From Bacteroidia bacterium (GTDB taxonomy: Bacteria > Bacteroidota > Bacteroidia > NS11-12g > UBA9320): a stretch of DNA of 64,000 nucleotides. The translations under genes were made by a program, and so were the position numbers. The stretch covers positions 1,088,001 to 1,152,000 of the forward strand of contig CBDCFW010000006.1 of the NCBI GenBank assembly GCA_965216465.1, in the 5' to 3' direction. The first letter of the stretch is position 1. Every line of letters starts with the position of its first letter. This document shows, in pieces, positions 1-64,000 of the stretch. The notes under the pieces were generated by a model, which was given only the letters and a program-made list of their open reading frames with translations, had not been told where the DNA came from and did not search any database.

Positions 1-15
1 GAGTATCCTTGGTCC

Positions 16-45
16 GACGCCACCTAACGGTGGCGTTTCTTTTTT
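16..45 (+). terminator. Rho-independent terminator of a gene upstream of the window
   Basis: Perfect 8-bp stem ACGCCACC/GGTGGCGT (17-24, 29-36), TAAC loop, followed by TTCTTTTTT. Confidence 0.8.
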
Positions 46-208
46 AACGAGCTTATAACGAGCGTGTTGCGGCTACCTTGAGATTAATGAAACTCTATGA
101 AATGCTATTCGGTTTGAGGTGTAGCCGAATAAATCACCATTAGGATTAATAATTTTTAAGAAAAGTTCAATGATTTGATTATGGCGTGTCGTGCCAACAA
201 TTAGCTTG

Positions 209-568
209 TTAGTTAATATCCCAAAACTGATAAAGTTTGTTGATCATAAAACTTTCGTCTTCGTCAACCGACTCATCAGCACGAACCAACTTTAAAGCAA
301 AATCTAAGAAATCTATGCGTTCTTGTTCAGTAGAGTCGGCATAAAAGTCTTCGGCACATTTTTGCAATAACAAAGGATAGTCTTCTTCAGGTGTGGTACT
401 CATAACTTCAAGCGCCGATTCGAAGTTGCCACCTAATGGGAAACTGTTTTGAATGTAGTCTACGATAATTTTTCCTTCTCGTGCATCAAAATCACCATCA
501 ACGGCAGCCAAAATGCTCAGAATCAGGTATCCTGCTATGTCCTTGTTTTTTCTAGTTGTTGTAGCCAT
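209..568 (-). CDS. TerB-family (tellurite resistance/co-chaperone-like) protein
   Basis: AAVDGDFDARE and LVRADESVDEDE repeated metal-binding motifs typical of the TerB fold. Confidence 0.7.
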   Translation of the reverse strand: MATTTRKNKDIAGYLILSILAAVDGDFDAREGKIIVDYIQNSFPLGGNFESALEVMSTTPEEDYPLLLQKCAEDFYADSTEQERIDFLDFALKLVRADESVDEDESFMINKLYQFWDIN

Positions 569-600
569 TGTGAATGCAATTTAATCTATTTTTGACGGGT

Positions 601-1209
601 ATGAAAAGATTAGCTTCAATAATTTTTTGTTTTATAATCGTTTCAATTTGTGAAGCTCAAAACTTTGATGCATCCTTGATTTTAGGAGCGAATTTCAGTC
701 AAATTGATGGAGATCAATTTGCTGGATACAATAAGCTAGGTTTAAATACGGGAATTGAGATCAGTAGGGAGGTAAATGAAGAATGGGATGCGGCCTTTGA
801 GCTTATGTACAGCATGAAAGGAAGCAAAAAGGTTATTGATCCTGATGTTTTTGAGCCTACGTTGAAAATTAGCTATCATTATGTAGAAGTACCTCTTTTA
901 GCAAAATACAAAGGGTTCAAAAAGATTGAGTTACTAGGAGGGGTTTCATTAGGCGTTAATGTATTTAATGAACGTGATGACAACGGTATTATAACAGAGG
1001 AAGATGAACTCAATAGAACTGAAGTTGCTTTGGTTTTAGGTGGAGGGTACTACATCTCAGATAATGTAGCTTTAGAACTTCGCCATGGATATTCTTTACT
1101 TTCAGTGCGTGATTTTCCTATTGTTGTTAATAGTCCGACCTGGTTTGGTCGAGCAGGCTGGTATAATCGTTTGTTTACAGTAGGTGTGAGGTACGATCTA
1201 GGTAGTTAG
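601..1209 (+). CDS. Outer-membrane beta-barrel (porin family/PorT-like) protein
   Basis: Signal peptide from ATG 601 (MKRLASII...), preceded by TATTTTTG; YVEVPLL motif, alternating beta strands, terminal VGVRYDL. Confidence 0.75.
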   Translation: MKRLASIIFCFIIVSICEAQNFDASLILGANFSQIDGDQFAGYNKLGLNTGIEISREVNEEWDAAFELMYSMKGSKKVIDPDVFEPTLKISYHYVEVPLLAKYKGFKKIELLGGVSLGVNVFNERDDNGIITEEDELNRTEVALVLGGGYYISDNVALELRHGYSLLSVRDFPIVVNSPTWFGRAGWYNRLFTVGVRYDLGS

Positions 1210-1232
1210 TTGTCTGTAAAAGTGATTTCAGA

Positions 1233-2216
1233 TTGAATTATATTGGTTCAAAACAACGCCTTATTCCTTATATCGGTAGAACGATTAAAACCTTTGTAGA
1301 GGGAGAGCTTAGTGACATGGTTTTCTGCGATTTGTTTGCAGGAACGGGCATAGTTGGCAACTATTTTAAATCAAGAACCAAACAAATAATCTCAAATGAT
1401 CTAGAGTTTTATAGCTATGTACTGAACCGGCATGCAATTGGCAACACCGAAAGTTTAGAGGTTAAAGAGCTACTAAGAGAACTTAATGCTACAGAAGGAG
1501 TTAAAGGTTTTGTCTACTCAAACTACTGCAGGGGTGGCGGTACTGATCGAAATTACTTTACAGACAGCAATGGAATGAAGATTGACGCCTGTAGAGTCAA
1601 GATAGAAGAATGGAAACAAGAAGACTGGATTAATGATGATCAATATTTTTATTTACTTGCTTCGCTTATTCATGCGGCAGATAAAGTAGCCAATACAGCA
1701 TCGGTGTATGGGGCGTACTTGAAGTCGATTAAGTACACCGCTGGATTTGATTTGGAGTTGAAACCTGTTAAATACAAGAAGACACATCAGAACAACTTGG
1801 TTTACCAAGAGGATGCCAATGAACTTCTGCCCAAATTAGAAGGGGATATTCTTTACCTCGACCCTCCCTACAACACCCGACAATACGGTTCAAATTATCA
1901 CATGCTCAATACTATTGCAAAGTACGATGGCTTTGAACCCTTTGGTAAAACGGGTTTACCACCTTACAACAAGTCCGATTATTGTAGTCGCAAAAGAGTG
2001 AAAAAAACGTTTAGTGACCTCTTTAAAGTGGTGAATTTTGAGTACATTTTTTTGAGTTACAACAACGAAGGCTTGTTAACCAAAGAATACATTTTAGAAA
2101 CATTATCTCGCCATGGTGATGTAAGGCTAAAGACTAAAAAGTACAAACGTTTTCTAGCCGAGAAGTCAAAACCAATGGAGAACATCCAAGAGTATTTGTT
2201 TTGTGTACGGAAATAG
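1233..2216 (+). CDS. N6-adenine DNA methyltransferase (D12/Dam/FokI-like class), apparently orphan
   Basis: MNYIGSK start, DLFAGTG SAM-binding motif, LYLDPPY catalytic motif, FLSYNNEG; TTG start. Confidence 0.9.
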   Translation: MNYIGSKQRLIPYIGRTIKTFVEGELSDMVFCDLFAGTGIVGNYFKSRTKQIISNDLEFYSYVLNRHAIGNTESLEVKELLRELNATEGVKGFVYSNYCRGGGTDRNYFTDSNGMKIDACRVKIEEWKQEDWINDDQYFYLLASLIHAADKVANTASVYGAYLKSIKYTAGFDLELKPVKYKKTHQNNLVYQEDANELLPKLEGDILYLDPPYNTRQYGSNYHMLNTIAKYDGFEPFGKTGLPPYNKSDYCSRKRVKKTFSDLFKVVNFEYIFLSYNNEGLLTKEYILETLSRHGDVRLKTKKYKRFLAEKSKPMENIQEYLFCVRK

Positions 2217-2357
2217 CTTCAAGGGCTTGGTCAGAGACCCTGAGCGTAATTCTAGTTATCGCGTTGCTCAAATTTCTCGTTATTTTTCTCACGAATTCGT
2301 CTCCGAATTAAGTAGATAATTAGAATCAAACAGACAAGGTAGAAAAGTCCTTGAAGT
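2216..2357 (+). ncRNA. Putative structured non-coding RNA or miniature inverted-repeat element
   Basis: Two nested 12-bp helices (2217-2228/2345-2356 and 2249-2260/2315-2326), each with a single G-U pair on the + strand, plus hairpin AATTCG-TCTC-CGAATT; lies between convergent genes. Confidence 0.4.
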
Positions 2358-2385
2358 CCAATAAAAAAGATGTGTACGTTGTCTA

Positions 2386-2700
2386 TCATTTCAATTTAAC
2401 TGCAGTACCATACGCCAAAATTTCAGCTGCACCTTGCATCACCATCGAGGTGGTTAAACGAACATTGACAATGGCGTCTGCACCCATCTTAGTAGCATCT
2501 TCTTGCATGCGATAGAGTGCCTGTTCACGAGATTGAGCTTGCAACTGTGTGTATTCATTGATTTCGCCACCAACAATGTTCTTGAGTCCAGCAAAAATGT
2601 CTCGTCCTACGTGGCGAGCACGTACGGTACTCCCTCTTGCAATTCCGAGTACAGTTTCAATTTCATGATTAGGAATGGTTTCAGTTGTGGTAATTATCAT
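2386..2700 (-). CDS. YbjQ/UPF0145 family protein
   Basis: MIITTTETIP...GLKNIVGGEI..YT...GADAIVNVR...AYGTAVK signature. Confidence 0.92.
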   Translation of the reverse strand: MIITTTETIPNHEIETVLGIARGSTVRARHVGRDIFAGLKNIVGGEINEYTQLQAQSREQALYRMQEDATKMGADAIVNVRLTTSMVMQGAAEILAYGTAVKLK

Positions 2701-2772
2701 ATGCTTCCAAGATACAACATAAAACTACGCAAACCAATAAGCATCGCTCAATGTAAATGAAAAGTCGTCGGA

Positions 2773-3651
2773 CTAGATTACTGCAACTTTTTCTCTTCGA
2801 TGGGGATGTTTATCTAACAGTTCTGTAGCTACAATCGGGTTGATGATAAAGTTGTTCAGTATCATGTAGCCTTGCTCATTAGATTTTTCATCAAGCCTAA
2901 TTTTTTCAATTGACAGGTAGGCCTGTTCTTCCCCTTTTGCGTGAAAGATGTGTATTCTTGAAAATTGAAAAGCTTTTCCTGGTCCTAAATTCTCGATTGT
3001 AGATATCACGTCTTCTTGCAAGTTTTGAATCAGTTTTGTTACACCACCTATGTATTCAAAATGATAGTCAATTGTGTACTTCGGGAACCATTTATTTAAA
3101 ACTTCTGAGAATGGATAAACTTCAGTTTTGTGGATGGCAACAATTGGCAGTCCAACAAGAATTATGAACTCAATAAGCCAGATTGCTGTAAGTGCAAATC
3201 CATTTAAAGGGACTTCTCCAATTCCCCATAAACCAACCTCGTTAATTTGAAGTGCTACCTCCAGAATAACACGCGGATCTAGAATATAAGGCATTTGGGC
3301 AAAGTATTCTCCAGGCGTAGGAACGGCCAGTTCAAATGCGTACAGAATATACACGCTCCATTGAAAGTAGAAAGCCATTAACCCGATAAAGAGAGCGATA
3401 ACATATTGGCTCTTTTTATTTCGATTCTTTGATAGTCGCGTGGCTAAACGTGCTAGCAATCCAAGTCCTAAACCAAAACCTACACACAGCACCACAGTGA
3501 GATAAATAATTGGATTTATAGCGACAGCGACTGCATATATGTAACCTAAAACTAGCGTTAGTGTTAAACATATACTTAGTGTAACCAGTAAATTGAGAAA
3601 ATTGATTGACTGAGATTCTTGGTAGAAAAGCTCAGGATTATGCTTTCTCAT
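2773..3651 (-). CDS. Hypothetical membrane protein
   Basis: About 4 hydrophobic segments followed by a soluble C-terminal region; tightly linked to 3655-4266. Confidence 0.7.
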   Translation of the reverse strand: MRKHNPELFYQESQSINFLNLLVTLSICLTLTLVLGYIYAVAVAINPIIYLTVVLCVGFGLGLGLLARLATRLSKNRNKKSQYVIALFIGLMAFYFQWSVYILYAFELAVPTPGEYFAQMPYILDPRVILEVALQINEVGLWGIGEVPLNGFALTAIWLIEFIILVGLPIVAIHKTEVYPFSEVLNKWFPKYTIDYHFEYIGGVTKLIQNLQEDVISTIENLGPGKAFQFSRIHIFHAKGEEQAYLSIEKIRLDEKSNEQGYMILNNFIINPIVATELLDKHPHRREKVAVI

Positions 3652-3654
3652 AAT

Positions 3655-4266
3655 TTATTCTTCTCTTAACACCTTAAAAATTGTCTTTTCTTCAATCATA
3701 GAAAGCAAATCAGCTTTCGCAAAGGCGTAGATTGATGTATCTGAATAGTTTTCAGGTCCGAGAAGCTGGTCCATTCCTGATTTTCGGTCAACAACGTATT
3801 CATTCAACATTACATAGGTGCTATCTTCTTGTTCACCAAGAACGAGCATGGTTGAGAAAGTCCCATCTTCAACTTCATATTCGTAAACATCACCTTCGAT
3901 AGGAGTTTCCACCATAGACTTGTATTCTTGTTTGTTATAAATACCCATAACTCCAGAAACGGCTAAACCTATCACCACAAGTCCAACTCCAATATATTGC
4001 CAGAATGGTCGCTTGGCTTCTTTTTTTAATGCCGTGTATTCCTGTTTCAGTTCAAGAGTCATGTCTTTCTTTTCAAATGCATGTTCACATTTTTCACATA
4101 CTGCAATACCTCCTTTTTTATAAGGAAAAAGAGGAATCCAAAATATGTGGGCGTGATTGCTATGAAAGGCAAAAGTTATACAATCCGTTTCTCCGCAATT
4201 GGGGCATATTGCAGTTTCTGAATGGACGTTTTCTAAGTTCGCAGTTCCCCAGCCATAAATAATCAT
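3655..4266 (-). CDS. Zinc-ribbon domain membrane protein
   Basis: MIIYGW, CPNC...HIFWIPLFP...CEKC motif, one TM helix. Confidence 0.8.
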   Translation of the reverse strand: MIIYGWGTANLENVHSETAICPNCGETDCITFAFHSNHAHIFWIPLFPYKKGGIAVCEKCEHAFEKKDMTLELKQEYTALKKEAKRPFWQYIGVGLVVIGLAVSGVMGIYNKQEYKSMVETPIEGDVYEYEVEDGTFSTMLVLGEQEDSTYVMLNEYVVDRKSGMDQLLGPENYSDTSIYAFAKADLLSMIEEKTIFKVLREE

Positions 4267-4287
4267 AGGTCGCTAATATAGTCTAGA

Positions 4288-5370
4288 CTATTGAATAATC
4301 TCATTCATTTTTTCCCATATGTCGTTGAGGAATAATATGGGAACCAACGCATTATCAGGATTTTCACCCATTCTCACCAAAACCAAATCCATAGAGGGCA
4401 CAACGCAAACGTACTGTCCATTCTTGCCCATGCCGGCAAACATGTCGGCAGGAGCATTTGGGGTGTTGCTGCCAGGAAATTCTATTTGAGACCCTGGCAA
4501 CATAAACGATGAAGATCCATTTAACCACCACAGATAGCCATATGCTTTATTGATTTCTTGCGATCGATTTGTCATATCATGCCAAAAATCTTGAGGAATT
4601 ATTTGGTCATTCTCCCATTTCCCTTCATTCAAAATCAAATATCCGAAGCGAGCCATCGAGCGAGCTGTGCTGAAGTATACATGGTTATCGCCCAACCAAA
4701 GCCAATAACCATTCATCCCGATTTTATTTCGAAGCTTGTCGTTAAAATAGGTTTCGAATTCAAGTTCAACAGCAGATTCTACTACTGTATCAAGAAGGGT
4801 GTATGGAGCATTATGGTAGGCCCATCGTGTTCCTGCATCTGCTTTGTAAGTCAGGTTAGAAGGTTCGGTGTTGTCTGAATTAAATCCTGCATCATCCAAT
4901 CCAGATGTCATGGTTAACTGATGCCAAATCGTAATCTTATCCTCCTGTTCTGTGGTAAGTGATGTCCAGTTGCCTAAATGGTCCGAAGTCTGGTCTGTTA
5001 TGTGCAGATAGCCTTCTTCTTGAGCAATGCCGACCATACTTGCAGTAAGGGTCTTGCCAGCTGAAGCCCAGTACCAGTCAGATTTTTCGTTAAAGTTGTT
5101 AGTGTTTAATAATCCTTTACCCCAATATTTTTCCATTACAATCTTACCTTCCTTAATTACCATAAAGGCACGCGTGCCATTGGTCTCAAGTAGATTGTTT
5201 AAATCTTCAATTTTATCAGTGTTCCAACCCAGTTCAGATGCGCTTGTTGTGGTCCAATCGGTGGATCCAATCGGTGGGAAATAGGTTGAAGATGGATTCG
5301 GTTGTTCAGGCTCGTCGTCTTTACACCCAAAGATGAATACCAGAAGTATTAAGGGGAGTAGTTTTTTCAT
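4288..5370 (-). CDS. Serine hydrolase, beta-lactamase/AmpC-like family, lipoprotein
   Basis: Lipobox FGC, SAGK (SxxK), YHN, LLTMTSG-like HQLTMTSGL, YGYLWW, GKNGQ. Confidence 0.88.
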   Translation of the reverse strand: MKKLLPLILLVFIFGCKDDEPEQPNPSSTYFPPIGSTDWTTTSASELGWNTDKIEDLNNLLETNGTRAFMVIKEGKIVMEKYWGKGLLNTNNFNEKSDWYWASAGKTLTASMVGIAQEEGYLHITDQTSDHLGNWTSLTTEQEDKITIWHQLTMTSGLDDAGFNSDNTEPSNLTYKADAGTRWAYHNAPYTLLDTVVESAVELEFETYFNDKLRNKIGMNGYWLWLGDNHVYFSTARSMARFGYLILNEGKWENDQIIPQDFWHDMTNRSQEINKAYGYLWWLNGSSSFMLPGSQIEFPGSNTPNAPADMFAGMGKNGQYVCVVPSMDLVLVRMGENPDNALVPILFLNDIWEKMNEIIQ

Positions 5371-5409
5371 GGACGTAGTATTAGTTCGCCCAAAGATAAC
5401 TGATTTGGT

Positions 5410-6237
5410 TTAAAGAGAACCGCTTTTAATATGGAGATCGCGTTGTGGGAACGGAATATGAACGTTATTTTCTCTGAATGCCTGATCTATCATAAATCGA
5501 AGGTCACTTTGTACTTGTTCAATAGGGAATAAATGATTCGACCAAAAAGCAAGCTCGAAATCTAAACTAGAATCACCAAACTCCTTAAAGAATACAATAG
5601 GAGCAGGGTTGGTTACGACCTTATTGTGTTTCCATGCACATTCAAGGAGTAGTTTCTTAATTAATTCAACATCTGAACCATAAGCGGCACTTACTTCAAC
5701 TTTGAAACGTGTAACAATATCACTATTGCTCCAGTTTATGAGTTTTTCACTCACCAGTTTGTGGTTAGGTATAATCATCGAAACTCCATCGCGTGATTCA
5801 ACTTTAGAAGTTCTTAAACCAATTTCTTTCACCTTGGCTACGATGCTATCAACCTCTACAATGTCGTTAACACGAATAGTTGGTTCGATAAGTAGGATGA
5901 TGCCAGATACAATATCATTGGCCACTTGTTGTAAACCAAGACCAACACCAAGTAGTAAGGGAGCTAAAACTGCAAAGATTTTCCAGTTTACGTGCAGTGA
6001 AATTAACGTAATAACGATAAAGAGTACAATCGACAGGTAGCGAACGATGCGTGTAACTGCATAGGCTCTTCCTGGATCGATTCGGCCATTTCTAACAGCG
6101 AGATTTGTTATTCTCTTAACCCATCTGTAACTAAACCAGATTACAGCAAATGCGAGAGCAATGTAAAATATGCTGACTACCTTCACTACTGCGTCTTCTC
6201 CAAAACGTAATATTTCGTAATCTAAAATATCTCTCAT
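5410..6237 (-). CDS. mscS: Small-conductance mechanosensitive channel
   Basis: GLGLQQVANDIVSG, IGLRTS, IIPN, IPFPQRDLH motifs. Confidence 0.9.
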   Translation of the reverse strand: MRDILDYEILRFGEDAVVKVVSIFYIALAFAVIWFSYRWVKRITNLAVRNGRIDPGRAYAVTRIVRYLSIVLFIVITLISLHVNWKIFAVLAPLLLGVGLGLQQVANDIVSGIILLIEPTIRVNDIVEVDSIVAKVKEIGLRTSKVESRDGVSMIIPNHKLVSEKLINWSNSDIVTRFKVEVSAAYGSDVELIKKLLLECAWKHNKVVTNPAPIVFFKEFGDSSLDFELAFWSNHLFPIEQVQSDLRFMIDQAFRENNVHIPFPQRDLHIKSGSL

Positions 6238-6605
6238 TCTTCGATGGTGTTTGTTGTGTTATAAACTAGAGCAAAGAAACCATTATCTAATTTAAGATAC
6301 CCATAATCGTAGCAGAAAAAATAAGTTTTGTTGGCTTTTGTGGTATAGCTCGTTGTGAAATGACTGAAGCTAAAGCCGTGTAAAGAAAGCTCATTGTAAG
6401 TAACTTGGCTTTTCTGATTAGTCGTCGTTAATTGCCGTATAATGTCACGGTTCCTTTTTAAAACACGATTGACCGTTCGAATATAGTGATTGGATGCAGT
6501 GTAGCGTTTATTGTTGAATTCGTTTCGACAATGGCTGTTACAAAACTTTTTATCGCTTCTTCCATATAATTTGTTTTGGCAGGTTAAGCAATGTAGTTGC
6601 CCCAT
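6234..6605 (-). CDS. Bacteroidota conserved Zn-ribbon protein (DUF2116-like)
   Basis: CLTC...GRSDKKFC..HCRN.FNN and YFFCYDYGY motifs. Confidence 0.75.
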   Translation of the reverse strand: MGQLHCLTCQNKLYGRSDKKFCNSHCRNEFNNKRYTASNHYIRTVNRVLKRNRDIIRQLTTTNQKSQVTYNELSLHGFSFSHFTTSYTTKANKTYFFCYDYGYLKLDNGFFALVYNTTNTIEE

Positions 6606-6619
6606 TTAGCAAATCTAAC

Positions 6620-7681
6620 TCAAAACAAATTGAGCTGAATTTGCTGTGCTGATCGAAAGAGTTGCGTGTTATAATTGGGCAAAGGTTGGTTCAAGTGATA
6701 CTTTTTCTTTGCTAGCCTAACTTGCTGATTAATAGATTCTGCAAGCACACCTGTTCCGCTCATACGCTCTCCAAATGCTGAGTTGCCAAGTTTGCCACCT
6801 TGTGCCTCAGCGATGAGGTTTAAGACCCGGTTAGCTTTTAAAGGCATTTGTTTTTGAATCCAATCTTCAAATAATAAAGCAATAGCTCCGTTTAAGCGAA
6901 CCATGGTATGGCCCAATGAGGTGCAACCTGTTTGGGCAATAGCTTCTGCCAACTCAAATATTTCATCACTATTAAGGCCTGGAATGATAGGAGCCATCAT
7001 TACACTTGTTGGAATTTTATTGTCAATCAAAGTTTTGACCGTTTTTAATCGGTTGTGAGTTGATGAAGTGCGAGGCTCTAACAGTCTTCTAAGCTTTTCG
7101 TCAAGCGTAGTAATAGAAACGTGAATATGAACGAGGTCTTCTTTTGCTAACTCAGAGAGAATATCAAGGTCGCGACAAACCAATGAATTTTTGGTTATGA
7201 TGCCAACGGGATGTTTGTGTTTTAAACATATTTCAAGCAGTTTGCGTGTTAACTTAAATGTTCTTTCTGCTGGCTGATAACAATCTGTATTTCCGCTTAA
7301 CATTATTGGAGTGGCCTTCCAGTTTTTACCTGAGAGCTTTTTGTCAAGCAAGTCTGCAGCATTTTCCTTGATCATAATCTCACGCTCAAAATCTTTTCCA
7401 GCGCTATACCCCCAATACTCATGCGTAATTCGTGCATAGCAATACACGCAGCCGTGCTCGCAACCCTGGTAGGGATTCATGCTCCAATCTGCAGGAACAT
7501 CTGGACTATCAACCTTGTTCAAGATCGTTTTTGGATGAATCTTGGTAAAGTTGGTTTGGTTGTTTTCACTCAATACATCGGGGTCAAAATTTGCATCATC
7601 CCAAAACACCTCTCGCGTGTGTTTAAGAAACTTATTATGTGTGTTGATTTGAGCTCCCCGTCCTTTTATAGTTTCAATCAT
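6620..7681 (-). CDS. Radical SAM protein, PA0069/Rv2578c (SplB-like) family
   Basis: NPYQGCEHGCVYCYAR CxxxCxxC motif, SGNTDCYQPAE; likely start at MIETIKGRGA (7681). Confidence 0.9.
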   Translation of the reverse strand: MIETIKGRGAQINTHNKFLKHTREVFWDDANFDPDVLSENNQTNFTKIHPKTILNKVDSPDVPADWSMNPYQGCEHGCVYCYARITHEYWGYSAGKDFEREIMIKENAADLLDKKLSGKNWKATPIMLSGNTDCYQPAERTFKLTRKLLEICLKHKHPVGIITKNSLVCRDLDILSELAKEDLVHIHVSITTLDEKLRRLLEPRTSSTHNRLKTVKTLIDNKIPTSVMMAPIIPGLNSDEIFELAEAIAQTGCTSLGHTMVRLNGAIALLFEDWIQKQMPLKANRVLNLIAEAQGGKLGNSAFGERMSGTGVLAESINQQVRLAKKKYHLNQPLPNYNTQLFRSAQQIQLNLF

Positions 7682-7741
7682 TGGTAATATTATTATCAGA
7701 TGCCTTGAAAACAATATAACCAATTCGGGGTAGAAACCAAA

Positions 7742-8350
7742 CTATTTCTTCAGCAATCCCGCGTCTTTTAAAAAGTTTTTGAAGCCTTCTTTGGATGAAA
7801 TCATTTTTCTCAATTCACCCCAGAATGTAAGCTTTTGTTCAGTTGATTCTGGTTCGCTTTGAGAGTCAATGGTTTTAATGCCCAAAAGATCGTCGCTGTT
7901 TTTAAATCGCTCTCTTGCTTTGGCAGTATAACCTAATTTTTGTTCCGCAAGGCCTAAGTTGTTCAAGATTAGGGCATCGGTTGGATCTAATTCGTGGGCC
8001 TTTTGATAATCTTCGACAGAACCTTCCGTATCTCCAGTTTTGTCTTTGACATAGGCTCTTGAACTATAAAAATAGGGGTTGTTAGGATCTAACTCGACCG
8101 CTTTATCAAAGTCTTGCATTGCATGTTTAAAACGAAGATTAAACTTGCAAACACCTCGGTCATTGTAATAATAGCCGTTGCCAGGGTCTTGCGAAATGAG
8201 CGAATTCCAGAAGTTCATAGCTTCCTCCCATTTACCCAACTTTTGTAGAGCATAAGCAGTCAAACTTTGCGAATTTGCATCAGATTGGCCTTTGAGTGCA
8301 TCGATTACCTCTGAATACTTGCCAGCTTCAAATAATTCTTTTGGATCCAT
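7742..8350 (-). CDS. Tetratricopeptide repeat protein
   Basis: YYYNDRGVCK, AVELDPNNPYFYSSRA, LILNNLG TPR patterns. Confidence 0.85.
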   Translation of the reverse strand: MDPKELFEAGKYSEVIDALKGQSDANSQSLTAYALQKLGKWEEAMNFWNSLISQDPGNGYYYNDRGVCKFNLRFKHAMQDFDKAVELDPNNPYFYSSRAYVKDKTGDTEGSVEDYQKAHELDPTDALILNNLGLAEQKLGYTAKARERFKNSDDLLGIKTIDSQSEPESTEQKLTFWGELRKMISSKEGFKNFLKDAGLLKK

Positions 8351-8352
8351 TT

Positions 8353-8706
8353 CTAATTAAACAAATAAGGCCAGAAAATGATTATGGCCACCACGACTGC
8401 AAAGATACTTGCAATTAACACGGCACCTGCACTAATGTCTTTAATTAGTTTAATTTTAGGATGTACTTCTGTAGTCATGTAATCACATAAAAGTTCAATT
8501 GCTGTATTCAGCATTTCTGAAACAATAACCGCAGCAATTGCTGCAGCTATCCAAAGCCAATCGTTAGCATCTACATCAAAATAGAAGCCTGCAGTGATTG
8601 CAAGTGCGGCCGCAACAGCATGAATTCTAGCATTTGCTTCAGTCTTGAAAAAAGTAACAATCCCAGACCAAGCAAATCCAAATGCCTTAATGTAGTTTTT
8701 TACCAC
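8353..8706 (-). CDS. dgkA: Diacylglycerol/undecaprenol kinase (DgkA family)
   Basis: FGFAWSGI, NARIH, EMLNTAIE, KDISAGAVL motifs. Confidence 0.9.
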   Translation of the reverse strand: MVKNYIKAFGFAWSGIVTFFKTEANARIHAVAAALAITAGFYFDVDANDWLWIAAAIAAVIVSEMLNTAIELLCDYMTTEVHPKIKLIKDISAGAVLIASIFAVVVAIIIFWPYLFN

Positions 8707-8772
8707 GTTGTAAAGTTAGGCCTTTGTCTTGAAGTTCTGTGATTACTCCGACCAACTTACCATTTGTTTCAA

Positions 8773-10830
8773 CTAACGAGCTATTTTAATTCTCATGTCT
8801 ACTGCAGTGATAGCTAAATCAGTAGCGATAAGTGGGTTAAGGTCTAATTCTACAATTTCAGGTACTATTCTCACGAGTTCTGATATGCGTAAAATCAGGT
8901 TGATAAATTCATCTTCGTTAATGCCTTTCTTACCTCGAATTCCTTGTATCAAAGGGTAAGATTTTAATCGCTTCACTAAAACATCTATTTGCGATTTGTT
9001 CAAGGGTGCTAATCCAGCACGTACATCTTTGAATACTTCTATTGCAATTCCTCCTAAACCAAAAAGAACTAAATGTCCTAGACCTTGTTCGTACTTGCTA
9101 CCAATAAATAGCTCAAGACCTTTATGCATCTTTTGAATGAGAATACCTTCGGCACCTTCTATGGCCATTAACTCATGATACGATTGTTCTAAACCTTGAG
9201 GGGTTCTGATATTGAGGTGAACTCCCTTTACTTCTGTTTTGTGCAGAGGACCAAGCACTTTTGCAACTAACGGATATCCTAGGTCTCTGCCTATAGAAAG
9301 ACTTTCTTCAAGTGTTACGGCCCTACCATGCTTAGCGATTGGGATTCCAACAGAAGCTAACAAGTCATTACACGCTTTGTCGCTAATAAATCCGTTTGGA
9401 AGTTGGTCCGCAATTAACCGAACCTCATCTTCATCAATATTTAAGTCAGGAGTAACATAATCTTCAGGAGAAGCAGTATAGAACACAGCACCTAATGAAA
9501 TACCTAATAACACCTCATCTGGGAAATTCACTTGACCCTTAGACAAGAATGAAGAAATTTCTTTGTTCGCATTAATTAATGAGGGCAAAACTGGGAAAAT
9601 TGGTTTTGAGCAGATATCCATTTTCACACGAAGCACATCATACACATTGGCCACATTAAATAGCCCAGGGCTTCCAAAAACGACAACCATGGCATCTATA
9701 TGCTTGAATTTATGTTCGCAATAATCAATAATAATACCTAACTGCTCGGCAGTGCCTGTTGCTAAGAAGTCAATAGGGTTATTAGCATATGACCCGGGGT
9801 GAAGAAAGCTGAGCAATTCATCCACTTCTGGACCTTCTATTGCAGGAACATTAAGTCCTGATTTTTGAAGAGCGTCTGATAACATAACTGCAGATCCTCC
9901 AGCGTGGGTAATGATGGCAATGTTTTTTCCTCTAAGCTTTTTACAATTGAAAATGGAAGCGACAGCTATCAGTTCATCTCGACTGCTGCAATAAACGATA
10001 CCTGCTTTTCTGAAGAGTGCTCGAACAGCCATATCCGAATTGGCAATTGCCCCTGTATGAGAAGCCGCTGCACGACTTCCAGCTTCTGTACTCCCTGCTT
10101 TAATTCCAGCAATGCGAACACCTTTTTTAATAAGAGAAGAAGCATGTTTTAGCAACTTTTCTGGATCTCTGATTGACTCAAGATAAAGCAGTTTTATCTT
10201 CGAGCTTTTGCCTTCTACATAGCTTTCATCAAGATATTGTAAGACTTCTTCAACTCCTGTTTGTGCTGAATTCCCGACTGAAAAAACGCTCGAAAATCGT
10301 AATCCATGTGGTATGCCAGCCTCCATTGTGAATAGGGCCATCGCACCAGAGCTGGAAATTAAATCACAGCCATATGCGTAAAGTTGTGGGGTAGGTGTAG
10401 TAAAAACCCCTTGATAATTTGGGTTGAGAACCCCAATGCAATTAGGCCCGATTAAACAGCCATCAACAGCATTAATCATCTCTACAATATCTTTTTCTAT
10501 TCGTTTCCCCTCCGGCCCTCCTTCGCCAAAACCAGCGGATATGATTATAAAAGCCCTTGTACCTTTGTGCTTTGTTAGCACATCCACTGATTGATGGCAG
10601 GCTTTGGGTGGAACTGCAAGAATTGCCAAATCAACATGAGGCAAATCTGAAACAGTCTCAAAACAAGTCAAATCTTGAACATTCTTGTCTTTTGGATTTA
10701 CTACATACAAATCCCCATGGAAATTGCCGTCCTTCAAATTCTTGACAATTTTTCCGCCTGGTTTGTTAAGGTGATTTGAACCCCCAATTACCACTATACT
10801 TTTAGGTGCAATTAATGCCTCATTAATCAT
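8773..10830 (-). CDS. Acetate/acyl-CoA ligase (ADP-forming), fused CoA-binding and ATP-grasp domains
   Basis: PKSIVVIGGS, IGPNCIG, AASHTGA phospho-His, NPIDF, HKTEVKGV, ELDLNPL. Confidence 0.9.
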   Translation of the reverse strand: MINEALIAPKSIVVIGGSNHLNKPGGKIVKNLKDGNFHGDLYVVNPKDKNVQDLTCFETVSDLPHVDLAILAVPPKACHQSVDVLTKHKGTRAFIIISAGFGEGGPEGKRIEKDIVEMINAVDGCLIGPNCIGVLNPNYQGVFTTPTPQLYAYGCDLISSSGAMALFTMEAGIPHGLRFSSVFSVGNSAQTGVEEVLQYLDESYVEGKSSKIKLLYLESIRDPEKLLKHASSLIKKGVRIAGIKAGSTEAGSRAAASHTGAIANSDMAVRALFRKAGIVYCSSRDELIAVASIFNCKKLRGKNIAIITHAGGSAVMLSDALQKSGLNVPAIEGPEVDELLSFLHPGSYANNPIDFLATGTAEQLGIIIDYCEHKFKHIDAMVVVFGSPGLFNVANVYDVLRVKMDICSKPIFPVLPSLINANKEISSFLSKGQVNFPDEVLLGISLGAVFYTASPEDYVTPDLNIDEDEVRLIADQLPNGFISDKACNDLLASVGIPIAKHGRAVTLEESLSIGRDLGYPLVAKVLGPLHKTEVKGVHLNIRTPQGLEQSYHELMAIEGAEGILIQKMHKGLELFIGSKYEQGLGHLVLFGLGGIAIEVFKDVRAGLAPLNKSQIDVLVKRLKSYPLIQGIRGKKGINEDEFINLILRISELVRIVPEIVELDLNPLIATDLAITAVDMRIKIAR

Positions 10831-10863
10831 GGTACAAAGCTAGATACGGTAAAAATTTACAAT

Positions 10864-10985
10864 ATGATTGGAGTCATAATTTGAGATGGTTTTTGGTATT
10901 GACTTATGTTACCTAGGTTACGTAAGTAGTTGAAAATGAACAATTTTGTATGATGGCTGTCATTTTGAGTGATGATTGAACTCAG
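10864..10985. promoter_or_regulatory. Divergent promoter with three ATGAT-N4-(G/C)TCA boxes and a 26-bp imperfect palindrome
   Basis: ATGATTGGAGTCAT (10864-10877), ATGATGGCTGTCAT (10950-10963), ATGATTGAACTCAG (10972-10985); ACTTATGTTACCTAGGTTACGTAAGT (10902-10927). Confidence 0.55.
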
Positions 10986-11028
10986 GTCGCTTTATTGCCC
11001 CATTGTTTTGATAGAACTTTGAGTTGTT

Positions 11029-11769
11029 ATGACAAGAATATATAAGATAATACTAATAGTTGCAGCTTTAACATTTATCGTAGTAAGTCAAGGCTGTAAA
11101 GACGATGATCTAGTTGAGCAAGATTCAAAGCTAACCCTAACTGTAAATCCTCAGTTGTATGGAAATTTAATCGAGTTTGATTCGGCAAAGTATCAGAATG
11201 AGTTAAATGAAAAGTTTGAGGTTTCAACGTTGAAGTACTTCCTCTCTTCAATCTATTTGCACAATCAAGATGGAGATAGTGTTTTATTAAAAGACGTACA
11301 ATATTTTGATGGAAGAGATCTAGATGGTCATCGATTTGAAGTAAACTTAAAGAACGGGAAGTACACCATGATGACCGTCTATTTTGGAATTCCAGCTTCT
11401 GAAAATATCACCAATCGATTCAATAATCCTCCTGAAAGTCAAATGGTGTGGCCTGTTGCGATGGGAGGGGGATATCACTACATGAAGTTTGAGGGAAAAT
11501 TTTTGGATACCAATCAGCTTACAAAAAACTTTCAACTGCATACCGGTCCAACCATGGGTAATGATTTCAGTGTGAGGTATGAATTTCCATTGAATTTGGA
11601 TGTTGATCACGATTCAAATATCGAGCTGCTTGTTCATTTAGATCGTTGGTTAAATAGCCCAAACGTTTTGAGCTTTGAAGTGCTTTCGATGATAATGGGA
11701 AACATGGAAATGCAAATGAAGCTAAAGGCCAATGGTACTAATGTTATTGAACTTGGATTGATTGAATAA
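11029..11769 (+). CDS. MbnP-family copper-binding lipoprotein
   Basis: Lipobox QGC, LKYFLSSIYL, MVWPVAMGGGYHYMKFEG, QLHTG; stop overlaps the start of a di-heme peroxidase. Confidence 0.75.
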   Translation: MTRIYKIILIVAALTFIVVSQGCKDDDLVEQDSKLTLTVNPQLYGNLIEFDSAKYQNELNEKFEVSTLKYFLSSIYLHNQDGDSVLLKDVQYFDGRDLDGHRFEVNLKNGKYTMMTVYFGIPASENITNRFNNPPESQMVWPVAMGGGYHYMKFEGKFLDTNQLTKNFQLHTGPTMGNDFSVRYEFPLNLDVDHDSNIELLVHLDRWLNSPNVLSFEVLSMIMGNMEMQMKLKANGTNVIELGLIE

Positions 11770-12761
11770 TGAAGAAGCTTGGTATAATAATAGCACTCCT
11801 GATTGTAGTGGGTACAATACATTCGTGTAAAGAAGATGAACAAATAGAAAAAGAATTTGGAACTCCTTTAGCGATTGAAACCCCTGAGAACTTTCCTGAT
11901 CTAGAAATCAATTCAGACAATCCGATTACGGAAGAAGGAGTGCAATTGGGACGAAAGTTATACTACGACGCACAATTGAATTCAGTTGAAGACAAGAGCT
12001 GTGCAAGTTGTCATGATCAGAATACTGGCTTTTCTACCTTTTCATCAAATGCATTGGCACATATCAATCTGGGATGGAACTCGAGCTTCCTCTGGAATGG
12101 AGCCGTTGAGGGAAGTCTGGAAGACATCATGTTGTTTGAAGTAGAAGATTTCTTTAGAGCAGATGTAGATCGCTTTAATAGCAACGAAACGTATCGAAAG
12201 GAATTTAAAGAGGCTTTCGGAATTGACGAAATTACCACAACCTATCTTGCATATGCTTTGGCCCAATTTGAACGAACAAAGATTTCGGCAAATTCAAAAT
12301 ACGATCAGTTTATGCGAGGGGAGGTCGCACTAACTCCTTCAGAACGAAGAGGATGGATATTCTTCAACACAGAAAAGGGAGACTGCTTTCATTGCCACGG
12401 TACAGAATTGTTTACCAGCAATTTACATCACAACAACGGACTTGATTCATTGCCGGAACCAGGAAGAATGGCAGTTACGAACAACCCATTAGATAAAGGG
12501 AAATTTAAAAGTCCTACGCTTCGAAATATTGCGGTTACCGCTCCTTACATGCACGATGGCCGATTTGAAACACTTGAAGAAGTAGTTCGGTTTTACAGTG
12601 AGGGAATTCAGCACTCGCCCACTATTGATCCGTTAATGAAGCAGGTTGAAGGTGGAGGAATTGGCCTAACAGAACAAGAAATTTTGGACTTAGTAGCCTT
12701 TCTTGAAACTTTAACAGATACTTCATTTTTGAACAACCCTGATTTCACGGATCCTTTTTAA
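11769..12761 (+). CDS. Di-heme cytochrome c peroxidase, MbnH/MauG family, lipoprotein
   Basis: Two heme motifs CASCH and CFHCH, LGRKLYYD, FKSPTLRNIAVTAPYMHDGRF. Confidence 0.9.
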   Translation: MKKLGIIIALLIVVGTIHSCKEDEQIEKEFGTPLAIETPENFPDLEINSDNPITEEGVQLGRKLYYDAQLNSVEDKSCASCHDQNTGFSTFSSNALAHINLGWNSSFLWNGAVEGSLEDIMLFEVEDFFRADVDRFNSNETYRKEFKEAFGIDEITTTYLAYALAQFERTKISANSKYDQFMRGEVALTPSERRGWIFFNTEKGDCFHCHGTELFTSNLHHNNGLDSLPEPGRMAVTNNPLDKGKFKSPTLRNIAVTAPYMHDGRFETLEEVVRFYSEGIQHSPTIDPLMKQVEGGGIGLTEQEILDLVAFLETLTDTSFLNNPDFTDPF

Positions 12762-12812
12762 CTGTTTATAAAATTAATTGGTTGAGCTGATGTGATTTCT
12801 ACCTTTGAACCG

Positions 12813-12947
12813 ATGAGAAATGAACCGCTGGAATCTTTAACTAATGACCAAGAAAAGGAGAGGATGCTAATCGCACATCAGCAGAAATTTGTACAGGGGT
12901 TAAAACAAAAACCTTGTACGCGATGCAGTATTCCACCACGTAAGTGA
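12813..12947 (+). CDS. Uncalled 44-aa small ORF with CxxC (MRNEPLESLTNDQEKERMLIAHQQKFVQGLKQKPCTRCSIPPRK)
   Basis: TACCTTTG promoter element (12800-12807) 5 nt before the ATG; fills the gap exactly up to the stop of the convergent gene at 12948. Confidence 0.45.
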   Translation: MRNEPLESLTNDQEKERMLIAHQQKFVQGLKQKPCTRCSIPPRK

Positions 12948-13253
12948 TTAGCTGGCAACGTAGTTCTTTGCAGACTCCGCAAATTCAGACCATCGATTTT
13001 TATATTCATAAGGTACTTGTACCCATTCTTTCATTGCACGTCCTTTTCCTGAAGGATCAAAAAGTTGCGAGCCATCAAGTTCAAGTGCACTGCTGTGAGC
13101 TTCACCATTCAACTTAAAAACCATTTCATTATTGAAGAAGCAGGTAAAAGCCTTGCCGTTGATTTTAAAACAAGGTTTACCAAACATCTGGCTGCTTACC
13201 GAATCTTGTATGGATTCTCCAACACTTTGATAAAACTTTTCGATATCGTTCAC
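12948..13253 (-). CDS. TfoX N-terminal/YjbR-like small protein
   Basis: QMFGKPCFKINGKAF, FDPSGKGRAMKEWVQVP motifs. Confidence 0.65.
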   Translation of the reverse strand: MNDIEKFYQSVGESIQDSVSSQMFGKPCFKINGKAFTCFFNNEMVFKLNGEAHSSALELDGSQLFDPSGKGRAMKEWVQVPYEYKNRWSEFAESAKNYVAS

Positions 13254-13275
13254 TGTTCAAAAATATATATTTGAG

Positions 13276-14079
13276 ATGAAGATGGAAGGTAAAACAGTGC
13301 TAATAACGGGGTGCAATTCTGGAATTGGCCTATCTACAGCAAGATTGCTTGCTGAGAAGGGTGCTCGTATAATCGGTTTAGCAAGAACGCAAGAAAAAGC
13401 ACAAAATGCTTTAGCCCCATTACCAGGAGAGCATGTGGCAGTGGTTTGCGAGCTTTCTGACTTGACAAGCATTAAGAATGCAATTTCACAAATTGATGAA
13501 GAATTAGATGTAATTATAGCCAACGCAGGAATAATGGCGGTTCAGCAATTGGAATTGATCTACGGTATAGAATCGCATTTGTTTGTTAATCACTTTGCCC
13601 ATGCGTTTCTGATAGACGGTTTGCTCGGGCAACTGAAGAGTGATGGACGTGTGTTGGTTCTCTCAAGTGGGGCACATAATAATGCTCGAAGCGGAATAGA
13701 TTTGAACGATTTAGGTTGGAAAAGGAGGTACAGTGCTTGGGCGGCATATGGTCAATCGAAATTAGCAAACATTTTGTATGTAAAAGCCTTAGCGAAGAAG
13801 CTCGGCCCTAAACAAGTAGCACATGCTATACATCCTGGAATTATTGCTACAAATTTATGGCGGCATGTTCCAGATGATAAAGATAAGTACACTATGAAAT
13901 CATCAGATGAAGGAGCAGCTACTTCGGTTATTTTAGCTTCAGAGAGGATTGGTGCGGAAAGCACCGCAAATTATTGGTCGGGAGGCAAGATTGCTATTCC
14001 CTCTCAGTTTGCATTGAACATTGAATTGCGTGATGAACTTTGGAAACTAACTCAAGAATTCATTCAAGAACATCGCTAA
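13276..14079 (+). CDS. Short-chain dehydrogenase/reductase (retinol dehydrogenase-like)
   Basis: TGCNSGIG, NAGIM, YGQSK (YxxxK), HPGIIAT. Confidence 0.9.
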   Translation: MKMEGKTVLITGCNSGIGLSTARLLAEKGARIIGLARTQEKAQNALAPLPGEHVAVVCELSDLTSIKNAISQIDEELDVIIANAGIMAVQQLELIYGIESHLFVNHFAHAFLIDGLLGQLKSDGRVLVLSSGAHNNARSGIDLNDLGWKRRYSAWAAYGQSKLANILYVKALAKKLGPKQVAHAIHPGIIATNLWRHVPDDKDKYTMKSSDEGAATSVILASERIGAESTANYWSGGKIAIPSQFALNIELRDELWKLTQEFIQEHR

Positions 14080-14273
14080 AACAGATTAAACCAATAACCG
14101 AGTAGAATAACTAGGTTGATGGCTATAAAACCTAGGATAAAATAGTAAATAAACACTCCGTGCTTTTTTAGTTTGTCTGACCATCCTAAGGCAGCGAAGA
14201 TGAGGCTTAACAAAAAGGTGAGAATTACCATACTGATAAGTCCAATTGCTGCGGCTAGATAATAGTATAACAC
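14076..14273 (-). CDS. Small two-TM hypothetical protein
   Basis: 65 aa, two hydrophobic helices, fills an intergenic gap, TATATTGC element upstream. Confidence 0.5.
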   Translation of the reverse strand: MLYYYLAAAIGLISMVILTFLLSLIFAALGWSDKLKKHGVFIYYFILGFIAINLVILLGYWFNLF

Positions 14274-14321
14274 GGTATTAGTTTAAATTTGCAATATAAA
14301 ATCATTTCCTAACTTTGGAGA

Positions 14322-14984
14322 ATGTTGGAATTGCCTTTGTATATCTACATTCTCTTCGGACTTACAGTTTTGGCGACAATTTTAGGATTTTACTGGGCAT
14401 CAAAATCGAAGACTTTTCTAATCGTTTGTTTGAGTTGGGTAATTGTCCAGTCTGTTCTTGCTTATAACGGTGCCTTTTTAGAATTGTCCGTACTTCCACC
14501 GCGATTAATTGTGATAGGGATAGTTCCAACGTTGTTGGCCATTTTACTGATGTTCCTCACCCAAAGAGGGAGGAGTTTCATAGATGGAATTGATTTAAAA
14601 AAACTCACCTACATGCATACTATTCGGATTCCTATGGAAATCGTTTTAGTGCTGCTATTCCACCAGGGATTGATTAATGAGTTGCAAACCTTTGAAGGAA
14701 CTAACTTTGATATTATTTCAGGGATTACAGCTCCATTTGTTGCCTATTTGTGGTATAGAAAGCCTGAGAAAAAGAAGTGGCTTTTGATATGGAATATTGT
14801 ATGCTTGTTGCTGTTATTGAATGTGGTAATTACTTCAGCTTTGGCTTTCCCAACTCCACTTCAGCAATTAGGGTTTGATCAACCGAATATAGCCATGGTA
14901 TACTTCCCTTTTAATTTATTGCCTGCGGTGGTTGTTCCGCTAGTGATATTTGCACATTTAATAAGTTTTAGACGATTGAGATGA
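14322..14984 (+). CDS. Conserved hypothetical multi-pass membrane protein
   Basis: About 7 TM segments, HTIRIPME, NFDIISG, FPFNLLP motifs; TAACTTTG upstream. Confidence 0.75.
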   Translation: MLELPLYIYILFGLTVLATILGFYWASKSKTFLIVCLSWVIVQSVLAYNGAFLELSVLPPRLIVIGIVPTLLAILLMFLTQRGRSFIDGIDLKKLTYMHTIRIPMEIVLVLLFHQGLINELQTFEGTNFDIISGITAPFVAYLWYRKPEKKKWLLIWNIVCLLLLLNVVITSALAFPTPLQQLGFDQPNIAMVYFPFNLLPAVVVPLVIFAHLISFRRLR

Positions 14985-15445
14985 ATTTGTACATGGCCAA
15001 TAGATTGCGAGAAGTGTTCTTGAGTGGTAAATGGATAGCCAATACTAATTATGCCGATTTGCTTGAGGATGTAGACTTGAATCAAGCAAGGCAACAAGTA
15101 GCAAATTTGAATACCATTGCTGCACTAACTTTTCATATTAATTATTATTTAGAAGGCTTGCTTAATGTTTTTAGAGGTGGAGAGTTAGCGATTAAAGATC
15201 AATACAGTTTTGATATGGCTCCACTAGAGTCGGAGGAGGACTGGCAGAAGCTAAAAGTTCGATTTTTACAGAACGCTTCGGATTTTGCAGATGAAGTAGA
15301 ACAAATGACTATTGATCAACTTAATGCACCGTTTGTAAAAGAGCAATATGGAAGTTATCTGCGAAATATTGAGGGCGTAATTGAGCACAGTTACTACCAC
15401 ATGGGTCAGGTTTCAATTATTAAAAAGATGATTCGATCGATTTAG
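14981..15445 (+). CDS. DinB/DUF1572-family protein
   Basis: NTIAALTFHINYY and IEHSYYHMGQ His-triad pattern. Confidence 0.8.
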   Translation: MNLYMANRLREVFLSGKWIANTNYADLLEDVDLNQARQQVANLNTIAALTFHINYYLEGLLNVFRGGELAIKDQYSFDMAPLESEEDWQKLKVRFLQNASDFADEVEQMTIDQLNAPFVKEQYGSYLRNIEGVIEHSYYHMGQVSIIKKMIRSI

Positions 15446-15489
15446 ACCAAAACTCTAGACTAATCGTTATAATTCTATATTTGAATTGA

Positions 15490-17103
15490 ATGCGAAAACT
15501 ATCAACTTTAATATTTATCACGCTTTGTATTTGCGTGTTTGGTCAAACAATAATAACAGGAAAGATTCATAATGTAGATACTGGAGATTTAGGATTTTAT
15601 GGTGTTGAGTTTACCTATCCCTCCTTCGAAGACAAGGGTTATGCTAAATTCACGGTTTATCCGAACAAAGAGGGAGAATTCAGTGCAGAACTTCCAGAAG
15701 GAAACCCAAATAATTTAGCATGGGTCACAACGGGTAGTGGACAAATGCACTATCTAATACTTCACGATAGTGTACATCTAAACATCAATGGAAAGAAAGC
15801 ACAGAAGTATGTGTCGATAGGGTCAGCCTATAAATTGACGGGTCCTGATGCAAAGAAATCAAATTACTATAGCGATCACATACGAAGTCCTCGTAAAACA
15901 GACTTTCATCAACAAAGAGCCGATCTTGTTTTTCGCTCCCAATTGCCATATGAAGATAAGTTGGATTCTCTGCAAAAGGTTTATGCACGTTATTTTAAAG
16001 AAAAAGAAAGTTACTTGAGAAAACATTCATCGCCATATCAACAAATGCTTATGGATGATGCGCGATGTCAATACTACCAAGATGTACTGCTGATTAGTTT
16101 TAGCAACGAACTTCCCGATAACTTACTGCAAGAAATTATCAGCTTTAAGCCGGGTCATACCAGTGTTTTTTCAGTTTCGTATTACTACTATCTTGGTATT
16201 CATTTGAATAATAGAAAAGATTGGATAAAAAATTCTATCGTACATAGTACAAAAGGAGAAACAGGAGAAGTAGAACTTATGTTGGATACGTTTATTTCTA
16301 ACTATTCGAAAAGGGGAGCAGGAATTGATTATAACAAGAAAGCATATGGTCGTGCATATAGATGGCTAAGCAGACAGTATGGCGATGTTATGTATGATTT
16401 CAACTCGAGTAACTTGGTTGATACAATTCTGTATCTTGATATTGAAGATATAGATCGTTTGTTAGTTGCAAATGTTCCAAAGGAGATAAATAGGAGGAAG
16501 ATGTGGTATGAAAAGACCTATCCTTTGCTTAATACACCATGGGGACAAGCATTTTACAACCGGTTTAAAGAAGAGGATGAGTATACAGAGAATAAGTTAG
16601 AACAAAATAAGGTTGAATTTATCCAAGAATTACCACTTGGTCAACTAGTTGGTTCTGGCGATGACATGAGACAATTTAAGGCTAATCACGATACAATAAC
16701 AGACTTTCTTGAGCAGATAAAACAAGCCTATAAAGGGCAAATTGTAATACTTGATTTATGGGCCACTTGGTGCGGGCCATGTATTGCCGACATGCGCAGT
16801 AGCAAAGAGAAAAAGAAGCTTTTAAAGGCGAATGATGTTTCTGTGGTCTATTTATGTGAGGGCAAGCACAGTGCTGAGAAATTATGGCAAGAAAAAACGA
16901 TTCATTTGAAGTTAAGTGGTGATCATGTATATATGAGTCCAAAGATTACAAATCAGTTTCTGAAGCACTTTAATTTAAATTCATATCCCAGTTATATTGT
17001 GTTAGATGCACAAGGACAATTTCACACCGATGAGGTATCTCGCATTAGCAATGTGAATGTCAAAAAACTAGTAAAAGACTTTGGTCCGAAGGAAAAAAGT
17101 TAA
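15490..17103 (+). CDS. TlpA-family thiol-disulfide oxidoreductase with long N-terminal region
   Basis: Signal peptide; C-terminal LDLWATWCGPC and SYPSYIVLD thioredoxin motifs. Confidence 0.85.
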   Translation: MRKLSTLIFITLCICVFGQTIITGKIHNVDTGDLGFYGVEFTYPSFEDKGYAKFTVYPNKEGEFSAELPEGNPNNLAWVTTGSGQMHYLILHDSVHLNINGKKAQKYVSIGSAYKLTGPDAKKSNYYSDHIRSPRKTDFHQQRADLVFRSQLPYEDKLDSLQKVYARYFKEKESYLRKHSSPYQQMLMDDARCQYYQDVLLISFSNELPDNLLQEIISFKPGHTSVFSVSYYYYLGIHLNNRKDWIKNSIVHSTKGETGEVELMLDTFISNYSKRGAGIDYNKKAYGRAYRWLSRQYGDVMYDFNSSNLVDTILYLDIEDIDRLLVANVPKEINRRKMWYEKTYPLLNTPWGQAFYNRFKEEDEYTENKLEQNKVEFIQELPLGQLVGSGDDMRQFKANHDTITDFLEQIKQAYKGQIVILDLWATWCGPCIADMRSSKEKKKLLKANDVSVVYLCEGKHSAEKLWQEKTIHLKLSGDHVYMSPKITNQFLKHFNLNSYPSYIVLDAQGQFHTDEVSRISNVNVKKLVKDFGPKEKS

Positions 17104-17111
17104 ATTTATAG

Positions 17112-17792
17112 TTGATGAAATGGACTCTATCTTTGATTTTGGCGTGCTGTGCGGCATTTTCTCAGGCTCAGCGATTTACACATTTAGATTCTAATGCGAT
17201 CTCAGTATCTCTGCTTGGAGGGCTGACGTTTCTAACTCCTAGTTTATTTGAGGATGAACCGACATACCCAGAAGATTCAATGAAAGTACGAAGCTTCAAA
17301 GTTTGCTATTATCGAAAGTTAAACAAGACTTTTGATCTTCGAGCTTCATATCAATTCTCAAACCGATATCGTTCGTGGGGCAATGGTAAAAACCTTACTG
17401 CCTACGGTCAAAATCATCGCTCTTTTCACTTAGTGCAGACTGGGATTTCTTGGCGTTGGGACAAAGACCTTCGCTTAAGCCCATTTTTTGATGTTGGCGT
17501 AGAAGGTGGGTATTATTTCTGGCTGCAAAACTATTGGGAGAGATATGATTTTAATTCTAATGGTCCAGGGTCATACCGTTCTAGATATCATGAAAATAAG
17601 GTTGAGTACTTGGTATTTGGAACAACTCTTAATGTCGGTTTACATCTACGATTGAACGAAAAATGGTATCTCTCATCATCAGCAGGTCTCCGCTATTGGG
17701 TGTTAGATCATAATTTGACTTATGATTTGCCATTAAGAAATCCGAACCTCCTTTCTCAATCCAATGCATTGATGTTAGGAGTAACATTTTAA
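17112..17792 (+). CDS. Outer-membrane beta-barrel protein
   Basis: Signal peptide, amphipathic beta strands, terminal LGVTF. Confidence 0.7.
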   Translation: MMKWTLSLILACCAAFSQAQRFTHLDSNAISVSLLGGLTFLTPSLFEDEPTYPEDSMKVRSFKVCYYRKLNKTFDLRASYQFSNRYRSWGNGKNLTAYGQNHRSFHLVQTGISWRWDKDLRLSPFFDVGVEGGYYFWLQNYWERYDFNSNGPGSYRSRYHENKVEYLVFGTTLNVGLHLRLNEKWYLSSSAGLRYWVLDHNLTYDLPLRNPNLLSQSNALMLGVTF

Positions 17793-17795
17793 GGA

Positions 17796-18377
17796 TTACT
17801 CCAAAGCTTGCTGGCCCTGAAAGTTGAGGCTATTCAGCAAGTCAATAATGTGCTCACAGTCGTTAAACAGTTTTTTAATTTTTGGTGTTTCGTCTTGCAA
17901 TTCTTGGAGCTTGATAAAAATGGTGCCGTTTCTTTTTTGTTTGATAACCAACACGTGATGGTTGTTTAGAAAATCTGTGAGTTCTTCATTTTGCGCAATA
18001 AGATTGATGTTTAAGCCTAAAGAACTTGAGACCATATATTCTTGCGAGAACAGTGCAGATTTTTCGAAGGGTACAAACCTTCTTGGGGCACTCCAAAAAC
18101 TGCGTCGTTTAATGCGTATATATGGAGATATTGTTCGTCCATGTGGGGTAAATTGAAGCAGAGTAATGGTGCTATATACGCCATTAACCGGAATGAAACC
18201 TGTTGTTGTGTTGTTGTATCGGCGAGCGGCATGAAATTGCAGTTTGCCATGATGTAGTTCTTTTTCACCATCTATTTCAACTAAAAAGGGGTTGCAGGAA
18301 GACTGATAAACCGTATGAGGTTCATTGCTCGCAAATTCTTCCCAGGCATCTTCAATATATTGATGGAGTTCTGGCAT
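17796..18377 (-). CDS. Hypothetical protein
   Basis: 193-aa ORF with TAAATTTG element upstream on the minus strand; no recognisable motif. Confidence 0.6.
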   Translation of the reverse strand: MPELHQYIEDAWEEFASNEPHTVYQSSCNPFLVEIDGEKELHHGKLQFHAARRYNNTTTGFIPVNGVYSTITLLQFTPHGRTISPYIRIKRRSFWSAPRRFVPFEKSALFSQEYMVSSSLGLNINLIAQNEELTDFLNNHHVLVIKQKRNGTIFIKLQELQDETPKIKKLFNDCEHIIDLLNSLNFQGQQALE

Positions 18378-18573
18378 AACTTTTAAGACAGCCCAATTGA
18401 GCTTTTATGCAGAAATAAGGCCGTAACGTAACTGCCCAAATTTACACATTTTCTATGGATTATGGGCCTTTGCGACGGATAATTTGACCAGTAGGAGCTA
18501 ACTTGCTCAGAGTCTTTGCAATAAATTGAACTCAGCATTCGATAACGAGGGCTGTTCTTAACTATTCACTATG

Positions 18574-18619
18574 CAAAACCTTTCTGTCCCCTCCCAGTTA
18601 AGTGGGAAGGGATGAAAGG
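18574..18619 (-). terminator. Probable intrinsic terminator after the fibre-protein gene
   Basis: Long hairpin CCTTTC.GTCCC.TCCCA/TGGGA.GGGAT.GAAAGG followed by TTTT on the minus strand, 7 nt after the stop at 18627. Confidence 0.65.
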
Positions 18620-18626
18620 AATTGGA

Positions 18627-19868
18627 CTATTTATTGCTTAGTTCGTGCACGAGCTTTTGTAGCTCCTCAATTTGTTTTTGTTGTTTTTCAATTTGTGCTT
18701 GTTGCTCTTGAATGGCTTTGGTAAGTAGAGGGGTCATGCTTCCATAATCTACCATCCACGGGTCTTCATTAACATCTTCACCACCTACTGTAACGGCCTC
18801 AGGATAAACTTTGTGTAATTCTTGGGCAAGAAATCCAGTACAAAGTGTATTTAAAGAATCTGCTTTGAAATTGTAGTCGTAAACTTTTAGCTTCATAACA
18901 TCATTCAGGCCGTAATTTGAAGTTACAATATTTCGTTTTAAGCGTTGATCTGACGTTGAATTGTATTTGATCGAAGTTGAATTATTAACATAAATAGAGC
19001 CAATTTGGGAAGAACCACGGCAAAACCTAATAAACCTGAATCCTGAACCAATAGAGGTGTTTAACCTTTGTAAAGTCAAGAGGTTATAGTGGGTTCCAGA
19101 AATCATACTATTGTCTCCTCCAAGCGATGCTCCGGTTTTAGTATTTGCCGCAGTTCCAACATAAGTACTAAAATCTCCAAGAACTAGCTTGCCATCAACA
19201 TGTAATTTTTCTTTCGGGTTCGTAGTTCCTATTCCAACATTACCGATGTGATCAACAGTTAGTCTATTGGAGTTGTTAGTTAAAAAACGAATTCTACCGT
19301 TTGTATTGTCATTGGTCATGACTATATCTTGCGTAGATGTAGTATTAAATCCAATTAGACCAGCTCTGTCCCCATTTTGATCCTCAAACCTGATATTAGC
19401 AATATACCCATTTGAATTTAACGTCGCATCTCCATCTTGCAAGGTTAACGTTGCGGAGGAGCTTCCTTTGGCATGTATGTTTGATGAAGGACTTGTGGTG
19501 CCAATACCAATCTTGCCCAAATGATAAACATTTTCGGTGTTTGAAACAGACCCTGTCATGTTTGTTGCTGAATACCACGGTTCATTTTCATTGGTAACTA
19601 AAGAGTACCAGTTGTTGCCGTCAAAGCGTTGCAGGCATGAGTCGGTGGTGTTGTACACAATGTGGCCAGCAATCCAACCTGTTTGAGTGTTGATTTGTGC
19701 TGTTGATAGTCGCGGCAATAGAATTGCTTTGTCTGTAGATTCTAGCTCTAGAATTGATCTTGAATTTGTTGTAGTGGGGTTGTCTCCAACCTTAATCTGT
19801 GCAGAGGCCTGGCCAATGCAAGTAAGCAGAAGTATACATGTAAGTATACGATTAGTAACGTTTTTCAT
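18627..19868 (-). CDS. Secreted tail-fibre-like protein with C-terminal peptidase S74 intramolecular chaperone
   Basis: Signal peptide, GKIGIGTTSP/GNVGIGTTNP repeats, SDQRLKRNI autocleavage motif, GFLAQE..YPEAV, VDYG...LTKAIQEQQ coiled coil. Confidence 0.85.
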   Translation of the reverse strand: MKNVTNRILTCILLLTCIGQASAQIKVGDNPTTTNSRSILELESTDKAILLPRLSTAQINTQTGWIAGHIVYNTTDSCLQRFDGNNWYSLVTNENEPWYSATNMTGSVSNTENVYHLGKIGIGTTSPSSNIHAKGSSSATLTLQDGDATLNSNGYIANIRFEDQNGDRAGLIGFNTTSTQDIVMTNDNTNGRIRFLTNNSNRLTVDHIGNVGIGTTNPKEKLHVDGKLVLGDFSTYVGTAANTKTGASLGGDNSMISGTHYNLLTLQRLNTSIGSGFRFIRFCRGSSQIGSIYVNNSTSIKYNSTSDQRLKRNIVTSNYGLNDVMKLKVYDYNFKADSLNTLCTGFLAQELHKVYPEAVTVGGEDVNEDPWMVDYGSMTPLLTKAIQEQQAQIEKQQKQIEELQKLVHELSNK

Positions 19869-20031
19869 TGTATAGAAATTTTAATATTTACAATTGAATG
19901 TGCTGCCTCAATTTGTGGGGTATTCTCCCAAAAAAAGTTTATCACACTTAAGCAAGGGCGATGCAACTGTGATTAGGAGGAACTCACAAATCGAAACAGG
20001 CCACAAAAGTCAAGTTCGATTGTGTGTCTGC

Positions 20032-20100
20032 TTGTAGTAAAAGAAGCAAATGATTGTAGAAATATTTCTACAAGAATGAGAACTAAAAATTTTACTACAA
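20032..20100. promoter_or_regulatory. Nested palindromic operator in a divergent promoter
   Basis: Perfect 20-bp palindrome TTGTAGAAATATTTCTACAA (20054-20073) flanked by inverted pair TTGTAGTAAAA (20032-20042) and TTTTACTACAA (20090-20100). Confidence 0.7.
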
Positions 20101-20142
20101 ATCATGCGTTTCAAGCATAGTAGTTTTGAACCCACTTAACGC

Positions 20143-20814
20143 ATGTTAAAATCAAAACAAAACAAAGTGAGTCAATCTAAAGCACCACCGCAATCGGGAT
20201 TGAAAATTCTTGTTGCCGATGATCACGACCTAATTAGAAAAGGCGTTTCACATACGCTGATAAATAAATTTCCCGACGCTCAAATCTACTTTGCTTCAGA
20301 CTTCGAAGAGGTTTATAGTAAGATAAAAAATACAGCATTTGATCTGCTGATTACTGACCTTAACATGGGTCCGAAGAATATATTGACATGCGTTACAAAA
20401 GTCGTTAAGCTTGATGCAGAACTTAAAATTTTGGTGTATTCAATGTCGCCTTCTGAACATTTAGCTTTACGGCTTATTCGTCTGGGAGCTAAAGGTTATG
20501 TGAACAAAGGCAGTTCAATTGATGTGCTAAGCAAGGCTATAGATGAAGTAGTCTTAGGAAATGTATTTGGAGAGCGGAGCTTAATTAGAATCGTCTTAGA
20601 CGACAATGAGAATCTGCTTGATCGGTTAAACGACCGTGAGTTTGAGATGTTTTTACTCTTTGCAAATGGCTGTACCACTAAGGAGGTAGCAGATTTTTTC
20701 TTTTTACATCCCTCATCCATCAGTAATTATAAAACAAAAATTTTCAAAAAATTAGAGCTCCGTAATGTGGTTGAGCTTACCCTTCTAGCCGTAGAGCAGG
20801 GATTGATTCTGTAG
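20143..20814 (+). CDS. NarL/LuxR-family response regulator (no adjacent kinase)
   Basis: VADDH receiver, LITDLNM phospho-Asp, GAKGYVNK, LNDREFE...KIFKKL HTH. Confidence 0.9.
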   Translation: MLKSKQNKVSQSKAPPQSGLKILVADDHDLIRKGVSHTLINKFPDAQIYFASDFEEVYSKIKNTAFDLLITDLNMGPKNILTCVTKVVKLDAELKILVYSMSPSEHLALRLIRLGAKGYVNKGSSIDVLSKAIDEVVLGNVFGERSLIRIVLDDNENLLDRLNDREFEMFLLFANGCTTKEVADFFFLHPSSISNYKTKIFKKLELRNVVELTLLAVEQGLIL

Positions 20815-20853
20815 CATTTTTGCCTTAGTTTAAGGTGGTTTTAGTCTATACCT

Positions 20854-23800
20854 CTAATGTTTCGTAAAGCGTTTTACAACAACCCCTTTTTCTGTGTGCA
20901 GTTGCACGAAATAGACCCCAGGAGAAAGTCTTGAAATGTCAAGAGAACGATTAGTTAATGGAATTTTTAGTTCTTGACCGCTTACCGAAAAGCACTTAAT
21001 TTCATTGAGCTTGATGTTTGAATGAATGTTCAATTTGCTCATTGCTGGGTTAGGATACAACTTCATAGTCCTGGCCAACTCATTTATACCTGTAGATTGC
21101 TCAACGGTTACCTTCACGGTATAGTTCTTAGTGCTTCCATCTTGAGCGGTCACCTTGTAAACTACGTTCTTCGTGAAATTGTTGCTCGTTACCCCGCTGG
21201 TTTGAACAGTAGAACCTACCCGAACAATGGCATCTGAACTGTATGTAAAGGTCGGCACCAATTGTGTTAGACTTGTTCCAGCTGGAAGTTGAATTGTTAT
21301 GTTAGTTCCCGAAATGGTAGCCGGAGTTTCTTCTACCGTTGGAAATGCAAAACTTAAAATATCTTTCTCAGAGTTGAGCAAGTTTCTCGTTCCATTGGCA
21401 TACCAAACACCCCATTTCCCATCGGCAATTAGTACGGAAGCGTTTACGGGTTTCGGATTGATTTTGTCAGCATCAAGTTCCTGTACAGCAATAACATCAT
21501 CTCCACCTTGAGTTGCTGCATCAAAAATAATCTTGTCGTCCTTATTCGAATAGTTTGGATACCCAAGTTTGCTATGAGAAAAAATGGTTTCCGTTTCGTT
21601 GTTTAAGGTATTGGTTCCCAAAACAGCATAGCTTGCCGAATTAACATCGATGTAGTCGAAAGCTACAATATAAGGACTGTTTTTGGAGTATGTTGCATTT
21701 CCTATACTCACCCCGTCTGGAAGTTGAGTGAACAGCTTCTCAACCTTTCCATCTCCCCAATTGTCGCCAACCAGATCCCAAACACGAATCACTCCTACAT
21801 CCCAATATTCAATATCTGCTCCGGATCCATTCTCAATTACATTTCTCGCATCGTAAAGCACATATTGTCCAGTATTATCAAATTCAATGGCATCTGCAAA
21901 AAGCACGTTTCCGCCATTAACCCCTTCAGTATAGGTTGGATTATACAGCTTAAATTGCTTAAACTGAGATAACTCAAAATTGTAAACCCATATCGATGAG
22001 TCGATGTCCGTCGATATCAGGGCAAGCAAATTGCCATCTTTTGAAACTGCGACATTATCCCATGGGTCAGTGCTAATCACAGATTCTGTGTAAGGTGATG
22101 ATAAAATAATACGATGCAATTCATCTGCACTACTTACATAGTACATCACTGCACCATCATCTGTAATACTGGCCTTACGTTTGGGAGTTTTTGTGCTTAA
22201 TGCAATCCAACCATCAGGTGTAGTCGTGCTTTTATAAAAGGTGTTGGGATCTGAAGGGTTGATATCTACACTGATAATATTTTCTGTTCCTGGATTGGTT
22301 GGTAAATCAGTTCCAGAACCCGTACTTCCGCCTCCTCCTGATCCAGCATTTGGATCGAAAATTTGAACCTCGTCGAATGCAGATTTAATAGCATTTACTT
22401 CTGCAGTACCAAACAAATCATCAGCAGATTTTTCTACAGCATAACGCAGGTCTAAAAACTGCGACTGAGAAGTAAGGTAAACTACAAGTGCACGGTAGTA
22501 AATCTTCTCAGCTTTGTCTTTGCCTATAGCAGTTGCAATTAGATAGTAAGCACGATTAACAATACCGCTATTGATGTGAACACCATAGTTGTCAGCCGAG
22601 CCGGTATAGTATTCACTCATTTCTTCCGGTTGATAACCTCGATCGCTTAAACTGTTTCCTCCGTTGTGTGGATTTTGAAGATTTCGCAGTGCACCACTAG
22701 GGAAGACAGAAGTATTTACCACATCTTCTCCCATTTTCCAGTCGTCGCGATCAATCATCGCACCAAAAATGTCAGCCATACTTTCATTTATAGCTCCGCT
22801 TTGCCCTTCGTATTCCAAATTTGCTGAATTGGAAACAACTCCGTGAGTTAACTCGTGTCCGGCTACATCCAAAGCTCCTGCTAACGGTTTAAACGAAGTA
22901 CCTCCATTGCCATAAAACATTGCTTGGCCATTCCAATAAGCATTTGCCAAACTGCTGCCATCATCGTCTGAAGTGTTTACAACTGAAATTATTGTTCCTC
23001 CAGAGCCATTAATGCTGTTTCGATTGTGGGTGTTTTTGAAATAGTCGAAAGCAAGGCCCGCGTTGTAATGTGCAGACACCGAACTTTTATCACTCCAGGT
23101 GTTGTCAGAACTGGTAACATTAAATATTTCCGTTGCAGGACTATTGTCAGCGTCAATGGTCCAAATTGCTCCTACAGGATCATTAGGTATGCTGCTTTGT
23201 CCAGAGTTAAACATCGATTTGGTAGCATCTATCAGGTAGTATGTGCTTCCTTTTTGGTAAGTGTTAATGCTTCTCGATACATTATTAAGATCGGTGGCAT
23301 TGGCAGTTTTAGGTCCGTCTACGCTGCAAAGCTGATCGAGAACTTTTAACACATCTCCATTTATTGCATCAACCCAAACTTTATAATAATGAAGGTCAGT
23401 AGGTCTAATTTCAACCAAATAAACCAATTGAGGATTCAATCCACCTGCTAAGTTAAAATCAATCACCAATTCAACATCTGAATCGTAATCTAGCATTGAA
23501 AGTGCTTCTGAATGATGAGCATGAGGGTGAAGTTTATGCCCTACTTTCTCAGCAACTGACAATGCAGAAGCTTCATCAATTTTTGCTTCTGTCTCACAAT
23601 TAATGCTGGGGTAAATTCTTCCATTTGCAGCATACACGGTATTGTTGTTGCTATGGATAATCCATTCTCCACCTTTAACTTTTACATGTTTGAAATACTG
23701 GTGATACCGGTTGTGGATATGCCCTAAGTCATCCGACTTACTATCTGTTTTTACTAGTCTTGAATGCTCATTCCAGCTGAATAAGGTTGGAAGGTCAGCC

Positions 23801-24129
23801 TCTACTTTTTCTACAGAATAATTATCATCAATTTGGGATTCACCAAACCCGCCTGTAGGCTCAGGAGCGTACACTTCCAGCCAAATAGGCAGTCCTAGAT
23901 CTGTACTGTACTTTAATCTATAGCTTATCAAGCCAGCTGTTTGAGTAACCAATGTGGTCCATGTATTGGCTTGAAAATAACTTGATGAGTTTGTGTTTCT
24001 TCCATCAATTACCTCGGCTTCAAACGATTTTGGTTGATTGTTTGGTTTTTTAATACTACGCTCACTAAATGGGTTTTGGCCAAAGGCAAGCACAGGAAGA
24101 AACAAGAAGAGTGTAATAAGTTTTTTCAT
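20854..24129 (-). CDS. M4 (thermolysin/bacillolysin) metalloprotease, T9SS cargo
   Basis: Signal peptide from 24129 (MKKLITLF), FTP/PepSY-like propeptide, NAYWNG, GHELTHG (HExxH), GAINES, GVHINSG; propeller-like and Ig-like domains; YPNP...LSPGVYFV...RFTK CTD. Confidence 0.93.
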   Translation of the reverse strand: MKKLITLFLFLPVLAFGQNPFSERSIKKPNNQPKSFEAEVIDGRNTNSSSYFQANTWTTLVTQTAGLISYRLKYSTDLGLPIWLEVYAPEPTGGFGESQIDDNYSVEKVEADLPTLFSWNEHSRLVKTDSKSDDLGHIHNRYHQYFKHVKVKGGEWIIHSNNNTVYAANGRIYPSINCETEAKIDEASALSVAEKVGHKLHPHAHHSEALSMLDYDSDVELVIDFNLAGGLNPQLVYLVEIRPTDLHYYKVWVDAINGDVLKVLDQLCSVDGPKTANATDLNNVSRSINTYQKGSTYYLIDATKSMFNSGQSSIPNDPVGAIWTIDADNSPATEIFNVTSSDNTWSDKSSVSAHYNAGLAFDYFKNTHNRNSINGSGGTIISVVNTSDDDGSSLANAYWNGQAMFYGNGGTSFKPLAGALDVAGHELTHGVVSNSANLEYEGQSGAINESMADIFGAMIDRDDWKMGEDVVNTSVFPSGALRNLQNPHNGGNSLSDRGYQPEEMSEYYTGSADNYGVHINSGIVNRAYYLIATAIGKDKAEKIYYRALVVYLTSQSQFLDLRYAVEKSADDLFGTAEVNAIKSAFDEVQIFDPNAGSGGGGSTGSGTDLPTNPGTENIISVDINPSDPNTFYKSTTTPDGWIALSTKTPKRKASITDDGAVMYYVSSADELHRIILSSPYTESVISTDPWDNVAVSKDGNLLALISTDIDSSIWVYNFELSQFKQFKLYNPTYTEGVNGGNVLFADAIEFDNTGQYVLYDARNVIENGSGADIEYWDVGVIRVWDLVGDNWGDGKVEKLFTQLPDGVSIGNATYSKNSPYIVAFDYIDVNSASYAVLGTNTLNNETETIFSHSKLGYPNYSNKDDKIIFDAATQGGDDVIAVQELDADKINPKPVNASVLIADGKWGVWYANGTRNLLNSEKDILSFAFPTVEETPATISGTNITIQLPAGTSLTQLVPTFTYSSDAIVRVGSTVQTSGVTSNNFTKNVVYKVTAQDGSTKNYTVKVTVEQSTGINELARTMKLYPNPAMSKLNIHSNIKLNEIKCFSVSGQELKIPLTNRSLDISRLSPGVYFVQLHTEKGVVVKRFTKH

Positions 24130-24130
24130 A

Positions 24131-24574
24131 TCAGTTAGATGTTTTTTGGATGGATGATAATGTGTTTTTATAAAAGTCGAGTATCGCTTGAGGGGGCTTG
24201 TTCGTGTTCGACCATGCAATTTTTTTATCGTTGTTTTTCGTTTTTAATCGAATGTAGTAATTGACGTTGCCTGCTACTTTAGATTCTGAAGGTGCAGAAT
24301 CCATAGATTCAATAGTTTTGACCATGGCTTTAAATTCTTTGCGTGTTTGTTTCTCAAGAGCTTCACCTATAACCTTAGAAGTGTCCCCTAAAAATGTTTC
24401 GCTTTTAATGATTTGACCATTAGAATAGAAGTAGTATGTAGTAGCGGTAGCGGCAAAACCTCCGCTTTTTCCCATCTCAATAAGCTGGGTTGAAGGATTC
24501 TCAATTGAATACTTGTTTGAATTACACTGGGTAAAGAAGAACAGAGGCAAAAGAGCAAATAATAGCTTTCTCAT
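24131..24574 (-). CDS. Lipoprotein with emfourin-like (M4 inhibitor-like) pattern
   Basis: Lipobox-like TQC, IEMGKSGGFAA motif, YYIRL..W....PP; stop 1 nt before the protease start. Confidence 0.55.
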   Translation of the reverse strand: MRKLLFALLPLFFFTQCNSNKYSIENPSTQLIEMGKSGGFAATATTYYFYSNGQIIKSETFLGDTSKVIGEALEKQTRKEFKAMVKTIESMDSAPSESKVAGNVNYYIRLKTKNNDKKIAWSNTNKPPQAILDFYKNTLSSIQKTSN

Positions 24575-24889
24575 CTGGTCAAAGATAGAAAAGAAGAGCT
24601 ACCCGTTTATGTCATATTTTAAAAGACTAAATGAAGTGTCTTAAAAACTGTCTTTATTTAATTAATGATTCTCGTTCACCTCGAAAATAACTTCGGTATA
24701 GCTTCGAATTTATCGAGGGAATGCATCACCCAAAAGCCTAAAAAATATCTGACAATTAATTGATTATATGGCACATCGTTGAATTGAATTCGACTCATTG
24801 CCATTTCCTGAAATGGGTAACTGACTTGCACCATTGGTTTTGTTGATTCGTTAAAAATGTGTTAAACTTGGGCAACCAAAAGTTCAAAC

Positions 24890-25348
24890 ATGAAAACCAA
24901 TTTATCAATTTGGGTGTGCTTGATGGTTATGCTAGCCTCCTGTAACACCACTTACCGATCTAAGAGTTCCGATTATCAAAATATTACAAAAAGTAATATC
25001 GTTCAAGTACCCAAAATAGCCGATTTTGAGGTGAAACCTGAAAAGGTATCTGGTGAGTACTCTGGATTGTACAAGAAGAAAAAACATTTTACTTATTTAC
25101 GTGTAGCTAAAGAATTAGCCCTTGGCAATGCAATTTCAAATGCGAAGTGCGACTTTTTAATTCACCCACTGTACGACATTGAAATAATGGGTAAGAAAAT
25201 TTATGTTAATGTTACTGGCTATCCGGCCAATTACACCAACTTCAAAACATTTGAATTAGCAGATACAATATATGTGCAACACCAGCTGGTAATTCCAGCC
25301 ACCACCAATGTTAAAGTATTGTCACCTATTTCTCGAATCAGACGATGA
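24890..25348 (+). CDS. Lipoprotein of unknown function (paralog 1)
   Basis: LASC lipobox; RSKSSDYQNITK and CDFLIHPLYD shared with the next gene. Confidence 0.75.
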   Translation: MKTNLSIWVCLMVMLASCNTTYRSKSSDYQNITKSNIVQVPKIADFEVKPEKVSGEYSGLYKKKKHFTYLRVAKELALGNAISNAKCDFLIHPLYDIEIMGKKIYVNVTGYPANYTNFKTFELADTIYVQHQLVIPATTNVKVLSPISRIRR

Positions 25349-25896
25349 GGGCCTTTTTAATAAAAGTGTTTGTTATAACCGTTCTATTTAGTTCCTGCTC
25401 GACTTCCTTCAGGAGCAAGAGTTCTGACTATCAAAATATTACAAAAACCAATGTGGTGCAGATGCCAAAGTATGCAGAATACACTGTTGGAAATAAGGTA
25501 GTTGGGTCATATAAAACTGAGTTTGCTAAGAAAGAACGATTAAGCATTGTTAAAACTGCAAAAGATTTTGCCTTGGCCAACGCTATTGAATCGGCAGGCT
25601 GTGATTTTTTAGTACACCCCTTGTATGATGTTACCATTATTGGTAGATTCATAGAAGTTCAGGTTGAAGGCTATTCTGCGAACTATGTTGAGTTTAGAGA
25701 TGTGGAGCTAAAAGACACCATTTTCTCAGAAGTCAATAATGTGGTTCTTCAATCGGATCAGGGAACCGTAACAGGCAAAAGAGATAAGTTGACCCCAAAG
25801 CAAATGAAGAGAAGAAAAGTTCTTAAAATTTTAGGAATCACCTATTTAACTGGGGCGGTTGTTGCAGGTGTTATACGATTAACTGCAAGTCCATAG
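25345..25896 (+). CDS. Lipoprotein of unknown function (paralog 2) with C-terminal hydrophobic tail
   Basis: FSSC lipobox; RSKSSDYQNITK, CDFLVHPLYD; ATGA overlap with paralog 1. Confidence 0.75.
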   Translation: MRAFLIKVFVITVLFSSCSTSFRSKSSDYQNITKTNVVQMPKYAEYTVGNKVVGSYKTEFAKKERLSIVKTAKDFALANAIESAGCDFLVHPLYDVTIIGRFIEVQVEGYSANYVEFRDVELKDTIFSEVNNVVLQSDQGTVTGKRDKLTPKQMKRRKVLKILGITYLTGAVVAGVIRLTASP

Positions 25897-25965
25897 AGGT
25901 TTTCTTTGTGCAGTTTAAACTATGCCAGCAGAATTTTAACCCAAGTAGAGACTAATAGATTTAAT

Positions 25966-25973
25966 TATATTTG
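25966..25973 (+). promoter_or_regulatory. Bacteroidota sigma70 -7 element for the tssG operon
   Basis: TATATTTG matches TAnnTTTG, 8 nt before ATG 25982. Confidence 0.6.
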
Positions 25974-25981
25974 AGAAGAAC

Positions 25982-26875
25982 ATGTCTACAGAGATTCATA
26001 ATTACAAACTTGATAAGCGTCTTGATTTACGCACCGAGGTTTTAATTGAACGTTTAATTTTTCATTCTGAGACATCATACCTTGAAGCTGTTGAGCAGGT
26101 AAAGTTTAATCACCTTGGAGTTAAGAAGCGTGCGTTTAGGACCGAGATTGAAGCAATTAAGTACAATCACGATGATGAAGAGCTATTGGTTGGAATTAAC
26201 CGAACCAGTATATATGATCAACTTCCTGAGGTGCTGTTTCATTCTCCAAAGGTCAAGAATGATCACAACTTGAATTCGATCAAAGAAGAGTTTCAAAAAC
26301 TTAAACGCGAGGAGAAACAAGCGCGTTTGTTCTTTAGTCCATTTGATAACGAGCTTACTTTTGCATTAACTTATAATCAATTAGTTGCTCAGCAAAACGA
26401 GTCATTAGAGTTGATGAAGAAAATATGGAGTCTTCCAAATCATTTCAGTCAATCTCAAAAGCAAGCGTTTTGGAAATTCATGCCATACTTGAGGTACATT
26501 CGAGGGAACGAAGCGAATATTGAAGAGTACCTCAGCTGCACGCTTGGAGCAGCTGTGACACTCTCTTTCAGTGACAGAAAAATGGGCGATGCTACTAAAA
26601 ATACAGAACCAACATTGGGCGGAGATTTTACTCTACTGGGTCCGTTAACAGCTCCTGGAAAACAAGTAAATGTTAAGTTTATGCAACCTGATAATTGGGT
26701 AGTAACAAGCATGTATAAGTCATCTGACCTCATGAAAACTTTGGAATACTTAGTTGATCTTGTGCTTCCAGCTGACCTCTTTTTGAATGTTCTGTGTGAT
26801 GAACCGGCACAAAAATTACAAGAAATTGGCGTTGACGAAAATGCTGGTATATTAGGATTTTCCCTTTATATTTGA
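25982..26875 (+). CDS. tssG: T6SS-iii baseplate subunit TssG
   Basis: DLRTEV, NRTSIYDQLPEVLFH, EEKQARLFFSPFD motifs of Bacteroidota TssG; T6SS context. Confidence 0.8.
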   Translation: MSTEIHNYKLDKRLDLRTEVLIERLIFHSETSYLEAVEQVKFNHLGVKKRAFRTEIEAIKYNHDDEELLVGINRTSIYDQLPEVLFHSPKVKNDHNLNSIKEEFQKLKREEKQARLFFSPFDNELTFALTYNQLVAQQNESLELMKKIWSLPNHFSQSQKQAFWKFMPYLRYIRGNEANIEEYLSCTLGAAVTLSFSDRKMGDATKNTEPTLGGDFTLLGPLTAPGKQVNVKFMQPDNWVVTSMYKSSDLMKTLEYLVDLVLPADLFLNVLCDEPAQKLQEIGVDENAGILGFSLYI

Positions 26876-26897
26876 CTACTTACCTATTAATTTATTC

Positions 26898-27737
26898 ATG
26901 AATATTGCTCTAATAATTACTGTATCTATTCTCTTAATAGCCTCTGTAGTTGTTTTTCTCACAGGAGAAGCAAACAATTTCTCTGTAAAAAGATTCAAAT
27001 ATCTTATAATGGCCTTGTTGTTGGGTCTTGGTTTCAGTCTGTTTTGGTTAATTCCAAGTTTCACTGATATCTCCGTTTCACTTACTTATCGTATTATTCA
27101 AGTTTTGGTGCTAATCTTTGGAATTTGGGCAGTTAAGTTTGGCTTTAGGTCACGCTTCGAGAATTTCCAAAGACTGACCTTGTCTACCCTATCTATCGCG
27201 GGAATTGCAATTAGCTCTGCCTGGCTTTTTGGAGCAGTCTTTATGCAAGTGTTCACAGATTTGGATCTTTCATTTTTTGCAGGTACGAGTTATGTGGTTG
27301 GATTTTTCCCTGTGCTGTTCGTGCTTGGTTTTGAAAATCAATTAGAAATTCCTGAACCCTATTTCAAATTCTTCGAATGGCCCGATGGCACAAATCCGAT
27401 TGACCGAGATTATGTTGACATGGATAACGTTGCCATTATTTCGATAGAATACACTTATAGTGAGGAAGATAGAGAATATACTGAAGTGCAATTCAAAGCA
27501 CCATTCGATTACCTATTAAAAGATTACTTCTATGATTTTGTTATCGAAATGAACGATAATGATCATGAAATAGCATATACCGACAGTGAAGGAGATTTTT
27601 ATAAGTGGCTCTTTTACGTTAAACCACGAAAATTTTGGGAGTCTAAACGATTTTTAGATCCTGATAAAAGTTTGATAGATAATAACATACAAGAATATTG
27701 TACAATCGTTTTTGAACGATTCAAAGAAGAAATATGA
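26898..27737 (+). CDS. tssN: T6SS-iii membrane complex protein TssN
   Basis: About 5 TM helices then IPEP..K...KAP...F...N...I...W.FY.K...LDPDKSL.DN.I.E cytoplasmic domain. Confidence 0.85.
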   Translation: MNIALIITVSILLIASVVVFLTGEANNFSVKRFKYLIMALLLGLGFSLFWLIPSFTDISVSLTYRIIQVLVLIFGIWAVKFGFRSRFENFQRLTLSTLSIAGIAISSAWLFGAVFMQVFTDLDLSFFAGTSYVVGFFPVLFVLGFENQLEIPEPYFKFFEWPDGTNPIDRDYVDMDNVAIISIEYTYSEEDREYTEVQFKAPFDYLLKDYFYDFVIEMNDNDHEIAYTDSEGDFYKWLFYVKPRKFWESKRFLDPDKSLIDNNIQEYCTIVFERFKEEI

Positions 27738-28864
27738 CAGATAATTTTGAATTTGTAAACTGGAGTGATGGAATGAAAATTAGTTCCAAGCACTTTAAAG
27801 ACTTGGAGAATGTGTTGATGAACAACGTAGTTGCTCATAGTCGAGTATCTACGAATTTTTATTCTTACGGTTTGCTTCAACCTCAAGGTGAATACAACAA
27901 CAGTTTGTCTTTTAACCTCAAACAGCATAGCCAAGATCATGTTACAATTAGTTTAGACCATTGTTTTGGAATCACCCCTGGTGGATTAGTGTTATATATC
28001 GATCACCAATTGGGTTCTACCTTGTATCAAGATAAAAAGGTACACATCCAACAAGCAGCCAACGAAAGTAGTTATTACTTAGTCCTGGGTGTGAGCATGA
28101 TGAAGCGAACTCCATCTGGTGCTATTGATAACGATGAAAAACCGATTCGTCATCAAAATGCATATTTTGAAGTAAACTTTTCACTAATTTCTGAATCAGA
28201 ATTAGATGCATCGAGCCAGTTTGACAATTATCTGGTTTTGCAGAAGTACCAGCTTGAAGGCGAGAATTTTGTTGCAGAAGATGATTATGTAGTTCCAGCG
28301 GCCTCTATACAGAGTACTGAAACTATGAGATTGTATTATAACGATACACTCGAGTTTTTTGGTGACCTTGACCGCTTTGCCATTGAAATTGTTAAAAAAT
28401 CGAGTGAGCGATCATCTTCGTTAGCCAGTAACATTGGCGAATTGGCCATGGAAGTAGCAAAACACCTTTCAACCTTAAACTTCGGGTTAAATAATATTAT
28501 ATACGAGAAACCGCCAATTTACTTGATGCAGTATTATGCAGATCTTGCTTCCCGGTTTAGATTGTTTTTCAAATTAATTGAACCAAGCGAGAAAGAAGAG
28601 CTGCTCAACTATTTTGAAGAATGGACGCAAATTAACCCCGGTCAATTCCAAGATGCTATTAAAGGCGTGTTAGGAATGCAGTACCAACATATTAACCTAG
28701 GACTTGCAATGAAGGATACTCGACGCTTTAGAGATGTAATCTATCAAGTGTTCGAAGAACTAAGCAAGCTCGACTTTATCGGCAAGCGTAAGCAAGATCT
28801 AGGTATAGTTTACGAGAAAAAGAAAAACCAAAAAGGAATATTTAGCCCAATTAAAAGGAAATGA
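27734..28864 (+). CDS. tssK: T6SS-iii baseplate subunit TssK
   Basis: VNWSDGMKISSKHF N-terminus, YGLL, CFGITPGG, terminal LSKLDFIGKRK. Confidence 0.8.
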   Translation: MTDNFEFVNWSDGMKISSKHFKDLENVLMNNVVAHSRVSTNFYSYGLLQPQGEYNNSLSFNLKQHSQDHVTISLDHCFGITPGGLVLYIDHQLGSTLYQDKKVHIQQAANESSYYLVLGVSMMKRTPSGAIDNDEKPIRHQNAYFEVNFSLISESELDASSQFDNYLVLQKYQLEGENFVAEDDYVVPAASIQSTETMRLYYNDTLEFFGDLDRFAIEIVKKSSERSSSLASNIGELAMEVAKHLSTLNFGLNNIIYEKPPIYLMQYYADLASRFRLFFKLIEPSEKEELLNYFEEWTQINPGQFQDAIKGVLGMQYQHINLGLAMKDTRRFRDVIYQVFEELSKLDFIGKRKQDLGIVYEKKKNQKGIFSPIKRK

Positions 28865-29337
28865 AACCATTAAACGAAAAAGAAATAAACTCGACATTTT
28901 TTAAGACCTTAGTGTTTTATCTTATTGCAGCCTTGGTACTTATTGTTTCAGCATTTCTTGGTATTCAGATTAGTAATGTTGAAGATAGTACATACAAGGA
29001 GTATTACGATAGCAATCAGCATATAAAATCAAATAACGAAACGCAGATTTCAGAGTACAATTCAATCAGTGATGACCTAGCACGATTGCGATTGTCGGCA
29101 GATGCGTTTGAGCGCAAAGAGCTTGAAGCTGATTTAACGGATCGAATCGCAGAACAAAGAAGAGGACTGGACTCTACACGTCATTTAGAATCTCTATTGC
29201 TTAAGAATTTCCTTGCAGGAGTGACCTTTATTGAAGAATTAGACAAGGCGGAAGAAGAGTACAACGAATTGAAAAAGAAAAATGCCGAATTAACGCGGAA
29301 ATACAACGACTGTAAAGACAGTGACCCATGGGAGTAA
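28861..29337 (+). CDS. tssO: T6SS-iii membrane protein TssO-like
   Basis: MKPLNEKE..FF then a single TM, coiled coil, terminal ..L..C motif; follows tssK. Confidence 0.65.
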   Translation: MKPLNEKEINSTFFKTLVFYLIAALVLIVSAFLGIQISNVEDSTYKEYYDSNQHIKSNNETQISEYNSISDDLARLRLSADAFERKELEADLTDRIAEQRRGLDSTRHLESLLLKNFLAGVTFIEELDKAEEEYNELKKKNAELTRKYNDCKDSDPWE

Positions 29338-29358
29338 TGTGACCTAATATTTAACAAA

Positions 29359-32300
29359 ATGAAAAACCTAACTAGCCTTATTATTTGCTTGTTGTTTGCC
29401 TCAACAGGGTTCGCACAGGTGCTTGAAACTATCAAGTATGATGATGGAATTGCCCAAACCGCAACTCTTGAAAATATTCAGAATCTTGAACTAATGTACA
29501 GGCACATAGATACAAATAACACTTTAGCTCCTGTTGCTTACAATTTTTATTTTGAAGATAATACCAATCCCACTCCAGATGAATACGAAAGAACCGGCTC
29601 AGTGCCGAGTACAATGTCCACAGATAATGTTTACATAGATGGAGTGAAGGTGAGATCTGGTGGGTTAGGTAAGTTTGAGTTTTCGTTTGCTGCAGGAAAT
29701 TTTGCAACCATTAACATAACACCCAATAGGTTGACGACTGGTAGATTCGACATTAATGTAATGCAATATGATTTTTCTCGCAAGGGAATTACTATACAAA
29801 GTGCAGGGTTGGCTTGTGACACCTTTAAACTTGTAATTGCCGATAGTTCTTTCGACGCAGATGAGAACATCTTTGTTCAATACATATATGATGGTTCAGA
29901 GTATGTTGAAGAGTTAACAAGTTCAAATAATTACACGGCAAAGGTGCCTAGAGACTTAAATGCAAGCAGTAATAAGATTAGCTATTTTGTTTTTAGCTCA
30001 ACGCTTAGTCATAGTGATTTAACTATAACGGGCAATGTTGCCGAATATGATACCTTAGAAGTTCGTTTGGCTGCAATTAATTTCCCAAGTTTTCATTATC
30101 AGCATTTTGATTTTCCTACATTGTCTAATGCTTACAGTTTCATAAACGACGAAGAGCATTGCAACACCAGTACCGATGCAATTGAGCTATCGTGCTCATC
30201 TTGGCCTGATTCAACGTATCTCGAAATAACGAATACGACCAGTGGTTCCTCAACTACCTATCAAAAACAAGAAACGAATGGGCTTTCTGGTAATGCTACC
30301 TTTAACCTTCCTATAGTTCAAAATGACGATAATACTTTCACCTTAACAGTTAAAGACAGCGGGTTTTGTAACACTATTTATTCTGAAGATGTAGTAAAGA
30401 ATGAAGGGAATATTCCGGTTCCCAACAACACCTTTACCAGCGACGATGAATTGTGTTTTGATCATGGAACTGGGTCTAACATTTCGCTGGTTATGAATAC
30501 AAACTTATCCGGAGCAGACTCTATTTATCAGCTTTACGGATATTCAGCAGGAACGAATCTACCTACAACCTTCGCGGATACAAAGGTGAACACTAACTTA
30601 AATGTCAATGAGACATATACCAACTCGACTACATCTATCCATTATTTATATATCGAAACACGAGCTAAAGAAGGAACTTGTTGGTCTACAACCAGTGACT
30701 TTGACACCGTAATCTTTTATCCAGCCTTGCAACAACCAGTTATAACTTTTGCTGATTCGGCATTTTGTAGCGGAACTCAATATGTTGTTGGAATGAAAGA
30801 CATGTCGAGTTTGTCGTCTTTCATAACTGACTTTGAATTGATTGAAGACCCAAATAAAACAACCAATCCGAGTCATAGCATTACAGCAAAGGCTCCTCAT
30901 ATCGATTCATTCAATGTTACCATAACTTCTTCGAACAACAACATTCAGAATGTTCATTTGCAAGGAAAGAGTATTGGTTTCAATAATTGTGAATCTGAAC
31001 CGGTTCAAGTCACGTATAAAGCCACACGCTACCCAACAGTGAGTTCAGACGTAAATCAGTCACTTGCACTCTGCAACGGTTCTGCTTTGAACATTGAACT
31101 CGATGCATTGAACAATTCACAGTTTCGTTCTTATTTCACACAGCCCAGCAGTGGTACCATAGGAGGACTTCCAGGAGGTGAAGTCACTGGAGCAGATCTC
31201 AATATCAGTTCGGTTACCAATAACAGCAATTCCAATTCACGAATCTTTGGAATCAAATCTGTAGCTCAACGCTTAGGTTGTTTGTCTGATACATTCGAAC
31301 ATACCGTAAAGGTTATGCCACAGTCGATAAATGTTTCGATTTCTGCAACAAAAGATCCTGTTTGCTCGAACGAAGAACTTCAATTTACTGCATCAAGCTT
31401 TTTAGACAATTCGAATAATCCCAATTTAGATATTGAGCTAGATGGACAGCCTACTGATCCTTCAGGGGAATTGAGTAGAAATGGTTCACAGTCTGCTTTT
31501 ACAGGAACAACGTTTAAAGATCGACTTGTAAATCCGTCTCAGGCTACCCAAACTGCAACCTATAAGTTCACTGTAACCTACGATTCAGCAGGATTAACGT
31601 GCAACTATGCCGACGAACAAGTTTCGATAGGTGTTCGACCTAGAATTGAAAGACCACAAATCACTTTTGCTGATTCAGCCTTGTGCAGTGGACAAAATCA
31701 CATTATCACACTTCAAGATACTTCAGGGTTTGCTATTCCAAATATGACTTTTGAGAATGTTAACTCTTCAGTGGTGAACGGACCTCTAACAATTACACAT
31801 ATTGAAGAAACTTCACCGCCGTCGACCAGCATGTGGAATGCACAAGTTTCAGTACCGAGCACAAATAAAGCAGTAGGTCGAATTCGTGTTGTGTTTAGAA
31901 CGGTAGGCTTTGATAATTGTAGATCGAGCAATACACCAATAGAGATTAGTGCCACCAAAATTCCAAGTATCAATACAGACTTAACTTCTGACACGGTTTG
32001 CAACGAATCGGTATTAGACATAAACTTATCTACCGATGCAGGAATGTCAGGTGTTTGGTTCAATACACGCTTTGGTCCTGCAAATGGGAATATTACAGGA
32101 ATTCCTTTTGGAAGCGAAATAAAGCATAAAGACGTTGGGCCTTATAACATGGAGAATACAGGGAATTCATTTACCCAGAACTTTGATGTATTCTCTAGAG
32201 CTACTCGATTAGGCTGCTCATCACAAGAAATAAAACGTACACCAGTTGTTTTACCGCACCTTAATACGACTCTTACCGGAGATGATGACATTTGTTCCGA

Positions 32301-33348
32301 AGAGGAAATGACGATTTCGTTCAGAAATCAGCTGAATACTGCGCAAAATCTAAGTTACAATTATCGCCTTGATAATTTCAGTTTGCCTCAAGCGGGAAGC
32401 GTTACACGTATCAACCAAAAAGATGAAGATGACGACCTAAGTTTTACTGAGACACTCAGAAACAATACCAATGATAAGCAAACGGTAGAATATACATTCA
32501 AAGCAAACTACAGCAACCGTTGTTTTTATTCCGATGATTTAACTTGGGAAGTTACCGTAAAGCCTTGGGTAGAGTTTAGCGATCCACCTTATGTTTTAGG
32601 GGAAGATGAAGTTTGCGAAAATTCTGGAGTATTTTTCATTATTAATGAAACGGAACCAGGTGGGAATTACACATGGACGACCAGCTCAGACGTAATTGTA
32701 ACCCAAGATGCTTCAATTAATGGAGGAATCAGTGCACATTTACAATTCTTAAAATCAGGTACTGAAATCATTCGCATATCAGGTTCAAACCCATCTTTTT
32801 GTTCGCAAGAAACCCAGTTTACAGTAAATGTAAATGAGAAGATAGAGGACTTCGATGTCCTCAAAATTCAAAACGTACCGCATGACATGTTAGTCGTTAA
32901 TTTAAATGAGTACGACTCGATAAAGTGGGGAACTTTTGACAAAGCGAATGTTGAAACAAGATCAGATTTCTTGTCGACATTCCAAACCCTAGCAGTTGAC
33001 AATTTTGATCCCGATAACTATTTCTATTTCGCAGAAATATTCGATGGAAATTGTAAATCAATGAACTTTTATAACTATGGGGCTTTAGCCGGGCTTCGAG
33101 GTCTTGATCACCGTTTGATTCAAGTCTACCCAAACCCTTCGAGAAATGTAGTTCACTTGGTTTGGAAGGAAAATGGACTAGTTAAAGGTGGCGAAATTCG
33201 AAATGCTCTAGGTCAACATGTAGATTGTGAGTTTATCGATTCGGGCGGTGAGATTATCATAGATGTTGGACACCTAGCAACCGGAGCTTATTTTGGGTCT
33301 GTAATGTTAGACCAAACAATGTATCACTTTAAATTTATTAAGCAATGA
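29359..33348 (+). CDS. Large T9SS cargo protein with Cys-containing Ig/PKD-like repeats (adhesin-like)
   Basis: Signal peptide; repeated xxCSG/CNG/CSN Ig-like modules; C-terminal IQVYPNP...LATGAYF...KFIKQ type A CTD. Confidence 0.85.
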   Translation: MKNLTSLIICLLFASTGFAQVLETIKYDDGIAQTATLENIQNLELMYRHIDTNNTLAPVAYNFYFEDNTNPTPDEYERTGSVPSTMSTDNVYIDGVKVRSGGLGKFEFSFAAGNFATINITPNRLTTGRFDINVMQYDFSRKGITIQSAGLACDTFKLVIADSSFDADENIFVQYIYDGSEYVEELTSSNNYTAKVPRDLNASSNKISYFVFSSTLSHSDLTITGNVAEYDTLEVRLAAINFPSFHYQHFDFPTLSNAYSFINDEEHCNTSTDAIELSCSSWPDSTYLEITNTTSGSSTTYQKQETNGLSGNATFNLPIVQNDDNTFTLTVKDSGFCNTIYSEDVVKNEGNIPVPNNTFTSDDELCFDHGTGSNISLVMNTNLSGADSIYQLYGYSAGTNLPTTFADTKVNTNLNVNETYTNSTTSIHYLYIETRAKEGTCWSTTSDFDTVIFYPALQQPVITFADSAFCSGTQYVVGMKDMSSLSSFITDFELIEDPNKTTNPSHSITAKAPHIDSFNVTITSSNNNIQNVHLQGKSIGFNNCESEPVQVTYKATRYPTVSSDVNQSLALCNGSALNIELDALNNSQFRSYFTQPSSGTIGGLPGGEVTGADLNISSVTNNSNSNSRIFGIKSVAQRLGCLSDTFEHTVKVMPQSINVSISATKDPVCSNEELQFTASSFLDNSNNPNLDIELDGQPTDPSGELSRNGSQSAFTGTTFKDRLVNPSQATQTATYKFTVTYDSAGLTCNYADEQVSIGVRPRIERPQITFADSALCSGQNHIITLQDTSGFAIPNMTFENVNSSVVNGPLTITHIEETSPPSTSMWNAQVSVPSTNKAVGRIRVVFRTVGFDNCRSSNTPIEISATKIPSINTDLTSDTVCNESVLDINLSTDAGMSGVWFNTRFGPANGNITGIPFGSEIKHKDVGPYNMENTGNSFTQNFDVFSRATRLGCSSQEIKRTPVVLPHLNTTLTGDDDICSEEEMTISFRNQLNTAQNLSYNYRLDNFSLPQAGSVTRINQKDEDDDLSFTETLRNNTNDKQTVEYTFKANYSNRCFYSDDLTWEVTVKPWVEFSDPPYVLGEDEVCENSGVFFIINETEPGGNYTWTTSSDVIVTQDASINGGISAHLQFLKSGTEIIRISGSNPSFCSQETQFTVNVNEKIEDFDVLKIQNVPHDMLVVNLNEYDSIKWGTFDKANVETRSDFLSTFQTLAVDNFDPDNYFYFAEIFDGNCKSMNFYNYGALAGLRGLDHRLIQVYPNPSRNVVHLVWKENGLVKGGEIRNALGQHVDCEFIDSGGEIIIDVGHLATGAYFGSVMLDQTMYHFKFIKQ

Positions 33349-34790
33349 GAATGACTATAGTAAATAAATTAAGACTGCTTTTTGCTTGGGTAATTGTGGG
33401 GTTGTTTGTGCTACCAAGTTCAGCTCAGAATGTTAACGACTCAACATTAGTACACAACACCTTGAAACTTGTTTCAGATTATACCAACTATGGTAAAATT
33501 GGAGGGCCACGCGAAAAGCCTAGAGATCTTAAACGTTTTAAGGCAATATTTGGTGACAGCTGTCAGCTTCAAACCTATACATTCTCGTATGGAGAAGGTG
33601 AAGGATCTGGAGAAATGAAGAGCTATTTACTTGAAGATTATTTAAAAGCATACGGCACTGTTTTCAGCGATGGAGTTACCAAAATAAACAACAATTACTA
33701 TGTTGACTATAGCTCGGCGGCTGATGGAAAGGTTAAGGTGTATATGAACGAAATACTCCGTGGTACTAATGATCTTGGAGAGTATATTTTTAGTAAAAGT
33801 GTTAAACTGCTCATTTTAGATGCCAGAAACCCTGAATCAATAGTTGTTTCCAATGTGTTAGACGTGAACACTTCCATTAAAAAACAAGTAGGTAAATCGA
33901 ACGAGTACTTCTACTTTGGTGAGGACCCATATTTGTTTGAACCTCTTGTAAGTGATCCTACTTGGGCTTATAAGCTTGGTTTTAATGTGAGCAATCCTTC
34001 GATTCAAATGCAGAACATTAGTGACCTAACTCTAAACTCAGGAAGCGGGTTTCAAATCGGTATAAATTACTATCACAATTTAGGGAAGACATTTGCTATT
34101 GGGGCAGGGCTGAACTATGCAAGAACGCAATTTGGCTATTCTGCAACCAATCTTGATGCGGAGTACAAGTCGACTGATGCCAATGGCAATGAGTTCAAAC
34201 AATTACTTACGCAAAATGATCTTTACAATGAAGATTTGTCGATACAGAACTTACGTCTTCAAGTGCTTGGTAAATTAAAGTTAGGTAAAATAAATGTTTC
34301 TGGATTTGCTGGTCCAGCGTTTGCCTTTGGCGGGGCTTCAGATTATTCAACAAACTTGAGCTATGAAGCTATTTATGGTATTGACGAAGCTGGCGGGCTG
34401 CACTATGTAGAAGAGCCAAGTGCTCGATCACTGAGTATAACTCGAGAAACGGTAACGCAAAATAGCGGAGAAACAGATTTGTATTTCGGATTGATGCAAA
34501 ATTTAGGCTACAATGTAGCACTTGACCAAGATCAAGATAGAAGTTTTGATACTGAATATAGCCCAGGCATGCACTTTGGTGTAAACCTAAGTTATCGATT
34601 TAGTTTAGGTGCATTTAATGGTGAAGTAGGAGCTGAATTTGCTCAGACTACATACAACGTAAAACAACAGCAGATTGATGAAGACTATTTTACTAACTTA
34701 AGTTCAATTGATAACCTTAACCCCTTAATATACAATGCCAGCAAGCTTTCAGTGAGCGACCTAGGCATCATTTTGATAATTTACCTATAA
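33345..34790 (+). CDS. Secreted protein with N-terminal soluble domain and C-terminal outer-membrane beta-barrel
   Basis: Signal peptide; FQIGINYYH, IGAGLNY, FGVNLSYRF, EVGAEF strands; terminal ILIIYL. Confidence 0.65.
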   Translation: MRMTIVNKLRLLFAWVIVGLFVLPSSAQNVNDSTLVHNTLKLVSDYTNYGKIGGPREKPRDLKRFKAIFGDSCQLQTYTFSYGEGEGSGEMKSYLLEDYLKAYGTVFSDGVTKINNNYYVDYSSAADGKVKVYMNEILRGTNDLGEYIFSKSVKLLILDARNPESIVVSNVLDVNTSIKKQVGKSNEYFYFGEDPYLFEPLVSDPTWAYKLGFNVSNPSIQMQNISDLTLNSGSGFQIGINYYHNLGKTFAIGAGLNYARTQFGYSATNLDAEYKSTDANGNEFKQLLTQNDLYNEDLSIQNLRLQVLGKLKLGKINVSGFAGPAFAFGGASDYSTNLSYEAIYGIDEAGGLHYVEEPSARSLSITRETVTQNSGETDLYFGLMQNLGYNVALDQDQDRSFDTEYSPGMHFGVNLSYRFSLGAFNGEVGAEFAQTTYNVKQQQIDEDYFTNLSSIDNLNPLIYNASKLSVSDLGIILIIYL

Positions 34791-34792
34791 AC

Positions 34793-35755
34793 ATGAATAA
34801 GAGAATCTTAATAGTTTTTATATCTGTCATTATCCTTGGTTTAGCCATTATTGGTCTAAGGCTGCTACTTGAAGACGAACCTGTTGCAGCTCCAGATCCT
34901 TGTATTGGCTTCTTTACACCACTGCCATCGAGCATTGATGTAGGCCAGAGTTTTATTTTACACTCTAAAGAAGGCAACCTAAGTTGGCGAATTCTTGACG
35001 AAGAGGGAGACGAAATAGAAAGTTTTGATGGTGTTGATGGAGAGTTTACCATGGATTCTGCTGGTAGCTATTCAGTTGAGGTTACCTCAAACAAAGGTTG
35101 TTCAGAAATTACCAGTGTAGAAGTCAGAGGAAAAGAAGAGAAACCAGAAAGAAATGAAAAAGTAGAGATTAAGGGTCCAAATCGTGCGTACGTTGGAAGT
35201 AATGTCAACTTCACAGCCCTAAATGTTGATGCGAATGAGTGCAAATGGAAGATGCCCACAGGTAAGGTTATTAAGCGTAAGAGCAGTGTTTCGTACCGTT
35301 TTGAAGAAACCGGAAACTTTGAAATTAAACTAAGAGTGGATGGAGAAACCTATACCCATCGTGTGAAGGTGACTAAAAGGCAGAATGTAACAACTCCATC
35401 AACCACACCTACAACGACTCCGGTTACGCGACCTCCTGCAAACACAGGTAAAAATTCTCCTGAAAAGGTTAAAGATATAATTACTAAACTTATTGCTTTA
35501 GGTGTTGAAGATTCGGATAATTACAACCCATTTAGAGCAGCTAAGTATCGAAATAACTTTGTTATTGAAGATGAAATTTGTGAAGGTTTTGTGCTTTATG
35601 TAAATGGCAAAGAAACCAAACGAACAGACTTCTTAAGAGGCTTGGGTAAGGATGAAGGAGAAGAAGGTACTGTAGACGACGTAAAATTTAATAGAAACTC
35701 CTCAGGGTGCATCGAATCGTATGAGATTTCAGGGGTTTTCCCAAGGTTAAACTAG
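34793..35755 (+). CDS. tssP: TssP-like PKD-domain membrane protein (copy 1)
   Basis: N-terminal TM anchor, two PKD/Ig-like domains (IKGP..AYVG..V.F, W, Y.F...G.F.IKL), Thr/Pro linker, C-terminal domain with Cys pair. Confidence 0.6.
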   Translation: MNKRILIVFISVIILGLAIIGLRLLLEDEPVAAPDPCIGFFTPLPSSIDVGQSFILHSKEGNLSWRILDEEGDEIESFDGVDGEFTMDSAGSYSVEVTSNKGCSEITSVEVRGKEEKPERNEKVEIKGPNRAYVGSNVNFTALNVDANECKWKMPTGKVIKRKSSVSYRFEETGNFEIKLRVDGETYTHRVKVTKRQNVTTPSTTPTTTPVTRPPANTGKNSPEKVKDIITKLIALGVEDSDNYNPFRAAKYRNNFVIEDEICEGFVLYVNGKETKRTDFLRGLGKDEGEEGTVDDVKFNRNSSGCIESYEISGVFPRLN

Positions 35756-35766
35756 AAAATTGATAT

Positions 35767-36732
35767 ATGAATAAAAGAATTTTAATATTAGTACTGGCCG
35801 TTTTATTAGTTGCAGGTGTGTTGTTCTTTCTTTCTCAACGCACAAAGTCGACTGGGCCCAAAATCGAAGTAAATGAAGAGTGTTTAGATTTTTATGAATC
35901 TCCGTCACCAAACAACTGGGCAGGCGATACAATTGATCTTAATTCAGTTTCAGAAGAAGATGAGTTAGAGTGGGTATTCATTCAAACTGAAAAAGAAGAT
36001 GTAGAGTATGAAGCGAGTGGGAATTCAACATTTATTGTTATCGATGTAGCAGGCCCATACGTAGGTATTGTTTCAAACCCTGCAGGATGTATTGATACAT
36101 TCTATTTTGAAATTGAGGAACAACTTGTTGAAGAGGAAGAAGATATCAATGTTCGAATTAAAGGACCCGGCTCAGGTATGGTCGGCCAAGAACTAGAATT
36201 TGAGGCTCGAGGTGTTACCGCTGAAAAATATGAATGGTCGATGGGAGAAGCAGGAGGAGTGATTGAGGCCGGAAATAAAATGAAGTATACCTACAATACT
36301 CCTGGTAAGTATCAAATTAAATTGCAGCTAGATAATGGCTTGTATGTTAAGTATAAAACCGTTGTAATCAATCCTGAAAGAGAAGACGTTGTTGAAACAG
36401 TTGATGAGCTAGCCAAGTTGAAAGCCAAATACGAGCAGTCTGCAAAAGCAGCAATTAATGAAATAGTTGGTTTGGGTAGTGCTGATGATTTTGACTACGA
36501 CACCGAGAAGGCAAGAGACTTATTCAATAAGAAATTCAAGAGCAATTACACGTGTGGTGATGTAACATTCGAGGTTAATGGTAAACCCATAGGAGAGCTT
36601 GCATTTTTTAGAGCTCTACAGTACAATGGGTCAACAAGTAACTACAAAGCAACTGATGTAAAATTGGAATACAACAAAGAAGATCAGTGTTTCAATAAGT
36701 ATAAAATTACCGGGTCATTCTCTGGTTTATAA
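35767..36732 (+). CDS. tssP: TssP-like PKD-domain membrane protein (copy 2)
   Basis: Starts MNKRILI like copy 1; IKGPGSGMVGQELEF, YEWSMGE, YTYNTPGKYQIKL PKD motif; C-terminal VNGK...F...C..Y.ITG shared with copy 1. Confidence 0.65.
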   Translation: MNKRILILVLAVLLVAGVLFFLSQRTKSTGPKIEVNEECLDFYESPSPNNWAGDTIDLNSVSEEDELEWVFIQTEKEDVEYEASGNSTFIVIDVAGPYVGIVSNPAGCIDTFYFEIEEQLVEEEEDINVRIKGPGSGMVGQELEFEARGVTAEKYEWSMGEAGGVIEAGNKMKYTYNTPGKYQIKLQLDNGLYVKYKTVVINPEREDVVETVDELAKLKAKYEQSAKAAINEIVGLGSADDFDYDTEKARDLFNKKFKSNYTCGDVTFEVNGKPIGELAFFRALQYNGSTSNYKATDVKLEYNKEDQCFNKYKITGSFSGL

Positions 36733-36743
36733 AGATGTAAATT

Positions 36744-37358
36744 ATGAATAGATTTGTTTTAATTCTCGCATTATTTTTTCTGTCGTTCACGGCTGAAAAG
36801 GCACAAGAAAAAACGTTGTCTTTGATTTTCGTTGACAATAGTAAAATTAGTACTTCGGATGGGCTGAACAGTGCAATGATCGATAACATGGAAGCCAAAT
36901 TGACAGAGCTTGACCAACGAGCTGAATCAAATCACTTTATGTTGTACGCTTCAAATGGACTAGAACCTAAGGTTGCAAAAAGTGTAGAGGATGCTAGACA
37001 GGTTTTAGCGACATTAAATGACTCTTATTTTGAGTTCCCCATGCAGCAGTACGATAAGGATAGAATCATTGCTGAATTTACCAAAAGTGATGCTCAAGTT
37101 GGATCTTTGGATTTGAACTTCTATGTGTCCTATACTTACGCAGAGAAATTTATTACAGATCAACCGGCAGTGCTTGGAAATCTTGTGTCTGAGCTAACGA
37201 TGAAATATGGGCTGGAACGAGAAGATAAAGTGGTGATAAACCTTCACTATCCGAAGGCTCAAAACCTTCCGAAAAATATGCAGGAAAATCTTGAAGAAAG
37301 CATATCGATTCTTAAATTTGGCCTAAATGTTGAAATAAACATTCTTGAACACAATTAG
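36744..37358 (+). CDS. Secreted/periplasmic hypothetical protein within the T6SS locus
   Basis: Signal peptide; LIFVDNS start of an alpha/beta domain; lies between the tssP-like and tssR-like genes. Confidence 0.65.
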   Translation: MNRFVLILALFFLSFTAEKAQEKTLSLIFVDNSKISTSDGLNSAMIDNMEAKLTELDQRAESNHFMLYASNGLEPKVAKSVEDARQVLATLNDSYFEFPMQQYDKDRIIAEFTKSDAQVGSLDLNFYVSYTYAEKFITDQPAVLGNLVSELTMKYGLEREDKVVINLHYPKAQNLPKNMQENLEESISILKFGLNVEINILEHN

Positions 37359-37365
37359 TAGTATT

Positions 37366-39798
37366 ATGAAACTGAAACTGACCTCTATTTTAACATTCTT
37401 AATTTTTGCGTATTCGTCAAACTGCCTCGCTCAGATAGGTGGGAGTAAGGACAAAGTCTTAAAAAAGCCGGTTAAATATGAAAGTCCTGAAGGACCAACA
37501 GGAGATATTCTGAGACCTACAGCCGAAAGAAGTGGCAAGAATTGGGTAGTGTTTTCTGACCGAAAAGACAACCAAACTTATGTAGATAAAGATCTTACTC
37601 GTCCGTATCGTCAAATTGATTTTCTTACCGCATATTATGTCCTTGAAGAGACTTCAATTGCACTTAAGGTAATTCCTTACCGACCAGAACTACTAACCCG
37701 AAGTGATGGTCTAAAGAAAAGTGTAAATCCAAATGAAGTGGGATGGGTAAGTAAGAAAGAAATGTTACTCTGGGATCACTCATTACTAGATCCTAAAACC
37801 AAATTTACGCTTAAAGCATTTTCGGTTCAGAAGCCCGAAGCAATATTAAATCCTGGTAGATATGTATCTCAAAACAAGGTGCATGTGTATGCTAGTCCTG
37901 AACTTAACCCTAATACAGAATTAGATATAGAACTCAGACTTTTTCAATTCTTGTTTGTGCTAAAGGAAGATGCTGCGAACAATTCAGTACTTGTTGCAAA
38001 AAAGAATAGTATTTCAGCAGGCAGTGCAGATGTTGCTGTACTTGGCTGGGTGAGTAAGTCTATTATTCAACTGTGGAAAGAAAGACTCTGTTTAGAACCA
38101 AACTCTGACCCCGATGCAAGCCAAGAGAGAAAGACTAACAAAATTAAATCTTCAATTTATGAAGACAAAGACGATGCACTTGCGGTAAAGATTGGAAGAG
38201 AACCTAAAAAAGGAGCTATGTGGCAGCGAGATAGTTATGAAGCTAAGATGGATCCTGACATGAAAAGATTCCCTGTTATTGAAGCCAATGATGGTGTGTA
38301 CAAGACAGGTTTTATTACCGGGTTACTAAACGAAAATGGAGTTGAAATTAACACCCCAGAAGCCCAAGCAATATTTAGCAAGTCATATCACGGAACAAGA
38401 AGCTCAGCATCAAAGATTAATGTGGTTTATGTGGTTGATGGAAATACCAATTACAAATCATATTTGAGACCAATCTTAGAGTCAATTAACAACAGTTATA
38501 AGAAGTTTGCTAATGTTGAAAATGCCTCAGAGAACACCTACCAATTTGGTGCCGTAGTTTATCGAAACTCAGCCTATAAAAACTGCAGTCCAGATAGAAG
38601 TGTCGTTCCTATCGGGTTGAGTTCTAAATTCCAGTCGATGACTAGTAAGCTGAAGACAGAAATAGAATCTGAAGCTTGCCAAGTAGGAACGAACCGTAAG
38701 TTTAGTTCACTCGATAAAGGAATGGTGAGAGCCTTGAGGATGTTCCAAAATCCTGATGAAACCAATATAGTAATCATAATAGGAGCTACGGGTTATGCTA
38801 GAACCGGAAACGACATCAATAAAGATATTGTTAAACGCTGCGTAAACAAGAACGTATCAATCCTCGGATTTCAATTATACTTTAGCCAGGATGTAGAATA
38901 CGACGAATTCTATAATCAAGTGCGTTATTGGATGAAGAATACGGCCTTTACGATTGATAAATTAACAGATGTTACCAATCAGTTCGAGCCTAAGGTAGAT
39001 AGAGTACCAGGAGAAACCAACTCGTTTCAATTAATTAACTGTGCTGTAACAGGCTATTTTCTCGGTGTTGATATCAATGAGTGGCTGAATGGTGCTGACC
39101 TGAATAGGAAGCTCCAGCAAGCAATTATGGATCAGGAGCGAAAGAACAACGCTCTTATGAAGAAGATGGATTCAGAAATGGAAGGAATGGGGGCCTCCGA
39201 TGTTAAACTAGACCCCGAATTGCTCCTGTTCTTGCACAAAATGGATCTACCCTATGACAAGATTGTTGAGTTTGTTAATAATATCAAAGCTGGAGATAAA
39301 GACTCCTATACCTTCTTTATTGAGGGCTATGCCCCTAGCGAAATATCCGGGTTAGATTATCCAACATTTAGCAATGTTATTCTAATGGATTATGACGAAT
39401 GGAGTATTCTTGATAATGCCCTTACCGACATTAGTTATGCAATTACTGCCCTCGATGATAATAGTACTAGAGAATCACTGAAAAAGGCTTATTGGGAAAC
39501 CTTAGTGTCCTATTATGGAAGAAAAGAAGCCAAGACCTTGGTGAAGGAAAAACCGCTAGATTACATCAACGAATTGCTGATCGGAATGTCTTATCAAGGT
39601 AATAGTCTGATAAGAAATCTAAAACTTGACGACATCTCTGATGAAGCGTTGTTTCCAAGAGAAAAACTCTTAGAGTATATCGAGTATATTTCTGAAAAAC
39701 AGAAGTTATTCAAGTCTACCGGAAACCCATCCAATGGATATTCGTTTAAAAGTTTTAACAAAAGGTACTACTGGGTGCCTTCAAATTATTTGCCTTAG
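37366..39798 (+). CDS. tssR: TssR-like periplasmic protein (copy 1)
   Basis: Signal peptide from ATG 37366; WVVFSDR.DN, GWVSK..MLLW..S, vWA-like INVVYVVDG, terminal YYWVP..YLP. Confidence 0.8.
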   Translation: MKLKLTSILTFLIFAYSSNCLAQIGGSKDKVLKKPVKYESPEGPTGDILRPTAERSGKNWVVFSDRKDNQTYVDKDLTRPYRQIDFLTAYYVLEETSIALKVIPYRPELLTRSDGLKKSVNPNEVGWVSKKEMLLWDHSLLDPKTKFTLKAFSVQKPEAILNPGRYVSQNKVHVYASPELNPNTELDIELRLFQFLFVLKEDAANNSVLVAKKNSISAGSADVAVLGWVSKSIIQLWKERLCLEPNSDPDASQERKTNKIKSSIYEDKDDALAVKIGREPKKGAMWQRDSYEAKMDPDMKRFPVIEANDGVYKTGFITGLLNENGVEINTPEAQAIFSKSYHGTRSSASKINVVYVVDGNTNYKSYLRPILESINNSYKKFANVENASENTYQFGAVVYRNSAYKNCSPDRSVVPIGLSSKFQSMTSKLKTEIESEACQVGTNRKFSSLDKGMVRALRMFQNPDETNIVIIIGATGYARTGNDINKDIVKRCVNKNVSILGFQLYFSQDVEYDEFYNQVRYWMKNTAFTIDKLTDVTNQFEPKVDRVPGETNSFQLINCAVTGYFLGVDINEWLNGADLNRKLQQAIMDQERKNNALMKKMDSEMEGMGASDVKLDPELLLFLHKMDLPYDKIVEFVNNIKAGDKDSYTFFIEGYAPSEISGLDYPTFSNVILMDYDEWSILDNALTDISYAITALDDNSTRESLKKAYWETLVSYYGRKEAKTLVKEKPLDYINELLIGMSYQGNSLIRNLKLDDISDEALFPREKLLEYIEYISEKQKLFKSTGNPSNGYSFKSFNKRYYWVPSNYLP

Positions 39799-39810
39799 AA
39801 ATTACCCCAT

Positions 39811-42225
39811 ATGAAGACCATAAAGATCTCATTTTTATTTACCTTACTCAATCTTCTTACCATCTGTGCAGTTGCTCAAGATTTAAAGGGCACTCCAATA
39901 CTTCTGGAGCCTGCTGAATACACCAGACCGAATGGTCCAACCGGTGAAATAGCACAACGTTATGATGATGTTACGAGAAGACCGTGGATAGTTTATTCTG
40001 ATCGCTCAGATAACATCAGCTATACGAACGAGCAATTTAACACGAAGAAGAAGGACCTTCCTTACTTAAAGGCCTTTTTAGTTATTGCCCGAAGAGGTCA
40101 TGCTTTGCATATTGTTGATTACGGCCCCATGCATTATGCTAAAAACAAATTGAATGAGCGTCCACAAGACTACGGATGGGTTGATGAGAGAAAAATGCTG
40201 TTATGGCAAAATTCGGTTTTAGATCCAAATACAAAGATCATTACCAAAGGATTGGCGATGTTTCATTATGAGGTGCTAAAAAACCCGGGGGCTTATTTTA
40301 AGTCGAACAACATTCAGGTTTATAATAATCCAGACAAGAAGGAAGAACATGTGGCCACAAATGAGTTACAGATGTATCAATTCGTTTTCATTTACAAAGA
40401 AGAAAACGGAGCTTATTTGGTGGGTAAACAACAAAAAACCAAATACAATACCATAAGTCATGAATTGATTGGCTGGGTTGACAAAGGAACGATTCAAGTT
40501 TGGGAAGGTCGTCTGTGCCTAGAACCTAATCGATCTATCGATGCAGTTGATGAGCGCAAGAGTAAAAATGTTTCCGCTTCAATCTTCGGTACATCTTCAG
40601 ATGCGAAGTCTTTTTCAGTCGGAACAGCCGGAGGCGACCCCATTTGGGATAGTGACCCAAAGGCAACTTTAATTCCTTCGAACTTTAAACGATTTCCAGT
40701 GCTAAAAACGGAATATGGATTAGTACGAACCGGTTTCTCATCTCCCATAGTTGATGAAAGAGGAGTGGTGCTTTCTTCTGTTCAAGATAAGAACAAAAGT
40801 GATGAAAAGTACATGGACTTCCGAGAAGAAAAGAAGAAGATAAACGTAATTTTTGTGATCGATGGAAACGCAGAGAATAAGAACTTTGTAAAACCAATCA
40901 TAGAGTCTATAAAACTGAATTATAGCTATCTTGGTAACAATACCTCAAACCAATACTTCTTTGGGTCTGTAATATATCGTAAGGATGCTTATGCTTCGTG
41001 TGAGGGAGTTGATAAATCGCTACAGGTTAAAACATTAACATCAAATTACCGCGATTTAACATCGTGGTTATCGCAGTCGTTGAACGATGAACTATGCCCA
41101 GTTTCAAATGCTACAAGCTACACCAATTTAACGGATGGCTTGGCGAGAGCCAATCGCATGTTAGCAGGTAAAAGCTCAAATACAAACATCGTAATTGTAA
41201 TAGGAGCAGCTGGGGTTGAAAGTTCAAAAAGCGAAGAAATGAAGAACATTACAAATAGCCTTTCAAAGGCGAATGCTTCACTATTGGCTTTTCAAGTGAA
41301 TTCAAAGAATGATGTTGCCTTTGACAATTTCTATCGCGATATGCGGAGAATGATTGCCGGGAATGCCCGCAACATTGTCAATGATATTAAAGCTTCAAAC
41401 ATTTCTGAGCAGTTAAAAGCTTCTGTAGATATTCCTGCATGGGCACGAAATCAAGATGACTATTTCGATGAATTGGAGCAAGATAAATCACCAATTTCAG
41501 GGTCGATTTCGTTCGTTGAACTTGGTCAAGAAATGCAAGTTGCACGCTTGACTTCAGAGCTAAAGAAAACAATTCTTTCAGTAGAGAGCTGGAACAATAA
41601 GCTAATTTCTGATTTAGATGTTGCTACTCAAAGTGTGGGAGGTACAAGCGTTAAAGTAAATCCAGCTATGGTTCTCTTCTTAAAAGAATCTGGAATTGGT
41701 CTTGACGATAAAATCGTTGAAAAAATATCAGGTAAATCTTACCAGTTCTACGTAGAAGGCTATACAACTCTAACCAACGATAAACTTGATAATCCGGTTT
41801 TCACTTATCAATTGCTCATGCTAAAAAGTGAATACGATAATCTTGTTAACCGGTTCAAAAGGCTATACGAGGCAAGAGGGTCAGATAATATGGATGCTGT
41901 TCGAAAGCGGTTAAAACGTGCTTATAAAGAAGTGTTGGCTTCATACCAAGGATCGAAACAAGTCGCAATGAGAAATATGGATATTCGAATGGCACATAGT
42001 CTATTGACAGGTATTCCACCAGATCTCCAATCTCATACCATAAAGAATGTTTCCATCGATGATATTGACGACAAGCGATTGTTTTCAAATGAAGAACTGG
42101 ATGAACTTCTTAACCATATCTCAACCAACTTAAAACAGCTCGAAAGAATCCCAGTTGAGGATAGCTATATCTTTAAAAATTTCGACGACATTATGTACTG
42201 GGTTCCTGTTGACTATCTCCCCTAA
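39811..42225 (+). CDS. tssR: TssR-like periplasmic protein (copy 2)
   Basis: WIVYSDRSDN, YGWVD..KMLLW.NS, RLCLEPN, INVIFVIDG, terminal YWVPVDYLP; colinear with copy 1. Confidence 0.8.
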   Translation: MKTIKISFLFTLLNLLTICAVAQDLKGTPILLEPAEYTRPNGPTGEIAQRYDDVTRRPWIVYSDRSDNISYTNEQFNTKKKDLPYLKAFLVIARRGHALHIVDYGPMHYAKNKLNERPQDYGWVDERKMLLWQNSVLDPNTKIITKGLAMFHYEVLKNPGAYFKSNNIQVYNNPDKKEEHVATNELQMYQFVFIYKEENGAYLVGKQQKTKYNTISHELIGWVDKGTIQVWEGRLCLEPNRSIDAVDERKSKNVSASIFGTSSDAKSFSVGTAGGDPIWDSDPKATLIPSNFKRFPVLKTEYGLVRTGFSSPIVDERGVVLSSVQDKNKSDEKYMDFREEKKKINVIFVIDGNAENKNFVKPIIESIKLNYSYLGNNTSNQYFFGSVIYRKDAYASCEGVDKSLQVKTLTSNYRDLTSWLSQSLNDELCPVSNATSYTNLTDGLARANRMLAGKSSNTNIVIVIGAAGVESSKSEEMKNITNSLSKANASLLAFQVNSKNDVAFDNFYRDMRRMIAGNARNIVNDIKASNISEQLKASVDIPAWARNQDDYFDELEQDKSPISGSISFVELGQEMQVARLTSELKKTILSVESWNNKLISDLDVATQSVGGTSVKVNPAMVLFLKESGIGLDDKIVEKISGKSYQFYVEGYTTLTNDKLDNPVFTYQLLMLKSEYDNLVNRFKRLYEARGSDNMDAVRKRLKRAYKEVLASYQGSKQVAMRNMDIRMAHSLLTGIPPDLQSHTIKNVSIDDIDDKRLFSNEELDELLNHISTNLKQLERIPVEDSYIFKNFDDIMYWVPVDYLP

Positions 42226-42227
42226 AA

Positions 42228-44684
42228 ATGAGTTCTCAATTATTTGAAATATCAAACTTAGTATGTACTTACAATCAAGAGAGCAATGATGTTCTTGTGG
42301 TTGATAAACTCAACTTGTATAAGGGCGAAATCGTATTCTTCCTTGGAGCTTCAGGAACAGGTAAGAGCACCTTGCTTGAAACTCTTGGCTTAATGAACAA
42401 TACGGCCAAAAAAGGAGAAATTAAGTTTGAGACAGACGACGCCCAACACGATTTGGTCAGTGTCTGGAACAAAGAATCTACAGACCGAATTGCAATTCGA
42501 AAGGAGCATTTTGGATTTATTTTCCAAAATACCAACCTCATGAACAATCTTACAGCCGAAGAGAATATTGTACTTTCAGGTTTGATAAAGGAAGATGCCT
42601 CAATTGATTCATTCGATGATGACGCTACACGATTACTTGAGAAGATAAAGCTCAAAGGAGCAGGGTTTGATAGAACGGCTTTTCCGAATAATTTATCAGG
42701 CGGTCAAAGACAGCGTTTGGCCTTTGCCAGGGCTTTAATTTCAAAAAGTACGGTAATATTTGGAGATGAACCTACAGGTAACTTGGATGATGCCACTGCA
42801 GCTCAGTTAATGTCTTTCCTACAAGAAGAAATTAAATCGCAGAACAAGTCAGCTCTCATAGTTTCTCACGACAAAGAGTTAGCTTTAGAATTTGCTGATC
42901 GAATTGTAGTTATTTCAAAAGAAGAAAATAGACCAGAAGGGTTTATTAAAGAAGAAAACATCATTGTTCGCCAGGAATGGTTAGATGACCGACAGGCTGC
43001 AATAAAAAAAATATCAGATCACTACAAAGGAGCAACTGAGAAGGCTAGTGAAAGTGTTCAAAAAGGAAAACGATATAATCTTAAAGAGCAGTTTAAAGGG
43101 CTGTATTTTAGTAAAGAATATGAGGCTTTAATGGGGCAGAAAAAGATCAACTTATGGTTGCTGCTTGCCCTCTTTGTTCTCACCTTCATCACTATTGGTT
43201 TGGCAAATGGAAGTTTGGAATATCTCGACAGAAAACTCAATAGTCCATTTGTAAAGTGGATTAGTGTAACAATTCCAGCTAACCGAGCTTCTGGCGATGA
43301 AGACATTGTTAAAAAGCTCAACGAAAGTTATGAGTATAAAAAGCGGTATGGCTATAAGAACCTGATAGCATATAGCAAGGAGACGATATATGTTTTCAAT
43401 GAATCGTCGGGAGAGTTTAATGCTGTAAATGGTCGAACTGTAATACCAGAAAAAGATAATGATCTGCTTACTTCGTACATTCTAGGTGAAGAAAATTTGA
43501 TTCGGGGCTTGAATACAGGTTATGACGATGATAAGGACTTCAGCTTCATTGTTACCAAACGATTCTTGAAAGAGTTTGGTTATGACCCAGAGACCGCTAC
43601 GCAGGTTTTTATACGGTTCAAAGACTATTTAGGCCAGGATGAGAATGGAAAGATGAAGTCAATTATGTTCAAAATTCCAGTTGAGATTCGGTCAATTGTT
43701 GAAGAGATTCCAGGTAGAAACGACTTTATCTGCACTCAATATTTTGCAGAGGTTTGGAACAACTCTAGAATGGAGACCTTTAATACTCAAGCAAAAACTA
43801 ATGACATACGAATTAAAGTCGATGGAATTAAAGATAATCAACTGAAAAAAGCTCAAGAGCAATTAGATGAATTTGTACAAGCCAATTTCTCTGGTTCAGA
43901 TCCTCTGGTTGATAATTTTCAAAACTTCACTGAGGGAATGCAAAATGGTTATTATACGGTTATAAGCTTCGAACCGGCCTTGTCTTCTTATAAAATTGCC
44001 GATTCGATATACAACCAAATGATAGACCTACCCGCACTAAAAAGTGCCAAGGAAGTTGCTAGAATTTATGACTACAGTTATGTGTACAATGTTCAAAGTA
44101 CTCCAAGCTTTGACAACTACTCGATTAACTTTTTTCATCTCGATAGTATCCGTCCTTTCTCTGACTTTTTATACGAACGCTTTAATAAGCAAGGAGAAAG
44201 TAAGATGGGTAAGGTTGAGCTAGATATGGCTAAAGTTAAAGAGAAAGATAATTATGTGTTCATGAGTAATGTGACGAGAACCATTTCTGTTTTTTTAATA
44301 TTTATAGGCATAGTGAGCAGTGCATTGCTAATATTCAACATGCTTAAACTGCATTTCAGCCAGATTAAGTCAAATATTGGTACACTGAACGCAATAGGAT
44401 TAGCTTTTAACACGACGTACAAACTCTATCTCAGAATTGTTGTTCGCTTTGTTTTAATTAGTCTACTCATTTCAGCCATACTCGCTTTCTTAATTGGAAG
44501 TTTGATCGAGTTGTATCTCAGTCAAGTGATGGTTACAGAGTTAGACCTCGATTACTTTGAATTATTCTCATTTAGAACACTCATGTTTGTGATTGTTACT
44601 GTTGCCGCTTCAGTACTTGTAACGATGTACACAATTAAACTATATTTGAAAAAATCGCCTGGAGACTTGATATATAACCGATGA
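42228..44684 (+). CDS. Fused MacB-type (type VII) ABC transporter: ATPase plus FtsX-like permease
   Basis: Walker A GASGTGKS, FGFIFQ Q-loop, LSGGQRQR signature, IFGDEPTGNLD, VSHD; TM1, large periplasmic domain, three C-terminal TMs with IGTLNAIG. Confidence 0.88.
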   Translation: MSSQLFEISNLVCTYNQESNDVLVVDKLNLYKGEIVFFLGASGTGKSTLLETLGLMNNTAKKGEIKFETDDAQHDLVSVWNKESTDRIAIRKEHFGFIFQNTNLMNNLTAEENIVLSGLIKEDASIDSFDDDATRLLEKIKLKGAGFDRTAFPNNLSGGQRQRLAFARALISKSTVIFGDEPTGNLDDATAAQLMSFLQEEIKSQNKSALIVSHDKELALEFADRIVVISKEENRPEGFIKEENIIVRQEWLDDRQAAIKKISDHYKGATEKASESVQKGKRYNLKEQFKGLYFSKEYEALMGQKKINLWLLLALFVLTFITIGLANGSLEYLDRKLNSPFVKWISVTIPANRASGDEDIVKKLNESYEYKKRYGYKNLIAYSKETIYVFNESSGEFNAVNGRTVIPEKDNDLLTSYILGEENLIRGLNTGYDDDKDFSFIVTKRFLKEFGYDPETATQVFIRFKDYLGQDENGKMKSIMFKIPVEIRSIVEEIPGRNDFICTQYFAEVWNNSRMETFNTQAKTNDIRIKVDGIKDNQLKKAQEQLDEFVQANFSGSDPLVDNFQNFTEGMQNGYYTVISFEPALSSYKIADSIYNQMIDLPALKSAKEVARIYDYSYVYNVQSTPSFDNYSINFFHLDSIRPFSDFLYERFNKQGESKMGKVELDMAKVKEKDNYVFMSNVTRTISVFLIFIGIVSSALLIFNMLKLHFSQIKSNIGTLNAIGLAFNTTYKLYLRIVVRFVLISLLISAILAFLIGSLIELYLSQVMVTELDLDYFELFSFRTLMFVIVTVAASVLVTMYTIKLYLKKSPGDLIYNR

Positions 44685-46822
44685 ATTGTAGATACCTACT
44701 CAGCTTAGTACTTTTAACACTTATTATTTACCCATCCCAAGCTCAGATAAATGATCATTTAATTGGGAGTCCGTTTGGCGGAGTTTCTTCTATCAGCTTA
44801 AACCCCGCAATAAACAATCACAATAAAACTTTCGAGTTCAACCTTTATAATTTCAATTGGAAGAAAGACTTTTTCAGTTCAAATTATTATGACTCTAAAG
44901 TCAATGATTTATCAACGATAAGGGAAGATTACAAAATGGTCTTTACTGGTGTTATGTTTACGACCGATGTTAAGGCAGCGAATAGAACGCATCAGTGGGG
45001 TTTCGGATTGTCAAATCACCGTTACGGAACTTTTAGATATGAGACAGAAAGTCAAACTTCAAGGCAACACTTCTATCAAAACAATCAAGATCGAGATTTC
45101 ACGAACCAAAATGTTTCTCAGTACAGACATCAATATGCAGATTTAGGATTAACTGTTGCTTACAATTTGATAGCAACCAAAAGAATGCAATTCAATCTTG
45201 GAGCCACCGTTAAACAAATTAGAGGTGAACACTTGCAAATTGGGTACGTTCGCGGTATGACGAGACAGTTTCCTTCTGAATCGATTCAAAACAGTTATTT
45301 TTTTAATTATCGAAATCCAGATTGGATCAATGACGGAGAAAATGCATTTCAAGAAGCCTCCTTATTTACTAAAGCAGAAGACGATCAGCCAACCAGCTTC
45401 GCCGGTGATTTTGGATTTGAATTTCAGGTACGAAAAGCAGAAGGAGTATTGCGGTATGTAATGGATGATTCTGCCAGAGCCCAAGAAGATATTAATCAAA
45501 CCCTTTTCAAAATAGGAGGATCTATAAGTAATGTAGGAGCTAATTTGGAATATCAGCGCGGAGATGCTGATGTTACTGCAGATGGTGTTTATGCACTGAA
45601 CACATCTGGTGTGAGTGATGATTTTAAACTGGAGGTGTCTGTTCCTCAGAACTTACTTGCCTATGTTGATTTCAGTTTGGGAAAAGTCTTTAGTATGAAC
45701 ATGAACTTTCGTCAGTTCTCTTACCAAACTTTTGATGGAAGCGAATACGTTTCAAAGAAAGAACAAACCATCGGTATTATTCCAAGATTCGAGAAGAAAG
45801 GTGTTGGTGTTTATGTTCCTGTTCAATATGGTTTGGAATCTGACCGAGGAAATGTTGAGATTGGTGCAGCAATGCGTATTTATTGGTTAAGCTTTCGGCT
45901 TGATAACTTAATGACCTATTTCTCAGATGCAAATACACCAAGCGGCATGCAACTAGGAGTCTTTATTCCAATACATCGGAAGATGCCTAAAGACACAGAC
46001 AAAGACTGGGTATCTGATGAGCTCGATGAATGCCCAAATGATGCTGGATTCTGGTACACTAAAGGCTGTCCTGATGCAGATGGAGATAGCGTACCAGATA
46101 GAAGCGATTTATGTGCTTTTGAATTTGGCACTAGAGCAACTTATGGTTGTCCTGATAAAGACGGCGACGGAATCAGAGACAGTGAAGATGAATGTGATTC
46201 TATTTTTGGAGTAGAAGCATTTAAGGGCTGTCCTGATACAGATGGTGATGGAGTTCCGGATAAAGAAGATAGGTGTGAACTTGATCCTGGTCCTGCTGAA
46301 GAATATGGCTGTCCTGATACTGACGGAGATGGATTATTTGACCATGAGGATGTTTGCGATGAAGAATTTGGATTACCTATACATAAAGGTTGCCCTATAG
46401 ATTCGGATAACGATGGAATTTATGATCACGAAGACAATTGCCCAACTCAAGCGGGTGATCGTGCTAACAAGGGTTGCCCATATTCAGATAAAGATAGATT
46501 CGACGCTAAAATGTTCACATTTACTGAAGATTTTATGTGGGATGTTGGAGCAGGTACCATTTCAAATGATCGGAGTTTGGAGATACTCGATGAGGTAGTA
46601 GACTTTGTTGACGATAACATGGACTATATTCTGACCATCACAATTCTGCCCGAAGATAGTACTGCTACGAGTATTGAGCTTGCAGAAGAACGGGTTGATG
46701 TTTTAGTCAGAATGCTACTTGATACAGGCCTTGATGATTCAAGATTGGAGATTGAAGTCGCTGAAAATGAGTACTTTGAAGGTAAATTTACCAAATTTTC
46801 TGTACGTCTTGAAGATTATTGA
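44681..46822 (+). CDS. Outer-membrane barrel (DUF5723-like) with TSP3 Ca-binding repeats and degenerate OmpA-like C-terminus
   Basis: Signal peptide, GGVSSISLNPA start, beta strands, six DxDGDG...GCP repeats, C-terminal SLEILDEVV...LAEERV...GLDDSRL. Confidence 0.75.
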   Translation: MNCRYLLSLVLLTLIIYPSQAQINDHLIGSPFGGVSSISLNPAINNHNKTFEFNLYNFNWKKDFFSSNYYDSKVNDLSTIREDYKMVFTGVMFTTDVKAANRTHQWGFGLSNHRYGTFRYETESQTSRQHFYQNNQDRDFTNQNVSQYRHQYADLGLTVAYNLIATKRMQFNLGATVKQIRGEHLQIGYVRGMTRQFPSESIQNSYFFNYRNPDWINDGENAFQEASLFTKAEDDQPTSFAGDFGFEFQVRKAEGVLRYVMDDSARAQEDINQTLFKIGGSISNVGANLEYQRGDADVTADGVYALNTSGVSDDFKLEVSVPQNLLAYVDFSLGKVFSMNMNFRQFSYQTFDGSEYVSKKEQTIGIIPRFEKKGVGVYVPVQYGLESDRGNVEIGAAMRIYWLSFRLDNLMTYFSDANTPSGMQLGVFIPIHRKMPKDTDKDWVSDELDECPNDAGFWYTKGCPDADGDSVPDRSDLCAFEFGTRATYGCPDKDGDGIRDSEDECDSIFGVEAFKGCPDTDGDGVPDKEDRCELDPGPAEEYGCPDTDGDGLFDHEDVCDEEFGLPIHKGCPIDSDNDGIYDHEDNCPTQAGDRANKGCPYSDKDRFDAKMFTFTEDFMWDVGAGTISNDRSLEILDEVVDFVDDNMDYILTITILPEDSTATSIELAEERVDVLVRMLLDTGLDDSRLEIEVAENEYFEGKFTKFSVRLEDY
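45992..46480 (+). repeat. Six tandem 27-28-codon thrombospondin type 3-like coding repeats
   Basis: D.DGDG..D..D.C....G.....GCP units; recurring GG(C/T)TG(T/C)CC in the DNA. Confidence 0.85.
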
Positions 46823-46833
46823 TTAACATTTAG

Positions 46834-46841
46834 TATTTTTG
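46834..46841 (+). promoter_or_regulatory. -7 promoter element upstream of tssH
   Basis: TATTTTTG in the 41-nt gap before TTG 46864. Confidence 0.5.
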
Positions 46842-46863
46842 GGTAATTTAATAACCTTATAAC

Positions 46864-49353
46864 TTGGAAACTAACCTGTCAATTAATGAATCCCTCAAGG
46901 ATGCGGTGAATATTGCTAAAAAAATAGCAAAAGAGAACTCAAACGCCGAATTTTCATCCTCCCATTTACTTCTTGCTTTGATGCATAAATCTATCGGATT
47001 TACTGCTTTTTTACGTGAACTTGGCAAGGATGTTAATTACATTAAAGAATGGGCCCAAATACGCATAGATGAACTTCCAAAATCAGGTAAAGTTTCTGAA
47101 GAAATAAACGGTGATGATAAGGTTAGAAATGCCTTTGATGAAGCTGACAATTATAGACTGAAATTTGGCTTGCTTGAAAGCAATCCAGTATGCGTTTTTT
47201 TAGGACTAATCAGACCAAATATTGGGTTTGATGTTAATGAGCTGAAGTCTTTCCCTGTTATTGAAAAAGAAGTCTTAGACATATACTTCAATAACCAAGA
47301 AGTAGCCACATCAATTTCGGGTGATTCAACAGGTCAAAGTGCACCTACCACAACAAAGAAATCTAAAGCTTCATTGTTGAAATATTGCAATGATAAAACA
47401 GCAGATGCAAAAGCTCAGTTGAATGACCCCGTTGTAGGTCGTGATAAAGAGGTTCGACAAATGATTGAAATTCTTTGTCGTCGATCTAAGCCGAATGTGA
47501 TTTTAATTGGAGAACCAGGTGTTGGTAAGTCTGCATTGGTTGAAAGTTTTTCTTATGTTGTGTCTACCGAAGATGTGCCTGTTGCATTAAAAAATGCTAA
47601 TGTATATGAATTAGATTCAGGAACATTGTTAGCAGGGGCATCTTATAAAGGAGAAATTGAAGATCGAGTCAAAGGAATTTTAAAAGATGTTAAGTCTGAA
47701 GAGAAAGCGATTCTTTTCATTGATGAGATACATGCTATCTTAGACCCTAAAGGTCCATTTGGAGCGGGTTTAGCAAATCTGCTCAAGCCAGAACTTGCTA
47801 GAGGCGAGATTACTATTATTGGAGCAACCACCACAGACGAGTATCGTAAGCTGATTGAACCTGAGCGAGCGTTCAGCAGAAGATTCGAGTTGGTTCAAGT
47901 TGAAGAACCTACCGTGTCAACTGCAATAAAAATGTTGGATGCAGTGGTGCCAAAATATTCAGAGCATCATGGTTTGTCGCTAACCGATGATGTAACTACA
48001 AGCTGCGTTACATTAGCAAAACGTTACAGCAAAGAAAGAAGACTGCCTGATTCGGCAATTGACTTGCTAGACCGAACCATGTCAAGTATTAAAACCCTTA
48101 AGGAGCTTACAGAGGTTAAATTGGTTGAGTTTGTTAGTGAATTAGAAAATGTTACATCTTCAGAAGAAAGTGACGAGAGTAAACTCAATACATTTGCTTG
48201 GATTCACAAGCAAATTCAAGATACAATCAGTCCTATTTTAATAGGCTCGGTTGAAGATGAAATTGATTGGGATTCAGGATTCAGTCCAGAACAAATAAAT
48301 TCTGTGTTAAACGATTATATAGGTAGCCTACGGTCAAAATTTGAACAACGAAAGGAGTCGACAGAAATTGATTCTGAAGACGTCGCTACCCTAATAGCTT
48401 CAAGTACAGGAATTCCTATCGGAAAGATTCAAAGTGATGAGCAAGCAAAGCTCATGAATATTGAAAATATTGTTCGTCAACGTGTTGTTGGTCAAGATCA
48501 CGCAATTAAGTCTTTGGCTGATGCAATTATCGAATCGCGGTCTGGACTAACCAAGAAAGGAAAACCTATAGGTTCATTCTTCTTCCTTGGACCTACCGGT
48601 ACGGGTAAGACAGAGGTAGCGAAAGGAATCGCGGACTTTTTATTTAATGATGAAAAGGCCATGATTCGCTTCGATATGTCTGAGTTTAAAGAAGAGCACA
48701 GTGCAGCGTTGCTATATGGAGCACCTCCGGGCTATGTTGGATACGAAGAAGGTGGGGTTCTAGTGAACAAGATTAGAGAGACACCTTATGCGGTTGTTCT
48801 CTTCGATGAGATTGAAAAAGCGCATCCTTCGGTATTTGATATCTTCTTACAAATCTTGGACGAAGGAGTGATGCACGATAGATTGGGTAAAGAGGGAGAT
48901 TTCTCTAACTCGATTATTCTATTTACAAGTAACATAGCGAGCGATTGGATTGTTGAGCAGTTCTCGGAAGGAGTAAAACCAAAGTCGAACGACTTGCTTG
49001 AGAAAATGGCACCTTATTTCCGTCCAGAGTTTTTAGCTCGACTTACGGAGATTATTCCATTTGCACCTATTGCTAAAGAGAATGTATTGAAGATTTTGGA
49101 TATTCATTCGAAAGATTTATTCAAAACACTGGATAAGCTTGGTATTGCGATTACAATCAGCGACCAGGCAAAAGAAATATTGGTAGAAAAAGGATATACA
49201 CCAAAATATGGGGCAAGACCTATTGTTGGAGTAATCAGAAACTACCTACGACGACCAATTTCGAAACTTATAGTAAGTGGAGAATTAAAGTCAGGGCACA
49301 CAGTTGAAGTTGATGTGTCAGATACAAATGAATTAACTTATAATATTAAATAA
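46864..49353 (+). CDS. tssH: T6SS AAA+ ATPase TssH/ClpV
   Basis: Two AAA modules ([15 protein letters not shown]; [17 protein letters not shown]), GAPPGYVGY; directly before the sheath genes. Confidence 0.9.
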
Positions 49354-49358
49354 TAAAT

Positions 49359-49814
49359 ATGGCATCTTACAAATACGATTTAGGTGGATCAATGAAGCCC
49401 GATGACGCATCGGAAGGAATAGCGGAATTTGATCAGAATAGAACCTTATTAGTCCAAAAATTAACAGGCGAGGATCCTGTTAAGCCAGAGATTACAAAAG
49501 GATTGAGAACAGTTGATGAAGTTTTCGAAAAATTTCAGCCCAACGTGGACTGTGAATTTGAGAAAGCGGATGGAAGTACCATTGAGGAAAATATTTCATT
49601 CTCAAATGTTGGAGATTTTTCTGCAAATAGCATTAGTAAAAACAGTGAGTTTTTGAACAATTTAACCGTTCAGAATGAGCAGTACTTAAAGATTTTAAAG
49701 AAAGTAAAATCGAATAAAATTTTGCAAAATGTAATGAACGACCCTGCAGCTAAAGAGGCGTTTATTAACTCGCTAAAAGGAATGTTACAAGAATTAATTG
49801 AATCAGAAGAATAA
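49359..49814 (+). CDS. tssB: T6SS-iii sheath small subunit TssB
   Basis: GG....DASE.I....QNRTL.VQKLT...PVKPE...GL.TV.EVF..F.P motif. Confidence 0.88.
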   Translation: MASYKYDLGGSMKPDDASEGIAEFDQNRTLLVQKLTGEDPVKPEITKGLRTVDEVFEKFQPNVDCEFEKADGSTIEENISFSNVGDFSANSISKNSEFLNNLTVQNEQYLKILKKVKSNKILQNVMNDPAAKEAFINSLKGMLQELIESEE

Positions 49815-49825
49815 TAAGTAGAGTA

Positions 49826-51202
49826 ATGGCAGAACAAGAAGCATTATCATCAGGAATTGAATTCGAACTGAAGGAAAGGTTCGAATCGCCACAAGAGGCA
49901 GTAAACGAGAATTTAGACAGTCTGATTAAGTTTGGAGGTTTTGACTTTGTTGATTCTTTAATCGATGGAGTAGATAACCTGAATCCAGAAAAGAAGGCTA
50001 AGCGAAAAATCTTTTTGTCAGATGACAATAAGAAAGAAGACCGTTCTAAACTTCAAAAGAATATAGCAATCTGGTTGAACTTGTTAAACGACAACGAAAA
50101 CCTTGAATCGATTGCAGGAGATTGCCAGGCTAGGGCAGATCAAGCAGACAAAACGTACAAGAAAAACATCAAAAAAGTGCTGGAGACAGCAAGAGATTTG
50201 GAAGTATCGTATCGTACTGTAGCATCTTTCTTTAAGAATACAGAAAGTACAAAAATTAAAAATCTGACCATTGTAAATGCAGCAATGGACGATCTTAAGA
50301 ATCTTGATAATCCAAGGTTTATCGACGCGGTTCAAGAAGAGCTCGTGAACAATTATGATCGTTTAGATTTAAGAAATAACTATTCATTGCTTGTGGTTCC
50401 AGGCTATCTTGGTTCAAACACAGTGGTTGACAAATGGGCAAAGATTGCGTACGAAAACAAGGTAATGATGGTGACTGATTTTGAGAATCTTGACGATGCA
50501 GAATCAACACTTGATTGGTTTGAAGCGGCCAATATGACCGGAGGAGACATCTACAAAAAGAATGTGTTGATGACTTGTAATTGGCTTGTTGGAAGAGGCA
50601 AAGATGAAGAGTCAGGAGAAGATGAAGATATTTATATCCCCTCATCTGCAGCATTAGCTGGTAAGATATATCAAACCCTTCCATCTCAACCAACTGCTGG
50701 TAAGAAATGGGGTGGTATCAACGAGATTGAAGGCGTTCGTTTTGATATGAAGAAAAGTGAAATCACACAGCTTGAAAAAGCGGGCTTGATTCCTATGGTT
50801 GATGAATTTGGAAAGGTAATGGCATTCTCTGCTAAAACTCTTTTCAATGGCGACAACTTAGGTTTCCAAACCTACTCTGTTGTTAGGGTGTTTGACTACG
50901 TCTCGAAGGTATTAATGGACTTCTTAAACAGAAGAGCCTTTGAAGCGTGGAACTCTAAAACAGAAAAAGAATTGCGTGGACAGATAGTTAAGTTCTTAGA
51001 CAGTATCTGTGGACCAAATAATCTTATAGATAAATTCAAGATCATGCGACTTGAACAAGATAAACAAAACAAGGACAGAATTCACTTGGATATCCATATG
51101 AGCCCATTCTTCCCTGCTAAAAACTTTTTAATCTCTCTTGACGGGCACAAAGGTGATGACGATTCTAACATGGAATGGGATTCAAGCATCAGTCAAGAAT
51201 AA
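49826..51202 (+). CDS. tssC: T6SS-iii sheath large subunit TssC (DUF5458)
   Basis: YDRLDLRNNYSLLVVPGYLGSN, TCNWLVGR, AFSAKTLFNGDNLG.QTYSVVRVFD. Confidence 0.93.
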   Translation: MAEQEALSSGIEFELKERFESPQEAVNENLDSLIKFGGFDFVDSLIDGVDNLNPEKKAKRKIFLSDDNKKEDRSKLQKNIAIWLNLLNDNENLESIAGDCQARADQADKTYKKNIKKVLETARDLEVSYRTVASFFKNTESTKIKNLTIVNAAMDDLKNLDNPRFIDAVQEELVNNYDRLDLRNNYSLLVVPGYLGSNTVVDKWAKIAYENKVMMVTDFENLDDAESTLDWFEAANMTGGDIYKKNVLMTCNWLVGRGKDEESGEDEDIYIPSSAALAGKIYQTLPSQPTAGKKWGGINEIEGVRFDMKKSEITQLEKAGLIPMVDEFGKVMAFSAKTLFNGDNLGFQTYSVVRVFDYVSKVLMDFLNRRAFEAWNSKTEKELRGQIVKFLDSICGPNNLIDKFKIMRLEQDKQNKDRIHLDIHMSPFFPAKNFLISLDGHKGDDDSNMEWDSSISQE

Positions 51203-51241
51203 TTAATTTGAAAACTAATAATAACCTTAAAACATTAAATT

Positions 51242-51634
51242 ATGTCATTTAAAGCAACATTATCAATTGACGGTGGAAACGAAGTAAAATTACTCCACTG
51301 CAGTTACACATTACAAAGAGATGTAGATCAATTTGGACGTCCATCGAGTGACGTTTACGGAGGGCAGATTACCTGCGAAATTGAAGCAACGGAGGATGCC
51401 TCCTTATTCGAGTGGATTACCACCGCACACAAACTAAAAAACGGGAGCATTAAGTTTTATAAACGGGACGAAGATGCAAAGATGAAAGAGTTAAAATGGA
51501 CCGATGGATACTGCATCCATTTCAATGAAGCGTTCGATACAACGGGAACAAACCCAATGAACATTACTTTCACGGTTTCTGCTCGTGTGATTGAAGTTCA
51601 AGCTGCTTCATTTGAAGTTGAATGGCCTGATTAA
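51242..51634 (+). CDS. tssD: T6SS-iii tube protein TssD (Hcp)
   Basis: MSFKATL, LHCSY...D..GRPSS...GGQI, G.IKF.K.D...KMKEL.W..GYC..F.E. Confidence 0.93.
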   Translation: MSFKATLSIDGGNEVKLLHCSYTLQRDVDQFGRPSSDVYGGQITCEIEATEDASLFEWITTAHKLKNGSIKFYKRDEDAKMKELKWTDGYCIHFNEAFDTTGTNPMNITFTVSARVIEVQAASFEVEWPD

Positions 51635-51652
51635 AATTTATACATAAAATAA

Positions 51653-51686
51653 GTGGTAGCTATGATTTCGTAGTTACCACATTTTC
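51653..51686 (+). terminator. Hairpin after hcp (terminator or mRNA stabiliser)
   Basis: GTGGTAGCTATG/CGTAGTTACCAC stem with G-U pairs (51653-51680), followed by ATTTTC. Confidence 0.6.
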
Positions 51687-51697
51687 ATTAGAATACT

Positions 51698-53545
51698 ATG
51701 GCAAAAATAATTGATGTACTTATATCCATTGAAGGACAAACTATTAAGAATTTCCTGAGTTTGAACCTTATGCAGGCTGCAAATGTGCATCATACATTTG
51801 AGCTAGTTATTCCTTATGATTATGTAAATAGTAAGACCAATCTGGTAATTAATGATGCCAGTAAATTTATTGGAGCAGATATTTCCATCGGACTATATGA
51901 AAAAGGAACGAAAAAAGGAAATGATTTTGTTGGTGTAATAACTCAATTGCAACACCGCAGAGCTTCGTCTGGCATCAACTGTATTGTAGTATCAGGTTGC
52001 AGTAAAACCATTCATTTGGATGGGGTTTTAAATAATTCTGCCTTTCTTAATAAGAAACCAAGTGACGTTATCAAAGAGATAGCAAAAAAATACGGATTAA
52101 AGCTTTCAGTTGGAATTGCTGGTGAATCTCCTCTTGAGTATATTGCTCAGTACAGGGAAACTGATTTTGCCTTCATTCGACGGCTTGCCGCTGAAAGGGG
52201 CCAGTCATTTTACTACGACGGCAAAGAATTGGTGGTTGGTAAGGTTGTAACCAAAAGTGCGATAGGCTTAAGTTACCCAAAAGAGCTTACCGATTTTTCT
52301 TTTGGAATGAAGACCATTCCTGTAAAAAACACGTATACAGACTACGATTATCTTGAGAATTCGATCGTAAAAAAAGAAATAACCAAAACTCCTAAAGTAC
52401 ATAGCAGTATTTATTCAGGTATTGGGAAAGAATCTGATAAGGTGTTCTCATCGGCTAATGTTGTAGGACATACTGTCGGGCCAGAAGAATTGGCTAAGGC
52501 GGCAGCAGCAATTACAGAAAATTTTGCTGCAAACATGACCACTGTTTTTGGAACTTCTGACAATCCATTGATTAATTTAGCAAGTGTAGTGAACATTTCG
52601 TTGCAAGCGACTCGAGCGAGTGGTGCTGCAAGCGATGGTGATTACGGCAAGTTCAAGGTCAATGCAATTACACATAAAGTAGATGGTATCGGAAATTACG
52701 AGTGTAATTTTGAAGGTGTTTCAGACGCCAGTCAACACTTTCCAAACCCCTATAGTCAATTTGTACCAAGTTCAAATCAAATAGCTGTTGTGGTAAAACA
52801 TGATGAGGAAAAAAGATTTGCTGGTAGAGTTCAGGTCCGGTTTAAATGGATGGATACTAATCAAAGTACAGGATGGATTAGAGTTTCTTCACAATATGCT
52901 GGTAAAGGTAGAGGGGTTTTCTTTACGCCAGAAGTAGATGACGAAGTAATTGTTCAATTTGATGGAGGGAATCCATCGAAGCCTATGGTTGTTGGTTCGT
53001 TACATCATGGGAAAGCACAGCTGGAAGGCAAGTTTTCAGTAGACAACAGCCTAGGAAAGATCAAATCTAAGTTTGAACAAGATTGGAAGAAGAACAATGT
53101 CAAGCAAATAGTGAGTCAAAGTGGAAATAGAATAGTGCTGAATGATGAAAAGGGGAAGGAAGAAATACAAGTAATTACCGCACAGGGCAAAAATGGAATT
53201 TTACTCTCGGTTAAAGACGGACAGATTAGCATTTTTTCTGAAAAAAAGCTTGTAATTGCAAGTAATGATATTGAAATGATTGCCAAAAACAATATAACCA
53301 TGGAAGCACAATCAGGTAATGTTACAATTAAGTCAGGCAAGAACTTAGATGTTGATGCTACTCAAAACATTACCGTGAAGGCAGGTATGAAAGGCACGAT
53401 TCAAACTCAAACTGATCTTAATGTCAAAGCCGGAACAAAGGCCGTAGTTGAAGGCAGTATTCAAGTTGAATTGAAAGGAGCCATGATAAAATCAGCCGCT
53501 TCAGGCGTAAATCAAGTACAAGGGAATATAGTTATGATCAACTAA
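51698..53545 (+). CDS. vgrG: VgrG spike protein (TssI), no C-terminal effector extension
   Basis: HHTFEL, QYRETDFAFIRRLA, GRVQVRF.W, WIRV, FTPEVDDEV, gp5-like beta repeats ending GNIVMIN. Confidence 0.93.
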   Translation: MAKIIDVLISIEGQTIKNFLSLNLMQAANVHHTFELVIPYDYVNSKTNLVINDASKFIGADISIGLYEKGTKKGNDFVGVITQLQHRRASSGINCIVVSGCSKTIHLDGVLNNSAFLNKKPSDVIKEIAKKYGLKLSVGIAGESPLEYIAQYRETDFAFIRRLAAERGQSFYYDGKELVVGKVVTKSAIGLSYPKELTDFSFGMKTIPVKNTYTDYDYLENSIVKKEITKTPKVHSSIYSGIGKESDKVFSSANVVGHTVGPEELAKAAAAITENFAANMTTVFGTSDNPLINLASVVNISLQATRASGAASDGDYGKFKVNAITHKVDGIGNYECNFEGVSDASQHFPNPYSQFVPSSNQIAVVVKHDEEKRFAGRVQVRFKWMDTNQSTGWIRVSSQYAGKGRGVFFTPEVDDEVIVQFDGGNPSKPMVVGSLHHGKAQLEGKFSVDNSLGKIKSKFEQDWKKNNVKQIVSQSGNRIVLNDEKGKEEIQVITAQGKNGILLSVKDGQISIFSEKKLVIASNDIEMIAKNNITMEAQSGNVTIKSGKNLDVDATQNITVKAGMKGTIQTQTDLNVKAGTKAVVEGSIQVELKGAMIKSAASGVNQVQGNIVMIN

Positions 53546-53986
53546 ATGAGAAATGCACGTTATCTTGGAATACCAATCAACTTTGCTAAGCTCAATCAAG
53601 GGGCTAGAATTCGCGATATAGATTTTAACGAATCAATTGCCCAATACATATACACAATTCTAATAACCGAATGCGGAGAATTAAGCTCTGACAAAGACTT
53701 CGGCACAACTGTATGGGATTATGATTTTACGATAACCAACTTTACATCAGAGTGGAAAGATTCGGTTTCAAGCTCAATAGGATCAGCTATTAAAAGATAT
53801 ATCACCCAACTTGACAATATTCGAGTTGATGTCGAAATCGCAGATGAACAATACTCCGATAAGGTAAAAAATGCACTTCGAATCAAGAAAAAGATTACTA
53901 TAAAAGTTACCGGTCAGTTGAAATCTACAAAAGAAGACTATGCTTTCAACCAATCGCTTTATCTTAGCCCAATAACTGTTGAATAA
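53546..53986 (+). CDS. tssE: Baseplate wedge TssE (gp25-like)
   Basis: SIAQYI..IL.T..GE...D..FG..VWDYDF, terminal YLSP. Confidence 0.85.
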   Translation: MRNARYLGIPINFAKLNQGARIRDIDFNESIAQYIYTILITECGELSSDKDFGTTVWDYDFTITNFTSEWKDSVSSSIGSAIKRYITQLDNIRVDVEIADEQYSDKVKNALRIKKKITIKVTGQLKSTKEDYAFNQSLYLSPITVE

Positions 53987-55850
53987 ATTGACAAGACGTA
54001 GTATTGAATCCAGAAATGAAATCTTATCTAGATTAACTAAAACAGCACTTCAGCATTGGGGTGTACAGAATAAGGATATAGATTCGTTTGACCCTGTAGT
54101 TAAGCTACTGCTGTCAGGATTCGCACAAGAGATTCACCGCGTTTATCACGAAATTGAAAATGCAAATATTCGTGTTCTCAGACAGCTAAGTTCAATTCTA
54201 AATCCAGGATATCATGCCGGAGTGAATCCTGCTCATGCTTTGCTTCAATTGTCGCCAACGGAACCGAAGGTAGAAGTGAATAAATACTCTCAGTTCAAGG
54301 TGTTAAAGGCCAAAGAACGCAGACTTGAGCAAGAGATTAAAATGGAAGAAGTAGAAGTATTTTTCTCTCCATTAAATTTTTACACTTTGCACGATGTTTA
54401 CTTAGGTCGAAAAGTAGTAGGCAACTACATCTATGAGTATGATAAAGAAGGACAACAAATCGAAAGAAGTAAGGTTACATTAAATACTGCCCTAGAAGAA
54501 AATGAGGTACTCTTAGGGTTGTGTGTTACAAACAGACTGGACAAGATTAATCAACTTTCTCTGCAAATTGATTGGAAAAATATTATGTCCAGAAAGCAGC
54601 TCCAGGAGCTATTAGGTGATTGCGAGTTTATATTGGGAAATGAAATTATAAAATCTTCAGTTGGAATTGCACGTTCTCGAAATATGAAGGAGGAATCTTT
54701 TCAAATTCCAGCGTTTCAACGGGCACAACAGGTTACTCAAAAGCTTGAGGTAGAGATTGCTGACCTCTATAAGAAGCAGTATCTTTCTTTAGACCTTCAA
54801 AACATAAATCTTCAAGAAGTTCAAAACCACTATTCAGAGATTGAAGAATCCCAACACGTGGGTTCAAATTACCGTGTGGTTTGGATTAAAGTAAAGTTTA
54901 ACCCAAATATTGATAAGTCAATCAATGCACATCTTGTAGTTCGAACCAATTGCATACCTGTTGTCAATAGAAGGTACGAACAACTCAATGTTGACATTTC
55001 AAATACGGCTAAGATAATACCACTCACCACGATTAATTCTGAGTTTTTAGACCTGATTTCAGTAACCGATGAAGAAAAGAAGAAGTTTGTAGTAGGAAAT
55101 TCGGTTAGTAAATCACAAGATCAAGAAGATAGAACCTATGTTCTCAGAGAAAGTGGAATTGAGCGTTTTGACAGCAGAGACTCTAAAGAACTTTTACTTC
55201 ATCTCATCGATTTACTGCGAGACGAAAGTGCTGTGTTTTCAGCAATTGGAATAGATTTTCTAAGTGCCATTCTTAAAGATTTGAATCAAAGCATTAATCT
55301 ACTTGAACAGAAGTCGCTTGATCAGCTTGATGAATTACAAAATCACACACATTATTTGACCATAAAGGCACCAGATAATTGCAGAACCATCTTTGTAGAC
55401 TTTTGGTCTTGTGCAGGTCAATTTGGAAATAATCTAGGACCTAATGATCGAGTTGTTACCGAAACAATGCTTGATGTAAATGATTCGCTTACGCAATTTA
55501 TTTCGATGACGGCTGGCGGCCGAGATAAGAAGATTGGTGATGATGAATTGTCAGGGTTGAAGCGTTCGATGATTTCTGGAGGTAAAGTAGTTACGAAGAT
55601 TGACATTGTTCTATTTGTACAAGATGAATTCGGAGAATACATAGATCATGTTGAAGTTAAGAATGGTGGTATGGTTAGCGAAAAGATGAATGAAGGGTAC
55701 ATATCTACAGTTGATGTTCATATAGACCCTATAGAGGTTGAAGAAGATAGCAACTTCAAACTTGAGGAGCTAATGGTAGAAATAAAATCCAAATTGGAAA
55801 TGCATTCACCACCATACTACAATTATAGAGTGCTTCAAGCTTCAAATTAG
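53979..55850 (+). CDS. tssF: Baseplate subunit TssF
   Basis: WG.....SFDPVVKLL, PAHALL, NCIPVVNR, LRESGIERFDSR...L..LIDLLRDESA.F, GGRD, VVTK.DI. Confidence 0.88.
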   Translation: MNKLTRRSIESRNEILSRLTKTALQHWGVQNKDIDSFDPVVKLLLSGFAQEIHRVYHEIENANIRVLRQLSSILNPGYHAGVNPAHALLQLSPTEPKVEVNKYSQFKVLKAKERRLEQEIKMEEVEVFFSPLNFYTLHDVYLGRKVVGNYIYEYDKEGQQIERSKVTLNTALEENEVLLGLCVTNRLDKINQLSLQIDWKNIMSRKQLQELLGDCEFILGNEIIKSSVGIARSRNMKEESFQIPAFQRAQQVTQKLEVEIADLYKKQYLSLDLQNINLQEVQNHYSEIEESQHVGSNYRVVWIKVKFNPNIDKSINAHLVVRTNCIPVVNRRYEQLNVDISNTAKIIPLTTINSEFLDLISVTDEEKKKFVVGNSVSKSQDQEDRTYVLRESGIERFDSRDSKELLLHLIDLLRDESAVFSAIGIDFLSAILKDLNQSINLLEQKSLDQLDELQNHTHYLTIKAPDNCRTIFVDFWSCAGQFGNNLGPNDRVVTETMLDVNDSLTQFISMTAGGRDKKIGDDELSGLKRSMISGGKVVTKIDIVLFVQDEFGEYIDHVEVKNGGMVSEKMNEGYISTVDVHIDPIEVEEDSNFKLEELMVEIKSKLEMHSPPYYNYRVLQASN

Positions 55851-55900
55851 TGGTAAAAATCAATCACTATTTTATGATTGAAATTGCACCAGAAATCGAG

Positions 55901-55908
55901 TATATTTG
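55901..55908 (+). promoter_or_regulatory. -7 promoter element for the PAAR/effector cassette
   Basis: TATATTTG 16 nt before ATG 55925; CAATCA-N8-TGATTG inverted repeat at 55861-55880. Confidence 0.55.
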
Positions 55909-55924
55909 GAAAGAATGAATTGAT

Positions 55925-56437
55925 ATGGGAAAACCTGCTGCAAGATTAACAGACTTTCATGCTTGCCCGATGGTAACACCGGGTGTTCCACCGATTCCAC
56001 ATGTTGGTGGTCCAATAATAGGTAGTGGATGTCTTACAGTACTGATTGCTGGCATGCCAGCAGCAGTAATGGGTGATCAGTGTATGTGTACAGGTCCACC
56101 TGATGTGGCTATATTGGGCTCGACAGGCGTATTTATCGGAAAAAAAATGGCTTTGCGTATGGGCGATAGTACGGCTCATGGAGGAACCATCGTGGCGGGA
56201 GCTCCAACGGTATTAATCGGTGAAATGAAACCAGGCGGACCACCTGCTCCTTTACCACCAAGTGTTGCCAACATGGTGAACAACATGAAGTCGCAAGCGA
56301 AAAGTAACCAACCTGGAGGTCTATCACAAATATTCTCAGGTTCTAAAGGTAAATTCTCTTCTGCGTCTTTTTCAAGCTCGCTATCCGAAGCAGCTCAAAA
56401 TAACTCGCCATTCATTCATGCATGCGAACAGTGTTAA
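55925..56437 (+). CDS. PAAR-domain protein with C-terminal extension
   Basis: PAARLTDFHACP, PHVGGPI, PAAVMGD, RMGDSTAHGG, PTVLIG; extension ends SPFIHACEQC. Confidence 0.93.
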   Translation: MGKPAARLTDFHACPMVTPGVPPIPHVGGPIIGSGCLTVLIAGMPAAVMGDQCMCTGPPDVAILGSTGVFIGKKMALRMGDSTAHGGTIVAGAPTVLIGEMKPGGPPAPLPPSVANMVNNMKSQAKSNQPGGLSQIFSGSKGKFSSASFSSSLSEAAQNNSPFIHACEQC

Positions 56438-56440
56438 GCT

Positions 56441-56803
56441 ATGAGAAACTTAGTCATACTCAATCCTCAATTTGAAAAAATTAAAGCCATTTATAAAATG
56501 GACTTTATCTCGCGTGTGTATGACGAGCTTGTCGAAATTCATGGAGCCAATCTTGGTTTAGACAATAAAGAACTCTCATTTGAAATACTAGATGATTTGG
56601 TTGACGAAGCTAAAGAATTTGATTTTGAAACTGAGGGCGATGTTTTTTATTATATCACCAAGTTCTATGAATATGACTTTTTGCAAGAAAGACCACTCGA
56701 AGATAAGGTGGTTGAAATTCTTACGTGGCCGGACCGGGATTCGTATACAAAGTTTGAACTATTAGAAGAATATAAAGCAGAAAATGGGCCAGAAGAAAGT
56801 TGA
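56441..56803 (+). CDS. Acidic helical hypothetical protein, candidate effector co-chaperone
   Basis: 120 aa, acidic, no signal peptide; L.I...Q...F...A..F.FETE.DV pattern; between PAAR and the putative effector. Confidence 0.6.
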   Translation: MRNLVILNPQFEKIKAIYKMDFISRVYDELVEIHGANLGLDNKELSFEILDDLVDEAKEFDFETEGDVFYYITKFYEYDFLQERPLEDKVVEILTWPDRDSYTKFELLEEYKAENGPEES

Positions 56804-58211
56804 TAATAGCGTTCAATCTTGTTCTCAGCCTCATGAATCTGAAAATAATGAGTGCAATCATTCAGGATTAATTCTCAGCGTGAACGACTTGAGTTTTAAA
56901 ACCGACGAGACAACCAAGCACAAAACGGTTGCGATTGTTGCTGGAAATGATAAAACGCGTAAAGATGTTGAACTTGAACCGTTAGGACTTGTCGGTCCTT
57001 GTGCAACCCATACCGACAAGGTTTTTGATGCCAAAACTAGCAATGGCGATGAAAAATCTGACCAAAAGTTAAAAATCAAATTGGGTTCAGAAGACCCAAG
57101 AGAATTCAGCACAAAAGGAATAAAGGACTTCTTTTGGCCAAAAGGGGCAAGCCCCAAGCATTATGATGTAAAATGCAATACTTGCGGTCAGAATCACAGT
57201 TATGGTATTGACGTTTATCCAGATATAACGTGGGAGCTCGAAATCGGTGGAAAGATGGAAGTTGATGGTAATACGGGTAAGACTGATTTTGGATTTGACG
57301 CGGGTATAGAAGCCAAATATGATGGGGAGCAAGTGGTGAAGTTTGAAACGGGATCGAGCGAGAATGAAGAAGAATACTCCACCATCGACACCATTATTGA
57401 TCTCATGTATGGAACGAAGAAAGTGGTTGCTGAATTTAGTGAGTTTTGTTCAAAGGGAGAAGGTGAATTCAAATTGGAACACGGTGTTAAACTGAAAGCT
57501 AACTACGGTTGGGAAGAGGTTCCTGGAACTCCTACTGTTGATCATGCCGTAGACCTGACTCTGTCGCTAGACCCTATGTTGAAAATTGAGTTGAGCAAAG
57601 ACTTTGCAGGGCCTTTATTACACGCAATTCCGGGTGTTGGGAGTGCATTAGCAGGTATTGTTTGGCTCATGGAAAAAGCAAAAACGGGTAAGCTAGATTT
57701 GGTTGCAGGTTGTAGTGGTGAGTATAAAGCAGATTTTCATTTGATGCATATTGCAGGTGACGCAACGGACAAAAGAAACCAAGTTGATATTGCAGGAGGC
57801 ATTGAATTTTATATGAAGTTTAATGCCGAGGTGCACGTGACGGTAGGAGTAGGTTTTGGATATGAATCACGAACATCTGGGAAGTTTGAGGCAGGAGGGA
57901 AAGCAAAATTTGGATTGGAAGCAGGAGGAGAAAATAGAAAGCTTGTTAACGGTGAAGATTCAGTTAGCGCCTACATGAAATTTGGATTTTTAGGTCTTTA
58001 TCTGTACTACATTGCTGCAGTAAATCAGGGTATTGCCAAAAGCGGATCTAAGAGCCACTTAAGTACGGAATTTAAAGATGAAGGCAAAGCCGGAGAGGAT
58101 GATGCTCCTGATGACGGAGGTGAAAAACCTGAGGCTGACAAGCAAACGGTTACCTATAAAATAATTGATGCTTTCTCGATTGTAGAAAAATCATTAAAAC
58201 TAGTGAAATAG
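56784..58211 (+). CDS. Putative T6SS effector of unknown function
   Basis: 475 aa, no signal peptide, Cys/His-rich N-terminus, Gly-rich beta strands, hydrophobic segment LLHAIPGVGSALAGIVWL; cassette position. Confidence 0.55.
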   Translation: MGQKKVDNSVQSCSQPHESENNECNHSGLILSVNDLSFKTDETTKHKTVAIVAGNDKTRKDVELEPLGLVGPCATHTDKVFDAKTSNGDEKSDQKLKIKLGSEDPREFSTKGIKDFFWPKGASPKHYDVKCNTCGQNHSYGIDVYPDITWELEIGGKMEVDGNTGKTDFGFDAGIEAKYDGEQVVKFETGSSENEEEYSTIDTIIDLMYGTKKVVAEFSEFCSKGEGEFKLEHGVKLKANYGWEEVPGTPTVDHAVDLTLSLDPMLKIELSKDFAGPLLHAIPGVGSALAGIVWLMEKAKTGKLDLVAGCSGEYKADFHLMHIAGDATDKRNQVDIAGGIEFYMKFNAEVHVTVGVGFGYESRTSGKFEAGGKAKFGLEAGGENRKLVNGEDSVSAYMKFGFLGLYLYYIAAVNQGIAKSGSKSHLSTEFKDEGKAGEDDAPDDGGEKPEADKQTVTYKIIDAFSIVEKSLKLVK

Positions 58212-58215
58212 AAAG

Positions 58216-58983
58216 TTGAAGAGACCAGTTTACATACTTAATTACTCTGTTGAGGTAGGTTCATTTGAGCTTTCAATAAACGACATACCTGTTGTAGTTG
58301 ATGGGGATATTGGAAATGTGTTTTCAAGAATTGCACTGAACCCATGGGTTCGTAAAGGAGAAAACTACGTTACTTTAAAAATTGAGAATACCTCAGATAA
58401 CAAGCTTAAAGAGAGTAAGGCCTCTATGGAATTGGGCCTGGTCGAAAGCCACGACCGTCTTGAAGAAGGCAAACAGGTTGTCGAATCTAAAGAAACGGAT
58501 AGCTCAATCGCGTCTATGACATCTACCACGATCAGGATCGTTTTTGTCTCTGATATTGAGCACCTAAATCCAATCTATGAAACTAATGGCGAGCGTCTAA
58601 AACCGAGTCCTAAACTTTTTAAACAGCTGCTTGAGAAGTACCAAGAGATTCATGGTATAATGAAGAACAAAGACCTTAATTCATTTTTGACACTTAATCG
58701 TGTAAAAGATATGGAGTGGTCTTCTTCTGTTTATCTGTCGTATGAAGATCGCGTAAAAGAGATTCGCATGATGTTTGATGAGATATTTAAACTCGACTTA
58801 CTGAAAATAGAGCAAAGTATGATTGAGCTAAAGGTGTTTAACGAAGGAAAGCTGTTTGCAATTCAGTACCCAAAAGGCTTTGATTTGATTTGTTTTGCGA
58901 ACAAAGATTTAACTCATTTTGAGTATATTCCTATAGTGTTTTACTTCGATAAAACAGAAAAAGATTTTATTTTAGTGAGGTAG
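58216..58983 (+). CDS. Putative cytoplasmic immunity protein
   Basis: 255 aa, no signal peptide, starts 4 nt after the putative effector; FELSINDIPV...LNPWV.KGEN beta-sandwich-like start. Confidence 0.5.
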   Translation: MKRPVYILNYSVEVGSFELSINDIPVVVDGDIGNVFSRIALNPWVRKGENYVTLKIENTSDNKLKESKASMELGLVESHDRLEEGKQVVESKETDSSIASMTSTTIRIVFVSDIEHLNPIYETNGERLKPSPKLFKQLLEKYQEIHGIMKNKDLNSFLTLNRVKDMEWSSSVYLSYEDRVKEIRMMFDEIFKLDLLKIEQSMIELKVFNEGKLFAIQYPKGFDLICFANKDLTHFEYIPIVFYFDKTEKDFILVR

Positions 58984-58985
58984 AT

Positions 58986-60236
58986 ATGGAGACCTATTAC
59001 ATAATAGATGCAGCAAAGTATCCGCTTGTTATAGCTGAGGGAGAGACCTTGCCCAAAGGTTTGATTCCTCTCTTATTAGGCACGCGATACAAATCTTCGT
59101 ATTTGCTCGGACCTTTTTTAGTCACCCAAAAAGAGTTTAAAGACCTCGATTCTTGGTTTTATACCGACGGCTTTTATGACATTATGAAGATTGATACAGA
59201 AATCAGAGATGCTGTGTCAATGGCAAATCTGATGCGATCAAAGCTAGAGGTTGATACAGAAGATGGACACACCTTGTTCTTTAGATATTACGACCCGAAG
59301 GTATTTCGTATGATGGCACCTATGCTTACCGAAGACCAGTTAAATGACTTCTATAAGCACATTGAAAGCATATCTATTTACGATTTGGATTATCAATCAC
59401 TATACGCCACCAAAGTCAAAAATAAGAAGCTTGAAGAAACGATAGAGCCTTTGCCCGAGAATGGGGGGAGTATGAAAAAAATCAAGTTTCCTCTACCAAC
59501 CTTAAGTCAGGTGAAGTGTTTAAATAAGCTTAAAGGAGCTAAAAGTGATTTAGAACTTCAGTATGGAGCGAAAATAAAACGATTAAATAAGTTAATTGAG
59601 TCTAATGCAAGTCCTGCACTTATTCACGCTGAAATAGAACGAATTACTGGTCAACAAATCAATGCACAAAGCTTATTCGACAAAAAGGGAGGCGCTGTTA
59701 AATCAAAAATGTCTAAGCTCCGTGCAAAGTCGTTTCAAATAGCAAGCATGCGAAATCAGCAACAGACCAAAATGGAGCAGCCAATTAAAGATCTTGCAGC
59801 TTTGAAGCGTAAACACAACCCCATTAGAGGCATTATGAATAAGAAGAATGCACTCGAACAAGATGCAACAACTAAGTTGAACAAAGCAAAACTGCAGGCA
59901 AGAAACAAGTCAGGCTTAACAAAAGCTCAGCAAGAATTAAGCAAAGCAAAATCTAATAAGGAGGTATTAGAGCATCGCCTTAAAACAGCAGATAATAAAG
60001 CCAAGAATAAAGTACTCTCAAAGGTGCAAAATAAAACAGCCGATCTGCGTACACTACAAGACCTCTCCAAGAACCCTAAGTCGGTAAACCAAGGAATAAC
60101 CAAAGTTAATAAACTTCATGCTATGGCTTCTAAGTACAAGGAAAAAGGAGAAAAAAAGAAAAAAGAAGAGCAGAAAAAGAAGAAAGAAGAACAGAAACCA
60201 ACCAAGATTAAAAAGAGTTGGGATTTAGATTTTTAG
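58986..60236 (+). CDS. DUF4123 (Tap-1/Tec-like) adaptor fused to a Lys-rich coiled-coil tail
   Basis: YYIIDAA, GPFLV, LFFRYYDPKVFR, L...QL..F DUF4123 motifs in the first ~135 aa; very basic helical C-terminal ~250 aa. Confidence 0.8.
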   Translation: METYYIIDAAKYPLVIAEGETLPKGLIPLLLGTRYKSSYLLGPFLVTQKEFKDLDSWFYTDGFYDIMKIDTEIRDAVSMANLMRSKLEVDTEDGHTLFFRYYDPKVFRMMAPMLTEDQLNDFYKHIESISIYDLDYQSLYATKVKNKKLEETIEPLPENGGSMKKIKFPLPTLSQVKCLNKLKGAKSDLELQYGAKIKRLNKLIESNASPALIHAEIERITGQQINAQSLFDKKGGAVKSKMSKLRAKSFQIASMRNQQQTKMEQPIKDLAALKRKHNPIRGIMNKKNALEQDATTKLNKAKLQARNKSGLTKAQQELSKAKSNKEVLEHRLKTADNKAKNKVLSKVQNKTADLRTLQDLSKNPKSVNQGITKVNKLHAMASKYKEKGEKKKKEEQKKKKEEQKPTKIKKSWDLDF

Positions 60237-60239
60237 TGA

Positions 60240-61082
60240 ATGGGTAAGGCATACACACGATGGAGGCGCTCACCAGGACTCTTTGATACTGTATTGGTGG
60301 GGATAGATGGAACTGGTTCTTCTGATGACTCTTCTTATGCTTCAGCGTATCAACACAGTTTTGTAAACGAAATATATGACCGATCAAGAGTAAAGAATAA
60401 ATACTATTTTAGAGGTCCATCCCTTCTTGGTTTTGAACGAAAAGCTCTTAAAACAATACTCGATGCAACATTAAGTGGTGGACAAAGTTTCGCCAATCCC
60501 CGTAGAAAGTTTAAAATCTTATTGATGGGATGGAGTAGAGGAGGAGCAGCCTGTATTCATATTGCAAAAGAACTACAACGCTACAACATTGATGTGAAAG
60601 CCATGCTGCTTTTTGATCCTGTAGATCGGGATTTGGCACTTAGTACAGGTAGAGTACCAAACAATGTTAAAGATGCCTTAACCATTGTAAGAAGGCCAGA
60701 AACAGGCTCATGGGAAAGTTTTGGCTATGCTATCGATAATATTGACTTCAACAATACGAGTAGATATCAGCATTCATCAAATCACAGCATTGTTACAATC
60801 TTTGGTACTCACGCTGCAATTGGGGGAGTGGTAGGCCCAAAAGAAGGATATGCCGCGGTCGAAACTAGAGGCCAAGGCAAATTGTATATGGGAGATGCTA
60901 GTATGGCCGATCCTTATGGGATATCACGTGATTATGTTCAAGCTAAAGCATATTTCGGGCAAGAGAATGACATGCATGTAAAAATGCTAACCTCACATGT
61001 TTCGTTTGACGACGACTTAAAAGCACGCAAACTTGTTAAGCACGAAATAAAAGGATTCTTAAGCAAACATGGTTACGTGTAG
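60240..61082 (+). CDS. Alpha/beta-hydrolase effector, Tle1/DUF2235-like lipase
   Basis: GIDGTG, GWSRGGA (GxSxG), LFDPV, GTHAAIGG catalytic Ser/Asp/His pattern; no signal peptide; follows DUF4123. Confidence 0.75.
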   Translation: MGKAYTRWRRSPGLFDTVLVGIDGTGSSDDSSYASAYQHSFVNEIYDRSRVKNKYYFRGPSLLGFERKALKTILDATLSGGQSFANPRRKFKILLMGWSRGGAACIHIAKELQRYNIDVKAMLLFDPVDRDLALSTGRVPNNVKDALTIVRRPETGSWESFGYAIDNIDFNNTSRYQHSSNHSIVTIFGTHAAIGGVVGPKEGYAAVETRGQGKLYMGDASMADPYGISRDYVQAKAYFGQENDMHVKMLTSHVSFDDDLKARKLVKHEIKGFLSKHGYV

Positions 61083-61167
61083 TTGATATTTAGCTGATGA
61101 ACAACTAACTTTACTAACTTTGTTTATTGTGGTCTGGTTTTTGAACGTTATAAACTAAGCCTTTGGT

Positions 61168-61812
61168 TTGAAAAAACGTACATACATAATATTGTTGTTT
61201 GCCTTTACACTGATATCGGCAAATCTAGATAACGGTAGAAAGTACTGGGACTTTAACAAAGATTTACCACCAGCTTTTGAGTTTTATGGTGATACTTGGG
61301 AAACCAATAAGGTTGGTCAAGGAATAGTATCCAAAGAAATGATGGAGTGGGGCTATGAACTTACACTCGAAACAGACACCTCAAAATACATTCATCCTAG
61401 CTTTGGAGATATTACCTCTAAGTATGGAATGAGATGGGGTAAGCTGCACAAAGGAATCGACATACATGTTGCACATGATGAACCCATTTATGCAGCATTT
61501 GACGGCGTAGTGCGGTTAAGAACCTATCAAAGCGAAGGTTATGGCAACGTATTGGTAATTCGCCATTTTAACGGTTTAGAAACGCTGTATGCCCATTTAA
61601 GTGAGTTGCCCGATTTAAAACAGAATGAAATTGTAAAAGGGGGCCAACTTATTGCACTTGGAGGCAATACTGGAACCAGTACGGGCACCCATTTACACTT
61701 CGAAACAAGATTTTTGGGGTACGCAATTGATCCGGCTAAATTTATCGATTTTGAAACCTACAAACTTCGTGAAAGTGTGGTTAAAGTGGATGAAACTTGG
61801 ATTGATTGGTAA
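61168..61812 (+). CDS. M23-family metallopeptidase
   Basis: Signal peptide, HKGID (HxxxD), YGN..VIRH.NGLETLYAHL, STGTHLHFE. Confidence 0.9.
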   Translation: MKKRTYIILLFAFTLISANLDNGRKYWDFNKDLPPAFEFYGDTWETNKVGQGIVSKEMMEWGYELTLETDTSKYIHPSFGDITSKYGMRWGKLHKGIDIHVAHDEPIYAAFDGVVRLRTYQSEGYGNVLVIRHFNGLETLYAHLSELPDLKQNEIVKGGQLIALGGNTGTSTGTHLHFETRFLGYAIDPAKFIDFETYKLRESVVKVDETWIDW

Positions 61813-61925
61813 GCAATTGATTTGCTGATATTTTAGAGTGAGGTTTAGCAGACAATTCATCTTCAAGTAGAAGCACTTCTCCCCAATTTTATTTACCTTA
61901 GTTGCTCTTTTAGTATAAATGTACA

Positions 61926-64000
61926 ATGAGATTCCTGTACGCAACCCTTATATTTTTTTCAATGCTTGCCCAAGCACAAAACATTGACGATGCTCAAATT
62001 GTATTGAACACAGGTGGACATTTAGCCTCTGTAAAAAGTATTGACTTTAGTGCGGACGGAAAGTTATTATTCTCTATTTCTGATGATAAAACAGTTCGTG
62101 TTTGGAACATAGAACGAGAAGAATGTATTAAAACCTATCGCGGTTATGCCGAACGAGGAAGAGTAGGCATGCTCAATTCAGGATTAATTACACCCGATCG
62201 TGAAATTTTGGCTGTTGGAGGCTTCTTAGGGCACGGCGATGAAGATCAAGGAGAAATACGATTGATGAATTCTCATACTGGAGAAATTGTGTTCGTTTTA
62301 CGCGGACATCCATCACCCGTCATTTCACTTGGTTGTACTCCTGAAGAAGATTATTTAGCCAGTGGAAGCACAGATGGAAGCATTGGAATCTGGAGTCTAA
62401 ATAGTGGTAAAGGCATTAAACTAAGTGGTCATAATGACGAAGTTTATGCAACCGAATTTTCACCTGATGGTCAAAACTTGCTAACTGCCAGCTACGATAG
62501 TACTGCAATTATTTGGAATTTTAGAGAGATGCTCGAAACAGGAGAGCCTGAAGTGACAGTTCTTGACAAACAAGAAGATAAGATTCGCTGTGCAGCATAT
62601 TCACCAGACGGAAAATACATTGTTACAGCCGGTGAAGATGAAAAATTATTGCTATACGATGCAGAAGGGAATTTTATAAAGACCCTTATCCATCTCGACG
62701 ATAATGGAATCCAGAGTCTGGCAGATATTCACAGCATTTCTTTTTCTGATGACAGTAAAGTTATGGTTATTGGCACAAGACTACTAAGCGGTGCTAATGC
62801 TATTTCCTATTCTTTTCCTGAAGGAAATGTACTTCACGAATTTAAAGGAAATGACAATACGGTTATAGCCACAGCTATGTATGGCAATCGCTTGGTCGCC
62901 ACAGCCGGTGGATCAAAGCGAGATATTTATGTGTGGGATGCCTACACGGGTGAAATAAAAGCACATTTGGTAGGAGATGGTCAACGTGTCTTTAAGGTAG
63001 CCACAACCCCAAACAACCAATTGGCTTTAGGCTTTAAGCAGCAAGATACACCCCGAGTGAATAACTTTGGACGGCTTTCTACAAGCTTCGATTTGAATAG
63101 TTTGCAATTAACTTCAAGTGATAACGGTTTTGAAGCTTTTGAATCAGGAAGTATGACGTGGTCGGGCAAGCAGATTTATCATACTGGTCTATACACCCTT
63201 ACGGTGCTTCACGAAGACTATACTGAATCAATAATTGAAGTTGATCCAGGAACAGAAGGAGCCATAACCTGTTTTAGTTTTACCCCAAATGGTAATGTTG
63301 CGATTGGGTCTAATTTTGACTTGACGCTCTACTCAACTACTGGTGAATATTTGAAATCATTCAGAGGTCATGTTGCAGATGTTTACTCTCTAGCCTTCGA
63401 TGCAGAGCGAAACTTCATGTTTTCGGCAAGTGCCGACAATACAACCAAGATTTGGGATTTGAGCTTAGAAGGAAAGCGTGAAATTAAAATTGGCGAGTTT
63501 GAAATGACGATACGCGATCGTTATGGTGACGAGGCAGTGGATGGAATGATAGTCAAAGAAGGGGATAATTGGCTAACAAACTTCTACCACAACAGCTATC
63601 CTAAACGAGTGCTTCCAAAAGCAACTTTGTTTGTCAGTGCAAATCAAGATTGAGCACTGTGGACTAACGAACGTTATTATGCATCCTCAAGAAGAGGAAG
63701 CGCCATGGTTGGATTTCATCAGAATTTACACCCAGATACCTTAGCAGATTTTTACACTTTTGAGCAGTATGATGTACTTTGGAATAGGCCTGACAAGGTA
63801 TTGGAGATACTAGGTTATGGCAATAAAGAGCTCATTGACTTATACCATCTTGCTTATGTGAAACGATTAAAAAAGCTTGGTTTTACTGAAGAAGAGTTAA
63901 GAGATGTTGAAGGAGCCCCAAAAATTGAGGTCAACACTCCAAACCAGGTTGTTGATGAGTCACGATTTGGGTTCTATAATGTATTGACCGATTTTGAGCA
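61926..64000 (+). pseudogene. WD40-repeat (probably caspase-family) protein interrupted by an in-frame TGA at 63651-63653; frame stays open to the window end
   Basis: Signal peptide and many GH...WD/WN repeats; after the TGA the same frame reads ALWTNERYYASS...FEQYDVLWNRPDKVLEILGY...AYVKRLKKLGF with no stop to 64000. Confidence 0.65.

Follow-up and report, generated by a model that had tools for sequence, protein, structure and literature searches.

A subtype iii type VI secretion locus of a Bacteroidia bacterium, with tssP and tssR set among conserved envelope genes and a type VII ABC gene

Gene content of the locus

In the window, by which we mean the whole stretch of 64,000 nucleotides that was analysed, genes on the + strand follow one another without a break from 24890 to 63653. 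A single, co-oriented and densely packed locus for a Bacteroidota-type type VI secretion system of subtype iii (T6SS-iii) occupies 25982–61082, as originally predicted and as the ORF listing, a check of the junctions and the Pfam matches bear out. The genes abut as described, with ATGA overlaps at five junctions (lipA/lipB, tssN/tssK, tssK/tssO, surface protein/barrel and ABC/DUF5723-like) and intergenic gaps of at most 41 nt throughout the tssO-to-tssH stretch, where about 20 nt or less had been stated. The features are:

24890–25896, +, two paralogous small lipoprotein-like genes, lipA/lipB (152 and 183 aa; ATGA overlap)
25982–26875, +, TssG-like baseplate gene, 297 aa (homologues by synteny; no family match)
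26898–27737, +, TssN, inner-membrane hub of the T6SS-iii membrane complex (Pfam PF17555)
27734–28864, +, TssK baseplate subunit (TIGR03353 below cut-off; tblastn homologues)
28861–29337, +, TssO-like protein, 158 aa, N-terminal TM helix then a helical/coiled-coil region (weak Pfam TssO)
29359–33348, +, surface protein, 1329 aa, PKD-like repeats and T9SS type-A C-terminal sorting domain (Pfam PKD_5, Por_Secre_tail)
33345–34790, +, outer-membrane protein with signal peptide, NTF2-like periplasmic domain (~30–181) and ~12-strand barrel (206–480) (Pfam OMP_b-brl_2, AF2, Foldseek)
34793–36732, +, two TssP paralogues, 320 and 321 aa, N-terminal TM helix and PKD domain (Pfam PKD)
36744–37358, +, stand-alone vWA-fold protein s204, 204 aa, secreted or anchored, new family (AF2 and Foldseek)
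37345–39798 and 39811–42225, +, two TssR paralogues, 817 and 804 aa (four TssR domains each)
42228–44684, +, MacB-like type VII ABC protein, 818 aa (Pfam ABC_tran and FtsX)
44681–46822, +, outer-membrane-type protein, 713 aa, DUF5723-like N-domain, TSP3 calcium-binding repeats and short C-terminal region (Pfam TSP_3)
46864–55850, +, ClpV/TssH, TssB, TssC, Hcp, VgrG, TssE, TssF (Pfam and NCBIfam)
55925–61082, +, PAAR, then unknowns of 120, 475 and 255 aa, a DUF4123 adaptor and a 280-aa unknown (Pfam PAAR_motif, DUF4123)
61168–61812, +, M23/LytM peptidase gene (Pfam)

Above their Pfam cut-offs are TssN, both TssR, ClpV, TssC, Hcp, VgrG, TssE, TssF, PAAR and DUF4123, together with ABC_tran and FtsX (42228–44684) and TSP_3 (44681–46822); TssB, TssG, TssK, TssO and the two TssP were assigned from weaker matches, homologues and synteny. 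TssN matches PF17555 at 4.3e-36 (125 bits against a cut-off of 30.3). Homologues of the TssG-like protein, which has no Pfam or NCBIfam family match, adjoin tssN/tssK or come after tssF in L017, L027, L068, L069, L078 and L079. TssK reaches 33.7 bits (2e-8) for TIGR03353, with a cut-off of 100, and has tblastn homologues (E 2e-27 to 7e-35) in 7 of 13 other T6SS-iii regions, adjoining tssN/tssG in 3 of those 7. The Pfam TssO match (E 0.034) runs end to end, from residues 4–153 of the protein over 1–146 of the 148 model positions, and the language-model (Atlas) neighbours of this protein are TssO clusters at 0.95. The genes from ClpV to TssF are 26–62% identical to the same series in related loci: TssC matches Pfam at 2e-210, TssE (gp25) and Hcp (TssD) are both above cut-off, and TssB, with 20.6 bits for Pfam VipA and so under the cut-off, is 40–52% identical to the gene preceding tssC in other loci. 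No TssQ was found, so that calling the system complete was slightly generous; the other core and membrane genes are present, with N and R above cut-off, O weak and P recognised by its TM helix and PKD domain.

A T9SS cargo had been predicted, and the surface protein does score 27.1 bits for Por_Secre_tail (cut-off 27) and 27.6 for TIGR04183 (cut-off 23); SprA is present in the genome. Of two predicted outer-membrane barrels, that at 33345–34790 stands, with an AF2 model (pLDDT 82.7) whose residues 206–480 match OpcA, Pla, OmpA, Ail and OmpX in Foldseek and whose N-domain matches LinA and the CaMKII hub (NTF2-like), whereas the N-domain at 44681–46822 is only a remote DUF5723 relative. The duplications of tssP and tssR were called correctly, the paralogues being 26% and 31% identical, respectively. 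TssP was assigned following a published description (PMC10781749), and weak homologues of the window TssP occur in the classical T6SS-iii loci L068 and L069. Both TssR are above cut-off for Pfam TssR, TssR_M, TssR_VWA and TssR_C, and they are the only proteins in the genome with TssR_VWA matches at that level. The s204 protein has no Pfam match, and its AF2 model (pLDDT 89.1) has 96 Foldseek matches at E<=0.001, with the vWA domains of Rpn10, BatB and TFIIH p44.

The predicted MacB-type ABC transporter is likewise present. An N-terminal ATPase is followed, by hydropathy, by TM1 (305–330), a ~350-aa periplasmic domain and TM2–4 (FtsX), and the nucleotide-binding domains nearest to its ATPase in a PDB sequence search are those of MacB, LolD, BceA, YbbA and FtsE. 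Walker A, Q-loop, LSGGQ, Walker B and H-loop are conserved at 90% or more over 32 fused members, as they are intact in the type VII ABC mechanotransducers (MacB, LolCDE, FtsEX, BceAB, YbbAP), and the protein is predicted from these motifs to be catalytically competent. Its ~350-aa periplasmic domain and a family-specific C-terminus, PGDLIYNR, set it apart from these relatives. It shares with MacB an ATPase fused to four FtsX-type helices and a large domain between TM1 and TM2, but scores 123 bits for the MacB equivalog (cut-off 966) and lacks a match to the MacB periplasmic-core Pfam family, and neither a MacA-like adaptor nor a TolC-like gene is encoded in the window locus.

Towards the edges of the locus, lipA and lipB are 50% identical and have no Pfam or NCBIfam match; jackhmmer homologues in two other loci (L036, L043) make them possibly locus-associated. 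The genes after PAAR form a putative effector/adaptor cassette, with the same order, PAAR-120-475-255-DUF4123, kept in L007 and the 475-255-DUF4123 part in L027, where PAAR was detected by tblastn.

Conservation of the module across genomes

The ABC family is rare, with only 3 other proteins found by word search among 5.8 billion and 65 loci among 185,579 species genomes. The gene immediately before the ABC gene is of the TssR family in all 55 loci where an upstream ORF exists (the remaining 10 start within or at the ABC gene), and s204 lies directly upstream of tssR in 33, giving the order vWA-TssR-ABC. The longer order barrel-TssP-vWA-TssR-ABC is kept in 21 of the 38 loci with at least five upstream ORFs, usually behind a T9SS-tailed Ig/PKD surface protein; the barrel family is present in 35 of the 65 loci and the TssP family in 33. 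This order extends over Chitinophagales, Saprospiraceae, Flavobacteriales and Bacteroidales loci at 22–39% protein identity, and in many ABC-family loci ClpV-TssB-TssC-Hcp-VgrG-TssE-TssF follows downstream. One carrier of these genes, with locus L003, is the cultivable Flaviaesturariibacter amylovorans JCM 17919. In other genomes, too, the extra genes keep synteny with T6SS genes, in line with the original prediction, and most of them are not passengers.

Three genes are special to this genome: the DUF5723-like/TSP3 gene and the additional copies of tssP and tssR. Only a few of the 65 loci have a full-length second copy of tssP or tssR, and none has a homologue of the DUF5723-like/TSP3 gene, TSP3 repeats aside; the "greatly expanded" gene set of the original prediction is thus not a shared trait. 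At the head of the module, a large protein carries a T9SS C-terminal domain above the Pfam cut-off in 12 of 14 related loci tested, with repeat types that vary among loci (PKD_5, PKD_6, Ig_7, C25 peptidase). L024 and L030 have TssC, TssR and ABC proteins that are 95%, 87% and 82% identical and surface proteins that can be aligned over only 393 aa (54% identity); the surface protein appears to evolve fast, on a comparison of two close locus pairs.

The claim of a distinct T6SS-iii architecture holds against the 13 other T6SS-iii genomes in a 400-genome phylum sample: none of the 13 has the ABC gene, one marginal 19-bit partial match aside, none has s204, and the barrel family gives partial matches of at most 36 bits. 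In ABC-lacking T6SS-iii loci (L072–L074), tssR can abut clpV directly. The architecture is not a clean T6SS subtype, since systems with and without the ABC gene are intermingled in a quick TssC tree (at least 4 changes, weak support), and the lipoprotein status of TssR does not separate the two either. A literature search and a term search of T6SS-iii paper texts found no published description of the envelope module, in agreement with the view that the architecture is undescribed.

Likeness to known secretion systems

The T6SS-iii of Bacteroides fragilis GA3 has a TssNQOPR membrane complex (Bongiovanni et al., 2024, PMC10781749; Coyne et al., 2016, PMC4714493). It has in common with the window the TssB, C, D, E, F, G, H, I and K families and those of TssN, TssO, TssP and TssR, and the arrangement of tssN between tssG and tssK, with tssP and tssR grouped, is also alike. 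The window differs in that TssQ is not detected, tssO comes after tssK rather than with tssP, and both tssP and tssR have two copies. It also has a vWA gene between its tssP and tssR genes and a type VII ABC gene behind tssR, and barrel and T9SS-tailed surface-protein genes stand upstream of tssP. The terms "ABC" and "beta-barrel" have zero occurrences in the main texts of the two papers.

A likeness of another kind is to TagTS, which PMC13584744 describes as the ABC-like complex of the TagQRST-PpkA-Fha1-PppA pathway of the Pseudomonas aeruginosa H1-T6SS. In both cases an ABC-type ATPase and an FtsX-type permease are encoded in a T6SS locus with outer-membrane/periplasmic partners, and four related loci (L038, L039, L045, L056) pair their ABC genes with PP2C and Ser/Thr-kinase genes, three of them also with FHA; L029 and L052 have a SpoIIE-type phosphatase gene directly downstream. 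Since kinase, FHA and PP2C genes are all absent from the window locus, TagTS-like signalling, if real, must act differently there. The likeness of the ABC parts is one of analogy, the systems are of type i and type iii, and the window partners are TssR, the vWA protein, the barrel and the T9SS cargo instead of TagQ and TagR.

Possible roles of the module

Our main reading, to which we give a probability of about 0.5 in both its parts together, is that 25982–61082 is an intact T6SS-iii locus of recurrent but undescribed architecture, and that its tssP and tssR lie within a conserved six-gene envelope module with, most likely, an ATP-driven trans-envelope accessory or sensing function. The module order is T9SS Ig/PKD surface protein, NTF2-like and barrel outer-membrane protein, TssP, vWA protein, TssR and MacB/FtsX-type ABC protein; this genome adds the duplicates and the DUF5723-like/TSP3 outer-membrane protein, and the ClpV, sheath, tube, spike and baseplate genes then follow. 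The barrel protein, vWA protein and TssR would make up the outer-membrane/periplasmic part of a complex. In L031 a 755-aa protein carries both barrel (6e-17) and vWA domain (2e-17), and structure prediction of the barrel–vWA pair scores 0.59 (runs 0.59, 0.59 and 0.41; best control 0.02), with at least 75% of contacts agreeing between runs and partner pLDDT of at least 77. The mark for this score is passed by 58 of 80 solved complexes and 2 of 110 mismatches, and scores of 0.60 or less (7 of the 80 and both passing mismatches) are mostly wrong unless backed by a good prior; the prediction lends the pairing weak support. Type VII ABC systems do not move their substrate across the inner membrane, and the ABC protein here would carry none either. 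Instead, ATP hydrolysis in the cytoplasm would change the conformation of its large periplasmic domain, and this may govern how the complex is assembled, gated or activated, by analogy with TagTS. The variable T9SS-delivered surface protein would be an adhesin or contact sensor, the whole forming the adhesion or sensing apparatus originally proposed. The analysis shows the gene identities, the folds, the conserved order, the co-occurrence and the intact ATPase motifs, and from these we infer a physical complex, a direction of signalling and a role in firing.

More tentatively, the CTD surface protein, barrel, vWA, TssR-like and type VII ABC proteins could form an envelope system of their own, which in some lineages just happens to lie next to the T6SS and is not needed for firing, with jobs such as display, anchoring or turnover of the T9SS-delivered surface protein, or the signalling of envelope stress or contact to Ser/Thr kinases. 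In correction of the original prediction, the module is not tied to the T6SS: 23 of the 65 loci are in genomes without a detectable sheath gene TssC (Pfam PF17541 and a divergent TssC query; controls 2/2 positive), 8 of these genomes also lack detectable TssN and TssF (controls 2/2 positive), and L029 and L052 have the full six-gene order with no TssC found in their genomes. The module thus needs no T6SS, and its function may have nothing to do with firing. In the T6SS-less L038 and L045 the ABC genes are followed by kinase, PP2C and FHA genes, and in a permease tree the mostly T6SS-less lineages fall outside the T6SS-linked clade. However, 33 of the 36 members of the fused-type clade that holds the window are T6SS-linked, with the module inserted between T6SS genes by overlaps of a few bases; TssR and TssP are each essential to the B. 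fragilis membrane complex (PMC10781749), and the T6SS-less genomes are MAGs of unstated completeness.

Narrower roles for the ABC protein fare less well. It is unlikely to be a dedicated Lol-like or chaperone-like extractor that passes TssR or another module protein from inner to outer membrane at assembly, even though LolD is the best NCBIfam match of the ATPase (149 bits, below cut-off) and among the nearest solved structures, the ABC gene strictly adjoins tssR, and B. fragilis TssR is an outer-membrane lipoprotein (PMC10781749). Read by eye, the signal peptides of both window TssR are apparently ordinary rather than of lipoprotein type, and those of most TssR adjoining an ABC gene, the window pair included, end in ...AQ with no lipobox cysteine, so these proteins would not be Lol substrates. 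The ~350-aa periplasmic domain is also much bigger than those of LolC/E. An FtsEX-like activator of a periplasmic peptidoglycan hydrolase, opening the wall for the membrane complex, is more improbable still: FtsE is among the nearest solved ATPases, the route of T6SS-iii through peptidoglycan is unknown according to PMC10781749, and an M23/LytM gene is at hand, but that gene lies 16 kb downstream with a homologue in none of the 65 loci, and no hydrolase is conserved inside the module. As for the extra genes being unrelated passengers that entered the T6SS operon by chance, we consider this very improbable; the order of the other five, kept over four Bacteroidota groups, contradicts it for all but the DUF5723-like gene, which has no counterpart in related loci and whose N-terminal domain is without a paralogue in the rest of the genome.

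The DUF5723-like/TSP3 protein itself (Atlas DUF5723 0.97) could anchor the apparatus to the wall, because relatives carry OmpA peptidoglycan-binding domains; among 18 remote phmmer matches scanned, DUF5723 was found in 10 and OmpA in 9. The window protein has no OmpA Pfam match, and its short C-terminal region may be a degenerate OmpA-like domain. The DUF5723-TSP3-OmpA relatives recall TagL/TagN, peptidoglycan-anchoring accessories of T6SS-i (PMC13584744); compared with these, the window protein lacks the OmpA match, its gene is absent from related loci, and it is of outer-membrane rather than inner-membrane type.

The T6SS-iii core and its surroundings

All substantial open reading frames between 24890 and 63653 lie on the + strand, five gene pairs are joined by ATGA overlaps, and the gaps from tssO to tssH are all 41 nt or less. 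Curated Pfam or NCBIfam cut-offs are exceeded by TssN, two TssR, an ABC_tran-FtsX fusion, a TSP3-repeat protein, ClpV, TssC, Hcp, VgrG, TssE, TssF, PAAR and a DUF4123 adaptor. Both TssR proteins are full-length, each with all four TssR domains (Pfam). Sheath, tube and spike score 699.6 bits (TssC, PF17541), 152 bits (TssD, the Hcp family PF17642) and 141.7 bits (VgrG, TIGR01646), and among the Pfam matches TssE (gp25) reaches 30.8 bits against a cut-off of 27.2, TssF 32.9 against 25, with ClpV also above its own. The original prediction of a co-oriented, closely packed T6SS-iii locus at 25982..61082 is thus borne out. TssB falls under its Pfam cut-off, yet is homologous to TssB of other loci. 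TssK and TssG score under their cut-offs or match no family; their weaker assignments come from synteny and from homologues placed where these genes would be expected in further T6SS-iii loci.

The TssN/O/P/Q/R membrane complex anticipated for this subtype was recovered in part: TssN and two TssR stand above cut-off, TssO and TssP are weaker, and TssQ was not found by family and profile annotation of the locus ORFs. The 158-aa gene 3′ of tssK matches Pfam TssO end to end at E 0.034 and its language-model neighbours are TssO clusters (0.95), which tentatively suggests a TssO-like protein. Two 320-aa genes, each with an N-terminal helix and a PKD domain, have weak homologues in other loci and are putatively TssP, which is described with this same architecture (PMC10781749). 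The same source gives tssQ as absent or unidentifiable in 23% of systems (PMC10781749). TssJ, TssL and TssM had no match among the locus ORFs (Pfam, NCBIfam). At 31% (TssR R1/R2) and 26% (TssP P1/P2) identity, the two paralogue pairs are old. Between 28800 and 47000, a scan with a sigma-70 consensus, which is unsuited to Bacteroidota, counted 35 promoter-like sites where shuffled sequence gave 53.9±8.3; for terminator-like sites the count was 15, with 10.5±3.2 in shuffles. As a whole the scan was uninformative.

Neither TssC nor the ABC C-terminus described below was detected in 40 kin of the window genome (24 of the same genus, 16 of the same order), so the whole system is peculiar to this genome among the kin sampled. 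No break in base composition was seen at the locus, and the flanking genes vary in five relatives (M4 protease in 2/5, molybdopterin enzyme in 0/5), so that an insertion site is not definable. Upstream of 24.6 kb lie unrelated housekeeping genes and, on the opposite strand, a T9SS-tailed M4 protease. The neighbouring features are as follows.

11029-12761: MbnP-like protein and di-haem MauG-type cytochrome c peroxidase pair
18627-19868, - strand: Peptidase_S74 (endosialidase chaperone) protein, 413 aa, alone among housekeeping genes
20143-20814: LuxR-type response regulator
20854-24219, - strand: M4 thermolysin-type metalloprotease, 1121 aa, with T9SS C-terminal sorting domain, just upstream of the locus
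61168-63998 and L088:1705-3030, same strand as the locus: secreted M23 peptidase, 575-aa WD40 propeller and caspase-domain (Peptidase_C14) protein, 3′ of the locus

The MbnP-like/MauG-type pair is arranged as in copper-acquisition operons, the Peptidase_S74 domain is of a type found in phage tail fibres, and the WD40 and caspase-domain genes together resemble a conflict or signalling system of their own.

Proteins of the envelope module

The extra genes between tssO and tssH include the following, together with the doubled tssP and tssR.

29359-33348, + strand: surface protein, 1329 aa, with T9SS C-terminal sorting domain (CTD)
33345-34790, + strand: barrel protein
36744-37358, + strand: 204-aa protein with predicted von Willebrand factor A (vWA) fold
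42228-44684, + strand: ABC protein, 818 aa, MacB-like ATPase-FtsX fusion
44681-46822, + strand: DUF5723-like/TSP3 protein, 713 aa

The hydropathy map of the ABC protein has the MacB topology, with an ATPase, TM1, a periplasmic domain of ~350 aa and three FtsX helices, and Pfam scores are 95.7 bits for ABC_tran and 30.7 bits for FtsX. Among solved structures, its closest relatives are the type VII ATPases MacB, LolD, BceA, YbbA and FtsE, and all ATPase motifs are conserved across 32 fused members of the family. With its ATPase, four-helix permease, periplasmic domain and intact motifs, it belongs to the type VII (MacB/FtsX-fold) ABC systems. It is not MacB proper, as it reaches 122.8 bits with the equivalog NF007826, whose cut-off is 966, and no family of MacA-type adaptors or TolC-like ducts was found among the locus ORFs (Pfam, NCBIfam).

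The surface protein carries PKD-like repeats and a T9SS type-A sorting domain barely at cut-off (PF18962, Por_Secre_tail, 27.1 bits against 27; TIGR04183, 27.6 bits against 23). The T9SS component SprA is encoded on the same contig (SprA_N, 539.8 bits), and the C-terminal domain together with a T9SS in the genome marks the surface protein as a type-A cargo. In 12 of 14 loci tested elsewhere, all but L053 and L049, the large protein ahead of the barrel has a CTD above the Pfam cut-off, and its passenger repeats vary by locus (PKD_5, PKD_6, Ig_7, or a C25 gingipain-like peptidase). The variability is also seen in the closest pair of loci available, L024 and L030, where the surface protein can be aligned over 393 aa only, at 54% identity; the corresponding values are 95% for TssC, 87% for TssR, 83% for the barrel and 82% for the ABC protein. 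At L062:195-5905, in a genome where TssC was not found, the surface-protein position before the barrel, TssR-like and ABC genes is taken by a pair of gingipain-like C25 peptidases that bear T9SS sorting domains.

The model of the barrel protein (pLDDT 82.7) places an NTF2-like periplasmic domain ahead of a ~12-stranded barrel; Foldseek matched the barrel domain to OpcA, Pla, OmpA, Ail and OmpX and the N-domain to LinA and the CaMKII hub. The 204-aa protein has no family match, including to Pfam VWA, and was modelled (pLDDT 89) as a vWA fold, with Foldseek matches to the vWA domains of Rpn10, BatB and TFIIH p44 (E 2e-6 to 1e-4, TM 0.5-0.6). A full MIDAS motif is not evident in it, and among the MIDAS (DxSxS) positions only the first aspartate is nearly invariant in its family (D31, consensus YIDNS). 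It was considered as the missing TssQ and rejected, since its model is an alpha/beta vWA fold, whereas TssQ is described as an elongated helical protein (PMC10781749).

A link between the barrel and the vWA protein is suggested by a natural fusion in L031, which carries the barrel at its residues 53-283 (6e-17) and the vWA domain at 588-730 (2e-17), and by complex prediction, which scored 0.59 against 0.02 for the best control, with contact agreement of at least 75% across runs and partner pLDDT of at least 77. This was graded as weak support: of 80 solved complexes 58 attain the mark applied, as do 2 of 110 mismatches, but with scores of 0.60 or less just 7 of the 80 do so, along with both passing mismatches. 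The N-terminal parts of five more vWA-domain fusions (L032, L033, L038, L039, L043) had no identifiable family. That the barrel stands in for a missing TssR lipid anchor was ruled out, because loci lacking the ABC gene (L081-L083, L087) also have TssR proteins with no lipobox; lipoboxes are present in L084-L086, signal-peptide types being read by eye. Homology between the barrel and the N-domain of the 713-aa protein was likewise rejected, their sole shared part being a linker of TSP3 repeats.

The 713-aa protein has TSP3 repeats (Pfam TSP_3) and, at its C-terminus, no Pfam OmpA match. Its N-domain has 19 remote relatives (E 4e-8 to 9e-4) among 1.8 billion representatives, and of 18 scanned, DUF5723 is found in 10, OmpA in 9 and TSP_3 in 8; these remote relatives, with atlas features, point to a possible DUF5723 identity. 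It has no paralogue in its own genome, and a word search returned the protein alone.

Recurrence of the module with and without T6SS

The C-terminal 529 aa of the ABC protein retrieved only three other proteins in a word search, and an alignment of these led to 65 loci in a collection of genomes from 185,579 species, which were annotated with the window proteins by tblastn, blastp and jackhmmer. Of these loci, 62 are labelled Bacteroidota (Chitinophagales, Saprospiraceae, Flavobacteriales, Bacteroidales) and two are in MAGs labelled as other phyla, Bifidobacteriaceae (L019) and Cloacimonadota (L054). L019 contains an entire T6SS-iii locus of Chitinophagales-like type, pointing to a mis-binned or mislabelled MAG, and L054 has a partial ABC match only. 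A TssR-family gene lies directly upstream of the ABC gene in all 55 loci with any upstream ORF, the other 10 starting in or at the ABC gene. The order vWA-TssR-ABC occurs in 33 loci, the barrel family in the upstream chain of 29, and the full order barrel-TssP-vWA-TssR-ABC in 21 of the 38 loci with at least five upstream ORFs; in many, ClpV-TssB-TssC-Hcp-VgrG-TssE-TssF continues the series as in the window. A second TssR (or TssR fragment) or second TssP is found in a minority, e.g. L010, L016, L018, L038, L039, L043, L050, L059 and L061.

A 400-genome sample of the phylum contained TssC in 13 genomes. In these, neither the ABC family (one partial match of 19 bits, E 8.9e-4) nor the vWA family was found, the barrel profile gave partial matches only (36 bits or less, mostly to the TSP3-like linker), and in three of them (L072-L074) clpV directly adjoins tssR; the ABC, vWA and barrel genes therefore co-occur as a set. 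The T6SS locus of Flavobacterium johnsoniae is not known to have an ABC gene either, and none of the papers listed by a full-text literature search describes T6SS-iii loci with an ABC transporter, T9SS cargo or barrel. The proposal of a distinct extra gene set held in the gene-neighbourhood comparison, and its genes are syntenic with T6SS elsewhere for the five in conserved order; the DUF5723-like/TSP3 protein, with no homologue in the 65 loci beyond the shared TSP3 repeats, drops out of the set. A quick TssC tree (32 rows, matches under 85% query coverage excluded) left ABC-bearing and ABC-lacking systems interleaved (at least four changes, weak support), and repeated gain or loss is likely.

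T6SS core genes were present in the fetched DNA of 26 loci. Of the other 39 genomes, whose fetched locus showed few or none, 16 had a TssC match (PF17541) and 23 had none, so that 42/65 loci are T6SS-linked and 23/65 are in genomes where no T6SS was found. A second search of the 23 with the most divergent ABC-linked TssC (L053) gave 0/23, and in 8 of them TssN and TssF were also not found; both controls were positive in each case. Absence of T6SS from these genomes, which are MAGs of unstated completeness, is not proven; it does track locus type, which is not what random incompleteness would give. TssC-negative loci mostly have ATPase and permease as separate genes, L029 and L052 having the full fused six-gene order although TssC-negative, and TssR-like genes exceed the Pfam TssR cut-offs in the TssC-negative L038, L039, L061, L064 and L065. 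In a 59-row FastTree of the permease part, from which seven loci were excluded for permease ORFs shorter than 430 aa, 36 fused-type members including the window form a clade with 100% support, 33 of them T6SS-linked, and the other 23 rows comprise 19 without and 4 with T6SS; the root is midpoint only, and direction is thus not established.

Some loci place signalling genes beside the module. FHA, PP2C and Ser/Thr kinase genes follow the split ABC genes in L045:8140-12463, and FHA, PP2C phosphatase and vWA-alpha/beta-hydrolase genes do so in L038:11564-16372, both in genomes with no detectable T6SS. Clustering placed PP2C and kinase families in L038, L039, L045 and L056, with FHA in three of these, and a Reg_prop/Y_Y_Y/SpoIIE protein lies directly 3′ in L029 and L052. 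No kinase, FHA or PP2C gene was found in the window (Pfam, NCBIfam). The gene set of these signalling-linked loci is that of the threonine phosphorylation pathway of the H1-T6SS, in which PpkA has a periplasmic vWA domain. In the Pseudomonas H1-T6SS, as described in the available part of a review, an ABC-like TagTS complex acts together with TagQ in the outer membrane and TagR in the periplasm, upstream of PpkA, Fha1 and PppA, and the accessory genes given there for Bacteroidota are TagA, B and C only (PMC13584744).

The module as part of T6SS-iii or as its neighbour

The best-supported reading is that the window encodes a predicted working T6SS-iii of a distinct, recurrent architecture, its module acting with TssP and TssR. 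The type VII ABC mechanotransducer, vWA protein, barrel and variable T9SS-delivered surface protein would together form the envelope-spanning part of the T6SS-iii, or its regulator. The main rival takes the module for a separate envelope or signalling system that merely neighbours the T6SS, and the loci in T6SS-less genomes give it real weight; the T6SS linkage of 33 of the 36 fused-clade members speaks against it.

The two accounts merge in their boldest version, in which the module is ancestral to part of the T6SS-iii membrane complex. T9SS-exported surface protein, outer-membrane barrel, TssP-like, vWA, TssR-like and type VII ABC proteins would then be an autonomous trans-envelope machine of Bacteroidota, powered by ATP, T6SS-free in many lineages and in these often connected with signalling by FHA, PP2C and Ser/Thr kinases; it would be the source of the periplasmic and outer half of the complex (TssR, perhaps TssP), and the window a captured state with ATPase and permease fused and surface contact coupled to firing. 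Taken as one joint claim, we consider this unlikely. Were it true, the module would be the ancestor sought but not found by Bongiovanni et al., who report that 1253 complete genomes contained no homologues of the membrane complex other than in T6SS loci (PMC10781749). The data here are MAG-rich and concern TssR (with TssP-like genes in L029 and L052), not the complete complex.

How T6SS-iii passes through periplasm, peptidoglycan and outer membrane, and where the Bacteroidota-specific membrane complex originated, are open questions (PMC10781749). To the B. fragilis model the window locus and its 64 relatives add four candidate parts: the type VII ABC protein as energiser or sensor, the stand-alone vWA protein, a dedicated barrel in the outer membrane and the variable T9SS-delivered surface protein. 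The locus is also a genetic link between T9SS and T6SS, and by analogy may be for T6SS-iii what the TagTS pathway is for the H1-T6SS. Because genomes in which no T6SS was found also have TssR-family genes paired with the same ABC gene, the origin of the complex can now be tested, and genetics is feasible in a cultured carrier, Flaviaesturariibacter amylovorans JCM 17919 (L003). An isolate assembly of Leyella stercorea (L048) is also a carrier; there (L048:6994-10295) genes for a tubulin-like GTPase and a trypsin-like peptidase come after the TssR-ABC pair.

Two further parts of the window locus recur in ABC-type loci. Directly 5′ of tssG, at 24890-25896, are two tandem lipoprotein-like paralogues, 50% identical, with homologues in L036 (two copies) and L043; they could have an immunity or accessory role. 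The cassette at 55925-61082 (PAAR, 120-aa, 475-aa, 255-aa and DUF4123 genes) has the same order in L007, and L027 keeps its 475-aa, 255-aa and DUF4123 part, with tblastn alone picking up PAAR there. The two proteins of 475 and 255 aa match no family and are a candidate effector and partner.

Follow-up and report, generated by a model that had tools for sequence, protein, structure and literature searches.

Over about 30 kb of the 64,000-nucleotide stretch of Bacteroidia DNA analysed here (the window) lies a complete operon for a T6SS of subtype iii, and within it a gene encodes a 1329-aa protein that by its sequence has the marks of T9SS cargo of type A. The locus was compared with four plasmid-borne T6SS-iii loci (L002 to L005, i.e., four of the ten plasmid records with a TssC match) and with a locus of Chitinophagaceae bacterium UBA4407 (L001), the single locus that a genome synteny scan gave from 153 pattern matches. 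The features are, with coordinates in the window:

25982..26875, + strand: TssG-like baseplate protein (about 29 bits to the annotated TssG of L003 and L005)
26898..27737, + strand: TssN (PF17555, 125.2 bits)
27734..28864, + strand: TssK (102-130 bits to proteins of L002-L005)
28861..29337, + strand: TssO-like protein of 158 aa with one transmembrane segment and a helical region, placed after tssK
29359..33348, + strand: putative T9SS type A cargo of 1329 aa, ATG start, assigned by its domain make-up
33124..33345, + strand: type A C-terminal sorting domain of this cargo, aa 1256-1329 (TIGR04183, PF18962)
33345..34790, + strand: predicted outer-membrane beta-barrel protein of 481 aa, second gene of the proposed cassette (OMP_b-brl_2)
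34793..35755 and 35767..36732, + strand: two tandem TssP paralogs, each with an N-terminal transmembrane segment and a PKD domain
36744..37358, + strand: exported protein of 204 aa without a family, conserved at the corresponding place in L001 (5003..5647, 27% identity over 120 aa)
37345..39798 and 39811..42225, + strand: two tandem TssR paralogs, each with four TssR Pfam domains
42228..44684, + strand: fused ABC ATPase and FtsX-type permease, MacB/LolD-like by family profiles, conserved in L001
44681..46822, + strand: envelope protein of 713 aa that has thrombospondin type 3 repeats and whose C-terminal region is TraB-like (family profiles)
46864..56437, + strand: T6SS core, i.e., ClpV, TssB, TssC, Hcp, VgrG, TssE, TssF and PAAR (family profiles)

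The presence of PF17555 (TssN), TssR, the Bacteroidota-type TssC (PF17541, 699.6 bits) and TssD (PF17642, 152.4 bits) and a ClpV-like AAA+ protein assigns the locus, by sequence, to T6SS subtype iii, and with the tight gene junctions this bears out an earlier note on this DNA, which had placed the cargo gene inside such an operon. The TssK protein scores 33.7 bits, below the cut-off, with TIGR03353; the L005 protein it matches is annotated TssK and those of L002-L004 are annotated hypothetical. The name tssO, which the earlier note gave to the gene upstream of the cargo, is a weak one: it fits the position after tssK and the transmembrane and helical shape of the product, but Pfam gave no match for this protein, and its matches in two further T6SS-iii loci, to a protein annotated TssO and to one annotated hypothetical, reach only 13-17 bits. 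The PKD domains of the two TssP paralogs score 27.8 and 24.7 bits, both proteins match those with a PKD domain that are encoded after tssO in L004 and L005, and their shape is as described for TssP in the accessible part of PMC10781749. The TssR paralogs are 32% identical to each other, and the MacB/LolD-like protein is 37% identical over its full length to L001 12366..14816.

The cargo gene is tightly packed between its neighbours. The TssO-like ORF ends with TAA and is followed after a 21-nt gap by the ATG of the cargo gene, whose TGA stop overlaps the ATG of the barrel gene as ATGA (4-nt overlap); the length of the ORF and both junctions are as the earlier note had described them. The gene is part of an unbroken run of genes on the same strand, from 24890 to at least 61082. 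Between 24000 and 38000 neither sigma-70-type promoters (32 sites against 40.6 +/- 5.5 expected) nor terminators (11 against 8.3 +/- 3.2) were found in excess, and a Bacteroidota-type promoter motif gave 4 matches against 4.1 expected, of which no + strand match falls within the locus, so it is from gene spacing only that the operon is deduced. The GC content of the gene and its GC3 (0.387 and 0.327) are similar to those of the neighbouring genes (0.35-0.41 and 0.29-0.38), hence there is no compositional sign of recent arrival.

The claim that the protein ends in a type A sorting domain held up when the TIGR04183 model was applied, as it matches residues 1256-1329, i.e., the very C-terminus, with 27.6 bits (cut-off 23) and the last 100 aa alone with 31.8 bits. 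PF18962 is borderline on the whole protein (27.1 bits, cut-off 27) and gives 29.4 bits on the last 100 aa, and type B sorting domains (CHU_C / TIGR04131) had no match at E<=1. A second cargo with a sorting domain, an M4 peptidase (20854..24219, 38.8-46.6 bits), indicates that the genome uses the type A tag and gives indirect support for a T9SS; no T9SS machinery genes were found within the 64-kb window. Among the 47 window ORFs of at least 150 aa, TIGR04183 is found in two, and a lone sorting-domain gene in an operon of 27 genes is thus not rare per se.

From its N-terminus to its sorting domain the cargo can be divided as follows:

aa 1-20: signal peptide
aa 21-257: beta-rich N-terminal domain of about 240 aa, without a family
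aa 258-1165: nine Cys-framed Ig-like modules of about 100 aa each
aa 1166-1255: linker domain
aa 1256-1329: sorting domain

Residues 4-19 of the N-terminus, MKNLTSLIICLLFASTGFA/QV, form a hydrophobic core, in which the Kyte-Doolittle mean over 11 residues reaches 2.7, and a GFA/Q site comes after it; no other segment of the protein exceeds 1.43 (19-residue mean). By hydropathy, aa 1-20 thus fit the Sec signal that had been claimed. The nine modules are framed by Cys pairs at 268/279-337, 366-441, 470-544, 572-641, 669-748, 776-854, 881-953, 979-1055, and 1086-1148, and an alignment of 14 modules has no conserved columns besides these two Cys. Only one of the nine modules passes a Pfam cut-off (PKD_5, 32.6 bits, cut-off 25), while the last one scores 18.6 bits with PKD_6, below the cut-off of 25. 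Comparison of the protein with itself by BLAST gave no internal repeat at E<1e-3; it takes the Cys frame and inspection by eye to make out the modules. The AlphaFold2 prediction for module 562-658, based on the 14-module alignment, is all-beta with seven strands (mean pLDDT 80.7), and its Foldseek neighbours in the PDB are all Ig-like sandwiches with TM about 0.5, although none matched at E<=0.001; the weak neighbours include Ig-like domains of GhpA from Aureispira (TM 0.55-0.57). The modules of the protein thus model as Ig-like sandwiches, and the Ig/PKD-like part of the description in the earlier note stands with this model and the single PKD_5 match; that they are Cys-bridged is suggested by the two conserved Cys columns. 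When aa 21-257, the N-terminal domain, were folded as a single sequence, the pLDDT was 41, too low for use. Pfam and NCBIfam profiles detected no catalytic family in the protein, Tss family models did not match it, and the O-glycosylation motif D[ST][AILVMT] was not enriched (9 against 6.4 +/- 2.5).

The protein is without close relatives in about 15 billion library proteins. A word-indexed search returned the query only (1 among 7998 scored candidates), as it did for TssN (1 among 1579), and a profile search with the TssR paralogs found a single protein besides the query. When residues 1-1200 of the cargo were compared by phmmer with 1.84 billion representatives, seven proteins including the query were found at E<=0.001; the other six match weakly and through the repeat modules only, and three of them have a CHU_C type B sorting domain, one of these together with SprB repeats. 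Sequences in the PDB gave nothing below E 0.86, and tblastn with the cargo and with the barrel protein found no match on plasmids.

The barrel protein encoded next has OMP_b-brl_2 as its sole Pfam match (29.4 bits, cut-off 27); PorP/SprF models of Pfam and NCBIfam did not match it, and NCBIfam as a whole gave nothing at E<=1. It would probably be the surface anchor or docking point. In L004 (Tenacibaculum) and L005 (Capnocytophaga), i.e., in two of the four plasmid-borne loci, tssO is followed directly by the gene for the PKD-domain protein (TssP) and this by tssR, whereas in the window the sorting-domain and barrel genes sit between tssO and tssP. No sorting-domain protein is encoded by any of the 63 ORFs of the four plasmid-borne loci, and such a protein is therefore not a general feature of T6SS-iii, nor is it generally needed.

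In L001 the same slot is filled in the same way. The order of genes there is a fragment of a sorting-domain protein, a barrel, TssP, a 214-aa protein, three TssR, ABC, ClpV, TssB and TssC. The contig starts inside the sorting-domain gene, so that upstream tssO and tssK would lie beyond it, and the fragment has a TIGR04183 match of 38.6 bits and five Cys-framed modules. Judged by their sequences the divergence between the two loci is deep: ClpV shares 58% identity with that of L001 against 51-53% with other orders, and TssR 27% against 20-22%. The barrel proteins are homologous by sequence comparison (27% identity over 274 aa, E 4e-10). The slot proteins are far less alike, with matches of 37 and 35 bits between them, which is exceeded by the match of the cargo to an unrelated SprB-like protein (70.6 bits). 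The repeat regions nevertheless score above shuffled sequences (z = 8.2, 0 of 200 shuffles reach the score), and the M4 peptidase region, used as a control, does not (z = -0.2). The segment preceding the sorting domain was also considered as evidence of orthology and was dropped, as its z was 2.35 with 22 of 500 shuffles reaching the score, and an unrelated control pair had z = 3.99. Given the weak similarity of the slot proteins, different repeat proteins may have been recruited independently to the slot in the two lineages. It is this second occupation of the slot in a distant locus that raises the placement of the cargo gene above chance. One other locus, L001, supports the linkage to T6SS, and the only synteny counterpart lies in the same slot of a T6SS-iii locus; as far as these few relatives go, there is no sign of homologs mostly unlinked to T6SS, which the earlier note would have taken to refute its claim.

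The reading we prefer, with a rough probability of 0.45, is that the cargo and barrel genes form a lineage-specific accessory cassette of two genes, encoding a surface stalk that is exported by the T9SS, made together with the T6SS and active at contact-dependent firing. Sec would take the cargo across the inner membrane and the T9SS would take it across the outer one; outside the cell, about nine Ig-like modules would form its stalk, and the N-terminal domain of some 240 aa would be at the distal tip. The cargo gene and the barrel gene, coupled in translation, would be a cassette that was inserted into the block of membrane-complex genes, where it separates tssO from tssP, and because of this location stalk and barrel would be made together with the envelope parts of the T6SS. 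Their most likely site of action would be the cell surface, during contact-dependent firing, where they would tether the target or serve as an antenna-like element for contact. We infer export, surface retention, contact with the T6SS apparatus and function of the cargo, including the tether or sensor role put forward in the earlier note. A bolder version, which we consider unlikely, is that the stalk is an outside part of the T6SS-iii itself, delivered by the T9SS and held by the barrel over the membrane complex, where it would sense or grip the target and gate firing.

The strongest competitor of the accessory cassette, in our opinion rather unlikely, is that the two genes are passengers, i.e., an ordinary T9SS pair of surface or secreted proteins, e.g., for attachment to particles or in biofilms, with no role in T6SS. 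Sorting-domain genes are common in the window, all four other T6SS-iii loci do without one, the nearest sequence matches of the cargo are surface-type repeat proteins, half of which have type B sorting domains, and the similarity to the slot protein of L001 is weak. On the other hand the pair lies amid the membrane-complex genes and not at the edge of the operon, its first gene starting 21 nt behind the TssO-like one and overlapping the second by 4 nt, the same filling of the slot is found in a locus with a TssR of only 27% identity, and the composition of the gene is not that of a recent arrival. It is quite improbable that barrel and stalk are an integral part of the envelope complex, forming part of an outer-membrane passage or cap and needed for assembly or firing and for which the T9SS tag only serves to place the stalk. 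This would agree with the position of the cassette inside the tssN-K-O-P-R block and with the other extra envelope genes of the locus (doubled TssP and TssR, the MacB-like ABC protein and the TSP3 protein), a set that is partly common to L001; moreover, in the accessible text of PMC10781749 TssN, TssQ, TssO and TssP are transmembrane-helix proteins and TssR is a lipoprotein, and a term search of that text found 'outer membrane' with 0 occurrences. However, the modules are unrelated to TssP by profile comparison (hhalign probability 0.04%), the four other T6SS-iii loci lack this part, and its fast sequence divergence is more like that of an exposed surface protein than of a core structural part. 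Least probable is a released factor, i.e., a soluble binding or enzymatic protein, co-regulated with the T6SS, that acts at a distance after cleavage of its sorting domain: type A cargo is often released rather than retained at the surface and the N-terminal domain of 240 aa could be a lectin or an enzyme, but no catalytic family was detected and a long Ig-repeat stalk with a coupled barrel gene suits a retained appendage better.

The accessory cassette can be compared with several known systems. Like other T9SS type A cargo with Ig/PKD repeats, the protein has a signal peptide, repeats and a terminal type A domain; it differs in being without a close relative and in being encoded inside a T6SS-iii operon. 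Pairs of the SprB/SprF type consist of an adhesin with a type B sorting domain and a PorP-like anchor. The order of a large repeat adhesin gene followed by an outer-membrane barrel gene is the same here, and the nearest matches include a SprB-repeat protein, but the sorting domain of the cargo is of type A and its barrel is outside the PorP/SprF family by the models used. As regards the TssNQOPR complex of Bacteroides fragilis (PMC10781749), the cargo gene is found among tssN, tssK, tssO, tssP and tssR, and TssP of that complex, as far as the accessible text describes it, also has PKD-like domains; the cargo itself is none of the five parts and has no profile similarity to TssP, and the terms 'T9SS' and 'type IX' have 0 occurrences in that text.

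The precedent cited in the earlier note was Aureispira, with its T9SS-secreted hooks and its T6SS, but the analogy is looser than the note had it. In the accessible part of Lien et al. (10.1101/2024.01.29.577165), this T6SS is of subtype iv, with genes cis1-cis16, and GhpA is encoded in a separate ghpABC cluster outside the T6SS cluster, in contrast to the subtype iii set of the window. The ghpA-ghpB-ghpC genes do resemble the cassette in that a T9SS substrate of Ig-like domains with disulfides is followed by a barrel gene thought to anchor it; according to what is accessible, GhpA differs in its 5898 aa, its heptamers and its PorP-homolog barrel; the barrel found here has no PorP/SprF match. 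A more general likeness is to the antennae of the Aureispira T6SS-iv, which are an outside structure over a contractile secretion machine in Bacteroidota. They are described as C6-symmetric and 82-132 nm long, belong to a different T6SS subtype and have neither a gene assigned nor a link to this cargo in the accessible sources; the authors speculate on contact signalling (Lien et al., 10.1101/2024.01.29.577165), and a 2025 review, in its accessible part, gives their function as unknown. In the accessible sources the only extracellular structures described as associated with T6SS are these antennae and simpler ones of Myxococcus, without an assigned gene.

The membrane complex of T6SS-iii was defined only recently. 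A conserved operon slot with a T9SS cargo and an outer-membrane barrel is a concrete candidate for an outside part of a T6SS, and it suggests that, of two secretion systems of the Bacteroidota, one may depend functionally on the other. Were the cargo and its barrel a passenger pair, the cargo would be another fast-evolving surface protein. Should the stalk be an outside part of the T6SS-iii itself, it would be the first such extracellular element of a T6SS for which a gene is known and the first instance of one secretion system having to build part of another, and T9SS cargo genes would become candidates for the antennae of the Aureispira T6SS-iv.

The genes from position 24890 to at least 61082 of the window all share one strand, their gaps ranging from -14 to 85 nt, and by the families encoded this run is a T6SS subtype iii locus with the following genes:

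TssG-like protein, about 29 bits to an annotated TssG
TssN, PF17555, 125 bits
TssK, matched at 102-130 bits by proteins from four further T6SS-iii loci, one of them annotated as TssK
TssO-like protein, a weak match (13-17 bits), no Pfam match
29359..33348 (+), P0001, the stalk protein, 1329 aa
33345..34790 (+), outer-membrane barrel protein, 481 aa
34793-36732, two TssP, tandem paralogs with a transmembrane segment and PKD
204-aa exported protein of no known family
37345-42225, two TssR, tandem paralogs (32% identical) with all four TssR Pfam domains
42228-44684, MacB-like ABC ATPase-permease fusion, by family models
44681-46822, envelope protein with TSP3 repeats, by family models
ClpV, TssB, TssC (699.6 bits), Hcp, VgrG, TssE, TssF and PAAR
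55925-63653, effector-region genes

Scans for promoters and terminators around the locus were uninformative. The operon opens (24890-25896) with genes for two paralogous small exported proteins of 152 and 183 aa, which overlap by 4 nt; the proteins have the motif SKSSDYQNITK in common and no family match. With the listed TTG start the first TssR (37345-39798) has 817 aa and a 14-nt overlap with the preceding gene; an 810-aa version (P0009) exists in the protein library, so translation probably begins slightly further downstream. The ABC fusion directly after tssR (MacB/LolD-like, about 817 aa) has an FtsX-type permease part, and its gene overlaps by 4 nt that of the 713-aa thrombospondin type 3 repeat protein, the C-terminal region of which resembles TraB, a protein for outer-membrane exchange in Myxococcus (80.6 bits, far under cut-off). 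The likely effector region follows tssF and encodes a PAAR protein, three ORFs without assignment, a DUF4123 adaptor-like protein, a 280-aa ORF likewise without assignment, an M23 peptidase and a WD40-repeat protein. Just upstream of the locus are a thermolysin-like M4 peptidase of 1121 aa that carries a type A T9SS sorting domain (20854-24219, -) and a LuxR-type response regulator (20143-20814, +). Elsewhere in the window are a 413-aa protein (18627-19868, -) with a Peptidase_S74 (endosialidase chaperone) domain of the type usual in tail-spike-like fibres, and a pair of genes for an MbnP-like and an MbnH-like (di-haem peroxidase) protein (11029-12761).

The ORF of P0001 is real, and the earlier note's description of it was confirmed: 21 nt separate its ATG from the end of the upstream ORF (28861..29337), its TGA shares an ATGA overlap with the ATG of the barrel gene, and by hydropathy a signal-like N-terminus (residues 1-20, hydrophobic core and GFA/Q junction) precedes a chain devoid of further hydrophobic segments. 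A T9SS type A sorting domain takes up the last 74 residues, with 27.6 bits to TIGR04183 (cut-off 23) and 27.1 bits to PF18962 (cut-off 27); run on the last 100 aa, the two models gave 31.8 and 29.4 bits, respectively. Sorting domains occur in 2 of the 47 window ORFs of at least 150 aa, so a lone sorting-domain gene in the operon is in itself unremarkable. GC and GC3 of the stalk and barrel genes are like those of neighbouring genes. From the signal onwards P0001 is arranged as follows:

aa 21-257, beta-rich region, no family assigned
after aa 257, nine modules framed by Cys pairs, each about 100 aa long
between the modules and the sorting domain, a linker of about 90 aa

The modules are strongly diverged from one another, self-BLAST finding no internal repeats at E<1e-3, and just one of them clears the PKD_5 model of Pfam (32.6 bits). 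When 14 modules are aligned, the nine of the window and five from L001 (the T6SS-iii locus of Chitinophagaceae bacterium UBA4407), two Cys are the only conserved columns. With this alignment AlphaFold2 gave a seven-strand all-beta model for module 562-658 (mean pLDDT 80.7), whose Foldseek matches in the PDB, none at E<=0.001, were exclusively Ig-like sandwiches (TM about 0.5), some of them from GhpA, the hook protein of Aureispira. The modules had been called Cys-bridged and Ig/PKD-like; model, Foldseek and the PKD_5 match bear out the latter for the fold class, and the conserved Cys columns make bridging a reasonable reading of the alignment.

According to the text of PMC10781749, TssN, Q, O, P and R form the T6SS-iii membrane complex, TssP combines a transmembrane helix with PKD-like domains, and the usual place of tssO and tssQ is beside tssP. 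A tblastn search with TssC found plasmid T6SS-iii loci in 10 records, four of which (Bernardetia, Hymenobacter, Tenacibaculum and Capnocytophaga) were compared. The block was visible in two of these, where tssO is directly followed by a PKD-domain gene and tssR. No T9SS-sorting protein is annotated in any of the four, and neither PF18962 nor the type B model CHU_C was found in the C-terminal 100 aa of their 63 ORFs of at least 250 aa, a scan that recovered both positive controls (P0001 and its L001 counterpart). The window therefore has a two-gene insertion, stalk and barrel, between tssO and tssP, a cassette that T6SS-iii in general does without. A MacB/LolD-like fusion is not annotated in any of these four loci.

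A word-indexed homolog search for close relatives of P0001 returned the query alone. With phmmer, residues 1-1200 found six others at E<=0.001 among 1.84 billion representatives (best 70.6 bits), all aligned via the repeat modules; five have PKD_5 and three the type B CHU_C domain, and none a type A domain. The window TssN and TssR are nearly as isolated in protein-library searches, which points to a poorly sampled lineage. A genome scan with a profile of the two window TssR paralogs and one library match found a single locus, L001. Its contig starts inside a stalk-like gene, of which the final 649 aa are present; they comprise five modules framed by Cys and a sorting domain of type A (TIGR04183 38.6 bits, PF18962 45.6 bits). 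The next gene encodes a 627-aa barrel homologous to that of the window (27% over 274 aa, E 4e-10), followed by TssP, a 214-aa protein matching the 204-aa protein, three TssR (5658-12350, the middle one of 483 aa and without a VWA domain), the ABC fusion in the same place (12366-14816, 37% identity over its full length), ClpV, TssB and TssC. In place of the window's gene for the TSP3 protein, L001 has an AT-rich stretch of 855 nt between the ABC gene and clpV (14817-15671) without an ORF of at least 90 aa; one TSP3-like stretch is found in its barrel (residues 181-213).

By sequence identity the two loci are far apart: it is 58% for ClpV and 48% for TssB, against 51-53% and 43-45% to Capnocytophaga and Hymenobacter, and 27% for TssR against 20-22%. 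The stalks align weakly with order kept (37.4 and 35.0 bits). Their repeat regions score z = 8.2 over composition-preserving shuffles (reached by 0 of 200), against z = -0.2 for the M4 peptidase region as control; the stretch that precedes the sorting domain does not reach significance by itself (z = 2.35, an unrelated control pair scoring higher). As stalk similarity is weak, the case for a conserved cassette rests on synteny, common architecture and the homologous barrel, not on stalk sequence orthology. A T9SS cargo and a T6SS are indeed encoded together, an arrangement conserved once, across a large distance.

No description of a T6SS-iii locus with a T9SS cargo gene inside it was found in titles and abstract starts from a full-text literature search, which covered the main text of openly accessible papers and, for Lien et al., the preprint; 'T9SS' and 'type IX' do not occur in the text of PMC10781749, nor do 'T9SS' and 'antenna' in PMC13584744, a review from 2026 on accessory factors of the T6SS. 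The locus type with its embedded T9SS cargo and barrel cassette is a variant within known T6SS-iii.

In the text of Lien et al. (10.1101/2024.01.29.577165) the Aureispira hooks are heptamers of GhpA, a 5898-aa T9SS substrate encoded in a separate cluster with PorP and PorE homologs, and killing is done by a subtype iv T6SS (cis1-cis16). The antennae of this T6SS are extracellular, with no gene assigned to them in the passages that describe them there or in a 2025 review; that they signal contact is the authors' speculation (Lien et al., 10.1101/2024.01.29.577165), and the review calls their function unknown. Aureispira, invoked earlier as a precedent, illustrates that T9SS cargo and T6SS can cooperate, but it is none for a T6SS-iii operon that contains a cargo gene.

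A type A sorting domain routes a Sec-exported protein through the T9SS and is removed after export, the cargo being surface-attached or released. The ATGA overlap and the same pairing in L001 suggest that stalk and barrel are made in step and may bind each other. No PorP/SprF model is among the Pfam and NCBIfam matches listed for the barrel, so type B-style anchoring of the stalk cannot simply be assumed. As rivals to the reading preferred below, stalk and barrel could be a passenger adhesin pair, or could belong integrally to the outer-membrane portion of this T6SS-iii variant, or the stalk could be a soluble factor that is released. The nine Ig-like modules would form an extended stalk of, by estimate, a few tens of nm, with the N-terminal domain (aa 21-257) at its far end. 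The earlier proposal of a surface protein linking two secretion systems in one operon holds for co-encoding, given the operon position and the L001 slot, and its interpretation is partly supported. The reading we prefer is that of a putative surface appendage, made together with the T6SS, which may be used in contact-dependent firing.

Follow-up and report, generated by a model that had tools for sequence, protein, structure and literature searches.

Why should an ABC ATPase fused to a permease be encoded in the middle of a gene cluster for a type VI secretion system of class iii (T6SS-iii)? The gene in question (P0001; 42228..44684, + strand; 818 aa, ATG start) lies in a 64,000-nucleotide stretch of Bacteroidia bacterium DNA, here called the window, and Pfam annotation of the window ORFs places it inside such a cluster. 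An earlier note had compared its product to TagS/TagT of the Pseudomonas aeruginosa H1-T6SS and tied it to TssR and TssP. We therefore asked which partners, relatives and fold the protein has, and which function these point to.

The neighbouring genes from 29359 to 46822 are all on the + strand. A large PKD-rich protein of 1329 aa with a T9SS C-terminal sorting domain (29359..33348) heads a module that continues with an outer-membrane beta-barrel protein of 481 aa (33345..34790; PF13568), two TssP-like genes (34793..36732; 320 and 321 aa, 26% identical to each other, both with a PKD domain and a single TM helix at the N-terminus) and a secreted protein of 204 aa (36744..37358) that is possibly a small VWA-like protein. 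Two copies of TssR follow, copy 1 of 817 aa (37345..39798) and copy 2 of 804 aa (39811..42225), which share 31% identity, both contain all four Pfam TssR domains, and have Cys27 and Cys19 in atypical contexts. Copy 2, the putative partner of the ABC protein, stops 2 nt before the ABC start codon, exactly as the earlier note had it. At its 3' end the ABC gene shares 4 nt, at its stop codon, with the gene 44681..46822, which encodes a 713-aa protein with TSP_3 repeats (Pfam) and a TraB-like C-terminus (partial NCBIfam match). The overlap that the note had described with a 'barrel gene' is real, and the barrel designation derives from a match to a custom outer-membrane-barrel HMM, Pfam giving TSP_3 repeats only. 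Throughout 29359-46822 no gap between genes exceeds 12 nt, and where genes overlap they do so by 4-14 nt; a promoter and terminator scan of 29000-47500 gave no more signal than shuffled sequence. The module holds the only TssR and TssP genes of the window, tightly packed between TssK/TssN and ClpV/TssBC. Domain scans took in 30 ORFs between 24890 and 63653 (E ≤ 0.01) and a further 23 between 574 and 24574 (E ≤ 1e-5); among window ORFs of at least 100 aa, no match to HlyD/MFP, TolC/OEP, Pkinase, PP2C or FHA was found in the 64 kb, which agrees with the note's failure to see a MacA adaptor, TolC or PpkA/Fha nearby. TagQ/TagR and PppA are likewise absent from the window. Two small, lipoprotein-like ORFs (24890 and 25345) were seen at the start of the locus, a weak Atlas lead (0.91) connected the 204-aa protein to VWA clusters, and tblastn against a plasmid collection gave no match.

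Within P0001, Pfam detected ABC_tran (4.7e-27, residues 27-183) and FtsX (3.7e-7, residues 689-810). The nucleotide-binding domain (residues 1-265; 42228..43022, +) carries Walker A GASGTGKS at 40-47, the Q-loop IFQ at 98-100, LSGGQ at 156-160, Walker B VIFGDEP at 176-182, including the catalytic Glu181, and the H-loop SHD at 213-215. Residues K46, Q100, S157-G159, D180, E181 and H214 were unvaried in an alignment of fused relatives (57/57), and a strict regular expression recovered the full motif set in 61 of 72 relatives. After a disordered linker (268-286) and an elbow helix (289-302), both seen in the AlphaFold2 model (mean pLDDT 88.8), the chain enters TM1, a long stalk helix (residues 304-337; 43137..43238, +) defined by AlphaFold2 secondary structure and hydropathy. 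The family-specific periplasmic domain (residues 338-666; 43239..44225, +) exceeds that of MacB in size and is followed by TM2-TM4 (residues 667-807; 44226..44648, +), with the conserved coupling-loop motif NIGTxxAxG, and by a cytoplasmic C-terminal signature, (S/T)PGDLIYNR (44655..44681, +), which emerged from alignments and recurs in 69 of 72 relatives. Hydropathy peaks at 307-325, 677-695, 742-760 and 785-803, together with AlphaFold2 helices at 304-337, 667-723, 727-767 and 782-807, give a 1+3 TM topology. Motifs, Pfam, hydropathy and structure prediction thus agree on the intact ATPase and 1+3 TM permease read by the earlier note, and its periplasmic domain of ~350 aa measures 329 aa from helix end to helix end and ~350 aa between hydrophobic cores.

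This architecture is that of a type VII ABC protein (MacB/FtsX fold): full ATPase motifs, four TM helices, long stalk helices among them, and an extensive periplasmic domain that separates TM1 from TM2. Foldseek with the whole chain returned MacB structures as best matches (5lil, 5gko and 5nik; E about 1e-25, target TM-score 0.63-0.65), whilst the permease half matched lipoprotein-bound LolE first (9rlc_E, 2e-10) and MacB second (5gko, 5e-10), followed by LolC, YtrF, HrtB, YbbP, FtsX and BceB; sequence identity in the LolE and MacB matches was 8-12%. The ATPase shares 36% of its residues with that of E. coli MacB, 35% with LolD, 33% with FtsE and 32% with YbbA, and by sequence it resembles all four about equally. 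The permease half matched no NCBIfam family at E ≤ 1. Aligned by hhalign, the family profile gave nothing significant against E. coli MacB, LolC, LolE, FtsX or YbbP (E 0.07-0.46; LolC 0.18, LolE 0.07, FtsX 0.36), and its sole match among all PDB sequences was FtsX at E = 0.53. Because these alignments were not significant, a permease sequence phylogeny against MacB, LolC/E, FtsX and YbbP was dropped, and the mechanistic analogy to solved or curated permeases therefore rests on the predicted fold. The Atlas gave a weak lead from the periplasmic domain to MacB_PCD/PCD-like.

The curated MacB equivalog NF007826, which has a cut-off of 966 bits, scored 122.8 and covered residues 4-269 only, that is, the ATPase; Pfam found no MacB_PCD (PF12704) at E ≤ 0.01, and TssR rather than MacA lies upstream. 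We accordingly rejected an ordinary efflux MacB, one of the outcomes that the earlier note had listed as counting against its proposal. The top NCBIfam match of the ATPase was LolD (TIGR02211), at 149.3 bits below its cut-off of 307.75, and there is a single permease, fused or as one gene, which places the protein outside LolCDE. It likewise falls outside FtsEX by its FtsE equivalog score (TIGR02673, 126 bits against 264.85), its alignment to E. coli FtsX and a periplasmic domain of ~330 aa. P0001 is a MacB/Lol/FtsX-type ABC protein but no ordinary MacB, and its permease is like LolE and MacB by fold alone.

A full HMMER search recovered 732, 575 and 185 cluster representatives at E ≤ 1e-3, 1e-10 and 1e-30, respectively; with 575 representatives at E ≤ 1e-10, this is a large Bacteroidota family. 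The search supersedes two candidate-limited ones, in which the permease region found 3 relatives and profile A1 the query alone. Neighbourhoods were sampled from one-genome-per-species contigs, in which 215 candidate stretches yielded 205 confirmed relatives; 80 loci were retained for examination. A TssR-family gene stood directly upstream of the ABC gene in 70 of the 80 on first count. Six of the other ten end before the upstream gene. In the remaining four TssR is present as well: in two of them a short antisense ORF, an artefact, intervenes, and in the other two the permease is broken. The TssR-ABC pairing is therefore invariable across testable loci (74/74), and the link to TssR and TssP drawn in the earlier note is strongly supported by neighbourhood. 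E. coli macB, unlike the ABC gene here, is preceded by macA. Pairwise distances of permease and adjacent TssR correlate at r = 0.919 (55 loci); by the same method the permease gives 0.837 against its own ATPase and 0.877 against the barrel. As high values are expected for any co-inherited genes, the correlation indicates co-inheritance only. Co-occurrence with a duplicated tssR, also raised in the note, failed as a rule: duplication is not required, at least two upstream TssR genes being present in just 14 of 62 loci.

TssR and the ABC gene belong to a conserved module in the order large surface protein, outer-membrane barrel, TssP-like, 204-aa type, TssR and then ABC, which is usually last. 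Among the 62 loci whose upstream sequence extends for 9 kb or more, TssR was present in all 62, the barrel in 50, a TssP-like gene in 47 (23 of them strict TssP), the large protein in 45 and the 204-aa type or its homologue c6 in 35. According to hhalign, the module parts are homologous between contexts (204-aa cluster against c6, 97.7%).

A module that on paper crosses both membranes, has a barrel in most loci and ends in a protein whose closest whole-chain fold is MacB could be an exporter resembling MacAB-TolC, in which a periplasmic substrate (peptide, toxin or lipid) leaves through the module's barrel and TssR/TssP act as adaptors. However, neither the window nor the neighbouring ORFs that were scanned yielded an HlyD-type adaptor or a TolC/OEP protein. 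The barrel belongs to the small OMP_b-brl_2 type, and the MacB model recognises the ATPase only. We consider this reading distinctly improbable. The fold match of the permease half to LolE with a bound lipoprotein, and that of the ATPase to LolD, raise another option: that the protein detaches a lipoprotein, either TssR or another one encoded in the locus, from the inner membrane so that it can move to the outer membrane. TssR of B. fragilis is reported to be a lipoprotein (PMC10781749), and the locus starts with the two lipoprotein-like small ORFs. Yet 40 of 71 ABC-adjacent TssR proteins have no cysteine at positions 12-35, most having AQ-type signal-peptidase I sites instead; the LolD score is under its cut-off, one permease gene stands in place of a LolC/LolE pair, and the LolE match, at 8-12% identity, is no better than that to MacB. 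Lol-like extraction of TssR is unlikely, and we give the reading in its broader form a very small probability.

The genomic contexts of the module were labelled in the 80 loci by custom HMMs built on blastp clusters, with Pfam applied to representatives only, so divergent genes may be missed. T6SS core genes occur within 10 kb in 16 of 80 loci (11 of the 43 with at least 9 kb on both sides), and this context turns up in five distinct parts of the permease tree. Ser/Thr kinase, PP2C or FHA genes occur within 10 kb in 23 of 80 (17/43 with full flanks), and in 8 of those 23 they stand directly 3' of the permease on the same strand. Four more loci (L006, L007, L014 and L017) have a SpoIIE-type phosphatase just downstream of the ABC gene, accompanied in two of them by a SiaC-type phosphoprotein, and P0086 joins a permease of the family to Ig-like and FHA domains in one chain. 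In 42 of 80 loci (16/43 with full flanks) no T6SS or kinase gene was seen within 10 kb: in Cyclobacteriaceae, housekeeping genes flank the module. Elsewhere its neighbours were tubulin-like and trypsin genes, or SrfB/SrfC. Of the 262 unlabelled ORFs in these 42 loci, the 189 scanned contained no Hcp, MFP or TolC, the other 73 being short, at contig edges or from near-duplicate loci.

The phosphorylation genes bear on a relay of the TagS/TagT kind, in which the ABC protein would sense or transmit an envelope signal (contact or damage) through the surface protein, the barrel and TssR to the cytoplasm, and T6SS firing would be set by phospho-signalling or, here, by another route. The kinase, PP2C and FHA neighbours, the SpoIIE-type phosphatases and the FHA fusion of P0086 all favour it, as does the requirement for TagST ATPase activity in activation of the P. 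aeruginosa H1-T6SS (PMC13713981). In the 64 kb of the window itself, however, kinase, PP2C and FHA genes were not found (ORFs of at least 100 aa), and in the fused-form clade to which it belongs kinase, PP2C-type (custom c7 model) or FHA genes were found in 0 of 23 loci, although four loci of that clade carry a SpoIIE-type phosphatase beside the ABC gene; T6SS core genes and PP2C came together in L051 only. The analogy advanced in the earlier note thus gains partial support at the level of the family but none from kinase, PP2C-type or FHA neighbours in the fused clade, and we consider such a relay possible but rather doubtful for this protein.

As only 16 of 80 loci have T6SS core genes within 10 kb, the module is not confined to visible T6SS loci, and it may have another primary role. 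It could even be a separate system, unrelated to T6SS function and merely situated inside a T6SS locus here, and the 42 loci with neither T6SS nor kinase genes, the housekeeping flanks in Cyclobacteriaceae and the tubulin-like, trypsin or SrfB/SrfC neighbours elsewhere are consistent with this. But T6SS-iii genes are frequently distributed over several loci (PMC10781749), so that not finding them within 10 kb counts for little. Moreover, the window has its only TssR and TssP in the module, packed between other T6SS genes, and T6SS surroundings reappear in five distinct branches of the permease tree. We regard full independence from the T6SS as improbable.

Across Bacteroidota the ABC gene directly follows TssR, and in this bacterium its product therefore probably powers or switches the envelope-spanning part of the T6SS rather than acting as a drug pump. 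The reading we prefer, with about even confidence, is that P0001 is a homodimeric type VII (MacB-fold) ABC mechanotransmitter that serves as the dedicated inner-membrane partner of TssR, is encoded by the last gene of an envelope-spanning module, and exports no small molecule. We infer that it touches TssR physically and acts upon it. Binding and hydrolysis of ATP by the cytoplasmic domains would move the TM1/TM2 stalk helices and the large periplasmic domain, and this movement would alter the conformation or docking of periplasmic TssR, which would pass the change on to TssP and the outer-membrane parts. In Bacteroidia bacterium the outcome may be post-translational assembly, gating or switching-on of the T6SS-iii membrane complex, through which firing could be affected. 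According to PMC10781749, TssR and TssP of B. fragilis are essential parts of the membrane complex, and TssR binds TssN, TssO and TssP. Membrane complexes of T6SS-iii were reconstituted there with TssNQOPR alone, and the term 'ABC' occurs nowhere in that paper; the ABC protein is therefore not generally needed.

For TssNQOPR, the membrane complex of T6SS-iii, no source of energy is known, and it lacks a component in the outer membrane. Where the complex came from is a second question: the authors of PMC10781749 found no system without T6SS that could have given rise to it by co-option, and they call its origin hard to identify. The TssR-linked ABC ATPase is a concrete candidate in both respects, occurring as it does in T6SS-iii loci and in kinase/phosphatase/FHA loci without nearby T6SS core genes. 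More tentatively, the six-part module might be an autonomous envelope machine of Bacteroidota that runs on ATP and is often under phosphorylation control, and the ancestor of the T6SS-iii membrane complex, with the ABC motor and barrel still used in lineages such as this one. If so, the ABC protein and barrel would supply the energy source and outer-membrane component missing from the published TssNQOPR. None of the openly accessible article texts that we searched describes an ABC protein as part of T6SS-iii. The protein would be a second, independent MacB/Lol-type ABC tied to a T6SS, beside TagST, whose role in P. aeruginosa was still termed unknown in 2026 (PMC13713981).

Compared with known systems, P0001 has the fusion order of MacB, with an N-terminal ATPase, then a 4-TM FtsX-type permease whose periplasmic domain lies between TM1 and TM2, and MacB is both its best whole-chain fold and a 36% identical ATPase. 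It differs in having TssR upstream and no MacA/TolC partner in the window, in a periplasmic domain of ~330 aa with no MacB_PCD match, in a permease half with no significant sequence similarity and in the C-terminal PGDLIYxR of its own family. LolCDE supplies the top fold match of the permease half (LolE) and the top curated ATPase model (LolD), but it has LolC and LolE where P0001 has one permease, the scores stay under the cut-offs, and most partner TssR proteins are probably not lipoproteins. FtsEX, with EnvC, PcsB or RipC, is a non-transporting type VII ABC that drives a conformational change in a periplasmic partner encoded nearby, and by analogy this principle of mechanotransmission may be common to P0001. 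Its fold match is weaker, however (E about 1e-4), the FtsE model scores under its cut-off, the periplasmic domain of P0001 is much larger, and the partner is a VWA protein rather than a hydrolase activator.

TagS/TagT and P0001 are both MacB/Lol-type ABC proteins encoded in a T6SS locus, and relatives of P0001 adjoin Ser/Thr kinase, PP2C and FHA genes. PpkA has a periplasmic VWA domain, as does TssR. The two differ in T6SS class (iii here, i in P. aeruginosa), in phylum, in P0001 being fused whereas TagS and TagT are split, and in the lack of TagQ/TagR, PpkA, PppA and Fha in the window; the analogy is partly supported, at family level and not by orthology. TagST depends on its ATPase activity and has structural T6SS parts in its in vivo neighbourhood: according to PMC13713981, pull-down with TagST did not recover TagQ, TagR or PpkA, whilst proximity labelling enriched TssL and TssB. 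Finally, the TssNQOPR complex of B. fragilis, as published in PMC10781749, has neither an ABC protein nor an outer-membrane barrel, but it has TssR, TssP and TssN in common with the cluster described here, in which the ABC gene stands among them.

The ORF at 42228-44684 on the forward strand is intact and encodes an 818-aa fused ABC ATPase-permease (hereafter the ABC). As the earlier note had claimed, an intact ATPase is joined to a transmembrane permease: Walker A (residues 40-47), Q-loop (98-100), LSGGQ (156-160), Walker B (176-182, including Glu181) and H-loop (213-215) were all found, and Pfam recognised both ABC_tran (4.7e-27) and FtsX (3.7e-7). The start 2 nt past a second full-length TssR gene was likewise seen in the window ORFs. 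An AlphaFold2 model based on 57 fused relatives (mean pLDDT 88.8) predicts an ATPase domain (1-265), a disordered linker (268-286), an elbow helix (289-302), TM1 (304-337), a periplasmic domain (338-666), TM2-TM4 (667-807) and a short helix at the C-terminus.

Judged by sequence, the ATPase half is a typical member of the MacB/Lol/FtsE group, with identities of 36% to E. coli MacB, 35% to LolD, 33% to FtsE and 32% to YbbA, and every curated NCBIfam model scored far under its cut-off on this half. For the permease half, NCBIfam yielded nothing at E<=1 and Pfam no MacB_PCD, its profile gave no significant alignment with E. coli MacB, LolC, LolE, FtsX or YbbP, and a search of the family profile against all PDB sequences returned FtsX as sole match (E=0.53). 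In a whole-chain fold search, MacB was the best match (E about 1e-25), and the permease half modelled separately (pLDDT 83.8) matched LolE, MacB, Spr0695, LolC, YtrF, HrtB, YbbP, FtsX and BceB at 8-12% identity. The ABC is thus, by its modelled fold, clearly a type VII protein; taken together with the sequence misses, this places it within the superfamily, yet outside all its named families.

A full HMMER search with the permease half retrieved 732 representatives of clusters at E<=1e-3, with 575 at 1e-10 and 185 at 1e-30; among them are fused proteins of about 820 aa and split ones of about 520 aa. Three motifs mark the family: GFANGSLxYL...DPFVNW following TM1, NIGTFKAFG in the stretch that joins TM2 to TM3, and PGDLIYxR at the C-terminus, which 69 of 72 relatives possess. 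Three long fused forms (L045 8369-11563, L079 4925-8032 and protein P0139; 1032-1064 aa) carry about 200 extra residues between ATPase and permease, matching no Pfam family. For genomic context we took one genome per species, confirmed 205 of 215 pattern hits and retained 80 loci, fetched with flanks of at most 10 kb; because the scan pattern misses the window's own motif variant, sampling may be thin among its closest kin. Record titles name Bacteroidota for 75 of the 80, the other five being metagenome bins, and the four of these bins included in our tree all nest among Bacteroidota rows.

ORFs were called in all loci and clustered, HMMs were built from the clusters, and representatives were annotated with Pfam. 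A TssR-family gene lies directly upstream of the ABC in 70/80 loci. Six loci stop short of that gene, and the last four also contain TssR there: in two a short antisense ORF artefact intervenes, and in two the permease is broken; the pairing therefore holds in 74/74 testable loci. Among 62 loci with at least 9 kb upstream, TssR is preceded by an outer-membrane barrel in 50, a TssP-like bitopic protein in 47 (strict TssP in 23), a large Ig/PKD-rich protein, often with a T9SS sorting domain, in 45, and a roughly 210-aa secreted protein in 35; 14 loci have at least two TssR genes. Across contexts, hhalign found the barrel, the large protein and the 210-aa protein to be homologous (probabilities 97.7-99.9%), while homology at the TssP position is not clear (14.7%). 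Pairwise distances of permease and TssR correlate at r=0.919 (55 loci), the permease's correlation with its own ATPase being 0.837 and that with the barrel 0.877; the permease-TssR figure shows co-inheritance, not contact.

Around the ABC, the window holds a Bacteroidota T6SS-iii locus: TssN, TssK, two TssP-like proteins, two TssR, ClpV, TssB, TssC, Hcp, VgrG, TssE, TssF and PAAR. Within it, the full module is tightly packed at 29359-44684, in the same order as in relatives. The first gene (29359-33348) encodes a PKD-rich protein of 1329 aa whose C-terminal sorting domain is of the T9SS type; because large homologues head the module in 45/62 related loci, we suggest that it is a T9SS-exported surface part of the module's system. 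The 481-aa outer-membrane beta-barrel protein that follows (33345-34790, PF13568), its position kept in 50/62 loci, is a candidate for the outer-membrane component that the published T6SS-iii complex is without. The TssP (34793-36732) and TssR (37345-42225) pairs are old tandem duplicates, 26% and 31% identical respectively. Relatives often have a shorter second TssR, of about 470-640 aa, and that of L011 (514 aa, the single one checked by Pfam) has no VWA domain. A 204-aa secreted protein without a Pfam family (36744-37358) is homologous to the 210-230-aa protein of kinase-context loci (hhalign 97.7%) and may tentatively be read as a small VWA fold on a weak Atlas hint (score 0.91).

Downstream, the overlap with a "barrel" gene reported earlier stands as a 4-nt overlap, but the barrel label of that gene (44681-46822) was weakly based. 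Its 713-aa product, whose ORF overlaps the ABC stop codon, has thrombospondin type 3 repeats and a C-terminus resembling TraB, an outer-membrane exchange protein of Myxococcus; in L050 and L075, relatives lie upstream of the module. At the locus start, two paralogous small lipoprotein-like ORFs without a family match (24890-25348 and 25345-25896) have an N-terminal RSKSSDYQNITK in common, which follows a lipobox-like cysteine. The stretch 20143-24219, immediately before the T6SS locus, codes for a LuxR-type response regulator; its minus strand encodes an M4 thermolysin-like peptidase of 1121 aa that bears a T9SS sorting domain. The effector end (55925-63653) comprises PAAR, a DUF4123 adaptor-like protein, an M23 peptidase and a 575-aa WD40 protein, with several family-less ORFs interspersed.

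Contexts were counted within the fetched flanks, for all 80 loci and for the 43 with at least 9 kb on each side. T6SS core genes were found in 16/80 (11/43), Ser/Thr kinase, PP2C or FHA genes in 23/80 (17/43), both in one locus (L051; 1/80 and 1/43) and neither in 42/80 (16/43). Eight gut/rumen Bacteroidales loci (L066 at 11562-16386, L039, L042, L053, L064, L068, L069 and L071) share the same-strand order ABC ATPase, permease, kinase, PP2C, FHA and FHA-FHA-trypsin, in which the kinase is soluble, the PP2C and FHA proteins are bitopic in the membrane, and the last protein reads FHA-FHA-TM-trypsin. These eight have no T6SS core genes within 10 kb. At these loci as at the others, such a lack within 10 kb does not imply that the genome has none, since T6SS-iii genes are often spread over several loci (PMC10781749). 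A possible Rosetta-stone link to phospho-signalling is P0086 (967 aa), a family permease with C-terminal Ig-like and FHA (886-958) domains, known from a single representative and a predicted gene model.

For the 42 loci with neither context, Pfam was run on 189 of 262 unlabelled ORFs. In four of them, all in the fused clade, the ABC is closely followed by SpoIIE-type phosphatases, either with DUF6272 and a SiaC-type phosphoprotein (L006 2927-5965, L007 12345-16074) or as a Reg_prop/Y_Y_Y/SpoIIE sensor protein (L014 5359-9024, L017 11841-15506). Also downstream are a tubulin-like (Tubulin_2) 830-aa protein plus a trypsin-like protease (L048 13175-16470, L076 11929-15191) and SrfB, SrfC (Virul_Fac) and a subtilase (L057 11536-20835); the remaining neighbours among the scanned ORFs are housekeeping genes, with no further T6SS genes. 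Among the 69 permease halves placed in a maximum-likelihood tree, the 22 fused ones, the window's included, fall on one side of a branch with support 100/99, and have T6SS context in 11/22 and kinase context in 0/22. A clade of 16 gut Bacteroidales rows has kinase context in 14. Elsewhere in the tree, five rows of the split form have T6SS context too.

Type VII ABC proteins act by mechanotransmission to a periplasmic partner, as in the pairs MacB-MacA, LolC-LolA and FtsX-EnvC. An efflux role lacks both its adaptor and its duct: as the earlier note had it, no MacA-type adaptor or TolC-type duct was matched among the 53 scanned window ORFs of at least 100 aa, nor was either found among the ORFs scanned in the neither-context loci. 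A Lol-like role is unlikely, since 40 of 71 adjacent TssR have no cysteine at 12-35 and carry signal-peptidase I-type ends. For the window's ABC, the invariable TssR-ABC gene pairing points to TssR as the putative periplasmic partner. TssR is essential in B. fragilis, where it binds TssN, TssO and TssP (PMC10781749). On these grounds we propose that the ABC dimer would spend ATP to alter the state of TssR, and that this change would in turn alter the periplasmic and outer-membrane part of the T6SS-iii membrane complex, acting as an assembly or gating switch.

In many lineages the module would seem to be a regulated switch, as the recurrent kinase/PP2C/FHA neighbours and the one FHA fusion suggest. 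No Ser/Thr kinase, PP2C or FHA gene was matched among the 53 window ORFs of at least 100 aa, in agreement with the earlier failure to see PpkA/Fha-type genes, and for the window a structural or energising role is therefore the more economical reading.

No description of an ABC component of T6SS-iii was found in full-text searches covering the main text of articles outside subscription journals. The term "ABC" occurs nowhere in the T6SS-iii membrane-complex paper, which describes no complete membrane complex in a genome lacking T6SS (PMC10781749); a 2026 review of T6SS accessory genes gives TagS/TagT only for Pseudomonas and Rhodobacter, and tagA-C for Bacteroidales (PMC13584744). For P. aeruginosa, PMC13713981 states that the TagST ATPase is needed, that TagST does not bind TagQ, TagR or PpkA, that its proximity labelling enriched TssL and TssB, and that its role is termed unknown by its authors. 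The proposed TagS/TagT analogy gains real but indirect support from the signalling neighbours and FHA fusion of relatives, while the window's ABC differs from P. aeruginosa TagST in standing without such signalling genes. We rate the window's ABC as known in fold and principle, and as new in family, obligate partner and system context.
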